From assembly GCA_036172245.1 (NCBI GenBank), contig JAYWIR010000033.1, forward strand, positions 310,001 through 374,000: DNA of 64,000 nucleotides, read 5' to 3'. The translations under genes and the position numbers were made by a program. Source of the DNA: Raillietiella orientalis (Eukaryota). Position 1 is the first letter of the stretch; the number at the start of each line of letters is the position of its first letter. Under the pieces are notes generated by a model, which saw only the letters and a list, made by a program, of their open reading frames with translations, was not told the DNA's origin and searched no databases. Of this stretch, positions 1 through 64,000 are shown piece after piece.

Positions 1-2680
1 TGGGAGTGAAAACCCCAATGCACCAGCATGATCACGTCCTGCTTTCACGGAAGAGGGAACACAGAAGTGTTCAAACAGGAGGGAGGGACCACAAGCTCTT
101 CCGGGGGTTGTGTTTACACTCAAGTGTTCACTCCACCGAAGGAGTCCCTTCGGAACGTGGCGAGGCGTGGCGGCGTCTGCCAGCTTGCTAGTCCTCCAGC
201 CGCCAATAGGTCGTGTTGTTCCTGCAATGGTGTAGCCGACCTCCGATCTTGCCGGTTCGCAGCTGTCATCTCTTGCCCTAAGGGCTGAGAGGGCGTCGGC
301 GAGCAGGATGACAACCAGGCGGGTCCACTTCTTCTGGCTGTTGCACACCTTGTCCACCGTGCAATACGGGGACAGGTGAGCGCAACGAAGTTCCAGGAGA
401 AAAACATCCTGTTGCTTTGCCCAGCCATGCAATGGTTCCTGCCATCAGGCTTTAAAGTTCGTTGGGAGGCAGGAAATCCATTTTTGGGCTTCCTAGATGC
501 CGGTAGAGCGGTTTCAAGGGGAAACCGATGCTTCTCGTCGCGCGCTCCGTGTGCGGTCGCAGCGACAGAAGTCCATCGCTGCCTGTGCAGCGCCGCAGAA
601 GCTGGCGCGCGGGAGCGCACCACGGAGTGGACCAAAGGTCTGCGCACAGGACCAACATCCGAAGCTGCACATGCAGCTCGATTGTCTCCAGCGTGAGGAT
701 GCCTAAGCCAGCATCCCAACGCGGGGCCGCCAAGTTTTTGAGGCGGATCCTGGTCCTCGCAGGTCCCCACAGAGCGTTCCTCAACAGGCTGTGCGCCTAG
801 AGCTTGGTCGAGTAGGGAAGCGGGCAAACAAAAAGCAGGGGCACAAGAGGGGGGCAACGAAGGTGTTCCATATCCTGGCCCGCTCCGGCAGGACGAACCT
901 GCCATGGTAAAACGGGCTCAGGGCATTCGAAGCCTTCCGAAGGCAGTCCGACCACACTTCCACTGGGCTGATGTTCCCCAGCGGAACGCCCAGATATTGC
1001 ATGGAGGAAACGTTCGGGATCCTTAGGCGGATCCAGTCGGACAGCCCCTCCCACGCTGCACCAATAGGTACGAGCACGCTCTTGCTCCGGTTTACGCTCA
1101 TGCCCGCTCCCCGGCGAATCAGCTCGAAGAAATCCTCGGGACTGGATGCCGGGGTGGTCATGGGAAAGAGGAGAAGCAGGTCGTCAGCATAGGCCGCCAC
1201 GTACGGCGTTCCTGGACAAGAGCTCGGCAGGTTGGACAGCGTCAGCCTGTACGCCCTCAGCACCAACTCAAAGAAGATGCTGAAAAGCAACGGGCTTTAT
1301 ACCCCAGTGCCTTGTAGGCGGATATCTCAGACATGGCTTTAGTGCTAGGCGAGGCTATTATGGTGCTCAATCGTCCTCGGTTTGGGCGGCGAGAGGTATT
1401 CCGGGTCGGATGCCCAATATTCTCTAGGCTGTGAAGGTGGACAAACCTCCCCCACGCCTACCTCTATCGTGGTGTCCTCTGCCAGTGATGCTATCGGACA
1501 CTAGCGATGTTCCACAAATGAAAACACTACGAAAAAAACGCCTTCCTGTCGACTCACTCGCGAGCGAAGGAAAAACACGTCTGTTAAAAACACGCATCCT
1601 GCGCGGGCATTTGTCGGCTCGTATAAGGCTTCGCCCCGACGCGTAGTTCTATTTTTTGCTTCTTTTTTTTGTAGAGAAGAGGAAGAGTTTTCTGCGCATG
1701 CGCGCTCGCGGTTTTCACAACGCTTTTTGAAGTTTTGATGTTTTTTTCCCTCTATTCGCGGCGTTTATTTCGCGATGCGATACGCGCTTTGTTCCTGCGC
1801 TTTTGGATTTTTAGAAGGAGATCCGGGCACGTTTCATTTTGTGCCCGGGCTAGTGGCGGTTTCAGGAAGCGGCCGAGGGACACTTCGTAAGGTTGGTGAC
1901 CCTCCTGCTCGCATTCCGCGCACACAAGCGTTTGCCTCACAAACCAGAAACGTACGGTCATTCCATGCACCTGCAGTCGCGTGAGCATTGCCCGGAGATC
2001 CGCTATCGTCACTCGCACTTGTGCCAGCCCGCTGTGGTGGGCTTGGGAACCCTTAGCAGGCTTTGGGAACCTTCAAAGCGCGTGAACGGTGGTGGAATTT
2101 TTAGAGGCCTTTACGAGCTGGCGGTCCTAAAGGCCCTTATTCACTCCACTCAGCCGGACAACGAACGACTGGTCCGTTGTGACAGGGAGTACATCCTGCC
2201 CATGAATGAGCAGCGTCGTGTTTAGCAAACGTTGCGTAAGGAGAGCTGACTTACTGGACACCTCCCAGTAGCCGCAACCACTCATGGGCATGATGGACTC
2301 CAGCTAACCTTTTTGAACTCCAATCCGTTGGAGTTCCTCGCCAAACTCGCGCCCAACTCGCTCAGGCATAAGGACACTTACCTTTAACCTGAGTGCAGGC
2401 GTGTAACCATTAGCAACATACGCCGGAAGCTCAGGGCTATCGAACGAAGGTCCCATCGTAGCCGCGAGGGCAGCAACCTGGGCGAACGTGCTCGCCGTCG
2501 GCGAGGACAGTGGCTCCTTGCTAGCAGCCGAAACCGCCATCTCAGGAGCAGGTACCTTTTCCTTCTTGCGGCTGATGTTCCTACTTGTTCCCATTGCAGC
2601 CCAGAAGCACAGCAGAACAAAAACACACAAGAGTCAGCCTACCGCGGAGCGACGCAAAAGCACGTCCGTACGCGATCTGC
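1..2680 (-). mobile_element. Decayed L1/Tx1-like LINE, internally deleted: 5' end, ORF1 remnant (~2594-1300) fused to RT domains 4-7 and ORF2 C-terminal part; runs off the window edge
   Basis: GGACGTG 5' motif at ~2662-2668. ORF1-like TFAQVAA...GYTPALRLKV (2304..2630) and CAECEQEGH knuckle (1752..2018). RT LFSIFFELVLRAY...AAYADDLLL...QYLGVPL (781..1290). Confidence 0.8.
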
Positions 2681-2695
2681 GCTGATGCGTTTTGA

Positions 2696-3980
2696 ATCCG
2701 GTTGCGCCGGGACGTTTATTTGTAAAAACGAAAAACAATCTTCAAGGCAAATTCATCCTTTCGAGACACAAGAAACGCCCATACAGTAAGTTCAGCTCAG
2801 AAAGATCACCGGCACGCAAGGTGCCTTCCAGAAGAGAGGAACGGAGGGAGAGTTGTGCAGAATAAACAAAACATAAGGGAACAAACAAAAAAAAACAGTG
2901 GAGGGTGGGGTCAGGGATCTTTTGTAGTAAACGTTCCTAATCTTTCTAGAAGCGCTGTTTGACAATGGCGACATCCCTGGAGACTTTTCTGGGCAGATGA
3001 GGCCACCTGACAGCTGCTTTCATGAGGTTCGCAGCGATTCTGGCAACGTCCGTTCGCTGCGAGCTTCCTTCTAGTCTACGGCGGGCGATCACGATGGCGC
3101 GGATGCAAGAGATTGTTGCGATAACAGAGCCTTTATCCAGTCCGTCTTTGCTGAAGCAGCGTCGAAGCAGGTCTGTGGCAGTGTCCTGAGGACGACGAAG
3201 TGCCGAAGCAAGTCCTCACCATAACTCCCGCAAGTCACTACACTCAATGAGGAGGTGCGTAAGCGATTCTATCGCCCTGCACCTGAGGCAGTACGGGGAG
3301 ACGACTCCCCCTGTAACCAAGTTTCTGCGCTTATTGCACTGGAATCCCCAGTGCAGAAAAAGAAGAACATCCTGTTTCCATCGAAGTGGGAACAGGGAGC
3401 TGTCCACACACAAGGAAGGGACCACGAGATCTTCGGGGAGTAATCCAAGAACCTCACTCCAACAAAGAAGTCCCTTTGCCAGGTAACGTGGAGTGGCAGC
3501 GTCTACCAACACGCTCGTTCTGCAGCCGCTCAGCAGTCTTCTCACTCCTGCAATGCTACAGAAGAACTCCCACCTTGCCGGTTGGCTACTGTCGTTGTTT
3601 TCCCTGAGAGCAGACAGCGCTGCGGCGATGGGTGAGACGACTATCCGGGACCAAAGCGACCAGTCCTGTAGGATCACTCCTAGCGGTTGGCGTAAGAGGC
3701 CCTGTGAGGGTCGCAGTTGCTCTGGGCGTACATCCAAAGTGGACGTCCAGTGCTCCAAAGCTTCCTGCTGCCAAGCATTCCAATCGGAGGGGCGGCAGGA
3801 AATCCAGGAATGGGCTAACAGCAACGAGGACAAGTGCCTCAGTGGGTAGCCAAATCCAGTTCTCCGGCGAAGGTTGCGCGGCAGCAACGAAAGCAATCGT
3901 GAACTGCCGACACATCGCTGGAAAATATGGCGAGCCGGAGCACACCAGTGACTAGACCACAATTTCCCACATAGGGATAT
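2696..3980 (-). mobile_element. LINE 3' fragment (ORF2 C-terminus with zinc finger, 3' UTR, terminal hairpin)
   Basis: ORF 3216..4049 has WKQDVLLFLHWG and CLRCRAIESLTHLLIEC. Terminal AATAAACGTCCCGGCGCAACCGGAT at 2720-2696. Confidence 0.85.
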
Positions 3981-6423
3981 CGTCGCTGATGCGTGAGACG
4001 GGAGATGTTCCCGCTTCTTTCCGCTCAGTAAAGGTGCGGTTCCTGCCAAAAGGAGTGGATTTGCGCCATCTCAGCAACTGGCGTCCGATCACCTTGGTGA
4101 ATTCGGACTCAAGTTGTTCTTGAAGCTAAGGTTCGCGTGGCTGGGGAGAATCGCGGAGTTCTTGGTAAGACGGAAGCAGACGTATGTTGTTCCGGGGCGG
4201 TCCATGGACGCAAATCTCTTCTTCGCGCGAAGATGTTTCGAGTTGCAGCAGCGCGTGGCGCAGCAGAGCCAGGCAGCCGAAGGCGCCGCTGCCAAGGGCA
4301 AGCGGCGGTGCTCGAGGCACGATGGAATGCGAGGTGCCTTAGTGGTCGCCGTCGATCTCTTCAAAGCGTTCGACAGCGTGAACCTGGACCTCCTTCTGGA
4401 GCTTCTGTGACGCCTAGGCCTCTTGACACCCCTCATCGCCTATTTCGCTCCTGCCGACACCACGCGTTATGCTGTATCTTTTTCAGAGGGCGCTACGTGT
4501 ACGGCGTTCCCATACGGCGGGGTATCAGGCAGGGAGACAACTTAAGACTCCTGCTCTTCAGCATCTTCTTTGAGTTGTTAATAAGGGCGTACACGCTGAC
4601 GCTGGCCAAACTGCATAGCTCTTGTCCAGGAACGCTGTCCCTGGCGGCCTATGCTGACGATCTGCTTCTCTTTTTACATATGACCACCCTGGCGTCCAGT
4701 CTGAAGGATTTTTTTGAGCTGATTCTCCGGGGAGCGGGCATGAGCGTCAACAGGATGAAATCAACCGTTGTACCGGTTGGCTATACGTGGGAGCGGCAGT
4801 CCGACTGGATGCGCCTGGGAATCCGCACGGAAAGGTGCTTTAAGTACCTTCGGGTTCCCTTGGACGCCTCCTGTCCAGAAGAAGCGTGGTAGCACTGCCT
4901 TCACAAGGCCGATACTGCTCAGGTCCCGTTCCAAGGTGGCAGGTTCCTCCTGTCGAAACGGGCCTTCGTGTGGAACATTTTCGTGGTCCTCCTACTCTGT
5001 CCATTCTTTTTTGTTTATCCGCCTTCCTTCTCGGCTAGGCGTCGAAGGTTACGCCTGTAGCGAAAAGCCTTGTTGGGACTGTCAAAGTCCAGGATTCGCC
5101 TCAACGACTTGGCGGCTTCTCGGCGGGATGCAGGATTGGGCATTCCGACGCTGGAGCGGATGGGACTGCTGGAGCAGTTGAGCATGCTGGCACTTTGCAG
5201 CCAGCTATGGACTCTCCCTGGTGTGCTCCAGCGCGTCTTCTGCTGCGGCGCTCCACAGGCGGCGAAGGACTGCGTTCGTTGCAACTGCGCACGGAGCGCA
5301 TCCAGAGAGGATTCGGCTTGCCTCTGAAGGTGCTCTCCTCGCTTCTGGAAAAGCATGCATGGATATCCTGCCGGCCGACGATATTCAACGCCTGGAGGCA
5401 GGGAGCCTTATCGTCCTGGGCTGCGGAACAGGATGTGTCCCGTTTGGAACTCCGTTGCATGAACCTTGCCCCATACTGTCCAGTGGGTGAGGTGTTGGAA
5501 GACCAGGACCAGTGGACACGCCTAGCCTCTATGCTCCTCGCCGAAGCACTGTCTGCATTGATGGTGCGAGACGACAGTGACCTTCCGGTAAGGTGGGTGT
5601 TTGCCTGCAAAATCGCAGGCGAAATCCGACTGTTGGGCGGCTGGAGCACTTGCAAGATGGTAGACGCTGCCACATTTCGCCTCCTTGCCAATGGACTTCT
5701 CCGGTTAAGTAAGCTCCTCGGGGTGCCCACCAATGAACTTGTGGTCCCTTCTGCGTGCTTAGAAGCGAGTGTCCTCCCCTTTCGGTGGAAACAGGACGCT
5801 TCTCTGCTGGTGCATTGGGGTTTGTACTGCAACTAACGCGCGCACCTGGTTTCCTGGGGAATTGTGTCCCCGACCTGTGCTACATGCGAAGTGGTGGAAT
5901 CGTTTCCGCATTTGCTATTAAATGCGGTGCTTTCTAGAAACTGTGGCGAAGGCTGCCTTCAGCGCTTTTGCACCTTGGACACACTGCAATGGATTGGATG
6001 CGCCTCTTCTTCACTCGTAGCGGTCTTTCTCCGGGAGCAATCGTCGCAATCATCTGCTGCGTCCGCGCGAATGTCAGAACCCGCCACATATTGTAGGTGC
6101 GAGCGGTATAAGCATCGGTCCCCGACACTGCAGCCTCCATCCTGCAAATGGTTGCCAGGTGGTCAGACCTTGGAGCAGAAGTGAGGGCGGAGATTGCTGG
6201 CATTCACTGCCGGTTCTGAGAATAGAAACGGCTAGACTGAAGACCCCTATCCCATCTTTCCATTTTATTTATTTATTTATTGTCCTCTCCCTTCCGTTCC
6301 TAAGTTTCAGTTTACCCGGTCTGCGTGCCGGGAACCCTGCTCTCCATCTTTCGTTCCCCTTGCCTAGGAACAAAGTTCCCTGATTATTTTATTGATAGAA
6401 GTCCCGGCGCAACCGGGTAATAA
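3980..6423 (+). mobile_element. LINE subfamily X, copy 1: RT to 3' end, multiple stops and frameshifts
   Basis: LPKG..NWRP, QTYVVPGRS, AVDLFKAFDSVN, GIRQGD, AAYADDLL and CATCEVVESFPHLL motifs. 3' hairpin at 6401-6418. Confidence 0.9.
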
Positions 6424-6500
6424 ACGACGACGCTGCAATCTTTGATGATCGCGCTACCGTGCTCTTTCTTGTACTGGTATTCGAGTTTCTTGTATTAGCG
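6424..6500 (-). mobile_element. Short remnant of subfamily Y ORF1, tail-to-tail with X
   Basis: Minus strand reads KKLEYQYKKEHGSAIIKDCSVVV, matching KKVAYQQKKKEQGSAIIKECGVIV in ORF 62538..63542. Confidence 0.75.
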
Positions 6501-6504
6501 GCCC

Positions 6505-7930
6505 ACCTCCTTCCATCCCAGTTTTTTCATTGCATGGGTCCTCGCTTTTTAGGAAGATGATCAGGAGGCTTCCTCCGTACATTCTTTGGGGCAATGGAGG
6601 GTCCCGTGGGCGACTTAAAGACTTGTGCGTTCCAAGCAAGGACGGTGGACTTGGCCTACTTGCGCTGAAGCGCATGGAACTGCCAGTTCTCTTCAGGACT
6701 CTCACCTTTTCGGCAGAACTGTGAGACACTTCGTGGTGCTTTTCATCATGCCTTCTGACCCAGAGCCTCTGTATTCGGCTTACTCTCAGCGTTTCTGTCA
6801 ATGCGCGACCGCTTACAAACGCGTTGCCTCTTTGACAGCCTAGCATTGCATTTGTAGTTCGGGAGAACGCTTGGATCTCGTGACTACCCAGTAACGACTC
6901 TGGATGTCTACACGAGTTGGTCTCCACGTGGGAAAAGATCGACGTTTTGGCAGGCATAATAAACACTTGCTTGAATAGACACGCCCGCTGAACGCTGCAT
7001 GAGATCGTGTAGTGCCACAATAAGCTTTTTAGGGTTCTCATTACCCTCTTTGCCCCAGTGCTGCCCTTCCTTGAGAACTCCAGGAACAGCAGCGAGAAGG
7101 GGAAATAAGAAGTGTTTTGCTCCATGGACGTCAAGACACAAGTGAGAAAGGCGTGGACATCTCGGCAGATGAGACAGCGAGTGTAACGCCCAACGGAATT
7201 TTATGCTAGAACGAGCTACTCGGACTATCTCCGGTGGAGATGAAGTGTCCCTTGGCATACTGGAACAGTGGTTCCCTCTTCTTGAAATGGTAGGAGGTGG
7301 CGTTGCTTGGTTTATATTGAGATTTACACTTCAAAGCTCGCCTCTCGCACTGCACACGTGGGGCTGTGGATCCATCTTACGACCTGTGTGGTGAAAAAGG
7401 AATATTTTCCCACCTCCTTGTGGACTGCATCGCCTTCCGTTTGCTTTGAGTTTGTCATTCGACGATCCTGAACATTGCCGGAGGCAGCCCATGGACATCT
7501 TTACGCGCCTGTTCACGAGTGCCGACATTCCTCCAGCCGCGTTTGTGGCAGTGCTATGCTGTATTTGCTGAATCGTGTCGACCTGGCACGCATCCAGGGG
7601 AAGAGGCCGAAATGGCAAGGTTGCTATCCATCGGTCACGCATCTTTGTGCAGAACATTTCCAGGTAACCCAACTTCGGTGCTAGCAGAACGCAGCTTGCT
7701 AGGATCCTAAAAAGAAACAAGGGGACCCCTCGACGCGCACTGTGATTTCTTTCCCGCCCTCCGATACCCAAAACGTATCTGCCCTCTCCACGTTTGAACT
7801 ATTTGTTTCTTTTTGTTTCCTTCTTCCTAGCCCCTCGCGACGGAAGGAACTCGCCGGTCGAACACCAGCAAGCAGCAATTTTGGCGTGATGAACTCAAGG
7901 GCTCACCACGCGAAAATTAACTGTATATTT
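6505..7930 (+). mobile_element. Old LINE ORF2 C-terminal fragment
   Basis: ILWGNGGSRGRLKDLCVPSKDGGLGLLALKR (6530..6724) and degenerate HLLVDC at ~7410. Similar to 10060-10350. Confidence 0.7.
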
Positions 7931-7949
7931 ATTTGAAAATATAAATGGT

Positions 7950-10365
7950 CCGGCATATGCGGGTGTAAACGGAGAGGCTTAGTGCCGCGACAAGCTCGCC
8001 GGCAGCGAGGATGCGGCCTCCGAGTAGGCTGTAGAGGAGCTCGCGGCAACCCTCGTCGACAGCGAGGACACATTCTTCGAGGAGGCGGCGAAGGAGCTTG
8101 CAGCATCGCTTGGCGAGCGTCAGAACGCCTCGCGGAACGAGGTGCGTAGGCCGGCATCGGCAAAAGTGGCACCCGCAGGTAAGTCTGATCTGAAAGGCCG
8201 GAAGTTCGTTCTTCTTCGCAAAGGCACCTTCGCGGAAATCACTATGGGAGTTCGAGAAGCCGAGGAGGCGCATTCAAGCTCCGAGCGACGGAAATGAAAT
8301 GGAAGCCGTGGACATGTACGCCAGCGTGGGATCCCAAGACATTAATCTCTTGCCCGCGAAAGCCGGCGAGCAGGCGATTTCCATGAGGGCAAACGTGCAA
8401 GGGAGAGAAGTACCCCTGCATGAGTCGAGTTGAACAGCTTGAAGCCATGGAGGTGGGCGTACAGGTTGGCGAAACACCACCTCCGTGCTAGGAGCCGGAG
8501 ACGTCCGCACGTATGGAGGAGGGTAAGCAGATGGCGAAAAGCCACCCTTTTCTAGAGTCCCGCCCCATCAGGTGACGGGAGCTACATCGCCAGGTTCCTA
8601 GGCATAAATTCTTGACTCGCCTGTCCCCGTCGGATCCGCGTGGCTTGTTGGAAAGTCAACGGGCTGCGCAACGATGGCAAGAGACTGCACACAGCCGTCA
8701 CAGTGCGTGACTTTGCCCTGGCGCTCCACCTGCAGGAGATCCACGAGATCACCGTAGCAGACTCCCAGGAGTTCGAAGCTATCGCGAAGGATCGTTTGTA
8801 CTACCGATGCGACTCCCGGAACAACTGTGAGATGGTGTTCTTCGTCGAGCCAGCCGTCGACGCTGCCGTAAAGGGCGTGCGCTTTGATGACGACAGTCAG
8901 GTCGGCCAACTGACTCACTCATGGTCCGACTGGATCGACCACATCGTCACAAACGCTCCCAGAGTCAGGCGGAGTTGCAGTGATCCGAATGTGTTGCAGA
9001 AAACCTCAGACTGGCCGGTGGACACAGACGTGCAGAAGACCCATCTGATAATAGGGGATTTCAATGTCCGCTCTCGAGGATTCCTTTGGGATCGTGAATT
9101 GAGACGATGTGAGACTAGCCTGCAGCTGAACGGAACGAAGTTGTTCATCCTTTTTGTTGACTGCACGTGGGCTGGGTGGCCGGACTGAATCCGATTGGGG
9201 ATCCTTACGAAGAAAGCTTCAATTATGTTGAGATTTCGTTAATGGAGTTGTGTACACCAGGAGCCTGATCCGACCGTCTTCAAAAGTCATCGCTGTCAAT
9301 CGATTCGTTGCACGGAGGCAGGTTTCAATTGCAGGAACGGGTGGTGGGTTTAATCGCGTTTCCGGCTATCTACTTTTGCTCCCTGCTTTTGTTTGCCCAC
9401 CCCTTACTTCATGATAAGGAGAGCAGCTATATTTCTGTGGACAGTCCCGTGAGGCAAAGGGAGTTCCCGCGTGCAGTTAAAAGACTTGCGTGCTCCACGA
9501 GGAAACGTAAGAATTGGCCTTCTCAATTTCGAGCCCTAGAAGCTTCAGCTCCGATTTCGGACTCTCGCTCTTGTTCGGAGTTATTGGACACGCCTTGGTG
9601 CGCCAAAGCAAGGCACTTATCGCAACGAGCCTCAGGATCCGTAAGACTTTCGCGTTTCTGGAGAAGCGCTGCGGCAGGCTTACCCAATGGGGACCGCAGC
9701 TGCATCGAATGGAAGTTGCGTCTCAAGAGAACGCATGAATCTTCGATCTTACCGGAAACTACTCCGCATGGCTATAGTAGTCAGTCTTCACGTGAGAAAA
9801 GATCCACGTCTCGAGCGATACAAGAAACAGTTGCCTGAGGAGGCACGCTCGCTAGACGCTGCAGTAATTCGTGCAATCCCGAAACAAGCTTCTGTGGAAG
9901 CAGGTTATCCTTCATGTTCCAGTGCTGCCATATTTGGTGTACTTTAAATACAGTAACAAGCAGTGAACTTGGAAAGTGTCCAGCTTCAAGGACGCCACCG
10001 ATACTGGCGCGAGCATCTCGGCAGTTAGCGGAAACTGCGACCCCGTGTGTCCCGCTCTATGGACTTTTACGTTGGAACGAGCTACTCGCATGACCTCCGG
10101 AGGAGATGAAGTGAAGTCACAGGAGATGATGTTACTCGTTTTGCACTGGAGACTACCTTGCAAAGTGCGCCTCACCCACTGGATTCATGGAAATGAGGAT
10201 GCCCTTCCTGCACGGTTAGGATACGAGGGACCTTTCCCCACTTTCTTGTGAACTGCATCGCTTTCTTTTCCCTCTGGGATGGCTTTGCTACTATCCTGAA
10301 CATAGGCGGAGGAACACCCAGGGACATTTTATGGCGACGTTCCTGATGTGGCTTCGTGCCCCGTT
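7950..10365 (+). mobile_element. Old LINE: ORF1 C-terminus, then endonuclease fused by internal deletion to the RT thumb and C-terminus
   Basis: DSEDTFFEEAAKELAASL resembles 25950..26372. ORF 8640..9188 has ACWKVNGLRND, LQEIH and IGDFNV, then jumps to post-YADD sequence. Confidence 0.75.
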
Positions 10366-13300
10366 GCAAATCATCATTAAAACCTGATACATGGAATTTC
10401 GCGGCTTTCAATTACATGGCGAATATTTCAGAATTTCAGATGACTTGATTGCCCCTATGATTAGAGTAAACTTCTTTACCGATCAATTGAGTTAAAGAGA
10501 GCACCACTTTTATACATCAGAGTAAAAACGAAATACATTTTCAATTCCACTATAATGCTCTCTAGTGTGTGATGAGCTCTTCTTTGAGGAAGCAGCTTAA
10601 TGATTGATCATTACGTCTGCGTGGAGTTATGCTTCAGAAACATCGACTTCTCTAATGAGACTTTTTCAGGCGGAACCCTTATCTCTGAGTAATTGGCTCC
10701 TAATGTCTTCGGTTCCGACCAAGATTCGGTCACTTTACAGTAGGCATCCTTTTGTTCATGACTACTGTAGACGCGTGGGCAGAACAATGGTATCTCTACA
10801 AAAAGTAAGGGTTCGATTTCTTATTATTCTATCATCACTAGAATTCTTATGACGCCTTGAGGAAGCCAATTTCAAAAATTGCTAATTGCACTAGAAAAAT
10901 TGAAGCATTTTTCTTGCAAACGAATATTTTAAAGGATGTGATTTTGTCTGTGTTTTCCTGGTAAAATGATGAGGTCATTAAACCGTCACCTTGCACGACG
11001 AATAATGACTTTCATTCATTAGCACGCTACAAAAAGCAAGTAGACATGAATCTTAGCAGTATATTTATTTTCAGTCCATTTCTTCACTACAAGCCAAAAA
11101 ACATGGAAGGCTGTTTTCGCTACTCATGACGAGAATTTTAGCGGTGCTCACCAGTTTTCAAAAAATCCAAAATGCAAATGGAATCTTTTCCAAACGTGCA
11201 ATCCACTTGCAATGGCGTTGGAACCACGAGGATCAGTTTTTCTTTCGAGTAACTGAAAGATTGTGTTTAAGAAAAAAGGTTTTCTTGCGATTGCAAAGTG
11301 GTTGCGCGCTTTCAATGTTGCTCACATTTCTGAAGACTCATTGGATCACTCTTGTGGGAAGGTTGCCCAAACCTGCTCATAGGTGTGCGCATTTTGGACG
11401 CGAAGTACTAAGGTTATGACCAGAAAACTGACAATTTCGAGAGACTAAGTAAGGTACCGCCGGGAAATTAAAAAATCTCAAAAAGTTCGATTGGTTTCCG
11501 AGTTTTGATGTTAGATGATGCAACTGCGCCCTAACGTCGGAACCGAGCGTGTTGCTTTCATGCCTTATCAATTTGCGGCAGATGCTTGTATCCAGGCTGG
11601 CGACTATGTCGTCATGGAAGCAGCAGAAAAAGCGGAAGTTTAAAGAGTAAGTGGATATTCAAATCATAAGGAAACACGGATGCGTGATTCATGCAAGAAA
11701 GAAGCTGGTGCTGGAATGCTTAATTACGTAGGTGTCTTACTTGATTTGAGGTGACACTGTGCAATTACATGGTCCTTTCAGCAAGGTAGCATAGATTGTT
11801 ACATTCAGAGGAGATCCGTATGAAGACTGAGAGAAACGATGTAATCTTACTGCATGTGCGCTGCTTTCTTACCGTCACCGCCACTGAACAAGACTGCTCT
11901 TCAGGTGTAGGCAACTTATCCGAACTCCATGATACATCGCACTGTGCCAATGAAGATGCCGTCACAAGGGTGAATGAACACGGTCCTCTGGGATTCACAA
12001 ACTTGATTTCGTTAATAACATGTCGTGACATCAATAGATTCCTCTCAGCGTTGTTTATTTCAAGGCAGAGAACTGCCATTACCATCAGCAGCCACTGAAT
12101 CGTGAAATTTGTCAAAATGAAAACCTTTTACTATGTTGCGAAAGGCGAGCAGTGATCCAGATTGGAGGCTGGGAAAGTCAATCACTATTCTCGCCTCGAT
12201 CTCAAATGCACGTGGAAACTCTCGAAAGAAAGGAGCAGAAAGCCCACTGCACAACGTGTTTGCTTCGATACTTCCCGTATTTCAAATAACGCGCGTTGTA
12301 TCTTCACCGTTTATAGCGTTTTGATCCTCAGTATGCAAGGATGAGTTTGATTTTTTAAGCTTCGAAGATTTTGTTTTTCGTTCGAAGCAGCCTTGACAGT
12401 AATAGATTTCATTCAAATACTATCTTTGCTCGCATCCCATGCTCCTGAATATCTATCACAGTACGAATGTGTGTCCGACGATGGTGATATAAGGTAAAAC
12501 TCCGCGCGCGGTCAGCGCGTGCCTAACAGTTGCGCAAAATGATGAGAGGTACGAAACCGCAGAATGGGGCGGCATTTTGCAATACATCTTCGCCTTTAAA
12601 TTCAGAAATACGAAACTGCCATTTCTACGTTAGCATAGGGAAGGCGAATTTTCGTAGATCGCAGAAGGGAGCGTTTCGCATGAGAGTAGGTCCTGGCGTG
12701 CATTTGTTGGTTTACATTCGGTGCTTCGCGAACGTTCACCATCGAAACTCCCTTCCCGCTTAACAGTTTGTCTGCATAATCATCTGACATTTCCTCCATG
12801 ATAACTTTATTAACACTTGAGAATTTGAAAGAAGTTAACCCCATACGCACATTTGGAAGCATCATTATGCGGAAATTCCTCGGCACTTCCTCTTGTTATG
12901 TACTGCAGCCTTCGTAGCAAAAAGGAGAACGCACTCAGGTACTAGTAGAATTGAAGTTCCTTTCTTAGAATGTGGTGCGGAGTCAGTCAATTTATAGTTG
13001 CTCGAGGCAGCACAACAGGCGAACCCCTTGCATAATTACCACATTATGGTTTTCGTCAAAACGTAAACACAGCATTTACATGCATGCCAGCAGATTTCTC
13101 AGAATCTTTTTTTCTTCAGGATCGAAGAGAAAATTTGCAAATTCTCTTTATGAACTGCGTACTCTTTTCATGCTTGTGAGCGCATATGCATGTGTGGTCC
13201 GCTGCATCATTTCTCCCTCATTTTCGCGGAGAGCAGTAGCAAATGCAAGGCTGTCGCGAAAAGTGGAATAACAAATGGGCAAACTCTTTTCTGGAACAGA

Positions 13301-14040
13301 AAGAAAGGTTTGACTGCAAGAACGGATGTTGCAAGCATCCTTCTGTGCGCTTCGTCCACTTTTCTCCCTCTAAATTTTTTGGGCTCACTTTTTTCGCTGA
13401 AACGAAGTTGTGAACGGAGAGAGGCACATCGGGTAAGCCGTTGATTACTACTGGTACTATTAGGATATGAAAAGTTTGATTGCGGAAATACTGCGTGCTA
13501 ATGAAAAGTGAGTTCGATGCAGGGAGAAGGAAAAAGGGTTCAAAGATGAAAACAAGCCTAGGTGTGATAAATAAAAGCGTAAAGATATGGTACGCTGCTT
13601 AGATATTTGCTCAAGGTCTTTCCCTGAAGATTATCATAGGGATGCTTCCATGCTAAACGAAGAAGTAAACCAGGTAAAACCTTGGTATCATTCTGGCACT
13701 TGAGCAGCGAGGGAAGCATAAAGGTGACACTGCGTTCGAAAAATATGCTTCGTTGCTTCGAGGATTAGGAACATTCCTATGATTGCGTTTATACAACTAC
13801 TGTGGTTATGCTTTCCTCCGAGCTGATTTAGCTGCATAAAAAAATTTTTTCTTCAGAGCTAAGCAAAACCACAAATAAATCTTCGAGAATGATATTGTGA
13901 ATTTATTGATGATCAAAATGAATGATAATGTATCGCATCAGATGGCGCGGTGTTGTGGACAGTGAATGGAATGGTTTTTTCGAGAGCAACCTTAGAAAGA
14001 GTCTCTTCCTTGTTCGCTAATTCAATCGTTTATCCGAAAA
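8880..14040. repeat. Inverted segmental duplication, copy 1 (partner ~36410-41370)
   Basis: Colinear reverse-complement similarity throughout, e.g. 11390-11525 vs 39000-39135. Both copies share the same EN-to-thumb deletion junction (GDFNVRSRGFL / KDFNVHAQGFL). Confidence 0.9.
11737..12143 (-). CDS. Putative small secreted Cys-rich protein, 3 exons (12143-12132, 12094-11873, 11826-11737); exon-1 ATG absent in this copy
   Basis: GT-AG introns of 37 nt (12131-12095) and 46 nt (11872-11827) at identical positions in the paralog. Spliced product: WLLMVMAVLCLEINNAERN...GPCSF...QCDVSW...SCSVAVT/SSYGSPLNVTIYATLLKGPCNCTVSPQIK*. Hydrophobic N-terminus; 5 mature Cys conserved with the paralog. Confidence 0.7.
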
Positions 14041-14041
14041 C

Positions 14042-14090
14042 TTAATCATCCCGGCAAGAGCGCAGAGAAAACACGTCCGCACGTCTCCCG
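14042..14090 (-). promoter_or_regulatory. Isolated LINE 5'-end stub with GGACGTGTTTT motif
   Basis: Minus strand GTGCGGACGTGTTTTCTC matches the 5' ends at 19335, 43647 and 62219. Confidence 0.5.
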
Positions 14091-16780
14091 CTCGCAAGAG
14101 CACCACCGGAACGGGACGTCCGACAACTCCAACTACCGGAAGGTGCTAAAGCGATGTGGGAGGAGGAGAGAAAGTACCTCGACGAGCCTTTCACGATGGG
14201 CGAGATCACCTCGGCCATCGAAAAGCTCAAAAGGCGCAAGGCTCCATGGCAGGACTGCCTGCGCGTGGGTTTCTAATAAACTTTCGCTTCATAGCTAACT
14301 TCATTGGTACATCAACTTGCCTTGCTGCTCCGCGAAACCGATAACGTTCCCGCCTCGCTTTGCTAGGAATAGGTGTGGATCCTACCTTCGAGAGGAGACC
14401 TTAGGAGGATGAACAACTGGAGTCTCATCACAATAGTGAATGCGGATGCCAAGTTGATAGCTAAGGTTTGGGCTGAGCGCTTGGGACGGGTTGCAAACGC
14501 CTTCATCAGCCCGAAACAGACGTATGCTGTTCCGGGGCGAAGCATGGAGGCGAACCTGTTCCACGCTTCCACCTGGCTAGAGCTCCAACACGAAAGGGGC
14601 TTGATGCGCACCGGGAATTCCGGTGAGTCCGTCAGTCATGCGACGGATGGTCGGGTAAGGTAGGAAGCCCTTGAGGTGGCTGTCGACTTCCGTAAAGCAT
14701 TCGACAGCGTAGACCAGAATCTACTGTTGGAGCTTCTAGAACGTTTTCGCTTCCCCGACTCCTTGTTGGTCTGCCTGCGCTCCAGCTTGCGCGATTTGCT
14801 TATTAACGTCTTTTTCAGCGGGCATACCGTGCACTGCGTTCCGGTGCGCGCGGCATACGGTAGGGAGAGCCTGAGCCCCTCGCTCTTCTGCGCCTAATTC
14901 GAATTGGTGCTGAGAGCGTACAGGGAGACTCTGGCGCACCTGCCGCGCGATTGTCCCGGTACGCCTGCGGTTTCGGCATACCCGAACGTTCTTCTGCTGC
15001 TGCTCCCTATGTCCATCCCGGCTTCGGAGGTCGAGGAGTTCCTGGACTTCCTTTTAAGGGAACAGGACTAACGGCGAACAGGGAGAAGTCGTCCGTACTG
15101 CCAGTCGGAGCGGCGTGTTTAGGGAAGCAGGATTCGGTCCGCTTGGGGATCTTCACAATGAGGTACTTCAAGTACCTGCGTGTGCCGTTGAATGATTATC
15201 TCCCTGCGGATGAGTGGTGGAGATGCCTTGAGAAAATGCAGACGGCGATCGGCCCTTTCCAGGACTGCAGATTTTTCCTAAGGAACGGACCGCAGTGTGG
15301 TCTGCGTTTGTGACCGACCATCTTCGCCCCTTGCTCTTGTTTGTGCTTCCTCAGCGGAGTTCAGGAAGAGGATGAAGGACCTCCTCCGTATCGCCCTTTG
15401 GGGTACAGGAAAGCTCCCAGTCCGTCTAGTGGACTTGTGCGCTTTACATCGGGACGGTGGTCTTCGCTTCCTGACGCTGAAGCTGCTTTAACTTCAGCTC
15501 CAGTTCAAAGTACCGGTCTTTATGGCTAGAAATCAGAACACTTTCTGGTGTAACCCCGTACGTCTCCTTGTCGAGCAGGCTGCCAGCAACGGGGTGTTTG
15601 CATCCTACCTTGCACTCCGACGCCCCATCTGCTCATGCAGACTCCAGTTTCGGAGGGCGGTAAAACTCCCAAAGAGGAACACGGAATGGATCTCCATACG
15701 CCCTGCGAACGGTACTACCTGGCTACAAGAAACCGTTCACACATAGGCGATGATTCAGGAGCAAAGCCTGCAACACGAGCGAATAGCTCTGTTCCGGCCG
15801 CACGACCACCGCACGCTGCAAGAAATCGTCGAGGATCAATGAAGGAGAGCTTTGGCAAAAAGAACCTTCCTTGATGCGTCACTGCCTATCCTATATAAAC
15901 ATCTGAGCAGCGACGTGGAGGCAGAATGGGAGGTTAACTTCGAAATCGTCGACAGGGAAAAGAAGATCGGGAATTGGAGAACGGGCCAGCTGACCAACAC
16001 TAATACCCCGAGTACCACCCCACACGAACTCTTGCGCTGATGTGAGCTACTGGATGTTCCGGAGGAACATCTCCAGTGGCTTCCGATGCTCATGGACTCG
16101 CGCACCCTCCCTATGAAGTGGCAACAGTCGGCACTCCTGTTGTTGCATAGGAGCCTCCCTTGCAACTCCTACCGAAACCACTCAACGCAAGGGGGTGTCA
16201 ACCCCAGTTGTGTCATGTGGGGGCAGACGGAATACCTTCTTTACCAGTTAGTGGATTGTGTTGCCCTTCGTCTTTTGTGAAAAGGCTTTGCCGTAGCCCT
16301 GGGTATTCCCGGAGACTACCCTAGAAACGCCTTGCCACCCCTCTTCGTCCGAAACGCCCTGCCTCCAGCGGCCTCGCTTGCAGCCCTGTGCTGCCTACGC
16401 GGGATCGTCGTGGCAAGGAACAAAGTGACGAGAGGATCGAGCAAAAGGGATGCCACCGTGTACGCTGCCCGGTTCCTGAGGATGGCGAAGCGGTGGGCCC
16501 ATCTGACATTTTCCATCCAGCAACAGCTTGCCGGCATCCTTCAGCGGATGACGGACCCTCCCAGCAGGCAGTGATCCATTTCCGTTCCCTCAACAGTTTT
16601 TTTTTTTCTTAATTTTTTTTTTGTTTGATTCCTATCCCCTCTGTTGCCGAGGTTGTTTGCATCGGTGTGCACACCGGTATCCCGACCGGCCGCAAGTTTC
16701 TATGACGTGGCTGGACTACAGGTCCAGTCACAGATCATAGAAGTTTGTTCGAAAGAATAAACGCCCCAGAGCAACCAAGT
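14090..16780 (+). mobile_element. Decayed LINE: EN-RT linker, RT, C-terminus and 3' end
   Basis: LDEPFT..EITSAI, NNWSLITIVNADAK, AVDFRKAFDSVD and LPMKWQQSALL motifs. Terminal motif at 16756-16780. Confidence 0.85.
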
Positions 16781-16799
16781 TTCAAGATAAACTCCGGCG

Positions 16800-17128
16800 C
16801 GTGATGTGTCTCAGGAATTCGCGATGTTCCTTCGCACCTGAGAGTCGTTTTCAGACCCCCGGCAGACGTCACTCTTCGGATGGCGGTCCCTTGTCACGCA
16901 GGCAAATCTCGAGAAGAGGCTAGAAATGGTCTGACAGCTTTGTCTCAATTTTCCCTCGTTTGCCGACCCGTGAACAGAGGTCAACGTTGAGGAAGACGTG
17001 ATCGACGCTGTGGTCTATTCCCTCTGCGCCTTCGAAGAAGTTGCGCGCGCATGGCGGTGCACAACTCGTTCTTCGTGTACTCCTCGGTTTTTGGTTCCTT
17101 TGAGAGCAGGATGAGATTAAGGATTATC
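16800..17128 (+). mobile_element. Probable LINE ORF1 remnant
   Basis: VNVEEDVIDAVVYSLCAFEEVARAWR resembles IEPKISDRDVVSVLAKFGKVHALWR of 58722..59087. Confidence 0.4.
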
Positions 17129-19323
17129 ACCCGGTCACGTCTGGACGTTTATTTTTAATAAACCGGTAGGCAACAATGTACCCAACCAACAAACCGACAG
17201 CAAACAGAGAGAAATTACCGGCACGCAGGCCTGGTAAACAAACCGCTCGCAACACAGGAGGAGTAAAGGAATAACAACACAAAAATACAAAAACTGGAGG
17301 GAAGGGTAATGAGTCTGTGGTGAGGCTCCGTACTCACGGGGATTCAAACGAGAAACACCTGGAATGTTACGAAGCCTATGAGGACGCAGGTGGAAAAAGA
17401 AAATACAAAAATGAGTTCATTGAGGGTAGGGCAATGATCACGGGTTGGCCGCTGCTGAGCGTGTGCAAACTGGCGGTGTATTTCGGAGAGATCCCTTGTT
17501 GACTCCTCTGTCAAATAAGGCCATCAGGCAGCTACTTCCAGATAGGAGCATGCTTTGCCGATTACTTCTCGGTGTTGCCCGTTGATTACTAACGCCTGGC
17601 GGACTGAAACTATCGCGCGTATGCAAGCGATGGTTGCAATCCTTGCGCTTAGGGACAGCCCGCTCGGCGTGAAGAATCGTCGCAGCAAGTCTCTTGCGGT
17701 TTCCACGGGATGCATTAGTGCTGTTACCAGCCTACGCCACGGTCCTTGTAGGACACCGCTGTCCAGAAGTAGGTGCAATATCGACTCCGTCGACCCGCAC
17801 CGAAAGCAGTTGTCAGATGGATGTCCCCCTGAGTCTCGATGCCAACGCTCGTTACACTGAAAACCCCAGTGAACGAAAAGCAGCACGGCTTGTTTCCAAG
17901 CAAGGGAATGCAGCGAACTGTCAACACTGTGAAGGGACTACAAGTTCTACGGGGATGACACCAAGTTCTTCTGCCCACCGGAGGAGTCCCTTTGCAGTAG
18001 AACAAGAAATGGCGGCGTCCGCCAACTCACTCGTCTTCCATGCGCCAAGGAGTTTCGTTATTTTTGCTATCGTGCACGTTACCTCCCACCTCGCCGGTTG
18101 AAAACTGTCGTTTCTTACCCTGAGGGCAGACAGCAATGCGGCGAGAGACTTGGCAGCCAGGGTAGAAAACTGCACCTGGTCCTGCAGTACATCTTCAAAA
18201 GATCGCAAAAGAGGATCGCGCAGGGAGCGAAAATCTTCAGGGCGGATTCCTTGGAACACCGCCCAGGATTCGACAGACTCCTGCCGCCAAGATTCGAAGT
18301 TCATTGGGCGGCATAAGATCCACGGACGGGCTTCCAGAAGTGTGGTCAACTGCCGCAATGGAAACTTAAAACCTCGCTTCCTGTATTAGGTGTTCGGCAA
18401 AAGCAAGAGCAGTCCTCTGCTGCCGGCGCATCTCTCCAGAAGAAAGTGTGCAGGCACACACAAAAGGGATGTCCATAGCTGAGCACACAATGCCAGCACC
18501 CGGAACTGCACCTTTAGTTTGATTCGCTCCAAAGTCAGGATGCCCAAACTAGCATCCCGACGTGGAGTTGCCAAATTTTTCAGGAGGATCCTGGATCTCT
18601 TTGGTCCCTAGAGGGCGTTTCTGAGCTAAAGTTTAGCCCGCTCTTTCGCCGCTTAAGGGAATTTCAAAACAATGAACAGGGAACGCAGGAGGGGAGCCAC
18701 AAATGTATTCCAAATAGCTGCCCGTTCATGCAAGGGAAAGTTGCCATCAAGGAACGGGCTAGCGGACAACTCTGCTTTTCGAAGACAGTCCGTCGACGTT
18801 TCGACAGCGCCGATAGCGCATAACGGAACAACCAGGTACTTAAATTTCCGACATGTGTGATTCCCCAGTCGGATCCAATCGGACTACCCTCCCACGACAC
18901 ACCCACAGGAACGACCACGCTTTTTTCTCTGTTGACGTTCACGCCCACTCCCCGACGAATCAGGTCGAAGAAATCTTCGACACTGTACGCTGGGATGGAC
19001 ATGGGGAGCAGAAGAAGCAGGTTATCAGCGTAGGCGGCCACGGCAAGCGTTCCCGGGCAGGAGCTTGGCAATTCAGATAGCGTCAGCCTGTATGCTCTCA
19101 GCACCAATTCAAAGACGACGCTAAAGAGTAACGGTGTTAGGCTATCACCTTGCCGAATGCCCCTACGCAACGAGATACCGTACACGCGGCAGACGCTGGA
19201 AGTAATATAGGTTAGCGCGTGGCTCCAGCCAGCGCGCAAGTAAATAAGGAGATGCGCCGGAAATCCAAGGCATTCCAAAAGCTCCAAAAGAAGCCACTGG
19301 TTTACGCAGTGAAACGTCTTGCG
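17129..19323 (-). mobile_element. LINE Z, 3' half (RT from the KAFD motif to the 3' end)
   Basis: ORF 18664..19287 has GIRQGDSLTPLLF and AAYADNLL; CFRCGSTESILHLLLD zinc finger. Terminal motif at 17153-17129. Confidence 0.85.
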
Positions 19324-19417
19324 TGCTCCAGGGTGGACGTGTTTTCTCGGTGCTTTTTTTGCCAGGAAGTCCCCCCTAGTGCTAGCGTCGTGTGGTTTGG
19401 TGGTCGATCAGGCAGCG

Positions 19418-20551
19418 ATGCCTGACGCGACCACCAGGGATGGCCAGGGGGCAGCGGAAACGCCGCCTTCAGAGGCGATGGAGAGCAAGGGGGCGGCGGC
19501 AACTTCGCTTCCAGAGGCGATGGAGGTAGGGGCATCCTCCCCCACAGAATCGGTCTTCGCTGCAGCGCGGGCGTGGAGTGCCGTTGTGTTGGCGCCATCG
19601 CCTGCAGCCGCGGCGGAATTGTCGGCCTATGTAAAGAAGGGGTACAACCCCTCATTGTTCTACAAGGTAGGCAATCTCTATTCTTTAGAGAGCGCGCGCG
19701 CCTTTTCGAAGGGCATGCGCGCTCTCGATGTGAAAGAGGAGGAGCTCAGCGCTATGACCATCCGCAGCGGGAGTCAGTACGTTAAGGTCATCTGCAAACA
19801 TGCAAAGCTTGCCCAACGACTGCTTAAAACTTCCGTTGTGATGGAGACGCGTAGGCTACTCCTTACGGCAGACCGCAGCATGGTGGTCCACCTGTTAGGC
19901 GTAACCGCGCGGATGCGCAAGGAACAGGTTTGCGCCGCGTTGGAGGAATACGGAACGGTCCAGATGCAGTGGACGAAAGTTAGTACCTTCGAGGACTACA
20001 CAAGGCTGCAACACGGCCTCACGGCTGCGCGCGTGACCGTTCGGGAGGGCTGCACTCTCCCCCACAAACTGGTGGTCGAAGGCGAAACCGTCGACCTCTG
20101 GTATGTGGGGAAGCCGAAATCCTGTGGCTTCTGCAATACGTCGGGCCACCTCAAAAAGAGGTGTCCCAATGTGCAGTGCCAAGTATGCGGAACCATGAGA
20201 CACACGAGGGAGGTGTGCCCTAAAGCAGCAGTGCGGGTGGTTTCCAAGAGAAACCTTAAAAAACATGCCCGGCTTCTGCAGAAAAACCTGGCAGCGAAAG
20301 CTGCCGCGAAGGCTGTGCCACCCGCGCCCAAGGCCCAGGCCGCACCCGAGACCCCGGCGAACAACGCCGAACAAGTCAAGGGAACTAGGCGGAAGCCTGG
20401 GTGGCAGGTGGCTACGGCCAAAAAATCAAAGAAGGAGAGGAGGATTGAGAAAAAGCTCGCGTACCGCCAGAAAAATGAGCAGGCAAGCGAGCAAATTAAA
20501 GAATGCAGCGTTCTCGTTTATTACCCGGTTGCGACGGGACGTTTATTATAA
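19418..20551 (+). CDS. LINE ORF1 gag-like nucleic-acid-binding protein, open but truncated by the X insertion
   Basis: ATG MPDATT at 19418. Two knuckles CGFCNTSGHLKKRC and CQVCGTMRHTREVC, then a basic tail. Confidence 0.85.
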   Translation: MPDATTRDGQGAAETPPSEAMESKGAAATSLPEAMEVGASSPTESVFAAARAWSAVVLAPSPAAAAELSAYVKKGYNPSLFYKVGNLYSLESARAFSKGMRALDVKEEELSAMTIRSGSQYVKVICKHAKLAQRLLKTSVVMETRRLLLTADRSMVVHLLGVTARMRKEQVCAALEEYGTVQMQWTKVSTFEDYTRLQHGLTAARVTVREGCTLPHKLVVEGETVDLWYVGKPKSCGFCNTSGHLKKRCPNVQCQVCGTMRHTREVCPKAAVRVVSKRNLKKHARLLQKNLAAKAAAKAVPPAPKAQAAPETPANNAEQVKGTRRKPGWQVATAKKSKKERRIEKKLAYRQKNEQASEQIKECSVLVYYPVATGRLL

Positions 20552-22100
20552 TGTCAACTGGGAACTGTGTTCCCAGGCAAGGGGAACAGAAAATGGGGAG
20601 TAGATTTCCCGGAACGCAGTCCGGGCACACTGAGAGTTCGGAACGGGAGGGGGTGGAACAATAAATAAATAAATTGGTTGGGAGGGCAAGGACAGGGGTG
20701 AACAGTCTAACCGTTCCTATTCTCAGAACCGGCGGTGAATGCCGCCGATCTCCATCCTCACTTCTGCTCCAAGATGTGGCCAGCCGGCAGCCATTTGCAG
20801 GTTGCAGGCTGCGGTGTCGGGGACCGATGTTGGGACTCCTCGCATCTGCAATACGTGGCGGGCCCTGGCAATGGCGCGGACGCAGCAGATGATTGCCACG
20901 ACCGCTCCAAGAGAAAGTCCGCCACGCGTATAGAAGCGGCGCATCCAATCTAGTGAGGTGTGTTCGGGGTACAGGAGCGCTGAAGACAGCCGCTGCCACA
21001 GCTCCTGGAGGGCACCGCACTCAAACAGGAAATGCGGAAGCGATTCCACCGCTCCGCATTTGGCACAGTTCGGGGACGCAATTCCCCGGAAATCAGGTGC
21101 GCCCGCTGGTTGCAGTACAAACCCAAATGCACCAGCAGAAAAGCGTCCTGCTTCCACCGAAGGGAAAAGAGAGTGGCGTCCAAACATGCAGAAGGGACCA
21201 CGAGTTTATCGGTGGGCACCCGGAGGAGCTCACTCCACCGGAGAAGCCCCATTGCAAGAATGCGAGGTGTGGTAGCGTCTGCGACTTCGCAAGTCCGCCA
21301 GCCGCCCAGCAGTCGGGATTCGCCTGCGATTTCGCAAGTGATCTCCCACCTCGCCGGCAGGTCACTGACATCTCGCACCATCAGTGCACACAGTGCTTCG
21401 GCGAGTGGCGTAGCGGCTGGTCGTGTTCACTGGTCCTGGTCTTCCAGTACCTCCCCCACTGGACAGTATGGGGAAAGTTTTACGCAACGGAGTTCCAAAC
21501 GGGACACATCCTGTTGCGCTGCCGAGGACGATAAGGCTTCCGTCCTCCAGGCGTTGAAGTTCGTCGTCCGGCAGGAGATCCACTCATGCTTTCCCAGAAA
21601 GGTGGCGAGCTGGTTCAAAGGGAAGCCGAATCCTCTCTGGGCGCGCTCCGTGCTCGGATGCAACGAACGTAGTCCGTCGCCACCCGTGCTGCGCCGCAGC
21701 AGCAGCCGCGCTGGAGCACACCAGGGAGTAGTCCAGAGCTGCGCACAAAGTGCCAGCATGCGGAACTGCACTGGCAGTCCGATCCGCTCCAGCGTCAGGA
21801 TGCCCAATCCTGCATCCCGCCGAGGAGCCGCCAAGTCCTTCAGGCGTATCCTGGACTTCGCTGTTCCCCACAGGGCGTTACGCAACAGGCGTTGTGCCCG
21901 GCGCTTAGCCGAGTAGGGAGGGAGACAAACAAAAAAGAGGGGACGGAGGAGGGGGGCAACGAAAATGTTCCACACGAAGGCCCGTTCCGACAGGAGAAAC
22001 CTGCCGCCTTGGAACGGGCCCAGAGCAGTCTCGGCCTTGTGAAGGCAGTCCGACCACGCTTCTGATGGACAAAAGGCGCCCAAGGGAACGCCGAGGTGCA
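20518..22100 (-). mobile_element. LINE X, copy 2 (thumb to 3' end)
   Basis: HLGVPLG, CAKCGAVESLPHFLFEC and IGGIHRRF* motifs. Terminal motif at 20547-20523. Confidence 0.9.
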
Positions 22101-23351
22101 CCTGTTGGTGCGTCCCGGCACGTCTTCTTCTCCAGCAAACCACCGAGAAGACGGGACTGACGTCGTTTCTTGCACTCCGTCGCCGCGTCAACCGATGCGG
22201 ACTGCAGCTACAGAGGGTGGCTGCGCTGTACCGAAAAAACCCACGATTGGTAACCTGTCGCCCTTTGAACTGTAGTGCCTGGTTGCAGGAAACCGTTCGA
22301 ACGTGGGGACAGTTCGGCATGGAACGCTCCCAACAGGAACGAAGGTTCCTGTTTGGGGGTTACAGAAGTTGCACGCTATGCCAGATCCTGGAGGATCCAA
22401 AGAAGAGAGCGTGGGCAGGAAGAACCCCCCTCGCTGCTGCGCTGCCCTCCCTGATGGAAGTTCTGGACAGCGATGTTGCGGCGAAGTGGGAGGTTACAGT
22501 AAGAATCCCCGGAAAGAAGAAGAAGATAGGAGAGTGGAAGACGGGTCAGCTGACTGACGCTGCCACCCCGAGTACGCCTTCCCATGGACTTCTTCGCTGG
22601 GGCGTGCTGCTCGACGTTCCCATTGGACGTTTGAAGTGGTCCCCGGTTGTAATGAACAGCTCCACCCTCCCCTTAAAATGGCAGGAGTCGGCTCTCCTGT
22701 TGCAGAACTGGGGAGTCACCTGCAGCGCCAGCGGGCACCACTGGACCTGGGGAGCGGTGGACCCCAATTGCGTCAGGTGAGGGGAACGGGAGTCCTTCCC
22801 CCACCTGCTAGTGGATTGTGTTGCCCTTCGGCCCCTCTAGCTTCGCTTTTTCGCGGCCATCGGAATCCCTTGCGGCAACCCCAGGCACGCACTGAAAGCC
22901 CTATTTGTTGCCGACGCCCTTCGGCCAGCGGCCTCGTTAGCAGCTTTGTGCTACCTACGCGGGATCTTCACCGCTTGGAGCAAGGCTATGGGAGGACAGC
23001 ACGACCAGGGTGCCATCCAGCCAGCCTCCCAGTTCCTGAGGAGAGCGTCGCGATGGCCCCACCTGGATCCAAGCATGCAGCAAGAGCTTACCGGCATCCT
23101 GCAAAGGATGCAACGGTCCCACCAGCTACAGTGATTCCTTCCCGTACCCTCCCAGTTTTTTCTTTTCTTTTTGTTTTGTTTTTTTGTTTTTCCCCTTTTC
23201 CCTTGCTGCCGTGGTGGAACGTACCGGTCTTCGAACCGGTGACCCGGCAGGCTCTGTGTTTCTTCGTGCGTGGCTGCAGCAATGGTCCAGTAACTGAACG
23301 TCTTTGTAAATGTTTATTCAACAGTAAACGCCCCGGCGAAATCCGGGTGAA

Positions 23352-25760
23352 AATCGAACTTCTTGCGGAGGTCGACTGCGACCGTCAAGGCACCTAACGT
23401 TCCATGCTACCTCCGGCGCCTGTTCTTGCCTTGTTCTTCTTGTTCTTCCAGACAGGCTTTGCTGTTCCACATCTTTCTGCAGCTGCATCCAGGTACGCGC
23501 GAAAAGGATGTTCGCCTCCATGGATCGTTCGGGATCCGCGTAGGTCTGTTCCGGGCTCACCACAGATTCCGCAATACTTTCTAACCGCGCGACTCAAGAC
23601 GTCCGAGTTCACCAAGGTGATCGGACGCCAGCTGTCAAGTCAGCGCAAGTCTCCGCCTTTCGGCAGGAGACGCACCTTCGCTGGGCGGAAGGAATCCGGG
23701 ATATTCCCGGATTCACTCATCAGCATCGCGACTCTGAGCATCAAGAGGATGAGCTCCACTGCAGAGCAATGATAAAACTCGGCAGGGAGCTCATCCTCGC
23801 CTGACGCCTTTTGTCTCTTGAGCCCAGCGATGGCGGACGAGAATTCATCCGCCGTGAAGGGCTCGTTGAGACATTCGCGTAACTCCTCGCCGACGACAGG
23901 AGCATCCTGCGATAGGAGCATCTTAAAGAGAATATTTTTCGTCAAGGATTCAGCGTACAGCGAGGAGTAGTAGCGTCTCACAATGCGGAGTCCTTCGGCT
24001 GGAGCCAAAGATTCCTGACCCTTGTCGTCCAACAGGCATGCTGGTCTGGACTGCCAGACCTGGCGCTCAGCCTTCACCTTGTACTCTGCGAGACGCATGA
24101 CATTCGCTTTGTCTAAACAACGTGCGTGCCTGCAGAAAGTCTCTGCTGTTGGCCACGCCTTCTCCGAAACCGCGTAGAAGCCGGTGCAAGGGGAATTGGC
24201 AGCAGAAATCGCGGACAGATCTTTTGAGATCGTCCAAGTTCGCGAGTTATTGAATGGCGAAGCCTCGGAGTTGTTCACGGAGATGTTCCGCAGCCTCCGA
24301 CTGGCTAAGCCAATCCACCTTCATTTCCTAGTTTTACAACGAAGGCCCCTTGACTGGCGGAAGGAGCTCAAACTCCATCCTGTAGTGATCAGAAAGCTCG
24401 GTCAACCATCTTCCTGTCCTACCCACACGCGAATGCTGGTTTTCATCGAGAAAGACGTGATCAAGCGATCTTTTTATTTTAGGTTCCCTGACCATCAAGT
24501 GGGAGGCGTGCACCGACGCGCACATTTCGATGGGCAGCACTTGCTTTCTGGGGCGGCTCCAATCGTCGGACAGAAGTTGGACGTTGAAGTGCCCCGCGAC
24601 GGAATGAGCCACTTGGGGGCCGGAGTTGTTGAACCAGTGGCTCTGCACATCACCAAAGAAAGCTACTCTTTCTTCGAGGTAGCGAGAGCCACTCGGCGCG
24701 TAGACGTTCGTAACGACGAGATCGATGGACTCGGACCACTTGATGACAAGCTGGCCTATCCGTCCGTCGTCATCAAAACGAACACTACGCTCCGCTTCCG
24801 CCATTTTTCCTCTTACGAGGAACGCGACGCCGCACGTGTGTGCGCCGCCGCACCGCCAATGTAGCGTTCCGCCTGCGCGCTCCTCGATTTCGACTGCCTG
24901 CTCGTCGGAGATTAGGTGAATCTCCTGCAGGAGCGCGAGGTCGAAGGGGCGCAGGGCGTTGGCTACTAATCGCCTCTTCTCGTCGTTCTGTAGTCCGTTC
25001 ACGTTCCAATACGTTACAGACAGACGACGAGAAGACGCGATTAACCGCATTACTGCTGGGAAGGTGGCGGCTGTTTGCTCGCTTTATCCGGCGAGCAGAC
25101 GGCGAGCAGCACCACTGGCTGGAGGGGACGGTCGCCACCGTGCTCTGTCGTGCTGCATGCATGTAATGCCTCCACGCCAGGCTTAACCCCGTCGGGTTTC
25201 GTGGAGACTTCGCGGGGCTTCGCGGCTAGCGTTACCTGGCTGCCTACTTTTGATCGGCGCGCACACGCTTTTGAACGAATTGTCCTCGTCTCGGTGATCG
25301 GAACGGCATCCATTTCAGAGTCCGACCGGCGCATGTTCGATCGGGTTTCGGCCTTCCGCGAAGTAGTGACAGGTTCTGCTGAATAGACAGCTGTCCTGTT
25401 GTCATTTTCCGTCACCCGAGCATCGCTTTTGGTGACGGCTGCTTTCCCGGCGCGCGCGTTTTCAGCGTGCTCACGCGCAGTTGCACGAGGGACCTTTGCT
25501 GAAGTCTTCTTTACTTCATTACGGTTCCTCACTTCGCGTATCGCCGTAAATGGAGATTGTGCTCCATTGCCATCTTTGAAGCCATCCGCGTCTTTGGACG
25601 TGAGCACTTCCGATGGCTCCTACACGCTCGTCATGGGCGCTGCCTACGGAGATTTCGGACTGGATGTCGAAAATCTCCGCCACGAATGAGTCGTCCATGG
25701 CAGCCGGGAAGACCTTCTGGCCACGGATCGACAACGGGGTGCGAAACAAGCGTTGGACAT
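23352..25760 (-). mobile_element. LINE Z, 5' half (deleted ORF1, endonuclease, linker, RT up to AVDLRK.FD)
   Basis: ORFs 25050..25607, 24334..25050, 23640..24278 (LNEPFTADEFSSAI, LLPKGGDLR) and 23318..23563. Confidence 0.88.
24334..25050 (-). CDS. Apurinic-type (APE) endonuclease domain of LINE ORF2, open for 238 aa
   Basis: YWNVNGL, LLQEIH, NVYAPSG, AGHFNV (GDFN altered), LDHVF and SDHY motifs in the expected order. Confidence 0.9.
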   Translation of the reverse strand: MRLIASSRRLSVTYWNVNGLQNDEKRRLVANALRPFDLALLQEIHLISDEQAVEIEERAGGTLHWRCGGAHTCGVAFLVRGKMAEAERSVRFDDDGRIGQLVIKWSESIDLVVTNVYAPSGSRYLEERVAFFGDVQSHWFNNSGPQVAHSVAGHFNVQLLSDDWSRPRKQVLPIEMCASVHASHLMVREPKIKRSLDHVFLDENQHSRVGRTGRWLTELSDHYRMEFELLPPVKGPSL

Positions 25761-25769
25761 TCTAACTGA

Positions 25770-26900
25770 CCAAGCGGAACCGACGGCGATAGACGAACCC
25801 AGGTGTTATTCCTGAGAAAGCAGCGCTGCGGCGTTTGTCACCTGTTGAGGCGGGACGCTAGGAGGAGGAGGAGGGTGCGTCGTGCACCTGGTCCCTCTCC
25901 CTCATGGGTGCCGCTGCGTCACGCGGGTAACCCGTAGGTGCAGTCGCCCCTAACTGGTCGCCCACATCGATGCGGACGAGCTCTTCAGGATCGGCGCAAT
26001 CTGGAGGCGCTTCACCCCTCTGCTCACCCTATTCGATCTAGGTGACCTGCTCGGCTGCTTCCAAGCGTAGAAGGTCTTTGTCTGGAATTCCCTTGCGAGC
26101 GAAGGCTTCTGCGTTCTCCTCCTCGCTAGCGGAAGGGAGATGTCTCCTGGGTTTTTGGGACTTTCGTTCTGACTTCCGGTGGATGCCTCAGAGAAGGACG
26201 ATGCACTTCCGGCCCCCAGGTTGCATTCACCTGCGGGATCCTTCTTCGGTGGAGTTGGCCTTCTCACGTCCTTGCGTGAGAAGTTCTCATGTTCGGCCAG
26301 CGTGTCCGCGAGCTCCTCCGCCGCCTTCGCGAATGCGGCGTCTTCACCTTCCGACGGCGCATCGTCCACCACACCCTCTGTGCAAACAGAGGGTTCGACG
26401 TCGCATACCTCGGACGCGGCGAAAACGGCGACGGGAGGCTCGTCGCTTCGGGTGGCTGCCTCCGGAATGTCAACGCACTCCAGTGCCCCCGAACACTGAC
26501 CGAATTTTTCGGGACGCCAAATTTTCGTATTTCAAGCGCCGATGGCGACCTTCTCCGCTTTGTCTGATGCCTTTTTGTGAAGTTTTTTCTTTGTGGTCTT
26601 AACCAGCTGCCAACCCTCCTGGACTCTCTAGTCTTCGAAAGTTTTTTCCTCCGATGCTTGCGTGGGAGGAAGAAAGGATGGCGGCTGCTTTTGGCCGGAT
26701 TCTCTCTTTGGAATTTTGTTCAATTTACCTCGCTTAGCCTGCGCCTTTTTGGCGGTGGAGTGGGGCGCTTAGGGCACACACAACCTTTTCCCTGCATAAG
26801 TGGCACACAATTTTCGAGCAACTGTTTCAAAGGGGCCCTATTGCATTGCATTAGACACAAAAGTGGGGTTTCCCTACATACCAGAGGTCTACAGATTCGT
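25770..26900 (-). mobile_element. LINE ORF1 remnant (degenerate knuckles and C-terminal region)
   Basis: VGKPHFCV*C...CHLC near 26875-26790; EDAAFAKAAEELADTL in 25950..26372. Confidence 0.6.
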
Positions 26901-27059
26901 TACACTTTCAGTTTGTGAGGAAGCCTACAATCCTGTTTCACGGGGACACGCGCCGCGGCCTGGCCATCAAAAAGGCTATCGTGAGTTTGTGCCACAACGC
27001 GTGCACATCTCCAAATTTTTACAATTCTTTACTAATTGTGTACCGGGTCATGCAGATGG

Positions 27060-30000
27060 TGAACGCCGTGATACGACCAAGATCTCCAGCCAGCAGTGCT
27101 GCATACCTTTCGCACATCGGTAAAAGCGGGCAAAAAGCCGCCGTCTTCCCCGTATTAATGCCGGAAATCCCTTCTTCTCGACGCCTGTCCGTCGCGTGTT
27201 GGAACGTGAACGGACTGCACAACGACGAGAAGAGGCGATTGGTTGCTAACGCCCTTTGCTGCTTTCACCTCGCGCTCCTGCAGGAGATTCATGTAATCTC
27301 CGACGAGCAGGCTGCCGAAATCGAGAAGCGCGTAAGCGGAGCGCTACTTTGACGCTGCGCCGACGCACACGCGTGCGGCGTCGCGTTCCTTGTAAGAGGA
27401 AAACTGGCAGAAGCAGTGCGTGCTTTTCGTTTCGACAACGGCGTACGGGCGGGTCAACTTGTTGCCATGAGGTCCGATCCATCGATCTCATCGTGACGAA
27501 AACCTACGCACTCAATGTCTCTCGCTTCCTCGAAGATAGAATTGCTCATTTCCTCTTCAAGGAAGTGAAATCTCACAGGCTCAACAACTACAGATCTCAA
27601 GTGAATCACCTCGAAGCAGGGAACTTTAGCGTTCATCTGCTCTCTAACGAATCAAGCTACTCGCGGAAGCGCACGTCGGTCAGCTAGATATGCGCGTCAG
27701 TACGCGCTCCCAACTTGATGGTTGCGTACCTCAGATGGAAAGGTCGCAGGATCAGATTTTTCCGATGTCAACCTGCAATTTCGTGTGGAAATTAGAGGAA
27801 AATTGCCGCTCGCTTCTTATGACCATCACAGGTTGGAGATCGAGCTCCTTTTTCCAGGCAAGGAACCTTCGTTAAAAAACTGTAGGATGCCGGCGGACTG
27901 TCTTACACATCAGGAGGCGGCGGATCATCTACCTCAGCATCTCCGCACCTTCGTCATCCGCGAACTCGTGGAATGGCATCATTTAAAAAGATCAGTCCGC
28001 AAGTTCTGCGAAATGTTCCCCTTGCACCGGCTTCCGCGGGGCTTTGGAGAAGAGGTCGCCAACAGCAGGACTTGGCTGCAGGCGCGCACCTTTTCCAGAC
28101 GCGCTGATGTCATCCGGCTTGCAAAACACTAGGCGAGAGGCGAGCGCCATGTCTGGCAGTCTGGAGCATTTTGCTTGCTCGAAGAAAGAGACCTGGAATG
28201 CTCTGCACCAGCCGATATTCGCCTCAATATGAGACGTTATTACTGTTTGCTATACGCGGAAGCGCCTACTAAAAATATTCTTTCATAGATACTATTGTCG
28301 GAGGATGCTCCTTTTGTTGGCGAAAGGCAGCCCTCATATCTCGGAAAGTTCTTCACGGCGCAGGAAATTACCTCCGCTATCGCGGAACTCAAGAGAAGAA
28401 AAGCACCAGGAAAGGATGGGCTGCTTGCGGAGTTTTATCAGTGCTTTGCAACGGAGATTGCCTCCCTGGTGCTCAGCCTCTCGTCGCTGATGAGGCTTTT
28501 GTTGGATGTCCCCAACTCCTTCCGCTTAGCGAGGGCGCGTGTCCTACCGAAAGGTGGACACGCACGCCATCTGAACGACAGTCGTCCTATCACCATGGTG
28601 AAATCGGAAGTCAAGTTCTCCATATTCTGGGTTGCGCGCTTAGGGAGCTTCGCGCAGTCCTTTGTAAGCCCGTAGGAGACTTATGCTGTTCCCGGGCGGT
28701 CCATGGACGCGAAATCTTGTTTGCTTACACCTGGATTAAGCTGCAGGAGCGCGTAGCGCAGCAAAGCCGATCCGTGTCAAAGGCAGCTGCCAAAGGCACC
28801 CGGTATCGACACAAGCGGCAGGAGGGTACTTGGGATGCCATGATGGTCGCATTCGACCTTCACAGGTCTTTCGATTGCTTAAACCAAGGACTCTTATTGA
28901 AGCTCTTGGAACCTCTGGATCTCCCGGCGCAATTCCTGGAGTACTTGCGCGCTTGCGGGCGCCACGCGCTAACCTGCATTTCTTTTAGCGGCTTCCACGC
29001 GTTTCTTATTCCCGCGCTCAGGGGCATGAGGCAGGGTGACAGTTTGAGCCCGTTGCTCTCCAGGATCTTCTTTGAGTTGGTGCTGAGAGCGTACAGGCTG
29101 ACGCTGGCCAACCTGCCGAGCTCTTGTCCAGGAACGCCGTCCGTGGAGGCCTATGCTGACGACCTGCTTCTTTTTTTACCCATGTCGAACCCTGCGTCCA
29201 GTGTCAAAGATTTCATCGAACTGGTTCGACGGTGAGCGCACATGAATGTGAACCGGGAGAAGAGCGTGGTCGTTCCTGTAAGTACGTCGCGGGAGGGGCA
29301 GTCCGACTGGATCCGCCTGGGGATCCCCACGGGCGGCTACTTTAAGCATCTTGGCGTTCCGTTGGGCACTATCGTCTCAGCCGAAGCGTGGACGGACTGC
29401 CTTCATTAGGCAGAGTTGACCGCCATCCCGTTCATTAACGGCAGGTTCACCTCGCAGGAACGGGCATCTACTTACCACACCTTCGTAAGCCTCCTCCTCT
29501 GGCCCCTTTTCTTTGTCTTGGACTTCTCTTACTTGGCAAAAAGCAAGCAAAACGCCTGCTAAAGAACGCTCTCTGGGGTCAGACGCGATCCAATAGCCGC
29601 TTTAAAGACCTCAGTGCTAAACACGTTGGTATGCCGGTCTTGGCATCCTTACGATGCAGAGAATCGGACTGAAAGTGCATTTGTGGATGCTGAGAAGAAT
29701 ACAACCGAGAAGTGTTGCCACAGTTCTTCCAACTAAAAGGACATATGATGGCTATGACGATTTCGACAGTCGGTTGTATTCGCGCCATCTTCATGGTCCC
29801 AAACGTGCTGGAGAACACTGGCCAGCAATGCTGTCACGAGGATGGCAGCCGACCTCATCAGTGCGGCCGATAAGTGGCGACAATTGAGCGAAAAAATAAC
29901 AAAGGAGCTCATCTTCATCCATCCCTTTATAAGGCACGGATTGGAACGACGAACCTAAATCCATTCCTTTTAAACTGCACTTTTATTGTCGCGTTATTCC

Positions 30001-30264
30001 TTTCATTTGCTCCGTAGTGCATTTGTGCCTCCACTCTGTTTTTTTGGTGACTGGGGAGCGTCACCAAAGTTCTTTGGCCCATTCCTCTCATAAATGTTTT
30101 TCATTTTAGTTTCAAGACCTCTTCTTACACATTCTTTAGGTTTTTTTTGTTTTTCTGGTCTGCCTGCCAGTGCAGTATTTCCGTTGCTGGTTTTTTGTAG
30201 TCCCTGGCAAGAAACAACTGTTTTTAGCTAGTTTAGCTTAATAAACAAACCGGCGAGACAGGGT
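27060..30264 (+). mobile_element. Decayed LINE: ORF1 end, EN, RT, deleted C-terminus, 3' end
   Basis: TAATG at 27156; ACWNVNGLHND, KAPGKDGL.AEFY, GMRQGDSLSP and EAYADDLL motifs. Degenerate terminal motif at 30240-30264. Confidence 0.88.
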
Positions 30265-30696
30265 ATAAAACTTTAACGTTCGCCTGAAACCAGATGGGCA
30301 GAATCATGAGCAAGACCTGGTCAACAAGATGTGCATGGCGGTGCACACCTGTAATTTGTTTGCCAGTAACCTTGAATGGAGGACAGGTCCGCACACGTTT
30401 ACCTTGACGAGCAGCTGTGATCTCGCTTGGGCAGGCGCGGCAAGTTACCTTGCGAGCTGTCTGACCATCGCCCAATCGTGCTCCAGGTTCATCCCCGCGA
30501 CACGGGTCATCCCTCGTCAGCGTGGCGTCTTCCTGTGGACCGGCTAGAGATCATGGACGCGAAGGAACTTCTCCGCTTGTTCATACAGAGCTTCTGAATA
30601 CGGACATTCCGGGTCTGGGACCGCTTCGAGAGGGCAATCCAGGAATTCTGGGACCAGTTCCCTGTGCTCCGCCTACCAGAGGGTTTTTGGATTTCC
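30265..30696 (+). mobile_element. LINE endonuclease C-terminal half and linker fragment
   Basis: FNVRL, VNKMCMAVHTCNLF and QFPVLRLPEGF; similar to 59670-60104. Confidence 0.7.
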
Positions 30697-32120
30697 ACCC
30701 GGTAACGCTTGAGACGTTTATTTAGGAACTCTACCAAAAACGTGGTATAAGGCCCCATTAGCGGTCACACAACACCGGAACTCCCGGGATGCCGGGACGC
30801 AACCCGGTATGACTCTCCTTGGCAGTGCAATGGGATGAAAGAAAAACAGAAAGTAAAATAAAAAATTAGAAAACTAAAAAGAGTTTGCAGGAAGGGAAAG
30901 GGATCACTCTCTACTCTGAAGAGAGATCATTCTTCGCAGGATGTCTTCAAGATCTTTCTGCATTTTTCTTAGCTGCGGTCATTTTGTAGCTCACCGCATG
31001 AAGCAGAGCGCATATAGGATGACAGGCCTCTCGTTTGGATCCACTCCTTCGTCGTGGGTATCACTCAAGGCAGCCACGTGGCCACGGATACAGCAAAGTG
31101 CTTCCATCGCTGAGGCTGTCTGCAGGGTTTCTTACACGAACAGATGCCGGAAAACGTCTCTGGGTTCGCTGTATAACAGAAGCCCGAGGGTCGTCCCAAA
31201 CCGCTTCCATAGGAGTCAGAGGGCAGCACAGTCTACAGGAAGTTGAGGGAACGATTGCCGCTTTTCGCGCCTGGCACAATCAGGATTCACAGCTATTCTT
31301 TTCCAGTGGAAGCGGCACGCGTTGCATGGTAGACCACAGCAGCAGCTCGACTCTTGCCATTTCATCAGCAAAATCCTGGATCCAATAAGAAGTGGGAGCC
31401 ACTTCATCTTATTCGTCGGGATGGCGAGCGTTTCATCCAATCTGGAAAGTTCACGCGGTAGGATACTCGGGGTCGCGGAATCTTACAGCTCTCCTATGTT
31501 CCATCCTCTCATCAAGTTCTTATATCCCGCTTTGCAGCAGGAAACTTGCCACCTTGGCGTCTGGCTGCTGTGAAGTGTCCCCCTCAGGTAGGGCAGCGCC
31601 GTAGTTAGGCAGGTGGTCTCTGTTCACGTGCTTTTAGCGGGACACTCTAATAGGATCCTCAGGGTACAGCGGGCTTAGGCACCGCATCGCAGGCGATTCC
31701 ACGTCTCGTGGCTTCCCTGGTTTACTACAGCCCGGGTGTCAATAGTCTTCTCCAGCCAGGCGGCGAAGTTGGCAGGGCAGTAAACCATCCAGCTGTTCTT
31801 TTTCTCCAGCGTTGCCATGCTTCCGAGCAGTAGGTCGCATCTTAGAATCCTCCGTCCGCGGCACAGAAGAAAAGACGCGAGTCCTTCGCACCGAGACACA
31901 AGTCTGGCAAGGAGGCGGGACGAAATGCAGCAAGAAGTGCATCTCATCTTCTCCGCAATGACCATGGTGCGCAATCGCAGCAGAATCTCGAGGCGTTCCA
32001 GCGTCAGGAGACCAAGACCGCCATCCCGACGCGGAGCTCCTAAATCCTTTAGAGGCACTCTTGGTGTCCCGCTGCACCAGAGGGCGATGCGTGGTAAGTC
32101 CTTAGTCCTCTGCTTCAACA
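30697..32120 (-). mobile_element. LINE V, copy 1 (ORF2 C-terminus and 3' end)
   Basis: LKDLGAPRRDGGLGLLTLERL and HWKRIAVNPDCAR motifs. Terminal motif at 30722-30697. Confidence 0.85.
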
Positions 32121-32212
32121 ACCCTGTAATTCTTCAGATTACAGGGTCTAGAACAAAATACTACAAGCCAACAGCGAACACAGCAACATTCTAAGACCTC
32201 GAGCATGATAGT

Positions 32213-33121
32213 ATGAATTTCCTAAAGCTGTTGCTCGTCGTAATCTTTCAGGTGATTGCTCATACGTTTTTTCATGCTTATATTCCGGACGATATAAAGT
32301 TGGAAGCAGACTTTATCTCACAAAGAGTGCACTGCGACAGAAAACAAACAGATGCTTCCATCCAAGTACAAAACAAATGTATTTTTCGCTGTTGAGGATT
32401 CGTAGAAGAACATGCCGTATTGATGGTGGCGATTTCAAGAACTGAACTCAATCTTGGCGAGCAATGTGACCCGATTAACTTCGGATTGAAAACGGTGTCC
32501 AGGAAAGTGAAATAAGCTGATGATATTCGAACCCAGTTTTCCGAGATATTCATGTCAGCTACCATTTCTCCTCAAGATACCGTCCATATAATTAGCAGCG
32601 AGGCTCCTTACTGCTCTTCAAAGTGTTTTGCTGAAAGTTTTGAACGGAAAGGACACTTCAGAATTGTTAAAAATCCGAGACACCCTACAAACCGTTCTTT
32701 AGTAATAAAGTTACCCGCATCGCATTCTCGTGATAGCAGACGAACCTCTGCGTTAGTCAGCGATCTCCGCAAAAACACACCTGTGGATTCCGAGAGGCAG
32801 GCTGAGTCCCGGGAATCTCGGCATCCCCATGCATGCAATCGTGCGAATGGAATCATTAGGCGATTGCTACGCCAAAGGAGGACCTTTCTTCAGCAAAAGC
32901 GCATTCCAGCTTCCTTTGACTCACCTGTGAGAGAAGCTTCATCTCACCGAAGTGCGGGAGCAACATTGAGAAAACGTTTGTTGTCATCGCCTAGGCGCGA
33001 GCTGCTGGAACGCGATAAGCGCATGCACTTTATTATCCTCAATGTTTTTACCTGTCTACTGCATCATTCTTGCGTCGGTTTTTGCATTTTCGGTGCTGCC
33101 CTAAACCTGCCAGGTGGGTAG
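32213..33121 (+). pseudogene. Possible secreted-protein pseudogene (~300 codons, two internal stops)
   Basis: ORFs 32213..32395 and 32552..33121 are in the same frame with only TGA 32393 and TAA ~32513 between them. Starts MNFLKLLLVVIFQ (signal-like). No recognised domain. Confidence 0.35.
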
Positions 33122-34809
33122 TTTCCTTTATTTCATGCGAATAACCTGAAGCTGAGTAGTAAGTAGAGCACAAGCTGCCTGAGTATGAATCTGAATCGCA
33201 ATTACAGGACGCTGCTTTTGCACTCTCGGGCAGATTCGCTGAAACCTCGGAAAACAGCGACTTCCATGCCTTGTTAGGAATGTCACCTTGGATGTTTTCG
33301 TGGTTCTACAAACACATCTTCAACTGAGGACTTAGAGTGTAGCACATTTGCAGCCGTGCAACCAGAGAAAAACACGTTCTTGTGATTTCTCTAATCGAAG
33401 AAATTTACGTACTCCTTGCTACTGGAGGTAGAAGATCTGTTATGAATATGCTGTATTTCCTAAATTTCTTTGCAGTTTTAGTGCTAAACTCTCAATGATC
33501 TGCTGCCGTAATTCTTGTTAAAAGCTATGCTTTCCTCCATCTTGGTAACCTACACTTTGAGATTGCGATTATCCATACTAGGCCAGATTTGCATCTGCCT
33601 CCACATATGCAGCAAGCTGTCAGATTTTATTATCTGAATGCAGGAGCAACAAAGGGATTCGCTTGCGCGACGCCCTAGCACATTACTCAAACTTCACACC
33701 ATTGCGTGATTACTCAGGATTATTGGCGTCCTTACTGTTTCATGTGTCCTTTTCCAAAATATCCTAAGCTCCTCCTTGCATTATAGATACATTATGGAAT
33801 GTCTTCCTGATAAATCCTCCTGAATATTCACAAGACTAAGTGCGTGTTCACCTAACGACTGTAATTTTCATTTCATTGCATCCATGTTTGCATATTCGGA
33901 AACTTTCGCACATGCTGAGAATCATAGATCATCAGCCTACTCAAGAATCTCTCACACACCTGGTTTGATTTTGTCGTATTTAGCAATGGTGAGACTTGCT
34001 TTTGGCAGCTTTCCTGCTCACGTGGCCTACACGTGTTGCTTCTGCGCCAGAAACGTTCCGTGTACACTGGGGAGAACGCCTTGCCCCATTTTCACACGTG
34101 TCAGGAGATACACAGATGGAAGCCTCATGTTTGGTTTTCATGTCCACGGCAGAATGTTTTTCTCCCATGTTGCTCTATGTATCATTGGTATGTTCTCTCC
34201 CACTGTCCACGTTTTTCATCAAAGTTCTCATCATGCACCTTTAGGATTGTGTGCACTAGTAAACATAGCAAGACGTTCTAACGCATTAAAGATTCTGGTC
34301 TTGAATCCTTGCAAAATCCGATTAGCGAGTGTTTAATCATGTTTTTTTCATTCTCCCGGGTCGGAGGCCTTGTGGTCAAGGCTTCCGCGTGTAGCACCAT
34401 GCGTTGCGGGCTCGCATATTTCGGCAGCATTTCTGACACCACTGCGTCGTAGGGTTCCGAGTTTCTCCTGCAATGGCGTTGGCTGGCGGCCGATTCATTT
34501 GGGGGTGGCACCAGCGGTGGATTCAGCCAAATGCCCATGATGAAGGCCGAAACAATAGGAAATTGACCTTCGGATCTTCCCAGAAATAAAAAAGTGGTAC
34601 AACAAAGAGCAAACACCCCCACCGGGGACCTCTTCGGTTATAAGATGTAGCAGGAGCCCTCACGGCCAACTCCCCAGTTGTTCAAAGGAGCGGAGACTCC
34701 TCTCTGCGGAGGTACACTCCGAGTCGTCACCTCTTCACAGAGTGCAAGGAAGCCGGCGAGAGCGATTCCCTGCGGGAAGCTGCAGCGCTCCTTCTGAGTT
34801 TCCGAAGAG

Positions 34810-35008
34810 TCCCTTCGGGGTTCTCTTCAGAGTAATGAATAGGAGCGGTTCCCTTGCGGGTTCCCTCTGGAGAAGAAATTCCTACAAGCAATCCTATCCG
34901 GGTTCCCTCAGGAGAAGTTGAAATGGAGAGGTCCATCTTCCTCACAGAGGGTGTCCCTCTGGAGAGAACGAGGAAGGAGATTCCCTTCGGGGTTCCCCTT
35001 CGGAGACT
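34810..35008. repeat. Five degenerate ~18-nt repeats (GGGTTCCCTCTGGAGA-like) at 40-49 nt spacing in a GC-rich patch
   Basis: Copies start at ~34818, 34858, 34900, 34949 and 34990, with dissimilar intervening sequence. Confidence 0.7.
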
Positions 35009-38000
35009 ACCAGGGTTGTAAGTGCGATCCTTCCCGTCCTGGGGGATTTCTTCCCAAGCGTGAGAGGAACGAATGCCGAACCCTTCCTGGATTCATATGG
35101 CAGACCTCCATCCCTAACAGCCCCCTATCCTGAACAATTACACTGGAGAATTACACGCCTCCTTGCGGGTTGCCGCGGGCGGAGAGTCATGAAAACAAAA
35201 CAGTGTGTTTATTGTTTGGAAAGCACCACATGCGCTGCGAGGCACGCGACTGGCTCTCAGGTACTCAGCAAACTAAAAAAAAAAAACAGAAAACTCTTAA
35301 AGAAACAAAGCTGAGAGAAAAAGAGCCTAGAGAAGAAAAAAGAAGAACTCAAGGATTTCCATCGTCCTCGGCCAATAGTAACGATCTCCTCGTGGAGGTC
35401 GCTGCTATCCTTTAAATAAAAAGAAAAAAGGTGTCCAATTCTTTTAAACCACCAAGATGTCGCATTTGCCGTAGAGCAGTTTTTTCTTTAAGAGTCTCTA
35501 AATAAACATGAAAATAATTAATTGCATTTTTGCAGCACACATGGAACTTTATCTCGCTGGAGCAAATTTTGCTTTTTTGTCAGTGGAGATGCAGAGGTGT
35601 CGCGTGTTATGTCGTGGAAAGCTGAACAAATTTTTTCCATAATGCGGAACTCCAAAATCCTTGAAAGAAGTTGGAAAACAATTTAGGACTATTAAGATAT
35701 CATTGATGCATGCAATGGATTGCATATTCATTAGTCCCGGTTGCCATAGAGGGTGAATGTTCTTCTCGATTATAGGTACTACAAAGGTCCAGCAAAGGCT
35801 CCGATAGAGAATTGACAAATGGTTAATGCTGCTGTAAGAGAAGACACCCATGTTTTGCCTTTCTTGACATCCAGTATTGCTGCATACTTAAGAATCGCGA
35901 CAAGAGAATTCAGACTTCGCATTCCGCAAATGTCGTTTGCCCCATGTATGATCCTTCCTGCTAGAGAGGCTGCATGGGATCTATGGCAGCAGAAATAAAA
36001 GCTTCTTCTTGTAATAGCCTTTTCCCATCTGTTTAGCAATTTGGAAGCAGAACAAGAAATGTGCAAGCGCTAGTGCTCAAAAAGATCAGTTATTCCTCCT
36101 CTCTGCATATAAATGAAACAGAACAAATTTCAATCTGTGCTTAAATCCCTCAGTACGCCTGATAAGACACGCAGGAAGTTCTCTTGGAAATCCAAAAAAT
36201 CACGTGTTTTTCATTTCTGGAACTTTCTTCCATGCGAGGCAATGCTGCTTAGCTGTTTTACCGGGCAAACGCTCTCTGAAGATTTTAAATAGCATGTTTA
36301 TTCAGGTTAAGATTCTCCTTCATTTGTGGATTTGTAGAGTAAATTTGTACGTTAGTATGAAGATTTCATGGCTGCGACCTTTCCTACACTGCCATCCACT
36401 GCGCTTAATGAGATTTTGCATAAAAGATCGAGTGAGCGAACAAGGTGAAGAATCTTGCTGAAGTTAATCACGAGAAAATCATTTCACTTACTGTCGAAAA
36501 CCCCGCCGAATCCAGATGGAACACTCGCTACATTATCAAGAATTTTCGACATCTCTAAGTCCAGAATATCATTCTCAGATATTTATTTGTGGTTCTTCTT
36601 AGCTCTAAGTAGGATAGAGGATTTTCACATTATTTTCGTTCTTATCATTTTTGTCCTTCCCGATTTTTACACAAAAGCAGCTAAAGCAGCTCGGAAGGAA
36701 GCATGACCAAAGCAGTTGCTTGTATGAACGCAATCATAAGATCGTTTTTGCCCTGCACTTATCCTCCAAGCAAACAAGTATACTTTTCAAACGTAGTATC
36801 ACCTTCATACGTTTCTGTCTGCTCAAGTGGGGAATGACACCTTGGTTTTGCCTATTTCCTACTTCCTTGGTATGGAAGCATTTCAATTATAATCCCTAGC
36901 GCAACTTCTTGATTAAATGTCAAAGCTTTAAGCTCTCACTTATGACGCCTAGGCTTGTTTTAACCTCTAAATTTAGTTTTCTCTTCCCTGCATCGAACTC
37001 ACTTCGCATGAGTACACACTATTTCCGCAATCCCACTTTTCATATCTTAATAGTACCAGTAGTGATCAACGGCTTTCCCTGTATGCCTCTCTCTGTTCTC
37101 AACTTCGTTTCAGTGGATAAAGTGAGACTAGGAATTTTAAAGGGAGAAAAGTGGACGAAGCTCACAGAAGGATGCTCGCAACATCCGCTCTTGCAGTCAA
37201 ACCTTTCTTTCTGTTTCAGAAAAGAGTTCACCCATTTGTTATTCGAACTTTTGCGGAAGCTACGGATTGGCTGGTGCTTACTGCGAACATGAGGGAGGAA
37301 TGATGCGGCGGACCACACATGCATGAGAGCTCACAACCAAGAGAAAAGTATGCACCTCATAAAAAGGTATCTCGAGTTTTCCCTTCGATCATGAGAAAAA
37401 AAAAATCTGAGAAATCTGCTAGCACGCATGGAGATGATGTGTCTGTGTTTTGACAAGTACCATATTGTGGAAATTACGCAAGGGGTTTGCCTGTTGTGCT
37501 CCCTCGACCAACTATTTACTGATCAACTCCGCACCACATTTTAAGAAACGAACTTCAATTCTTCTAATAACTGAGTGAATTCTTCTTTTTGCTTTGAATG
37601 CTTCAGTAACAACAAGAGGAATTCAAGAAGAATTTCAGCATAATGTTGCTTACAAATGTGCGTATGGTTCTAACTTTGAAATTCTCAAGTCTTAATGAAG
37701 TTATCATAAAGGAAATGCCTGATGATTATTCAGACAAACTGTTGGGCAGGTAGGGAGTTTGGATGTTGAACGTTGCGAAACACTGAATGCAAATCAACAT
37801 ACCGCAACTTGAGAAATGCATGCCGGGGTCTACGCTCATGCGAAACGCTCCCTTTCGCTATTAACGAAAAATCGAGCTATCTATGTTAACGAAGAAATGA
37901 AAGTTCCGTGTTTTAGAGTTAAAAGGCGAAGATGTTTTGAAAAATGCCGCTCCATTCTGAGGTTTCGTACCTCCCATCGATGGGTGCAACTGTAAGGCAC

Positions 38001-38373
38001 ACACTAAACGCGTCCGAGGTTTTACCTTATATCACCATCGTAGGAAACACACTGGTACTGTGATAGATTTTCAGGAGCATGGGATGAGAGCAAAGAAAGT
38101 ATTTGAATGAAATCTCTCACTGTCAAGACTGCTTTGAACGAAAAACAAAATCTTCAAAGCTTGAAAAATCAAACTCATCCTTGTATACTGAGGATCAAAA
38201 CGCCATTAACGGTGAAGATACAACACGCGTTATCTGAAATACGGAAGAAATTAAAACAAGGCGTAGTAAATTGGGCTCTTTTGCTATGTCGGAGCACAAC
38301 TCCTTACTTTAGACAGGTTTCATGTGCATTTTAGATCGAGGCGAGAAGGGAGATTGACTTTTTTAAGCCCGCC

Positions 38374-38781
38374 ATGAACAACATGGTTGAAGGTTTTCGT
38401 TTCGACAAATTTCATGTTTCAGTGGCTGCTGATGTTCGTGACAGTTGTAAGCCTCGAAGTGAACAGCGCCGAGCGCAATGCTTTGCAGTTCCGACAGACT
38501 TATGGCGACATCAAGTTTGAGAATTCCAAAGGAAAGTGCTCTTCTATTCTTGTGACGCCACCTCCTGAGGAACCATGAGAACCGTGCTCGGTAGCATGGA
38601 CTGCGAATCAGCTTTTTACACCTCAGAAGGAAACTTGTTCAGTGGTGGTGACGGTAAGGAGGAAGTGCACATGCAGTAAGATTAAATCGTTTTTCTTAGA
38701 CTTTTTTCGACCTTGCGGTGAATGTTTGCTAACTTCGTAAAAGGACCTTGTCAATGCTCAGTTTCACCGAATATCGAGTAA
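38374..38781 (+). pseudogene. Paralog of the small secreted Cys-rich gene, disabled (exons 38374-38385, 38423-38653, 38700-38781)
   Basis: MNNM/WLLMFVTVVSLEVNSAERN...KGPCQCSVSPNIE*. Introns 38386-38422 and 38654-38699. A 9-nt insertion brings TGA at 38576 and exon 3 is 8 nt shorter (frameshift). Confidence 0.75.
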
Positions 38782-40154
38782 GACACCTTCCTAATTAAGC
38801 TACCAAGCACCAGCTTCCCTTTCGCATGAATAACGCATCCGTGTTTCCTTATGATTTGGACATGCCCTTATCCTTTGCACTTGCGCTTTTCCCCCTGCTG
38901 CGCTCTGCATGATGACATAGTCGCCAGCAGGGTTACAACCATCTGCAGCAAATTGATTAGGCATGAAAGCTATGCTCTCGGTTGCAACGTGAGGTCGTAG
39001 TTGCATCATCTAACATCAAAACTCGGAATTAATCGAACTTTTTGAGATTTTTTAATTTCCCAGCGGTACCGTACTTAGTCTCTCGAAATTGTCAGTTTTC
39101 TGGGCAAAACCCTAGTACTTCGCGTCCAAAATGTGCACACCTATGAGAAGGTTTGGGCAATCTTCCCACAAGAAGGATCCAACGAGTCTTTAGAAATGTG
39201 ATCAACATCAGAAGTGCGCAGCCAATTTTGAATCGCAAGGAGATCTTTTTCTTAAATACAATCTTTCATTGAGGGAGAAAGTACACTGGCCGCCGTGCTA
39301 AAAACGGCATTTAATGTGAATTGCACGTTTGGAAAATATTCCGTATGCCTTTTGGAATTTCTGAAAACTAGTGAGATCCAAGAGAACTCTCACCATCTGT
39401 AGCGGAAGTAGCCTTTCCTGCGTATTCGCTAGTAGTGAAGAATTAAAGTGAAAATATATATACTGCTAGGATTCTTATTCACTTCCTGCTTGTGCTGTGC
39501 TGATGAATGAAGCAGTCATTAATCGCTCTGGAAGATGACAATTTAACGATTACTCATCCTTCTGCCACTAAGATACAGTAAAAATCGGAACCTTTGGAAT
39601 ATTCGTTTACAAAAGAAAGAATTCAATTTTTCCAGTGCAATTACCAATTTCTGAATTCGCAACACAAAGGCGATATGAAAATTCAAGTGTTGCTGGAATA
39701 GTATGAAATCCAACCCTTTCTTTTCATAAAGACATCACTGCTTTCCAAACGCGACTACGATAGTGTTTACCCAAGGGATGCCTACAGTAAAGTGATCGAA
39801 TCTTAGTAAGTCACTGGAAAAGTTAGGTGCCACCTAAGCAAAGATAAGGGTTTCGCCTAAAGAAGTCTCTTACAGAAGTCGATGTTTCTAAAGCATAAGC
39901 GTTGCGCACGCAATGATCAATCATCAAACGGCTCCCTCAAAAAAGAGCTTATAACACACTAAAAAGTATTATAGTGGAATTGAAAATGTATTTCGTTGTG
40001 ACACTTGTGTATGAATGCGATCCGCTTTTGAACTCAATTGACCGTTGAATAAGTTTACTCGATTTATTAGGGCAATCAATTCCTCAGAAATTCTAAAAGA
40101 TTCGCTGTGTGATGGAAAGCCGCGAAATTTCATGTATCAGATTTCATGTTTTGG

Positions 40155-41370
40155 ATTTGCAAGAAGGCACGGATGCGCACGTAGAGCATCGCCAAAACAT
40201 GTCCCTGGGTGTGCCTTCGGCAATGTTCAGAATCGTAGAAAGAAGATCCTAGAAAAGGCGGAAGGCGATGCATTCCAGAAAAAGGTGACGCATGGTCTCC
40301 TCTCTGCGTCGTGCAAAACGGCCATCCATATTTTCACGAGTCCAGAGAGTGAGGCGTAGTTTGCAGGGTATGGATCTCCTGCAGCGTCTAGCGAGCGTGT
40401 CTTTTCAGGCAACTGTTCCTTGTATCGCTTAGGATGTAGATCTGTTACCACGTGATGACTGACCTCTACAGTCATGCGGAGTAGAGTCCGGGAAGGTAGG
40501 AGATGTAGGCGTTCTCTCGAACCGCAACTGTCATACAACGCAGCTGAGGTCTTCATCATGTGAGCCTAACGTAGCGATTCGGCAGAAACGACGATAATCC
40601 GCCAAATCCTGAGGCTCGTTGCGCCAAGAACCTTGCTTGGGCGCACTCAGGCGTGTCCCAGAATTCCGCCGCAAGGGCGAGTGTCTGGAGTCGGAGCTGA
40701 AGCTCTATGAGCTCCAAAGTAAAGAGGCCAATTCTTGCGTCCCTTCGTGGAGCGCAAAAGTCTTTCAGTCGCACACGGGATCTCCCTTTGCCTCACAGAG
40801 ATGCCCTTAGGAGGCCCGCTGCTTCTTTACGAATGAAAGCAGGAGCAAAGCAAACAAAAGGCAAGAGACGAAAGAGGGAAGCCAAAAACGCTATTTGCAT
40901 CGCGACTCGTTTCTGAATTAAAACTAGACTTCCTGGAACGCATCCCATCGCCAACGATAACTTTTGGAGACGGTCGTGCTAGGCTCCTGCTGCGCAGAAC
41001 TCCACCAACGGAACGCTAAGGTACTTGAAGAACCTGCCCTTGGGGATCCACAAGCGAATCCAGTCCGGCCGTCCAGCACACGCCGAGTCGACAGAAAGGA
41101 AGCATGACTTCGTTCTGTTCAAATCCAGGATAGTCCCATAAAGACGCAATTCACGTTCCCGAAGGAATCCTTGAGCATGGACGTTGAAATCTTTAGCTAT
41201 TAGACTAGTTTTCAGCACGAACATGTCCACCATTCTTTCGCGCTTCAAGGTTTCCTGCAACGCATTCCTATGCTGGTTACTCTGCCTGCCGCTGGGAGCG
41301 TAAACGTTTGCGTCGATGAGGTGGACCTCGTCCGACCATGTGAGAGTCAATTGGCCGACGCGACCGCTGA
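40155..41370 (-). mobile_element. Old deleted LINE (duplicate of 8880-10365)
   Basis: ORFs 40979..41398, 40556..40774 and 40227..40559. Confidence 0.75.
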
Positions 41371-41449
41371 TCAATTCGTTGATGCCTAGCTTCTTCACGC
41401 CAGGCGGTCTGCCTTAGGTGCTGCTATTGCAACGGCCTGTTGAACCCGA

Positions 41450-43636
41450 GCCATCAACAATGGCCACTCAGAGCTGCAGAAGCAGTCGATTCAACAGAAG
41501 GCCACTGGAATAGCCGACGAGAACATCCGATCTCGGCAGCTGACGTCTCGTCGGCAACGAGAGAAGCGTAATAGTGCTTTGTATACACATGAGACGGGTA
41601 ACCAAATCTGCGGTGAACTAGAAGGCGTCGGGGTACGCGACTACCACCTCCTGGCTCTAATGCCAGTAAGCCCGCTCGGGCATTGGGAGGTGCTTTACTA
41701 AGATGCAGCCCTTGTCCAGAGTCTGCTCAGAACGCCCCTCAAAATCAGGGGTAATCCTTTCGGTCCTCGAGCAGTCGTTCGTGGTCCAAATCTCGTCCAT
41801 TAGGGCGGAAATCGCCGACCGCGATTCAATTGTTGCACTTGAGGCGTTCGCCACAGTGCGCGTATTATGGAGGCGCGTGAACCCCATCAAGAAGGTTTCA
41901 CGCCCCTCTTGCGGACTCGCCGCGGCGCGCATAACTATGGACAACCGGAGACTGCTGCCTTTGTAGATTCATCTTGGTGACGGCGTCATTTTTCTGCTGT
42001 TTGCCCAACATACCCATGCTTGCGGCAACTGCGGAAAGGAAGGACACCGTCCGCGGAAGTTCTCCAAACGTAGTTGCCACTACTGCAAGATGCTTGATCA
42101 CTCAATCAGTAAGTGCGCCGAGCTAAGAAGAAAATGGCGGGCGAGAAACGTCCCCGCGACATCGCTGTCCGCGAAGATTCTATCCATCCCATTGTCGGGC
42201 AAGAAATCCGGCGCGAACGAGATTTAGCAGCGGAGTATCCCAAAGCCCGTTTGCGCGGGCGTGTCTGGGAGCAAAGCTGCCCCAAAAAATGCGCAAAAGG
42301 GCAAAAAGCTTGTCTAAGCTGCCCAAAGCAAGACCCGAGCCACCTAGCCCGCCAAAAACATCGTGAAAACGGCAAAACCGCCGCCTCCGTTCTGTGCCTG
42401 CTCCGGAACGGAATAGCGGTGGCCCGCTCGGAAAGTCCAATGGAGCTTTAAAAGGCGATAAGAGCCCCTACGACCGCAAAAGGCAAGCCTGCCACGGCGA
42501 GCCGATCTGCGGAAAAGGCTGCAAAGCCTCTCGCGTCTCTTCCCCCACTCTGCTCGCATCTTTCGTCAAGAAGGTACAAAAGGCATATGTGGCAAGGTCA
42601 AAACTGGCGAGCATTGCCCATCGAAGAGCCTTGGAAATGTTGCAGAGAACCCTGGAGGCAATTGCGTTCAGACAAGGTATACCAGAGATGGGCGAGGCTG
42701 AATGGACTTTTGTTGAGAGAAGGAAGAAGAAGAAAAGGAAACCACGGGATACTTCGCACTTGTCCATCATTTAAATAGATATAATAAAGCAAGAGCACCA
42801 CGTGCCAAGGAAGGCGTACGAGAAAGCCACGGCTGCCAACGCCGCCACCACCAGTGAGCGATAGATGCCGAAGGCAACCTCTACCAATGCTGGACCAGCA
42901 ACAAGCTTCTAGCAAAGGAGACCACAGGCAAAACGCCTGCCGTTCGCTCGAAATGCGCACTTCGAGGTGGAGTCCAAGAGCAGAGCAAGTGCTCTCCAAT
43001 CCCCAGGTAAACCCAGAGCTGCGCGCAAGCCGAAACTTCCCAGACGAGAATCTGATGCCTGGAACAGTTTCCAATGCTCCTTGGAGCCCATGGCAATGAT
43101 CCTCGACTCTACTGAGCCAGACGCGTGCTGCGCAGCGGAGACAAGGTGCGCTTCCGCTCCTCAACCTGCCGTGCTCCCGGCTGATGCTCCGTCGGACGGA
43201 GCGAGGAACGCGCTTCCATATCCTCAGCCGTAATGCGCGGCGTCGCATTTTCTCGTGGCGTCCGTGTAGCCTGTTGAAACGTCAACCGGCTGCAGGACAA
43301 CAAGAAGAAGCGATTAATAGCTAACGTCTTGAATGACTCTGATCTGGCCCTGCTCATGCTTTCTCAGAACAGCAAGCGGCCAATTTGGGAGATAGCGCAG
43401 ATGGGAGGCTCCATCGCAGACATTGTTCCAGTGGCGTCGCATTTTTCATCAAGCCAGTAGTCACCGCTGCCCTGAAGGGTGTGCCATTCGACGTTGCCTG
43501 TCGAGCCGACCGACTGATTTTAATGTCGGAGACGATCGATTTAATCGTCACGAACGTGTGCGCCCCCAGAGGTTCTCTTGGGTACCAGGAACGTAAGCAA
43601 ACGTTCACAGGGCTCAATTGATTGCCGGCGATTCCG
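41450..43636 (+). mobile_element. LINE ORF1 remnant and endonuclease N-terminus
   Basis: CGNCGKEGH...CHYCKMLDHSISKC at ~42017-42115; TAATG at 43231; VTNVCAP and IAGD motifs. Confidence 0.8.
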
Positions 43637-45940
43637 CGAGCAGTGCGGACGTGTTTTTTTCTCGCTATCGTAGCCAAGCTTAAGTTCGCTCCATCCTGGT
43701 GTCGTGCATTACGGGAACGATGCTTTCCCATCCCGAAGCTACTGAAGTTGGAGGAACAGCATCCGGATCTTCAACTGCGGAACCGACGACCGCCTTTCAG
43801 CGAAAGTCGGCAAAATAAAATCCGCGCCGCGCATAAAACCGGAGAAAGCAGAGAGGGATACCACGCTGTCTCAGTGGGAGAGTAAGCTCAGGACTGACGC
43901 GGATGCGATGCTGACGAAAGGCTTAAGAGTCCTTCCAAAAGCAACGCCGATGACGAGCGTGTAGGAGCCATCGGAAGTGCCCACGTCTAAAGACGCCGGC
44001 TCATCCAACAAAGGCAACGGAAATTAAAAGCTCACAAAAAAAAAAGCGAAAAAATAAACAAAGCTCCAAAAAACGCAGGACAATGTCCATCCACGGCGCC
44101 ATGCGAAGTGAAAACCCGCCGTGAAGTCAAAAAGACTTCCTCAAAGGTTCCTCGTGGAAATGCCCGTAACCACGCGGAAAGCGCACGCGCCGGGAAAGCA
44201 GCCGTCACTAAGAGCGACTCTATGATGACGGAAAATAACGAAAGGACCTCTGTCAATCCAGCAGAACCTGCGACTTCTTAGTGGAAGGCCGAATGCCGAT
44301 AGAGTATCAGCCAGTCGGACTCCGAACCGGAAGCCGACACGAACGCGGAGATGGGGATAACTCGTTCGAAAGCGTGTGCGCGCCCTTTGAAAGTAGGGAA
44401 ATAAGCAACGCACACAGCAAAGCAAAGACAATTCTCCACCAAACACGACGAGGTTAAACCTGGCGTGAGATGCGAGATATATGCAGCACGAAGGGGAACG
44501 GTGGCGATCGTGCCCTCTAGCCGGTCGTGCTGCTCGCCGTCCGCTCGCCGGATCAAGCGAGCAAAATGCCGCCGCGTTTCTAGCCGTACTGCGGGGAGTC
44601 ACGTTTTCTCGTCGTCTGTCCGTCGCGTTAAGGGTTGCGTGCTGTTCGTTTTGTTGACGAAGGACGGGTGAGCCAACTTGTTGTGAAGAGGTGCGAATCC
44701 ATCCATCTCGTCGTTACGAACGTCTAAGCGCCGTGTGGTTGTCACTACCTCGATGGAAGAGTAGATTTCATTGGTGAGGTGCAAAGCCACTAACTCAACT
44801 ACTCCGGTCCCCGAGTTGTGCACCTCGTCGCGGGTGACTTCAACTTCCGCCTGCTGTCCGACAATTGGAGCCTCCATTATGAGCGCGCGCTGCCCATCGA
44901 GATGTGCGCGTCGGAGTACGCCTCCAAGTTGATGGTCAGAGAACCGGAAATAGAAAGATTGCTCGATCACGTTTTCTTCACTGAAAACATGCATTCACGT
45001 GTGGGCAGGAGAAGAAGATGGTAGACTAGGCTTTCTGACCACCACAGGTTGTAGTTTGAGCTCCTTCCGCCAGGCAAGGGGCCTTTGTTGCAAAACTGGA
45101 GGATGCATGCGGATTGGCTTAGCCATCCGGAGGATGCCCAGTATCTCCGTGAACACCTCCGAGGCTCCGCCTTTCAATAACTCGCGGACTGTGACAATCT
45201 CAAAAGAACTGTCCGCAAATGTTCCTCAGGAACATCTCGAGTGGCCCCCGGTGCTCATGGACTCGCACACCCTCCCAATGAGATGGAAACAGTCGGCATT
45301 GCTGGTGTTGCCTTGGGGCCTCCACTACTACGCCTGCCGACAGCGCTGAACGCAAGGTGTCAACCCCAATTGTGTCAGCTGTGGGGAGAGGGAATACCTC
45401 CTTCACCTGTTAGTGGATTGTTTTGCCTTCCGTCCCCTGTGGAAACGCTTTGTCACGGCCCTGAGTGTCCCTGAAGGTAATTGTAGGGACGCTTTGTGCC
45501 CTCTCTCCGTCTGAGATGCTCTGCCTTTAGAGGCCACACTTGCAGCACTGTGCTGCCTACGCAGGATCGTCGTGGCATGGAGAAAAGCTACCGGAGGATC
45601 CAGCGACAGGGATGTTACCGTGTGTGCCGCTTGCTTCTAGCGGATGGCGACGCGATGGCCCCATCTGACATCCACCATTCAGCGACAGCTTGCCGGCATC
45701 CTCCAGAGGATGACGGATCCTTTCAGCAGACAGTGATTCCTTCCCGCTCCCTCCCCAGTTCTGTGTCTTTTTGTTCTCTTTTTGTTTCGTTCCCTTTTCC
45801 CTCTGCTGCCGAGGTCGACCGCGTCGGTCTGCGCACCAGTAGCTTGGCAATCTGCTACTTTCTAGGACGTGGCTGGACTACTGTTCCAGTCACAATATAG
45901 CTAAGTTTGTTGACAAAATAAACGTCCCAGCGAACCGGGT
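43637..45940 (+). mobile_element. Deleted/chimeric LINE: 5' end, Z-like ORF1 end and EN, joined to a 3' end resembling 16060-16780
   Basis: GGACGTG at 43647; 43950-45200 matches 25635-24200 reversed; HLVAGDFNF; switch at ~45220; terminal motif 45917-45940. Confidence 0.75.
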
Positions 45941-45956
45941 TTGAAGCGAGACTCTG

Positions 45957-47846
45957 AAGCGTCAAACGGACGTGTATTGTCGCTGCTCCTGAGTTTGCGT
46001 TTACTTTGCGTTGAGCATGGTTTCTGTGGTGGAATAGGCAGCAATGGCAGACGCCACCACCGGTGAGGATCCGGGGTCGACGTTCCCATTGCCTCCGAAA
46101 GTGATGGAAGTTGAGGCTCCCGCATCAGAGGGGGCTTCCACCAACACTAATGCGCGCCCAGCCCTACCCAGGGCTTGGAACGCCGTGGCTGCGGCACGTA
46201 CGGCAGCGGCTATGGCGGCGATGCGCGCCTACCTGGAGTAGGTGTATAACCCAACCCTCCTATACAAGGTAGGGAATCTTTATTTCCAACAGAGCGCGCG
46301 TGCCTCTTCGCAGGCGATGCGCACTCTCGGCGTACAAAAAGAGGAGCTTCTAGCCATGTCTATCAGAAGCGGGGGTCAGTTTGTGGAAGTCATCGTAAAG
46401 GAGGCAACTCTTGCGCAGATACTTTTGCGAACTCCCGTAATAATGGGCAATCGAAAGCTACTCCCAGTTACGGAAGACCAGTAGCTGCTTATTAACCTGA
46501 CCGGCATTAAGTTCCGGATGACCACAGAGGCCATCCGGAACGATCTAGGATAAGCTGCAATCGTGCACGCGCCCAAGGGCAAGCCCACTCCGTTGGTAAA
46601 CTACGACGAGGTGCTTGGCGGCTTGGGTGCATCGTGAGTCAACACGCTTCGCGATCAGTGTGTTTCATCACAAACTTATCGTCCACGGTGAATCCGTGAA
46701 CGTGTGGCACGTAGGGAAACCCAAGTTCTGAGGCTGCTGCAGCAGCTTTAGACACCACAAAATGAGGTGTCCTAGCGTGCAGTTCGAGCAGTGCCAACAA
46801 GCAACAAGTGCCAAGAGCAGTCCACAAAAACTCAGTCCACGTCACATGTGCGAAAATTGCGAGAAAGCGCGCGGCGAAGATATGAAAGAAGCTGGCAGCG
46901 CGAGCTACAGCGAAAGAGGTAACCTCCGCCACCAAGGCGAATGTCAGCCCCTTTACCACGGAAGAAACGCCGAATAGATTGAGGGACACAGCCAAGAGCC
47001 GAGCTGGAAGAAGTCAACTCTAAGAAGAGAAGTACCATAAAGGCACAGAAAATCGCCAAACGGAGCCAAACTGCACTGCGCTGCCATGCAACGAGAAGTT
47101 GCTGCGTCATCGTGGAGAGGATTCCCGCCATCGACGAATTCGACACTATAGAACTCGCTGCTGCCCTTGCTAAACCCTCCGTTGACAAAGTCAACTAATA
47201 GAGGAGAAAGGCGGCGGCGTCCGTCATCGAGCGTGGGCTCGATGACGTCTCCTTCGAGCACGCTGCGAAGAAGATGGCTGCCTCATTGCAGCCGGCCCCC
47301 TCGAAGGCTTGCAAGAAGGCCGTAAGGCGTCCGGATTCCCCTGAGAAGTCAAACACTTCCCACACCGAGGTGGAGGAACAAAGCACAGCCTCCATCTCAA
47401 CCGCACTTCGCAAATAGCCTGGACAAAACTCCACAAAGCCCCGGAAGTTCGTCAATCCCGACGAAGTTGCAGAGATGGCTTCCGCTAGTCACATTGCGAT
47501 GAGCGTGGGAAAATCCCGGGACCCTTCGCCCGAGAGAATCCCGCACTTCGCCACGGATGGGACCTAGGGGGTGAAGGACGAACAGGTGCCCCTGGTGCTT
47601 GAAGAGGTCTTTGTCCCCGTGGAAATCCCCAACACCTTCCCCGCGGCAGGTGCTGCAGCGCCACCTTCCCAGCAGTAATGCCGGGAATCTCCTCTCGTCG
47701 TCGTCTGCTGATCGCCTACTGGAACGTCAACGGGCTAAGCGACGACGGCAAGAGGCGTGACGTGGCCGCCACCCTGGCATCCTTTGACCTGATGCTGCTG
47801 CAGGAGATCCACGTGATCTCCGAAGATCAAGCTTGGGAGATTTCTC
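45957..47846 (+). mobile_element. LINE (Y-related ORF1) 5' part up to EN LQEIH; endonuclease resumes at 59370
   Basis: GGACGTG at 45968; YNPTLLYKVGNLY (46242..46484); TAATG at 47676; AYWNVNGL and LLQEIH motifs. Confidence 0.8.
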
Positions 47847-50800
47847 ACTCGGTCAAGCCGGGGCGTTTATTCCATATAACATAAACAAAAAACCATTATA
47901 TAAAATAAACCAGTTGAGAACCAAACTCCCAACCGACGACTGAAATAGAATGAAGAGAATATTGCTGGCACCGAGGCCAGAGTAACAGTTTTGCGAACGG
48001 TCTGAGGGGGCGGGGAACACAAAGAAACCAAAATAAAATAAAAACAATGAATAAGGAGGACGGGATAAGGGTCTTTGGGATCGCTCTGGAAGACACGGGG
48101 ATTAAAGCATACGCACCGGAAATTTCACCAAGCAAACGGGGACGGGGTATGAGTGGGCGAGAGGTCGCAGAGGTCACTGGATTACGCCGTTCTCAAAGGT
48201 GTGTAAACCGGCGATGTATGCCGGTGATGTCCTCATTCACCTTGTCACGAAGATGAGACCACCTTGAAGCCTTCTCCATGAATTGAGCTGCAAGCAGGTG
48301 AGCCTGCCTTCGCTGCAATGACAACTCCAGGGCGTAGCGGGCCTTCACGATGGCGCGAACGCAACACATGGTTGCGACAATCGCGTTAACCGAAAGCCCA
48401 TTCCTGCTGAAGAAGCGTTGCAGCACATCAATGGCAGTGCCTGCTTGTGGCAAGATGGCCCAAGTGAGCCTTCGCCACAGTTCCCGGAGGTCACCGCAGT
48501 CCAGTAAAAGGTGCGGAAAAGTCTCGATCTCTCCGCACCTTAAACAGTTTACCAAAGCAGCTTTCCCGGAAACGATGCTTTGCTGCCTATTACAGTCCAA
48601 TGCACAATGTAAAAAGAGCAGCACATCTTGTTCTTACTTTAGGGGACACGCAGAGCTGTCCAAACAAACGGAATGAACCACTATCTCTTCGGGGGGCACA
48701 CTTATATGTTCGCTCCACCGGAGGAGGCTCTTCGCCCGATTCCGAGGAGTGGCGGCTCGCACCAGCTCCTTTGTCGTCCAGCTGCCGAGGAGCTTACTGA
48801 CTTTCGCTATTTTGCAGGAGAACTCCCATTCCGCCGGTAGGAAACCGTCGTTGCTTGCCCAGAGGGCAAACAGCGCTGCGGCGAGTGGTGTGGCGGCCAA
48901 ACGATCCGACATATTCTTGTCCTTCATGACTTCGTGCATTAGATGACTGAGGAGAAGTCTCAGGCATCGAAGATCTTCCAAACGCGTTCCTTCGGAAGCT
49001 GCTTACGATGAAAAAGATTCCTGACGCAATGCATTAATGTTCATGGGATCGCAAAAGATCCAGGTTTGGGCTTCCAGCAGTGAGGATAGCAGCCTCGGCG
49101 GGGAGCCAAACCCTATTCTGGTGTGCCGAAAGTGGGGTAGCAACGAAAGCAGTCCCTCGCTTCCCGTGCAGCGCCTCAATATAAGGCGTGCGGGTAAGCA
49201 CCTCGACGTACAGCACAGCTTGGCACGGAACCGCAGCATTGGAAACTGCACATGCACTTCGATGCTGTTTGAGTCGAGGAAGCTCAAGCCTAAATCCTGA
49301 CGCGGTGCCATTAATTCTTTAAGTGTAACACGGGATCTTGCAGCGCCCAACAAAGTTTTGCGTAGAAGGCTCTGCGCGCAGACTTTGACTTCCTGGGCGG
49401 GCGGACAAACAAAAAACAGGGGATGTTAGAGGGGAGCAATTAAGGTGTTCCAGATGCAGGCCCGTTCCGACAAGACTGACTCGCTTCCTGAAAACGGGCC
49501 AACTGCCCGCTCTGCCTACCGAAGGCAGTCCGACCACGCTTCTGAGATGCAAAAGTCGCCCAACGGCACGGCAAGGTACCTGAGGTACCTGCCCGTGGGC
49601 ATCCCCAGGCGGATCAATTCGGAGTGCCCCTCCCACGTCGCACTCACCGGAACCACCATACTGTTACTCCTGTTAACGCTCACGCCACCACCGCGACGAA
49701 TCAACTCAAAGAAGTCTTCAAGCGATGTCGCCGGGGTGGTCATGGGCAACAGGAGAAGCAGGTCGTCGGCATAGGCTGCCACGGCCGGCGTACCTGGACA
49801 GGAGCTCGGCAGGTTGGCTAGCGTCAGCCTGTAATCCTCCAGCACCAATTCAAAATAGATGCTGAAGAGCAGCGGGCTTAAGCTATCACCCTGCCTGATT
49901 CCTCGTCGTACCGGCACGCCTTACATGCGACAGGCACTGAAAACAATGGATGTAATCGCGTGGCGCCAGCAGGAGCGCAAGTACGCCAACAGGGATGCCG
50001 GAAGACCCAGACGTTCCAAAACCTCAAGAAGAAGCTTTTGGTTCACGCAATCGGAAGCTTTGTGCAAATCGAATGCAACCGCCAAGGCTCACGGTGTCTC
50101 CCTTTGCGTTCCGAGCCTCCGTCGGTGAGAGATCGAAGGCGTCGCTTCCGCATGACGATCCACAGCCACACGATGCTGCAATTGCAGCCATGTCCGGATG
50201 AAAAAGAGATTCGCTTCCATGGAACGCCCAGGAACAGCGTACGTCTGCTTCGGACTTACCAAGGATTACGCGAGCCTACCCATCCACGCCACTAAAAGTT
50301 TCCACAACAACTTGAAGTCCGAATTGACTAATGTGATCGGACGCCAGCTGTTCAGATGGCGCACATCTCCGCCTTTTGGCAGAAGACGCACCTTCGCTGA
50401 GCCAAACGAGACGGGACATCGCCCGAGTCTCGCATCAGCGAAGAGAGTTACAGCACCAGGGAGATGAGCTCCGACGCAAAACACTGCAAGAATTTCGCGG
50501 GAGCCCATCCTCGCCTGGCGCCTTTCGTTTCTTGATCCCCGAGATGGCCGAGGAAATTTCCTCTGCCGTGAAGGGCTCATCAAGACGCGCGCGTTCCTCC
50601 TCGTCTACAACAGGTGCATCAATCGGCAGAAGCAGCCGGGAGAGGCTGCGTTCCAGCGGTGCATCGGCATACAGAGAAGAGTAATATCGCCTGAATATCC
50701 GTCGCACGTTGGCTGGAGCCGAGCATTCTCGGTCCTGGTCGTCGAGCATAACTGCCGCCCCTGTCTGCCAGACCTGGCGCTTGGCCTTGGCCTTGTACTC

Positions 50801-52520
50801 AGATAATCGACCAGCGTCCGTGCACCTGGAAAAGGAGCGCTCCTGCAGAAAATCTCTGCTGTTGGCTACGCCTTCTCCGAAGCCGCGCGGATGCTGGTGA
50901 AGGGAAACCGGCAGCAGAACTCGTTGATCGATCTTTTCAGATCTTTCCAGTCCTCGAACTCACTAATACCAAAGCTGAGAAGGTACTGGCGAATATGCGC
51001 AGCCGCCTCCGGGTGGCTCAGCCAGTCTGCCGGCATCCTCCAAAAACAGTTTGGAGGCCCCTTGCGTGGCGGGAGCAACTCGAACTCGAGCCTGTTGTGG
51101 TCTGTAAGCACGGACGGCACGGGACTTCTCCGATTAACTCGAGAGAGCAAGTGTTCATCAAGGTATACGTGGTCCGGCGTTGCTGCCATGACAGAGTGGC
51201 TAGCGAACAAGTTCCACGCGTGCACGGACATGCACATCTCTTCCGCTAGCAACTTTTCCCTTTTGTGGGATCTATTCTCGGAAATCAGGTGGACGTCAAA
51301 GTACCTAGCAATGAGATGGGCCACAGAAGGGTGAGATTGAGTGAGCCACTGGCTTTGAAGGGTACCGAAGAACTCAATCCTTTCGGCCCATCGTCCAGCA
51401 CCGCTCGGCGCGTACACGTTGGTTACGACAAGGTCGATCGAGTAGGACCACTTGAGTACAAGCTGTCCCACTCGGCCTTCTGTGTCGAAACGAACGCTGC
51501 GCACCGCTCATGCCAAAGTTCCTCGCACGAGGAAAGCGACGCCGCACGTCCGTGCAACGCCGCACCTATAAAGTAGCGTTTCGTCTGCGCGCCGTTCGAT
51601 TTCGGCAGCCTTCTCTCCGGAGATGCTGTGAATCTCCTGCAGGAGCGTCAAGTCGAAGGCGGGCAGAGCGTCAGTCACTAGTCGCCTCTTCTCGTGTTGG
51701 AGCCCGTTGAAGTTTCAAGACGTTACTTCAACACGACGAGAAGACGCGATTGCCCTCATCACTGCAGGAAAAGCGAGGCTGTGGTGCTCGCCTCACCCGG
51801 CGAGCGAGCAGTAAGCAGCACGACGGGCTGAAGGGCGCGCTCGCCACCGGCCTCAACTGTGCTGAACGTAATCGGATGCTCCTCCCCGGGTGCAGAACAT
51901 GTGGGTTGCGGGGTGAGCGCTCGTTGTTCCGCGGCGAGTGTGTTACGCTTCAGGGCTTCAGCTTTGCGGGCGCTCGCTCCCGCGCAAGTAATGCGTGGAT
52001 CAGCGGTGCTATCAAACTACTTTGCGGAGTCTGATGCTCGCACGATTGACGTGCTCTTGCATCTGTCCGATTGCACCGGAATGGTCTTCTCGGCGGTCAC
52101 AGAAGCGGACTTGCACGCGTTGAAGGCGCTGGCTTTTTCCTGGGAAGAAGCACTTGCCGCGAGTGTTTTCGCATTCGCGCGACTGCTTTTTCCTTTAAAA
52201 GAGCTAAAAGGTGGACGTTGGCAAGCCTTTTTTATAGATTTTTCCATCTTTTTCTCCACAACCTTCCATTCGCCTTCGCGATTCTCGGAGGCTCTCTCGA
52301 AAGTAGTTGCGGAAACCTCCGGGATTTTCGCTGCGTTCTCTGGAGTCGTTGATTTCGCTACGCCTTCAAAAGGCGGCAACGAAGTCACCTTCTTGACAGT
52401 CGAGAGATTGCTCGTCTCCTTCCGACTCGGTGATTGTGATCGTGTGAGCCCGGACAAGGAAAGTTTTCCAGACGAAAATACGAAAGAAGCGCCGAGGAGA
52501 TCACGGCGGAAGACCTGCTG
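47847..52520 (-). mobile_element. LINE W, 3' part: ORF1 end plus nearly complete but disrupted ORF2 and 3' end
   Basis: TGATG at 51761-51757; NVYAPSG, TDHN, WRPITLVNSDFK, GIRQGDSLSP, AAYADD and CLRCGEIETFPHLLLDC motifs. Terminal motif 47871-47847. Confidence 0.9.
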
Positions 52521-52529
52521 TCGTCCCGT

Positions 52530-55500
52530 GCAGCAAGACCAGCTGCCAGGATGCAAGCACCTGGAGGACGAGTAGAAAGACCGTCGTCCCTCATGGAAGC
52601 CATGGAAGTAACGTGGGGCAACGGCGAGGCGGTGGAAGGCATGCCGAGGATCGCGCCCGCGGAGGGCATTGCTGCGCCGGCGGCGGCGATGCCAAGGGTC
52701 GTGCCCGGGGCGACGAGGGCGGTGCTCGTGCCCGCGGCGGCGACGCCGAGGATCGTGCCCGAGGCGGGGAAGGTCGTGCCTGAGGCTGCGATGCCGAGGG
52801 TGCTGCCCGCTGCAGCAACGGTGGCGACGTCGAGGGTTGCGCTCACATCGTTGGCGTCCCAGGCTGGACCTGCGGGCGTTTACGCGGTGCAGGGCGAGAC
52901 CCCATCTTGTTCGACTGCGGCGGCGCAGCCCTTTTCCTATGCGTCGGTGGCGGCTGGAAAAGCGAGTGTCCACCCACCAAGAGAATTCGGGAAGTCGCTA
53001 TGCGGAAAAGACCAAAGCGTGGATCGGCCGATCGTGTAGTTAGGGCCGAATGTGAAGCCCATCATTTTCAAGACTGGGCTGATCAAGTTCAATAATATCA
53101 GGGAGGTGTATCTGTCCCTCGATAAAACGGACATGAATTTTGATCGCATACAGGCGATCATACCAGCAAACAACGGGTTCACAGTCTTCACAGACTGTGA
53201 AACTATTAGAGAGCGATTGATCCAGAAGGGGATCAATATACAAAAGAGGATAATTTGTATTATTGGCGAGATGCCATACACAACCGTCTACCTGAACGGC
53301 GTCTCCATCATCACACCTCAACTAACGGTGTGGAACATTTTGGAACAGTATGAGGAAGTTCTGGACAATGTATTCCAGAACTACTCTGGAAATATTTTTT
53401 CTGGCGAAATGATCGCCAAAATGAAGTTGAAAGACGGAGCTGTGATCCCTGGATTAGCTGTTCTGGAAGAACAATCTCAGGGAGTGAACGTGCGTCACCG
53501 GAAACAACCGGTATTCTGCACCGGATGCAAGCAGTTCGGCCACCAGGCCGGCGCTTGCCCAACGTGTGGTTGTTTCCCCTGCGGCAAAATAGGATATCAA
53601 GTCCGAAACTGCCCGCAGCCGGAGGTGTGCTCCTTCTGCAAGAAACACGGACATGCCAAATAAAGCTGTCCAGAGTTTGCAGACTGCAGAAGGATTCGAG
53701 GTCTCTCTCCCGTGAGAAAGAGAAACACCAAGGAGGCGAAACAGCCTCATAATGCAGGAAGACCGAAGAAGGTGAAAGAAGCCCTCCCGGTATAGAAAGA
53801 CGGCTTCATACAGGTAGGGAAGAAAAAAAAAAGGAGCATGCTCGTCAAGGAGCAAGAAACCTTTCTTATCCTGGAAGGTGAAGAGAAAGAAGGCGAGAAG
53901 ATGGAGGTTGCGCAGGAAGGCGTGGAAGAAGAAATAGTCGAAGCCACTACGGTGTCGCAGAAGGCCTTGCAATCTACGGGGGAGCTGGCATCATTGGCTA
54001 ATAAAGTCCTAGAGGTGCAGTGCGGTCCCCAGCAAGAAAAAATTTTGCAGAAGATCTGCAATGCACATGAGAAGGTCAACCAGTTTGTGGAAGTCACCTA
54101 TCGCGAGAAGCTAGACGAAGAGCTTCTCGACGTAAAGACGAACTTCTGCGCCTAGTTCGAGATAGAGACGGTATCTCGAAAATTGATCGCGCAGGCTTAA
54201 CACTCGACGGAGGAGGCGGAAATAACCGACCTTACAGGAACCGAGAGTGCCGCCAGCAGCGAGAAGCCAGCTGCTTCTTCATTATCTGGAAGAGCACGCT
54301 CTCTCAGATAGAAGAAGCTTGGGAAGGCCAAGAAATAGGACTTCCCCTTTTATGGACTCTTCCCTATCGACCGAGAGGAGGCTGAACATCGCCTCCTTTA
54401 ATGTAAACGGTGTGGTCGACCAGAAGAAAAGAAAAAGTATTGTGCAGACCATCGCACACCAAGACATAGTGTGCCTGCAGGAGACCCACAAGATGGGTCT
54501 CGAGATTAGTAAGCAAATGGAACGGCGATTCAACGGGCAGATGTTCGTCATCGAGAAAAAAAGGAACTCGCAATATGTGAAGGTCCTAATCAAGCACAAC
54601 TTGGCATTCACCATTCTGGAAGTGTTCTGTCCCTAAACCGAACGAATCATTGGCGTGCGACTCGCCTTTTCCGCTACTGTTCACCTCATCCTGGTGAACG
54701 TGTGCGGGCCGCACAGGCTAAAACATCGTTGTGCGTAGGCGCTGCATGCATCACTCCGTGAAAAGGTTGACCCCAAGGACGTCGTGATTCTTGCTGTCGA
54801 TCTCAACATATTGGATGAGATCATACACCCCGAAGACACCAGAGGAAGGACGGCGTATCAGCGGCTATCCGAAGAGTTAGGACTGGTGTGGCGAACGGCA
54901 AGTCACAAGTTGAACGATCACGTCCTGCACAGCACCGAACCTGGGAATCGCAACCAGGGTTTTCGAGACATTATGACCACGGTATGCGATCAATCCCTTA
55001 AGCGGTTTTCCCTAACAACGAAGAATCCTCGGCGGAGGCAAGGCACCAAGGCGGCGCTCATCAGCATGCCCGCCTGGTTCGAAACCCATCCCGGACATCA
55101 GGCTGTCCTGGAGACGATTCTGAAGGCAACAACATTCCGAAGAGTTGCCGAGTGGACAGCCTGAAACACAGGATACACCTGTTTGCAAACATGCAGTTCA
55201 GGAATAGGCGCTTCAGGCAGGAGGCGTACCGTGAGCTGAACATCCAAGATCGCTCACTCTCAAAGCACTTCGATCAGTACGAGAGTCGGTACGTCTTCAA
55301 GAACATAAAAGGGAAAGTAGGCGTGCTGGAGAAGAGAAACCTGGCAACAGATATCTTCTGCATCTAGTACGACGGTCAAAAGCGACAGTCGTCGGAGGAC
55401 ATCGTGGATGCCTTTCACAGGCATTACACGAAACACTTCAGGAGACAACAACTCTGTCGCTCTAGTCAACAGGTTTTTCTGAGCTACCTCCAGAAGAGGA

Positions 55501-57985
55501 CCGTCGATCTCCAGCGAAACAGACTAGAGGAGGAGTTCTCCGAAGATGAGGTGGAGACTGCGTTTGGTCAACTAGGTAAGCACGTGGCAGCGGGCCCTGA
55601 CAGCGTACCCATTACTCACTATCACCGCTAACTGCATGCCTACCTGCGTTTGTTCCAACAGTTGACCCTCTGCATCCGCGAAGCAGGAAGACTTCCGCAC
55701 TTTTTCTACGAGAGTCGAATGAGATTGTGGCCGAAAGGAGTCGACCCAATCCAGATCGCTCAATGGAGGCCAATCTCAATCCTCAACTCCGAAGCCGAGT
55801 GGTTGCCGAAGATCTTGTCCAACCGCTTAGGCAGGGACATGTCGAAGCTCATCTCTCCGGTCCAAACGTGTGCAGTCCCTGGACGTCACATGTCGCACAA
55901 TGTCAGGTGTGCCCAGGCCACCTTCGGACTCAGTTGATACGTCGGAGAGTACCTGGAGCTAGTGTTAACTGACATGGGGAAGGCTTTCGACTCCATCGAC
56001 CATGGGATGCTGCTGAAGGTTCTGAAGAAGCTAGGCGTACCGGGACACTTCAGCAACTTCGTGAGGGTGGTACTTTAGATCCAGAAATGCCGAATCAAAA
56101 TCAACGGCCAGGAGACGGCAGCAATCTGGATGGAACGGGGAGTTCGGCAGGGCGATTCGCTAAGTCCGATGCTGTTCGTCATCTACATGGAGGCATTATC
56201 GTCCTTTATATAGAAGTGCGGACGATTGCAAGGCATAATAATCGATGGCCAGCGTCCTACTTATCTGGCAAACGCTGATGATCCACTCTTCCTTATCAAG
56301 GGAGAGAGAAACCAACGAGCGTTTCTGGATGTGGTGGACCTGATGGATCAAGGCCTGGGTCTAAATATCAACGCCTAGAAAAGTCAGCTCTTGCTCGTTG
56401 GAATCCTCGATCTCTTTGCTCTAGCGGGGAGAGGATTCCGAACGGTAAACAAGGCCAAGTACCTGGGTGTTACATTGGCGTCCTCTCTGCGTCGAAGCTA
56501 CTGTTGACCGAGATCCAAGGGAAAACGGCCAAGAAAGCAACCAAGTACACCCGAAAGGACCTTTGAATGAAGCGAAAGGCCAACATGTGGAACGGAGTAC
56601 CCCTTTCAAAAGTGCTCTTCGGGGCGGCCTTCGAGAGGATGAACAAGGACACCACGAGGGAGTTCGACAAGCTGCAGAGAAAAATACTGTGAGGCCACTA
56701 TCGCCCAAGAGTTCGACTAAAACCCCTGTGTCGTCCCAGGGAAGAAGGCGGTTCCGGGATGAAGTCGCTTGCAAACTCCATAGAAATCATGGATACGCGA
56801 CACATCCTGGACATTGCCACGCACTGGTATGACTGGCGATATGCGGCGCACAAGGCCTACGCGTTGTTGTTGAACAACACGAAAGGCCTGATGACTGCGC
56901 TGCTAGGCCAAGCAGGCGAATGGAAAAAACTCGACCCAACCTGGACGAGGAGGCAACATCTGGTGCGAAAGCACAAAATCGAGTTGGTGCCGAGAAGTAA
57001 TGAACTGTGGCAGTACGAGTCCATTTTGGTGATCGTTTGGATGCTTCCTGTGCCGCCGGACACGAGGAGCTGGATCCACCAACGGTCCAGAGTTACCGTA
57101 CAATGAATCCAGTAGTGGAAACAAGGAGGGTACATACATCACACTCGTATACTTAGGTATATAGATATCATGTTAGGAAGGTTTATCTACATGACCCGCG
57201 ATGTGTGGATCAACCACAACGACTTCGCGTGGACCAGGGTATACAAAACAAACCTCCGAAGATTAATTCGGGAAGACGAATGTGAAATGAGTGCCCTCCA
57301 GGAAGCCGCCGTTTGCTTCGGAAGAGACCGCATCAACCTGCTAGCGATCGGCACGATGCTCTGGAGAAATGACCTTCCGCCGGGCACCCAGGATGACCTC
57401 CTGATGTTTTATCATGGAGGAATCCAGAGTGGGTCCCGATTGCAGTACTATACGGGAAGACATGAAGATCGAGACTGCACGGCATGTGGAGACAACGACA
57501 CCAGACTTCACGTCTTGACGTGTGCCACATTGTTGCATTACAGGCTGATTCTGAAAAGAATCATCGGACTCAACACCAGGTCCGTAATGGAGATCCTTGC
57601 CGGGATGTTTCATGGGGATGGTAATTTGCCCTGTTACAATCCCATGGTGAGAATGACCATCACCCTCTTCATCACCGCGATACTTGTGCAATGGAAGAAA
57701 ATAAGTGAAAGCCAGAAGAGCCGCACCACCGATGGAGATCCTACAAGGGCTCCTGAAGAGGGAAATCGGCATTAGAAACTGTGAGAAAATCCAAGCCTGG
57801 ACGTCTCGATTCATCCTGAAGAGGATAGAAGACGACGCCCGGGACCGAACAGCAGGTAACCCACCATGAGTGCAGAACTTGTGAACTCATCGACTTTCGT
57901 GTGGTAAAGACAGTGCAAATGGTATGAATGAGACTGTAGTGTGAATGCATTTCTAGTTAAATTTTCGAAAAATAAATTTACCCCT
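52530..57985 (+). mobile_element. Divergent near full-length L1/Tx1-like LINE B (ORF1 ~52551-54300, ORF2 ~54352-57775), pseudogenised
   Basis: SYASVAA; three knuckle-like motifs in 53052..53663; ASFNVNG, CLQETH, WRPISILNS, KAFDSIDH, GVRQGDSLSP, LANADD and CTACGDNDTRLHVLTC; AATAAA at ~57971. Confidence 0.88.
52620..52835 (+). repeat. GC-rich coding minisatellite in the ORF1 N-terminus of B (A[AM]/TPR[IV]VP-like units)
   Basis: Repeated GCGA(T/C)GCCGAGG(G/A)TCGTGCCCG units; translation MPRIAP, MPRVVP, TPRIVP, MPRVLP. Confidence 0.8.
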
Positions 57986-59369
57986 CCCCTTTTGGGACTT
58001 GGGGAAAACTGCCGAGTCGGCGGTGAGGCGAGTGCATGCAGCGTGCTTTTGCTCGTCTCGACGATGCTTTTTACGGCATTGGTAGCCTTTGCAGAGAGGC
58101 GTGCGCTGCAGTGGGGCTGTCCGGAACTCGGAAAGGACAACGGAACGGAGCAAGAAGTCTTCGCACTGTTGCGATCTTCCTGTTTTGCTACATTCCTCTT
58201 CAGGCTCTTACGGAGATTTCCTGGTACCTGACTCGAAGAGGTGCCTGCGAGTTCGGCAGCGAGGAAGGGCACGGCACGCGTCAAACCCTTGCGCATCTTC
58301 TTAATTGGTTTCCCGCCGTGACTTTCCACTTTCGGGTCTTTTTGGGAGGGGATGCTTTCTTTTCATCCGCGGAACGCTCGTTGTTTTTTCCGAGTTTTCG
58401 CGGAGGACTTTTTTTATTTGCCGCTGCGGCTTTTCGTGCAGTGGTCTCTTGAACCCGACGAATTTCCGCTGCGGATCTTTTTCTTGCAATCACCGGGCAC
58501 TTTTTGATTTCGTGCCCGGAATCTTTGCAATAGCTGCATCTTGGAGAGGGGCACCCTTTGATTCGGTGCCCATCCTTGCCGCACTGCTCGCACGCGCGAG
58601 TCTAGCCTATGAACCACAGGTGAACGACCGTGCCGTTCACCTGCAGCTGCTCAGGCACAACACGCCTGTTTGCGACGGTGATCCGCGCGGTAGCTTGTCC
58701 GATGTGGACAGAGGAGAAATCCTACAAAGCGTTCTGATTTCTCCACAGGGCGTGCACTTTGCCGAACTTCGCCAGCACGCTGACAACATCGCGGTCGGAG
58801 ATTTTCGGTTCGATGTCGCACAATTGAACGACAAAAGAGTCGTCCATCGCGGTAGGTAGAACTTCCTTGCAATTGATGGTGAACGGCGTACGGAGAAGGC
58901 GCTGCACAAGTGCTGAGTCCTTGTACGAAATCTTCGTATATTCCATCCTGCCAGCAGGCATTATGGCAAGGTGTTGCTCCTCGCGAACGCCGATCCGGAC
59001 GAGCTCATCATTGAGCTCACGACCGATTCTTCCGCTAAGGGGCCCACTGACCTTATAACGGAGTGCAGGCATGTATCCTGATGACACTTTTGCCTGGAAC
59101 TGCGCATCGCAGGGTCCTGGTCTTCAAGAGGTAACGGCGGCGTAACTCCTCAGCGGGGGCGAGGAAACCATTACGGAGGATGCGGCTACTTCAAGTGCAG
59201 CTTATGTGCATCCAGTGGCTTGCTTCTCCACACTATCCTGTGTACTGGCCATGTTGCACTATGCTACTTGAAAAATTGCACAGAAACACACAAGTGCGAG
59301 CGAAAACGCAGGCACAAAGTTGCTTGATCTTTGGCGCGGATAGACGCGGAAACACGTCTGCACTGTACG
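57985..59369 (-). mobile_element. LINE W, 5' part (5' UTR and ORF1)
   Basis: AGACGTGTTT at 59359-59350; GYMPALRYKV...LVQRLLRTP...AMDDSFVV (58722..59087). Confidence 0.8.
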
Positions 59370-60104
59370 AGCGCGGGAGATCAAACGGATCGCGGGAGGC
59401 GGCTGCTGTGGCGCTGCGGCAAAATCAAGCGGTATCGCCTTTCTGCTCCGGCCAGCCATCGAGGCCGCAATAAAGGACGTACGGTTTGATGATGCCGGTC
59501 GCGTCGGTCAGCTGACTCGAAGCTGGTCCGACTCTATCGTCCTGGCCGTCAGCAACCTGTTCGCTCCTAGACGTAACGACACGTTGAGGGCGAAGGCAAG
59601 AAGAGAATTCTACCTTGCTTTCGGACGCGATTGGCTGATCAATGCAGGTGTTCGCAAAGCGCACCTGATCGCAGGTGACTTGAACCTGCGCCTGCTTCTA
59701 TGTGCTCCGTATACACTGAACGACTGCGTCAACGAGTTGTGCGCAGAAATGCACACGTGCAACTTGTTGGCTGGAGATGCTGACATGGAACGCAGCATTG
59801 ATCATGTGTTCCTTGATTAGCACCTTAGCTTACCTTAGCTTACCGGGGCAAGTTACCTTCCGAACTGTCAAACCATGGCCGGATCTTGTTCGAAGTGCAT
59901 CCGCGCGACAAACGCCCTCCCTCGTCAGCGTGGCGCCTGCGATTCGACTGGATGAAGCTCCCTGACGCAGCGGAACATCTCCTGCAATCCATACGGAGCT
60001 TCAGAATTCGGACGCTTCAGCACTGGGACTGTTTCAAGCGGTCGGTTCAGGAGTTCGGCGAACAGTTCCCTATCCATGGTCTACCTGAGTGATTTAGGGT
60101 TGTC
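59370..60104 (+). mobile_element. Continuation of the endonuclease begun at 47678
   Basis: Resumes at EIKRIAG; VRFDDAGRVGQL, HLIAGDLNL, IDHVFLD and QFPIHGLPE motifs. Confidence 0.8.
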
Positions 60105-62207
60105 ACCAGAGTACGCCCTGGGCGCTTTTTAATTGAACTCTACATCTGCGGTACAAGGCCCCTCTGTCGGCCATATACACAGGACCTGCCGGGACGCCGG
60201 GACGCAGCCCGACGTGGCTCTCCTCGGCAGTGGAAGGGATGGGGGGGAAAACAAAAAGAAAAATAAAAAGTAATGAAAACAAAAAGAAGTTGGAGGGCTG
60301 GGAAGGGATCACTCTGCACTGGGAAAAGGGCCCATCCTTCGAAGGAAGCCCTTCAAGTCCGTTCGAATTGTACCCAGCTGGGGCCATCCAGAAGCTCTCG
60401 TCAGGAAGCGAACATCATACGGAATGACGTCCCTCTCGTTCTGGTTCACATCTTCGTCGCGTGTATCACTCCACGCCGCCACGATGCCACGGATGCAGCA
60501 TAATGCTGCCACGGCTGCGGCTGGGTCCAGGGCGTCCCGCACGAAGAGGAGGCGGAAAATGTCTCTGGGCGCGCTGCCTGAAGGGAGACCTAGGGTCATC
60601 CCAAACCGTTTCCATAGGGGTCGAAGGGCAGCACAGTCAACAATAAGGTGTGGGAGCGATTGCCTTTCCCCACACCGGGCACACTCAGGATTTACTCTCC
60701 TCCGGGTCCAGTGGAAGCAGCGCGCGTTGCAGGGCAGGCCCCAATGCAACGTCAGCAGCGCCGACTCTTGCCACTTGAGGGGGAGAATCCTGGCTTCAAT
60801 TAAAACCGGGGGCCACTTCAAGTCATCCGTCGGGATGCCGAGCAGCTCGTTCCATCTTGCAAGTCCTTGAGAGAGGGCACTCGGGGTCGTGGCATCCGCC
60901 AGTTCTCCCTTGGTCCAACCGTTTAACAATTTCTCTCGTCCTCAGATCCGGCAGGTGACTTGCCACTTCGGCGTCCGGCCGCTGGTAAGAGCCCTATACA
61001 GAAAGGGCAGCGCCGTAGCTAAAGGGGTGGTCTCCGCTTACGTGCTTATGGCGGGACACAGCAAAGTGGACCGCAGAGTGCAGCAGGCGTTACTGCCAAA
61101 TCGTAGGCGGTTCCAGTTTTCCTATCTGGTGTTGTTTAACTCTGCCCTCGTTTCAACGGTTTCCTCCAACCAGGCGGAGAAGTTGACGGGGCTGCATACT
61201 ATCCAACCTTTTTCTCTCACCAGGGCTTCCATGCGTCCGAGGAGGAGGCCGCATCTTCTAAACTACCGGCCGCGGCACAGAAGATAGGATGCAAGCCCTT
61301 GCGTACCGGTGACACGGCTGGCAAGTAAGCGGGCCGGAACGCATCAAGGGGTGTTCCACAACTTCGCTGCGATGGCCAAAGTGCGCCATCGCAGCTGGAT
61401 CTCCAATCGCTCCAGCGTCAGGAGGTAGAGACCGCCGTCCGGACGAAGAGCGCTTATGTCTTTCAAGTTCACTCCGAGCCTTCCGCTGCCCCAAAGGGCA
61501 ATACGGAGCAGGTCCTTGGTCTGTTTTTTCGACAGGGTAGGGACTGGGCAAACAAAAAGTAGGGGGCGTAGGATGAAGGCCGCGAATGCGTTTCAAACCG
61601 GGGCTCGTTCCGGCAGAAGGAACTTGCCTTCCAAAAATGGGCCGATCGCCAGCTCTACCTCTTGGAGATGATCTGAACAGGCTTCTGCTAAGCAGAAGTC
61701 CCCAGACGGGACACACAGGTACTTAAGGCAACTGGCCGTGGATATCCCAAAGCAGATCCAGTAAGGCCGTCCGACAAACGTCGCACCAACTGCTACCATC
61801 GAAGACTTCGCCTTGTTAACACGCAGTCCAGTCCCTTGGCTTAGCAGATCGAAGAAATCCTCGACTGCGGCTGCCGCGGTTGACATGGGCAACATAAGCA
61901 GAAGATCATCGGCGTATGCCGCAAGAGCAGGCGTGCCGGGGCACGAGCTAGGCAAGGCAGCAAAAGTCATCCTGTACGCTCTCAGCACCAACTCAAAGTA
62001 GGTGCCAAAGAGCAGGGCACGAATGCTATCGCCCTGCCGTATTCCCCACACCACCGGCACGCCGTACGCTGTGAATCCACTGTAATAAATATTAATTAGA
62101 GCGCGGCGCCAACATGAGCGCAGGTAGGAGATAAGGGGGGGTAGGAAGCACATGTGACCCAGGAGCCCCAGCAGGAGATCCTGATTTACGCAGTCGAAAG
62201 CCTTGTG
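60105..62207 (-). mobile_element. LINE V, copy 2 (RT from KAFD to 3' end)
   Basis: HKAFDCVNQ, GIRQGDS, AAYADDLL and CARCGERQSLPHLIVDC motifs. Confidence 0.9.
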
Positions 62208-63403
62208 TGCTCCAGGGTGGACGTGTTTTCTCGGTGCTCCTCGTGCCAGGAAGTCTCCCCCAGTGCAAGCGTCGTGTGGTTCGCTGGTCGATCAGGCAGC
62301 GATGCCTGACGCGACCACCAGGGATAACCAAGGGGCAGCGGACACGCGCCCCCAGAGGCGATGGAGAGCCATGGGGCGGCGGCAACGTCACCCCCGGAGG
62401 CGATAAAGGTGGGGGGCATCCGCCCCACAGAATCGGTCCCCGCTACAGCGCGGGCATAAAGCGCCGTTGTGTCGGCGCCAACGCCTGCAGCCGCGGCGGA
62501 ATTCTCGGCCTAAAAGGAGGAGGGGTACAACCCCTCATTGTTCTACAAGGTAGGCAATTTTTATTCTTTAGAGAGCGCGCGCGCCTTCTCGAAGGGCATG
62601 CGCACTCTCGATGTGAAAGAGGAGGAGCTCAGCGCTATGACCACCCGCAGCGGGATTCAGTACGTTGAGGTCATCTGCAAACATGCAGAGCTAGTCCAAC
62701 GACTGCTTAAAACCCCCGTTGTGATGGGGACGCGCAGGCTCCTACCCACTACGGCGGACCGCAGCATAATGGTCCACCAGTTAGGCGTAACCGCGCGAAT
62801 GCGCAAAGAACATGTTCGCGCTGCTTTGAAACAGTTCGGAACGGTCCACGCGCAGTGGACGAAAGTTAGTCCCTTCGAGGACTACACAAGGCTGCAACAC
62901 GGCCTCACGGCTGCGCGCGTGACCGTTCGGGAGGGCTGCACTCTTCCCCACAAACTGGTGGTCGAAGGCGAAACCGTCGACCTCTGGTATGTGGGGAAGC
63001 CGAAATACTGTGGCTTCTGCAAGACGTCGGGCCACCTCAAAAAGAGGTGTCTTAATGTGCAGTGCCAAGTATGCGGCACAATGGGCCACACGAGGGAGGT
63101 GTGCCCAAAAGCAGCAGTGCGGGTGTTTTCCAAGAGAAACCTTAAAAAACGCTCCCGGCTTCTGCAGAAAAGGCTGGCGGCGAAAGATGCCGCTAAGGCT
63201 GTGCCACCCGCGCCCAAGATTCAGGCCGCATTCAAGACCCCGGCGACCAACGCCGAAAAAGTTGAGGGAGCCGGCCAGGAGACTGGGTGCCAAGTCGCAA
63301 CGGCCAAAAACTCAAAAAAGAGGAGGATGGAAAAGAAAGTCGCCTACCAACAGAAGAAGAAAGAGCAGGGTAGCGCGATAATTAAAGAGTGCGGCGTCAT
63401 TGT
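62208..63403 (+). mobile_element. LINE Y, copy 2 (5' end and ORF1, frameshifted N-terminus)
   Basis: Close match to 19324-20517; knuckles CGFCKTSGHLKKRC and CQVCGTMGHTREVC. Confidence 0.9.
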
Positions 63404-64000
63404 TTATTACCCGGTTGCGCCGAAACGTTCATTAAAATATCAACTGAGAACTGTGTTCCCAGGCAAGGGGAACAGAAAATGGGGAGTAGATTTCCCGGAA
63501 CGCAGTCCGGACACACTGAGAGTTCGGAACGGGAGGGGGTAGGACAATAAATAAATAAACTGGGTGGGGGGGTGGGGACAGGGGTATATCGTCTAATTGT
63601 TCCTATTCTCAGAACCGGCGGTGAATGCCGCCGATCTCCATCCTCACTTCTGCTCCAAGATGTGGCCACCCGGCAGCCATTTGCAGGTTGCAGGCTGCGG
63701 TGTCGGGGACCGATGTTAAGACTGCTCGCATATGCAATACGTTGCGGGCCCTGACAATGGCGCGGACGCAGCAGATGATTGCGACGACCGCTCCAAGAGA
63801 AAGTCCGACACGCGTGTAGAAGCGGCTCATCCAATCCAGTGCGGTGTGTCCAGGGTGCAGGAGCGCTGAAGACAGCCGCTGCCACAGCTCCTGGAGGGCA
63901 CCGCACCAAAACAGCAAATGCGGAAGCGATTCCACCGCTCCGCATTTGGCACAGTTCGGGGACGCTACTCCCCCGGAAATCAGGTGCGCCCGCTGGTTGC
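63404..64000 (-). mobile_element. LINE X, copy 3 (3' end; continues beyond the window)
   Basis: Close match to 20518-21112; IGGIHRRF*; terminal motif 63433-63409. Confidence 0.9.

Follow-up and report, generated by a model that had tools for sequence, protein, structure and literature searches.

Probable site-directed insertion of LINEs at fixed coding positions of other LINEs in a 64-kb nested cluster

R1 inserts in 28S rDNA, Tx1L inserts in the Tx1D transposon, HAL1 is an ORF1-only, non-autonomous derivative of a LINE, and Zepp carries a poly(A) tail at its 3' end. Some LINEs with an APE-type endonuclease (APE LINEs) are described as integrating at a single nucleotide of a target present in many copies, and the targets known include transposons (PMC4640811); Zepp clusters are described as the product of nested insertion targeting existing copies (PMC8226300, PMC3446292). 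The literature searches turned up no account of LINEs entering other LINEs at fixed coding motifs, Zepp's own target rule not being covered. The whole stretch of DNA analysed here (the window, 64 kb) is a cluster consisting nearly entirely of APE-type LINE copies, and what follows concerns this one window, with two to four events per site. It is argued, with a probability that we put at roughly 0.7, that the cluster was built by site-directed insertion of LINEs into LINEs at a few fixed coding positions.

The LINEs have an ORF layout in which ORF1 bears CCHC knuckles and ORF2 comprises an APE domain, a reverse transcriptase (RT) and a zinc-binding C-terminal domain. RVT_1, Exo_endo_phos or zf-RVT was matched by 11 of the 150 ORFs (Pfam, E <= 0.01); just four of these 11 LINE-family ORFs reached the Pfam cutoff and the sole match of a twelfth ORF was unrelated. 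The best RVT_1 match in the window had an E-value of 9.6e-8 and the APE domain of the element designated Z (24337-25083) matched Exo_endo_phos at 3.4e-9, the closest solved relatives in the PDB being human L1 ORF2p for the RT (E 2.3e-8) and chimeras or variants of L1 EN for the APE domain (E 2.1e-5). An ORF2 with a predicted APE-like endonuclease and RT is that of an APE-type non-LTR retrotransposon, and the putative zinc knuckles of an ORF1 lying upstream of ORF2 are likewise those of a LINE; in the ORF1 of the Y elements two CX2CX4HX4C motifs were seen in alignment, with Pfam zf-CCHC_4 at just E 0.13, and a tblastn search of the window with this ORF1 found six more ORF1 homologues and one tail-only match. 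The fragment and junction map of the window reveals nested, mostly 5'-truncated copies lying one inside another. A search of longer proteins for RT homologues gave one distant plant match and a search for Y ORF1 homologues gave none among 8000 scored candidates. One related public run contained 9% of the words sampled, and since 216 of its 330 contigs were less than 90% alike it comes from a relative; it speaks neither for nor against the insertion sites. A metagenome scan with the 3' box of the X elements returned 120 loci, none of which (0/120) resembled the window by blastn or tblastn, and these are chance matches.

The elements share a conserved 3' box, AATAAACG..CCGGGT, and end 3-7 A-rich nt beyond it, a long poly(A) being absent from all 12 of the ends examined. 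An nhmmer search with this box recovered its nine training ends and added those of the elements U (E 8e-4) and P0 (E 0.03). A strict hairpin scan recovered just one known 3' end, and the consensus fold of 12 ends contained four weak pairs (-0.67 kcal/mol) and no supported hairpin. The 5' ends consist of a leader of 11-13 nt and then GGACGTG; the pattern GGACGTGYTTT, with one mismatch allowed, occurs 10 times against a shuffle mean of 2.6, and none of 100 shuffles reached 10.

A preliminary description of this DNA had reported recurrent junctions at three places, one of them the KAFD motif of the RT (site D, RT motif A), and the Y elements do lie where it put them: the host RT codons, in antisense, stop at 19323 and 62207, and Y begins at 19324 and 62208. 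The 5' part of Y copy 2 (19324..20522, plus strand) has GGACGTG at 19335 and a 412-codon open ORF1 (ORF 19313-20548) with two CCHC knuckles, is 88% identical to copy 3 (5' part 62208..63408, plus) and opens with the same 11-nt leader before GGACGTG. The host of copy 2 is Z, whose left arm (17129..19323, minus; tblastn), reading RKTFHCVNQ, extends from KAFD in the RT through the C-terminal domain and 3'UTR to the 3' box, with Z's own 3' end at 17129. The right arm (23352..25619, minus) holds the end of ORF1, APE domain, linker and RT to ...VDLRKKFD (tblastn match to RT residues 1-201 at 23353-23937) and starts with a duplicated target of 16 nt, 23352-23367, which is 12/16 identical to 19308-19323 (binomial probability 3.8e-5); in the host sense the two flanks of the Y unit read RKKFD up to one junction and RKTFH from the other. 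Copy 3 sits at the KAFD motif of V2 (60105..62207, minus), which runs from that motif to its 3' box and is itself an insert.

The second place is the linker of ORF2 (site B), right after ...LP(E/R)GFGE, where the V elements had been reported 15 nt beyond the LPE codons; the hosts do run through ...LPE plus 15 nt to 30696 and 60104, and the reverse-complemented 3' ends of V follow from 30697 and 60105. In the first case the host, H30 (30368..30696, plus), is the end of an APE domain with the linker, and V1 (30697..32190, minus) is a 5'-truncated LINE from C-terminal domain to 3' box; in the second V2 lies in H60 (59372..60104, plus), which comprises APE domain from ...AREIK and linker. A third element beyond those of the preliminary description, P0 (14124..16780, plus; linker end, RT, C-terminal domain and 3' box), has its 3' end at the linker site of Q (16781..17109, minus), a 5'-truncated host with the C-terminal part of an APE domain and the linker to ...APEFILK. 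V1, V2 and P0 thus cut the homologous codon of three recognisable hosts, P0 being at the same nucleotide only with a one-codon gap in its host. Q lies ~19 nt downstream of the 3' end of Z, and the remnant between them (17110..17128, plus) appears to retain a linker target, its last 16 nt matching the flank of V2 at 12/16 positions (binomial tail 3.8e-5); Z would be a further insert at this site that the preliminary description did not list. Finally T0 (45218..45940, plus), a 3' fragment that matches the 3' part of P0 at 76% and is similarly flanked (blastn, 16054-16802 against 45219-45962), is possibly a duplicate of P0 plus flank; the pair has an omega of 0.86 over 73 codons, and T0 may therefore not be independent. 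The assignments of Z, T0 and the element K are based on 15-24 nt.

A fourth recurrent site (E), absent from the preliminary description, lies in the APE domain about 12 codons past LQEIH and was found with U and K. The host T (45957..47846, plus) has a full-length 5' end with GGACGTG at 45968, ORF1 and an APE domain as far as ...AWEIS, where the 3' end of U (47847..52997, minus), a near full-length degraded LINE, lies in antisense. K (58494..59371, minus; tblastn match to ORF1 at 58494-59198) is a full-length 5' end, with a leader of ~12 nt and AGACGTG from 59359, together with ORF1; it lies antisense within the H60 APE domain, and the left edge of H60 adjoins its 5' end. We infer two insertions at site E, one of them only from its 5' junction, which would agree with a duplication of 16 nt. 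In every mapped case, as had been claimed, inserts are antisense to their hosts.

By our own chance estimate, two independent insertions would fall within +/-2 nt of each other and in the same orientation on a LINE of ~5.5 kb with a probability of ~5/11000, and among nine mapped independent events (36 pairs) eight coincident pairs were seen against ~0.02 expected. An account that dispenses with specific sites would have the LINEs drawn to the region, by chromatin for example, and nicking a loose short motif with few good matches inside LINEs. All the site flanks share a short A-rich..C start, 12 of them opening A-rich with a C within 8 nt (AATAAAC, GAAAATC, GGAAATC, GATAATC, GAGAAATC, GTAAAC), so that a loose nick motif could explain part of the preference; with a window that is nearly all LINE, regional targeting is plausible, and Zepp clusters occur one per chromosome (PMC3446292). 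However, a motif of ~5 nt would be frequent in each 5.5-kb LINE, yet four of the nine events share one nucleotide at site B, and sites D and E were each hit by two; both Y copies have identical 5' junctions too, and Z, P and U carry uninterrupted copies of the sites beside occupied ones. A loose motif as the whole explanation is thus considered unlikely.

It is quite improbable that the junctions in general are single insertions copied by segmental duplication or movement of composite units, which would make site preference unneeded. Such copying does occur: the window contains a 5-kb inverted duplicate, S7 (8901-14042 against 41359-36411, 72-75% identity by blastn), and the omega of P0/T0 has been mentioned above. 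In the omega test, which was protein-guided and compared with 12 neutral simulations, the LINE part of this dead duplicate gave a neutral 0.97 through the same pipeline. V1/V2 (0.39) and H30/H60 (0.33), however, diverged under selection, falling below every simulation (minima 0.61 and 0.62) and below this empirical duplicate, and V1 and V2 differ in 5' extent and in neighbours. At the KAFD junctions, identity between the two loci jumps from 64-68% in the hosts (200-400 nt) to 88% in Y exactly at 19323/19324 and 62207/62208, the Y copies being 88-90% alike in nucleotides and their hosts only 64-68%; Z and V2 share 41% amino-acid identity, and this pair is uninformative in the omega test because its antisense-frame control gave 0.31. 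The identity step and the omega values refute duplication for the KAFD and linker sites. Comparison of the sequences therefore demonstrates at least two independent insertions at site D, inside RK(A)FD, for which both Y copies, their diverged hosts, the step and one target duplication speak, and at least three to four at site B, for which the hosts of V1, V2 and P0 and the non-neutral omega values speak, with Z added through its 16-nt remnant.

Duplication is probably the right account of the third place in the preliminary description, X elements in the tail of the Y ORF1 (site A). The junction is present where it was reported (GTTTATT-A-CCCGG at 20516-20531 and 63402-63417, reverse complement at 6410-6425), and a 29-nt degenerate pattern over its host side, ending GTTTATTA, had three matches in the window against none in 100 shuffles. 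X1 (3978..6418, plus; RT start to 3' box, Pfam RVT_1 for 4101-4889) adjoins a remnant of a Y-like ORF1 tail of about 72-125 nt (6419..6545, minus); X2 (20523..22097, minus), 5'-truncated to C-terminal domain, 3'UTR and 3' box, lies antisense inside Y copy 2 and is 81% identical to X1 (blastn, 4850-6491 against 22094-20450); X3 (63409..64000, minus) is the 3' end of an X inside Y copy 3 and continues past the end of the window. Between copies 2 and 3 the likeness is 90.3% for Y minus its variable tail and 92.7% for X (z 1.66); between copy 1 and the others it is 70-82% for the 72-nt host tail and 79-80% for X, and the X1/X2 omega of 0.72 is within the neutral range. Both sides diverge about equally and the X1/X2 divergence looks neutral, a pattern that the preliminary description had itself named as counting against its reading. 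Repeated independent insertion of X in Y is therefore not supported, and the junction probably goes back to a single old event, passed on within a composite Y unit. This unit (19324-23351, ~4 kb) is closed by a Y-type 3' part (22098..23351, plus; C-terminal domain, 3'UTR and a 3' box ending CCGGGT at 23348, then GAA) and bounded by the target duplication. It has ORF1 and no sense-strand APE or RT, and the omega of its ORF1 (0.46) is under all 12 neutral simulations (minimum 0.69); a second copy is visible just up to the window end at 64000. Most likely, judging from these features, it behaves as an ORF1-only, non-autonomous unit that spread and landed at KAFD twice. The preliminary description had combined its junctions into a hierarchy of LINE-on-LINE targeting, X into Y, Y into V or Z and V into another LINE, which would provide a safe harbour and disable competitors. 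The fixed sites in diverged LINEs (KAFD and linker) survive from this proposal; the recurrence of X in Y and the clean hierarchy do not. In the tree of C-terminal domains, members of both major clades occupy the linker site, which points to conserved shared targets with some subfamily preference.

Several readings of these X and Y fragments were rejected. Carriage of Y sequence by 3' read-through of X is ruled out as the 16-nt duplication encloses 19324-23351, and site A is not the ORF1 stop codon, since the homologous site in T (~47097-47125) is uninterrupted and the ORF1 of T goes 27 codons further. X4 (2697..3980, minus; C-terminal zf-RVT domain and a 3' box nearly identical to those of X1-3) is joined head to head with X1; it is not the 3' half of X1's host, its box being X-like and its clade differing from that of the Y 3' part, and its flank was dropped as a site A with only 8/16 matches. 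A distance of 29 nt separates its 3' end from the GGACGTG (from 2667) of W (1583..2680, minus), a LINE 5' end with a 13-nt leader and ORF1. The spacers of 19, 28 and 29 nt found in the window fit 16 nt plus a leader. The 5' junctions of X1, X2, S6 and T0 are unlike their 3' flanks, showing no target duplication, and only one insertion has one. Template switching between LINE RNAs at preferred points, which would create the joins in RNA or cDNA before the chimeras were inserted, would suit several joins without target duplication and with 5' ends head to head (X4/X1 at ~3978, X2/Y 3' part at ~22097), as well as a full-length 5' end (1582, minus) that follows the tail of the W ORF1 in the same orientation, but is very improbable given that both arms of Z flank the Y unit with its 16-nt duplication, the mark of DNA integration, and that target-primed synthesis is expected to leave antisense joins in which the 3' box meeting the host is intact. 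Twin priming is likewise ruled out for the head-to-head joins, as each partner retains a genuine 3' end and the two cover overlapping LINE coordinates.

Under site-directed insertion, new copies would enter older ones by target-primed reverse transcription, always antisense to the host, at positions adjoining conserved coding motifs (the linker at B, RT motif A at D, the APE domain at E and the ORF1 tail at A). Occupied sites may be re-used, leaving spacers of ~16 nt (Z-Q, T0-T and X4-W). The encoded endonuclease presumably reads an extended target, possibly aided by pairing of a short RNA tail, and sites beside motifs that a host LINE cannot change would stay usable across diverged subfamilies. 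A broader and decidedly tentative picture, to be taken as a whole, is that the LINE subfamilies form a guild of mutual hyperparasites whose integration evolved to read extended sequence beside unchangeable motifs. These motifs would be RT motif A, the APE region after LQEIH and the GFGE linker, and as they cannot be changed the hosts could not escape by mutation; each antisense insertion would kill a competitor, the process would by itself build LINE-only islands on chromosomes, like those acting as centromeres in some algae, and Y, as a non-autonomous ORF1-only chimera, would ride the same system.

Should site-directed insertion hold true genome-wide, conserved coding motifs of LINEs would be shown to serve other LINEs as specific landing sites, which would constitute a natural case of parasite-on-parasite targeting and provide a simple sequence-level mechanism for the nucleation and growth of LINE-only clusters (Zepp-like islands, candidate centromeres). 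It would also add several new integration specificities of the APE type, with duplications of 16 nt, open to testing in vitro, and the finding bears on the origin and persistence of non-autonomous chimeric LINEs.

The closest likeness in cluster structure is to Zepp (Chlorella and Coccomyxa) and ZeppL (Chlamydomonas), which form clusters of nested, mostly 5'-truncated LINEs targeting existing copies (PMC8226300, PMC3446292, PMC9940879). A cluster richer in GC than adjoining sequence is a further likeness, whereas several diverged subfamilies of two clades are present in the window. Its insertions lie at four fixed coding positions, all antisense, Zepp's own target rule not entering the comparison, and a conserved 3' box with 3-7 A-rich nt takes the place of the poly(A) tail. 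The Y unit resembles HAL1-type elements in keeping LINE ends and an ORF1 under selection (omega 0.46) without an APE or RT of its own in 19324-23351, and differs in holding an antisense fragment of another LINE mid-unit and in its fixed target. In insertion behaviour, as distinct from clade placement, the Tx1 and R1 clades are similar, being APE LINEs that return to one nucleotide of a target with many copies (PMC4640811); repeated use of one site, with apparently precise junctions, is a further likeness. At sites D and B the sequences indicate that independent copies hit one and the same nucleotide of a repeated target, as in Tx1/R1-type specificity; instead of RNA genes, microsatellites or a DNA transposon, it is the coding motifs of other LINEs, belonging to the same broad group, that are targeted in the window. 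With the R2 and R1 arrays of rDNA the window has in common apparent re-insertion at an occupied site and perhaps pairing of a short RNA tail with the target, which read-through work on R1Bm is said to favour; it differs in having no host gene, the putative 'safe harbour' being other parasites. The window is thus best described as a probable case of site-directed LINE-into-LINE insertion on the theme of Zepp, Tx1 and the R elements.

The window alternates between blocks of 51-59% GC and two blocks of 40-47% GC, and LINE fragments on both strands cover most of 1-32200 and 40500-64000, as judged by tblastn with eight protein pieces taken from the window. There are 160 stop-to-stop ORFs of 110 aa or more; of the longest 150, compared with Pfam, 11 matched the LINE families RVT_1, Exo_endo_phos or zf-RVT at E <= 0.01, no more than four of these passing the Pfam cutoff, and the sole match of a twelfth was to an unrelated family. 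The best solved relative of the RT is human L1 ORF2p (E 2.3e-8; R2 at 1.8e-6) and those of the APE domain are L1 endonuclease variants (E 2.1e-5), which places the elements, by sequence similarity, among the APE-type LINEs. ORF1 of the element Y (412 codons, 19313-20548) has two CCHC knuckles, and tblastn found six further homologues of it in the window together with one tail-only match. The LINE-rich parts are separated by a 40-47% GC block at 32200-40370, whose ORFs, the longest of 201 aa, gave no Pfam match, and in this block H30, the LINE interrupted by V1, is not resumed past the V1 5' end.

The preliminary description had reported three types of LINE-in-LINE junction, each recurring at the same nucleotide with the insert antisense to its host, and all were found as described, every insert being opposite to its host. 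At the RT KAFD motif the last nucleotide of the antisense host RT is 19323 or 62207, and Y starts at 19324 and 62208 with identical leader and GGACGTG. In the ORF1 tail of Y the junction with X reads GTTTATT-A-CCCGG at 20516-20531 and 63402-63417 and is reversed at 6410-6425, whilst in the linker the host reaches 15 nt beyond the LPE codons (30696, 60104) and is followed by the 3' end of V. The evidence comes from one 64-kb window with few events per site, and several assignments rest on 15-24 nt.

The important consideration is whether each recurrence reflects repeated integration or duplication of a single insertion. At KAFD, Y integrated twice, separately, at one nucleotide and with identical 5' junctions. 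Between the loci of copies 2 and 3 (19324 and 62208) the hosts are 64-68% identical, Y 88% and X 93%, the first step falling exactly on the junction, and the hosts, the LINEs Z and V2 respectively, share 41% amino-acid identity. Both arms of Z are present, the right ending ...VDLRKKFD and the left beginning RKTFHCVN, so that, with the overlap at RKKFD/RKTFH, 16 nt are duplicated around the unit 19324-23351; the duplicates, 19308-19323 and 23352-23367, are identical at 12 of 16 positions (chance 3.8e-5).

At the linker, identity is about 70% throughout V1/V2 and their hosts H30/H60, so identity alone is undecisive, and dN/dS was obtained for all pairs with one protein-guided pipeline. Omega was 0.39 for V1/V2 (329 codons) and 0.33 for H30/H60 (106 codons), below all of the neutral simulations (12 per pair, kappa 2.3, same pipeline; mean 0.74-0.78, minimum 0.61-0.62). 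By these values both inserts and hosts were living lineages while they diverged, and V1 and V2 are therefore independent insertions. With the frame reversed to antisense as a control, omega was 0.67 for V1/V2 and 0.31 for Z/V2, so the omega test says nothing for that most diverged pair. An empirical dead control was provided by a 5-kb inverted duplicate (8901-14042 against 36411-41359, read 41359-36411; identity 72-75%), which consists of an internally deleted LINE fragment, with APE fused to the C-terminal domain, and a 4-kb AT-richer unit without Pfam match; as omega of the LINE part is 0.97, and thus neutral, it is either a genuine segmental duplication or a composite made from dead DNA.

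The recurrence of X in Y, which the preliminary description had taken for repeated targeting, is not upheld in that sense. Both sides of the junction diverge about equally: between copies 2 and 3 Y is 90.3% identical (880/975, variable last 220 nt excluded) and X 92.7% (547/590), giving z = 1.66, or 2.9 with the Y tail counted in. Copy 1 retains about 72-125 nt of ORF1 tail before another LINE fragment, its 72-nt host tail being 70% and 82% identical to copies 2 and 3 and its X 79% and 80% over 500 nt, and omega for X1/X2 (0.72) lies within the neutral range of 0.70-1.26. X-in-Y is thus probably one event with an inherited junction. Because the 5' extents of X1 and X2 differ (3978 against the equivalent of 4850), a second independent event is possible, though less likely than a single one. 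Omega of the Y ORF1 pair is 0.46, under 12 of 12 simulations (minimum 0.69), and tblastn found no sense-strand APE or RT in the TSD-bounded unit 19324-23351; for these reasons the most plausible reading of Y5'-X-Y3' is that of a composite, ORF1-only, non-autonomous element, which would have spread as a whole. In the LINE T the homologue of this target, at 47097-47125 (..SCCVIVER..), carries no insert, and T ORF1 extends 27 codons beyond it, so the "ORF1 tail" site is internal to ORF1 and not at its stop.

All 12 of the 3' ends examined have AATAAACG, about 16 nt, CCGGGT and 3-7 A-rich nt; long poly(A) was absent from all 12 and consensus folding supported no hairpin. Full-length 5' ends have 11-13 nt and then (G/A)GACGTG. 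A profile built from nine 3' ends recovered all nine and matched those of U (47850-47876, E 8e-4) and P0 (16746-16776, E 0.03), S6 being added by eye. P0 ends in the linker of its host Q (...APEFILK), at the codon used by V1/V2 only if Q is without one codon. The Z end at 17129 abuts 16 nt that resemble the V2 flank at 12 of 16 positions, and no more than about 19 nt further on lies the 5'-truncated Q. T0 resembles P0 up to the P0 end and for 22 nt beyond (blastn) and, as omega is 0.86 over 73 codons, may be a duplicate and not an independent insertion. Within T, U lies antisense in the APE domain, where it follows ...AWEIS, and the full-length 5' end of K adjoins H60 at ...AREIK, an arrangement that would fit the same APE nick with a 16-nt duplication and 12-nt leader. 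With S6 and X4 unassigned, the independent mapped events are four at the linker (V1, V2, P0, Z), two at KAFD, two in APE and one, possibly two, in the ORF1 tail.

Three same-strand tandem pairs are separated by 28 nt (T0-T), 29 nt (X4-W) and about 19 nt (Z-Q), spacers that could represent a 16-nt duplicated target plus leader, as left by re-insertion at an occupied site. Two 5' junctions share the orientation of the preceding element. At 1572-1600 (-) a LINE 5' end (AGACGTGTTTTT...) follows the W ORF1 tail, its aligned position being no more than about 1 nt from where X enters Y, and its sense orientation is a misfit to the antisense rule; at 45217/45218 N, a Z-like LINE (5' end 43647), breaks off in the linker 15-17 codons short of the GFGE site and T0 follows, its 5' junction, like those of X1, X2 and S6, differing from its 3' flank. 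Head-to-head joins of 5'-truncated LINEs, X4 to X1 near 3978 and X2 to the Y 3' part near 22097, have the partners' true 3' ends pointing outward and no target duplication. X4 and the Y 3' part come from different clades, yet in LINE coordinates their breakpoints differ by only about 33 nt, in the C-terminal domain (..SLCGKLW.. vs ..CWCVPAR..). In one public DNA run, sequences related to these LINEs are common at 80-95% identity (against 14000-33999), and the run may originate from a related strain or species; one of its contigs (3755 nt) aligns with the Z right arm and ends 7 nt beyond 23354, beside the Y junction. A metagenome scan for the X 3' box hit 120 loci, none of which resembled the window by blastn or tblastn, so these hits were chance matches.

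A FastTree phylogeny built on the C-terminal domains of 12 fragments, those of T0 and S6 being short, from a query-anchored alignment gave one clade of Z, U, X4, S1, X1 and X2 and another of V1, V2, the Y 3' part, P0, T0 and S6. Users of the linker fall in both, so the strict LINE-on-LINE hierarchy proposed earlier is unsupported and shared conserved targets appear the better description; X1-3 alone use the ORF1 tail and Y alone KAFD, which suggests some subfamily preference. The elements integrate into copies already present as DNA; one insertion shows a 16-nt duplication, and at two sites the nucleotide is fixed. The APE endonuclease would read the target beyond the short A-rich..C start common to all flanks, and the insertion positions would adjoin motifs that the host cannot change, so that the target might be kept alive across subfamilies 41-60% alike.

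Zepp clusters are described, in a passage of PMC8226300, as arising by nested insertion targeted to existing copies, yielding 3'-end arrays, and part of PMC3446292 reports a single nested cluster on each Coccomyxa chromosome; a section of PMC4640811 names transposons as one kind of target that site-specific non-LTR elements use. A literature search, with the original Zepp papers outside it, yielded no description of LINEs that enter other LINEs at fixed coding motifs. The present system is rated as of a kind already known, that of nested and site-specific LINEs, in a fixed coding-motif variant that is new.

Follow-up and report, generated by a model that had tools for sequence, protein, structure and literature searches.

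The LINE described here, Y, is very probably an autonomous element of the L1 group that has inserted many separate times, in antisense orientation, at one base within the RT KAFD codons of related LINE families of Raillietiella orientalis. Insertion would likely start at an endonuclease nick at G/TCGA and proceed by target-primed reverse transcription; a target copy at the 5′ end of the RNA would anneal and so seal the full-length copies. The evidence comes from two Y copies in the window (the whole 64,000-nucleotide stretch of DNA analysed here, positions 310,001–374,000 of contig C33, a pile of nested LINE fragments) and from searches of the 210-Mb genome; positions above 64,000 are given in extended window numbering.

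Y copy 1 interrupts host LINE Z

The host of the first copy, a LINE of family Z, lies on the minus strand in two halves. The upstream half of its ORF2 (23368..25050) comprises the APE endonuclease (Exo_endo_phos, E 3e-9) and the RT up to DLRK, and is 85–87% identical to empty copies. The downstream half (17124..19323), mapped by tblastn, continues with the RT from KAFD on, the CCHC region and the 3′ end at 17124; it is 82–84% identical to uninterrupted family copies over 17.9–19.3 kb, and its RVT_1 match (E 6e-5) is below the curated cut-off. Its translation runs to ...GALTVAVDLRKKF at the right 14-mer and continues with RKTFHCVNQWLLLELL at the left one. Since all 19 other fetched Z copies, which were the best matches of a query upstream of the target site, have a single, empty site and match both window flanks continuously (right 85–87%, left 82–84%, with the 14-mer as the overlap), it is clear that the two Z halves are one split element. 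The proposal of the first-pass annotation that Y splits the RT gene of Z at the KAFD motif thus holds.

The same annotation had taken two 16-mers at the ends of the insert as a decayed target-site duplication, and had quoted a third at the second copy. All three are found where they were placed, and the first two match at 12 of 16 positions (binomial ~6e-5 at a fixed place). The duplication is real, but its length needs correction: the true repeat is 14 bp, comprising a decayed left copy (19310..19323, plus strand) and a right copy (23354..23367, plus strand) that agree at 11 of 14 positions, and the two extra right-hand bases of the quoted 16-mer are part of the GAAAA tail of Y.

The site of the insert was also correctly given, but 19324–23353 is not a single intact element; it consists of a deleted Y with a nested antisense LINE of another family, X. 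Y nt 2–1194 come first (19324..20517, plus strand, 89% identical to the intact copy L066), with the 5′ UTR and an open ORF1 frame (ATG at 19418, CCHC zinc knuckles, no Pfam hit) that X interrupts at Y nt ~1194. The 3′ 1.6 kb of X follow (20518..22094, minus strand, X 3′ end at 20518), located at the recurrent site of X in Y ORF1. Beyond a deletion joint with a 3-bp overlap, Y resumes with nt 4313–5567 (22095..23353, plus strand, 90% identical to L066) and terminates in CCGGGTG-AAAA. Copy 1 is without 8.7 kb that are present in copy 2.

Y copy 2 lies in a different host

The second host is represented by the downstream half of a LINE of a different family (60309..62207, minus strand; RVT_1 E 4e-7), which is 67–69% identical to Z copies, falls in a separate cluster and has a different C-terminus. 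A target 14-mer (62194..62207, plus strand) heads Y copy 2, whose head and ORF1 occupy 62208..63403 (plus strand); the remainder of the copy extends from ~70,595 to ~74,973, where a tandem Y-like head follows (92.5% and 93.3% identity to L066). Nested in it is the 3′ end of an X element (63404..64000, minus strand), an insert that extends to ~70,594. When the two copies are compared across the junction, Y is 86.8% identical (19324–20517) and the RT flank 59.1% (18500–19309), with a step at 19324 from 58% to 91% in adjacent 100-bp bins. The flanks diverge from the junction and the C-termini differ, confirming the earlier view that the two hosts belong to different subfamilies.

At the far end of copy 2, a matching duplication followed by the upstream RT of its host had been anticipated. 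The matching 14-mer is present at ~74,973 (10/14 to the left one), but the place of the upstream RT is taken by the Y-like head, which is 77% identical, and a host upstream half that stops at KAFD was not seen up to position 102,000. Since tandems are common among Y heads (13 of 90, see below), this tandem end leaves the case for targeting standing.

Y has the features of an L1-group LINE

Y is 5.57 kb long, with an ORF1 and an ORF2 of APE-RT-CCHC organization, the latter intact in L066 (1189 aa). Pairing of 5′ and 3′ motif matches gave nine two-ended copies of 5.50–5.57 kb; a non-autonomous 4-kb Y and a composite 12.8-kb unit were both rejected on these lengths. The nearest solved relative of Y ORF2 is human L1 ORF2p (E 5e-45), with APE and RT aligned and CCHC weakly so, and R2 is far more distant (E 2e-13), its proteins matching in the RT only (E 1e-13 to 1e-11). 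ORF1 zinc knuckles, 14-bp duplications, an AAAA tail, 5′-truncated copies and the lack of LTRs are likewise L1-group features. Judged by these sequence characters, Y is a predicted autonomous L1-group LINE. Its relatives in the databases are distant, with best identities of 21–33% to mostly unnamed entries in a protein search, and in an RT tree with 22 database RTs, mostly unnamed, the 15 rows of this genome group as a single long-branch clade (100/100).

Genome-wide target specificity

Y heads were collected irrespective of their flank with a 33-nt 5′ motif that detects young, full-length heads only; it has 141 matches, and 90 heads were fetched among the 100 matches listed. As many as 76 of the 90 lie in antisense orientation at a single base of the (D)L[RH]KAFD codons of the RT (71 classified by script and 5 by eye), 13 are tandem, directly behind another Y tail, and one is atypical (L129), its 14-mer adjoining RT sequence ~260 nt further on. 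The hosts of the 71 script-classified heads are diverse, forming 16 clusters at 80% identity and 67 at 98%. Y tails were searched with a motif that has 178 matches, the first 30 of which were examined, including two near-identical triplets (L050-52 and L053-55): 22 are at the site or in tandem, 7 in non-LINE DNA and 1 is unplaced. The preference lies above the criterion of >20% of flanks in a single type of sequence (PMC4494074) for heads (76/90) as well as tails (22/30).

All seven off-target copies are truncations of 0.4–1.1 kb at TCG(A), each with a ~14-bp duplication, and TCG(A), preceded by G or C, is the sole common part of their sites. Heads in non-LINE DNA number 0/90 versus 8/30 for tails (Fisher 7e-6). 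The absence of full-length off-target copies could stem from selection.

For 57 heads, pairs in different hosts have a median body identity of 93% and a flank identity of 68%, and the body identity is 93% whether the hosts match or differ. Host labels change 37 times on the Y tree versus 37.4 times when shuffled, that is, they are randomly distributed, a result weakened by the poor resolution of this tree (stars on 7 of its 54 branches, and 3 rows interrupted by other insertions). Empty target sites exist elsewhere in the genome (100 and 267 pattern matches), and several separate Y clusters are found on contigs C5, C26 and C33. Among the sequencing runs listed, one of DNA and none of RNA gave a match, and the short contigs of the former, which yielded no joints, do not bear on the junctions. 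Taken together, the 76 heads at the site, the 13 tandem heads, the random host labels and the existence of empty sites bear out the claim of independent insertions at a conserved RT stretch.

The companion claim, that hosts cannot easily mutate this target away, does not share this support. The core TCG(A) spans Phe and Asp codons and is open to synonymous change; it would be altered by CpG decay or by a Phe codon that goes from TTC to TTT, so the claim is unproven. Several positions of the preferred 14-mer, some of them synonymous, are already changed in the RT site of Y itself. Y is rarely found in the RT of its own family (1 of the 71 script-classified heads; L106 and L146 are examples). 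Self-avoidance is a hint at this stage: the own family has 1/71 heads with 173 empty-site matches versus 6/71 with 100 for Z, and the stringency of the two patterns differs.

The left 14-mer and the 5′ junction

A pure duplication should bear the host allele on both sides of the insert. The right 14-mers are largely of the host allele; the left ones often carry a Y-linked allele without a host counterpart, and the bases that precede the 14-mer agree with the host. Among these heads the end of the left 14-mer varies together with the base at which Y begins (GCG|T 42, GCG|C 0, GTG|T 8, GTG|C 37; p 4e-17), although GCG|C heads are known outside this unbiased set (L005 and L070). GCG occurs in 42/90 left copies versus 6/35 right copies (p 0.002) and in 6 of the 100 listed empty sites. 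The TCGACC allele occurs in 14/90 heads, 0/35 tail junctions and 0/100 listed empty sites, and is present in two empty host sites on contig C3. The clean case is L068, in which both flanks are 94% identical to one host, the right 14-mer is the host allele and the left one that of Y. Host-type left 14-mers are retained in L126 and L252. Because the left 14-mer is often the allele of Y itself, these junctions suggest that the Y RNA may open with a copy of the target, which would anneal at the 5′ junction in an R2-like manner.

An Rfam search of the Y 5′ end for a ribozyme gave no match at E up to 10, a search that a divergent ribozyme could escape, and in 118 heads neither compensatory covariation nor a consensus pairing that involves the 14-mer was seen. 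A 5′ hairpin in which the 14-mer pairs with the UTR is possible in single folds and was rejected, with z-scores of 0.1–0.4.

It is also conceivable, if unlikely, that Y targets the site as set out above while its left 14-mer arises simply by target-site duplication, with Y subfamilies preferring different host alleles and later conversion between heads making the 14-mer uniform. One host family does bear GCG on the right side (L065, L145, L146 and L148), TCGACC is present in the two empty sites, and the searches above found no ribozyme or conserved fold that would set the RNA start at the 14-mer. However, within one and the same insertion (L068 and L067) the left allele departs from the right one in the direction of Y, GCG is enriched on the left as given above, and conversion would have to stop at the edge of the 14-mer in many hosts.

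In the preferred reading, with a target copy at the start of the Y RNA, the steps would be as follows. The predicted APE domain would nick the host sense strand after ...TTCGA, with the other strand cut 14 bp away, and a short 3′ read-through into UCGA may aid priming. The Y transcript would begin with the 14-mer, so that the cDNA end could pair with the 14-nt overhang, and the resulting heteroduplex would resolve to either allele. A target site would be regenerated beside each Y copy, giving rise to tandem arrays. Endonuclease recognition of TCGA and RNA-primer pairing are two contributions that genomic junctions cannot separate.

Families X and Z and cross-targeting

Y is not the only family with recurrent sites. 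Twelve of 25 X tails adjoin Y ORF1 at nt ~1200 in antisense orientation, and most of the others begin with ACGA. Since X tails abut Y ORF1, and four host flanks of Y are 93–94% identical to X, X and Y appear to target each other reciprocally, X aiming at Y ORF1 and Y at the X RT. The Z tail motif was assigned through the decayed 3′ end of the window host and a 2.2-kb spacing from empty sites; 17 of 25 Z tails adjoin the APE GDFN codons in sense orientation and 3 are tandem, with 15 of the 17 in one host family and thus perhaps not independent events. Further LINE families have recurrent sites in small numbers. The LINE islands were likely built by several mutually targeting families, as far as such small samples indicate.

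These sites also bear on a highly unlikely account in which Y has a short TCGA nick preference and a regional (chromatin) preference for LINE islands, KAFD being simply an abundant source of TCGA and long copies elsewhere being purged by selection. Apart from TCG(A), preceded by G or C, the off-target sites have little in common, full-length copies are confined to LINE DNA, and hotspots have been invoked for Zepp clusters (PMC3446292). Yet other TCGA words are available in LINEs, for example in Y ORF1, and 89/90 heads are nevertheless at the KAFD site or a regenerated copy of it; only a single orientation is seen at the KAFD site despite the palindromic TCGA, and X and Z use other sites within the same islands.

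Among 13 two-ended copies, the two flanks of L070 come from different hosts, the left flank of L071 is unplaceable, and the flanks of L067 are of the same family but match unequally (93% on the right, 81–83% on the left over 300 bp), so later recombination has shuffled some junctions. That a single old insertion lies behind all copies, its junction spread by segmental duplication or moved between hosts by ectopic recombination or gene conversion, is nonetheless barely credible: duplicate loci (L050-52, L053-55), four head pairs at 98% and the discordant L070 flanks would suit it, and junction spreading could also yield element-linked left 14-mers, but identity falls at the 14-mer itself with host-like bases upstream of it, the hosts form 16 clusters with labels random on the Y tree, and truncated on-site and off-site copies have 14-bp duplications of their own at TCG(A), the off-target ones already largely refuting it.

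Discussion

Targeted insertion by Y at the KAFD site has partial precedents. Among Tx1-clade LINEs, Tx1L targets Tx1D, Tx1-Mar targets Mariner-N4_AMi, Tx1-8_Crp and Tx1-4_AMi target LTR retrotransposons, and Tx1-9_AMi targets Harbinger (PMC4494074, PMC1950540); transposon-targeting Tx1 LINEs are also covered in PMC4640811, and those described in PMC4494074 are animal elements. Y resembles them in being an L1-group LINE of the APE type that favours a particular sequence of another transposon for insertion, with leakage elsewhere, and by analogy it may work like a Tx1 target-specific element, a likeness of behaviour and not a clade assignment. The targets given for Tx1 in these papers are DNA or LTR transposons, whereas that of Y is a stretch of conserved RT motif codons in ~16 clusters of its own lineage; Y is, in addition, always antisense and engaged in apparent reciprocal targeting.

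The Zepp and ZeppL L1 LINEs of Coccomyxa and Chlamydomonas are described as self-inserting, with nested clusters and tandem arrays, targeting their own copies with about one cluster per chromosome (PMC3446292, PMC8226300). Like them, Y is an L1 LINE that inserts into existing copies and forms nested clusters and tandems; unlike them, it hits mostly other families (its own in 1/71), at a fixed codon, in several islands per contig. As for the 5′ junction, R2 RNA is described as retaining upstream 28S target sequence, and its uniform 5′ junctions are ascribed to cDNA annealing (PMC3774820). In R2 the endonuclease is restriction-like, the target is rRNA and the ribozyme is HDV-like, whereas Y has an APE domain and no ribozyme was found at its 5′ end by Rfam. 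The nested group II introns of Methanosarcina acetivorans have their targets in RT-coding ORFs. They have been described as homing repeatedly into retroelements, forming nested stacks with a perpetual target (PMC4424553). Such introns are prokaryotic ribozymes that home by reverse splicing and are not LINEs, in contrast to Y. In the open-access literature searched, no LINE was found that takes the RT codons of other LINEs as its target.

A broader picture can be offered only tentatively. It is quite possible that the L1-type LINEs of this genome have radiated into families that each insert at a separate address within the coding sequence of related families (RT KAFD for Y, Y ORF1 for X, APE GDFN for Z and further motifs for others), disabling one another reciprocally. 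The Y RNA would start with the target site, so that RNA-encoded homology would license full-length integration in an APE-type element, and the synonymous codons of Y would partly shield it.

Target-specific LINEs have been described that insert into RNA genes, into repeats, or into DNA or LTR transposons. When a LINE family targets a conserved RT motif within its own lineage and is itself targeted by one of the host families, this amounts to a natural conflict of retroelement against retroelement, which could account for the formation of nested LINE islands. Closely related APE domains (with RTs 62–75% identical) that have different targets provide a ready series for the study of how L1-type endonuclease specificity changes. 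The element-linked 14-mer, in turn, bears on 5′ joining in L1-group elements, a poorly understood step. If the Y RNA does carry a copy of its landing site, Y could use it to complete its insertion into rival families, whose own insertions appear to be directed at the genes of Y.

Reciprocal and recurrent insertion among LINE families

Among 25 tails of host family Z (the LINE family split by the first window copy of the LINE Y) at loci fetched from the same genome (L153-L177), 17 lie in sense orientation directly beside the GDFN codons in the APE region of other LINEs, and three more are arranged in tandem, with about 9 bp duplicated; the tail of this family in the window lies at 17124. X, a LINE nested antisense in both window copies of Y, has a preferred site of its own, since 12 of 25 X tails (L178-L202) occupy a single antisense site in Y ORF1, which in the window is seen at 20518 and 63404. 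Most of the remaining X sites start with ACGA. The reverse event is also found, the RT of X being an insertion target of Y.

All of these families share one kind of 3′ end, seen in the window at 17124-17150, 20518-20545 and 23325-23353, in which AATAAA is followed by a short GC hairpin (CCCGG...CCGGG) and then by a family-specific tail of 4-5 nt, which replaces a long poly(A).

Other arrangements and repeats

Truncated Y bodies are adjoined by Y-like heads in reverse complement at L146:4301 (locus:position), which is Y's own KAFD site, and at L152:4056 and L144:3214, which are other positions.

Inside the window, two inverted 4-kb AT-rich repeats (10154-14042 and 36411-40370) are 75% identical and have no long ORF; on the ORF2 map they do not belong to the Y lineage. 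The stretch 53040-57775 is distinct and higher in AT, with an ORF1-like frame containing zinc knuckles (53040-53663, minus strand) and a distant RT (55374-56770, plus strand; 32-40% to Y).

Elsewhere in the assembly, nested blocks at 4.62-4.64 Mb of contig C11 and 2.46-2.48 Mb of contig C13 (L050-L055, L071, L072) are nearly identical, so that the segment either was duplicated in the genome or is present as a second haplotype in the assembly.

Further families with recurrent sites

Antisense tails of one more family are found in several hosts at the FPLHRLP.GFG linker after APE (window 30692, minus strand; L032:9390; L066:9645; L018:250). Antisense tails are also present in the APE QEIH... region (window 47842, minus strand; L069:3999; L078:490), and one tail (L076:5289) lies at the RT NADAKLL codons. 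The family with the 3′ end ...CCGGGTGGCAA was repeatedly found ahead of ACTTC (L031:5504, L082:5186, L133:9694 and L070:886); three cases have a common flank, near ORF2 residue ~352, and the flank of one case reads as the APE DFN codons.
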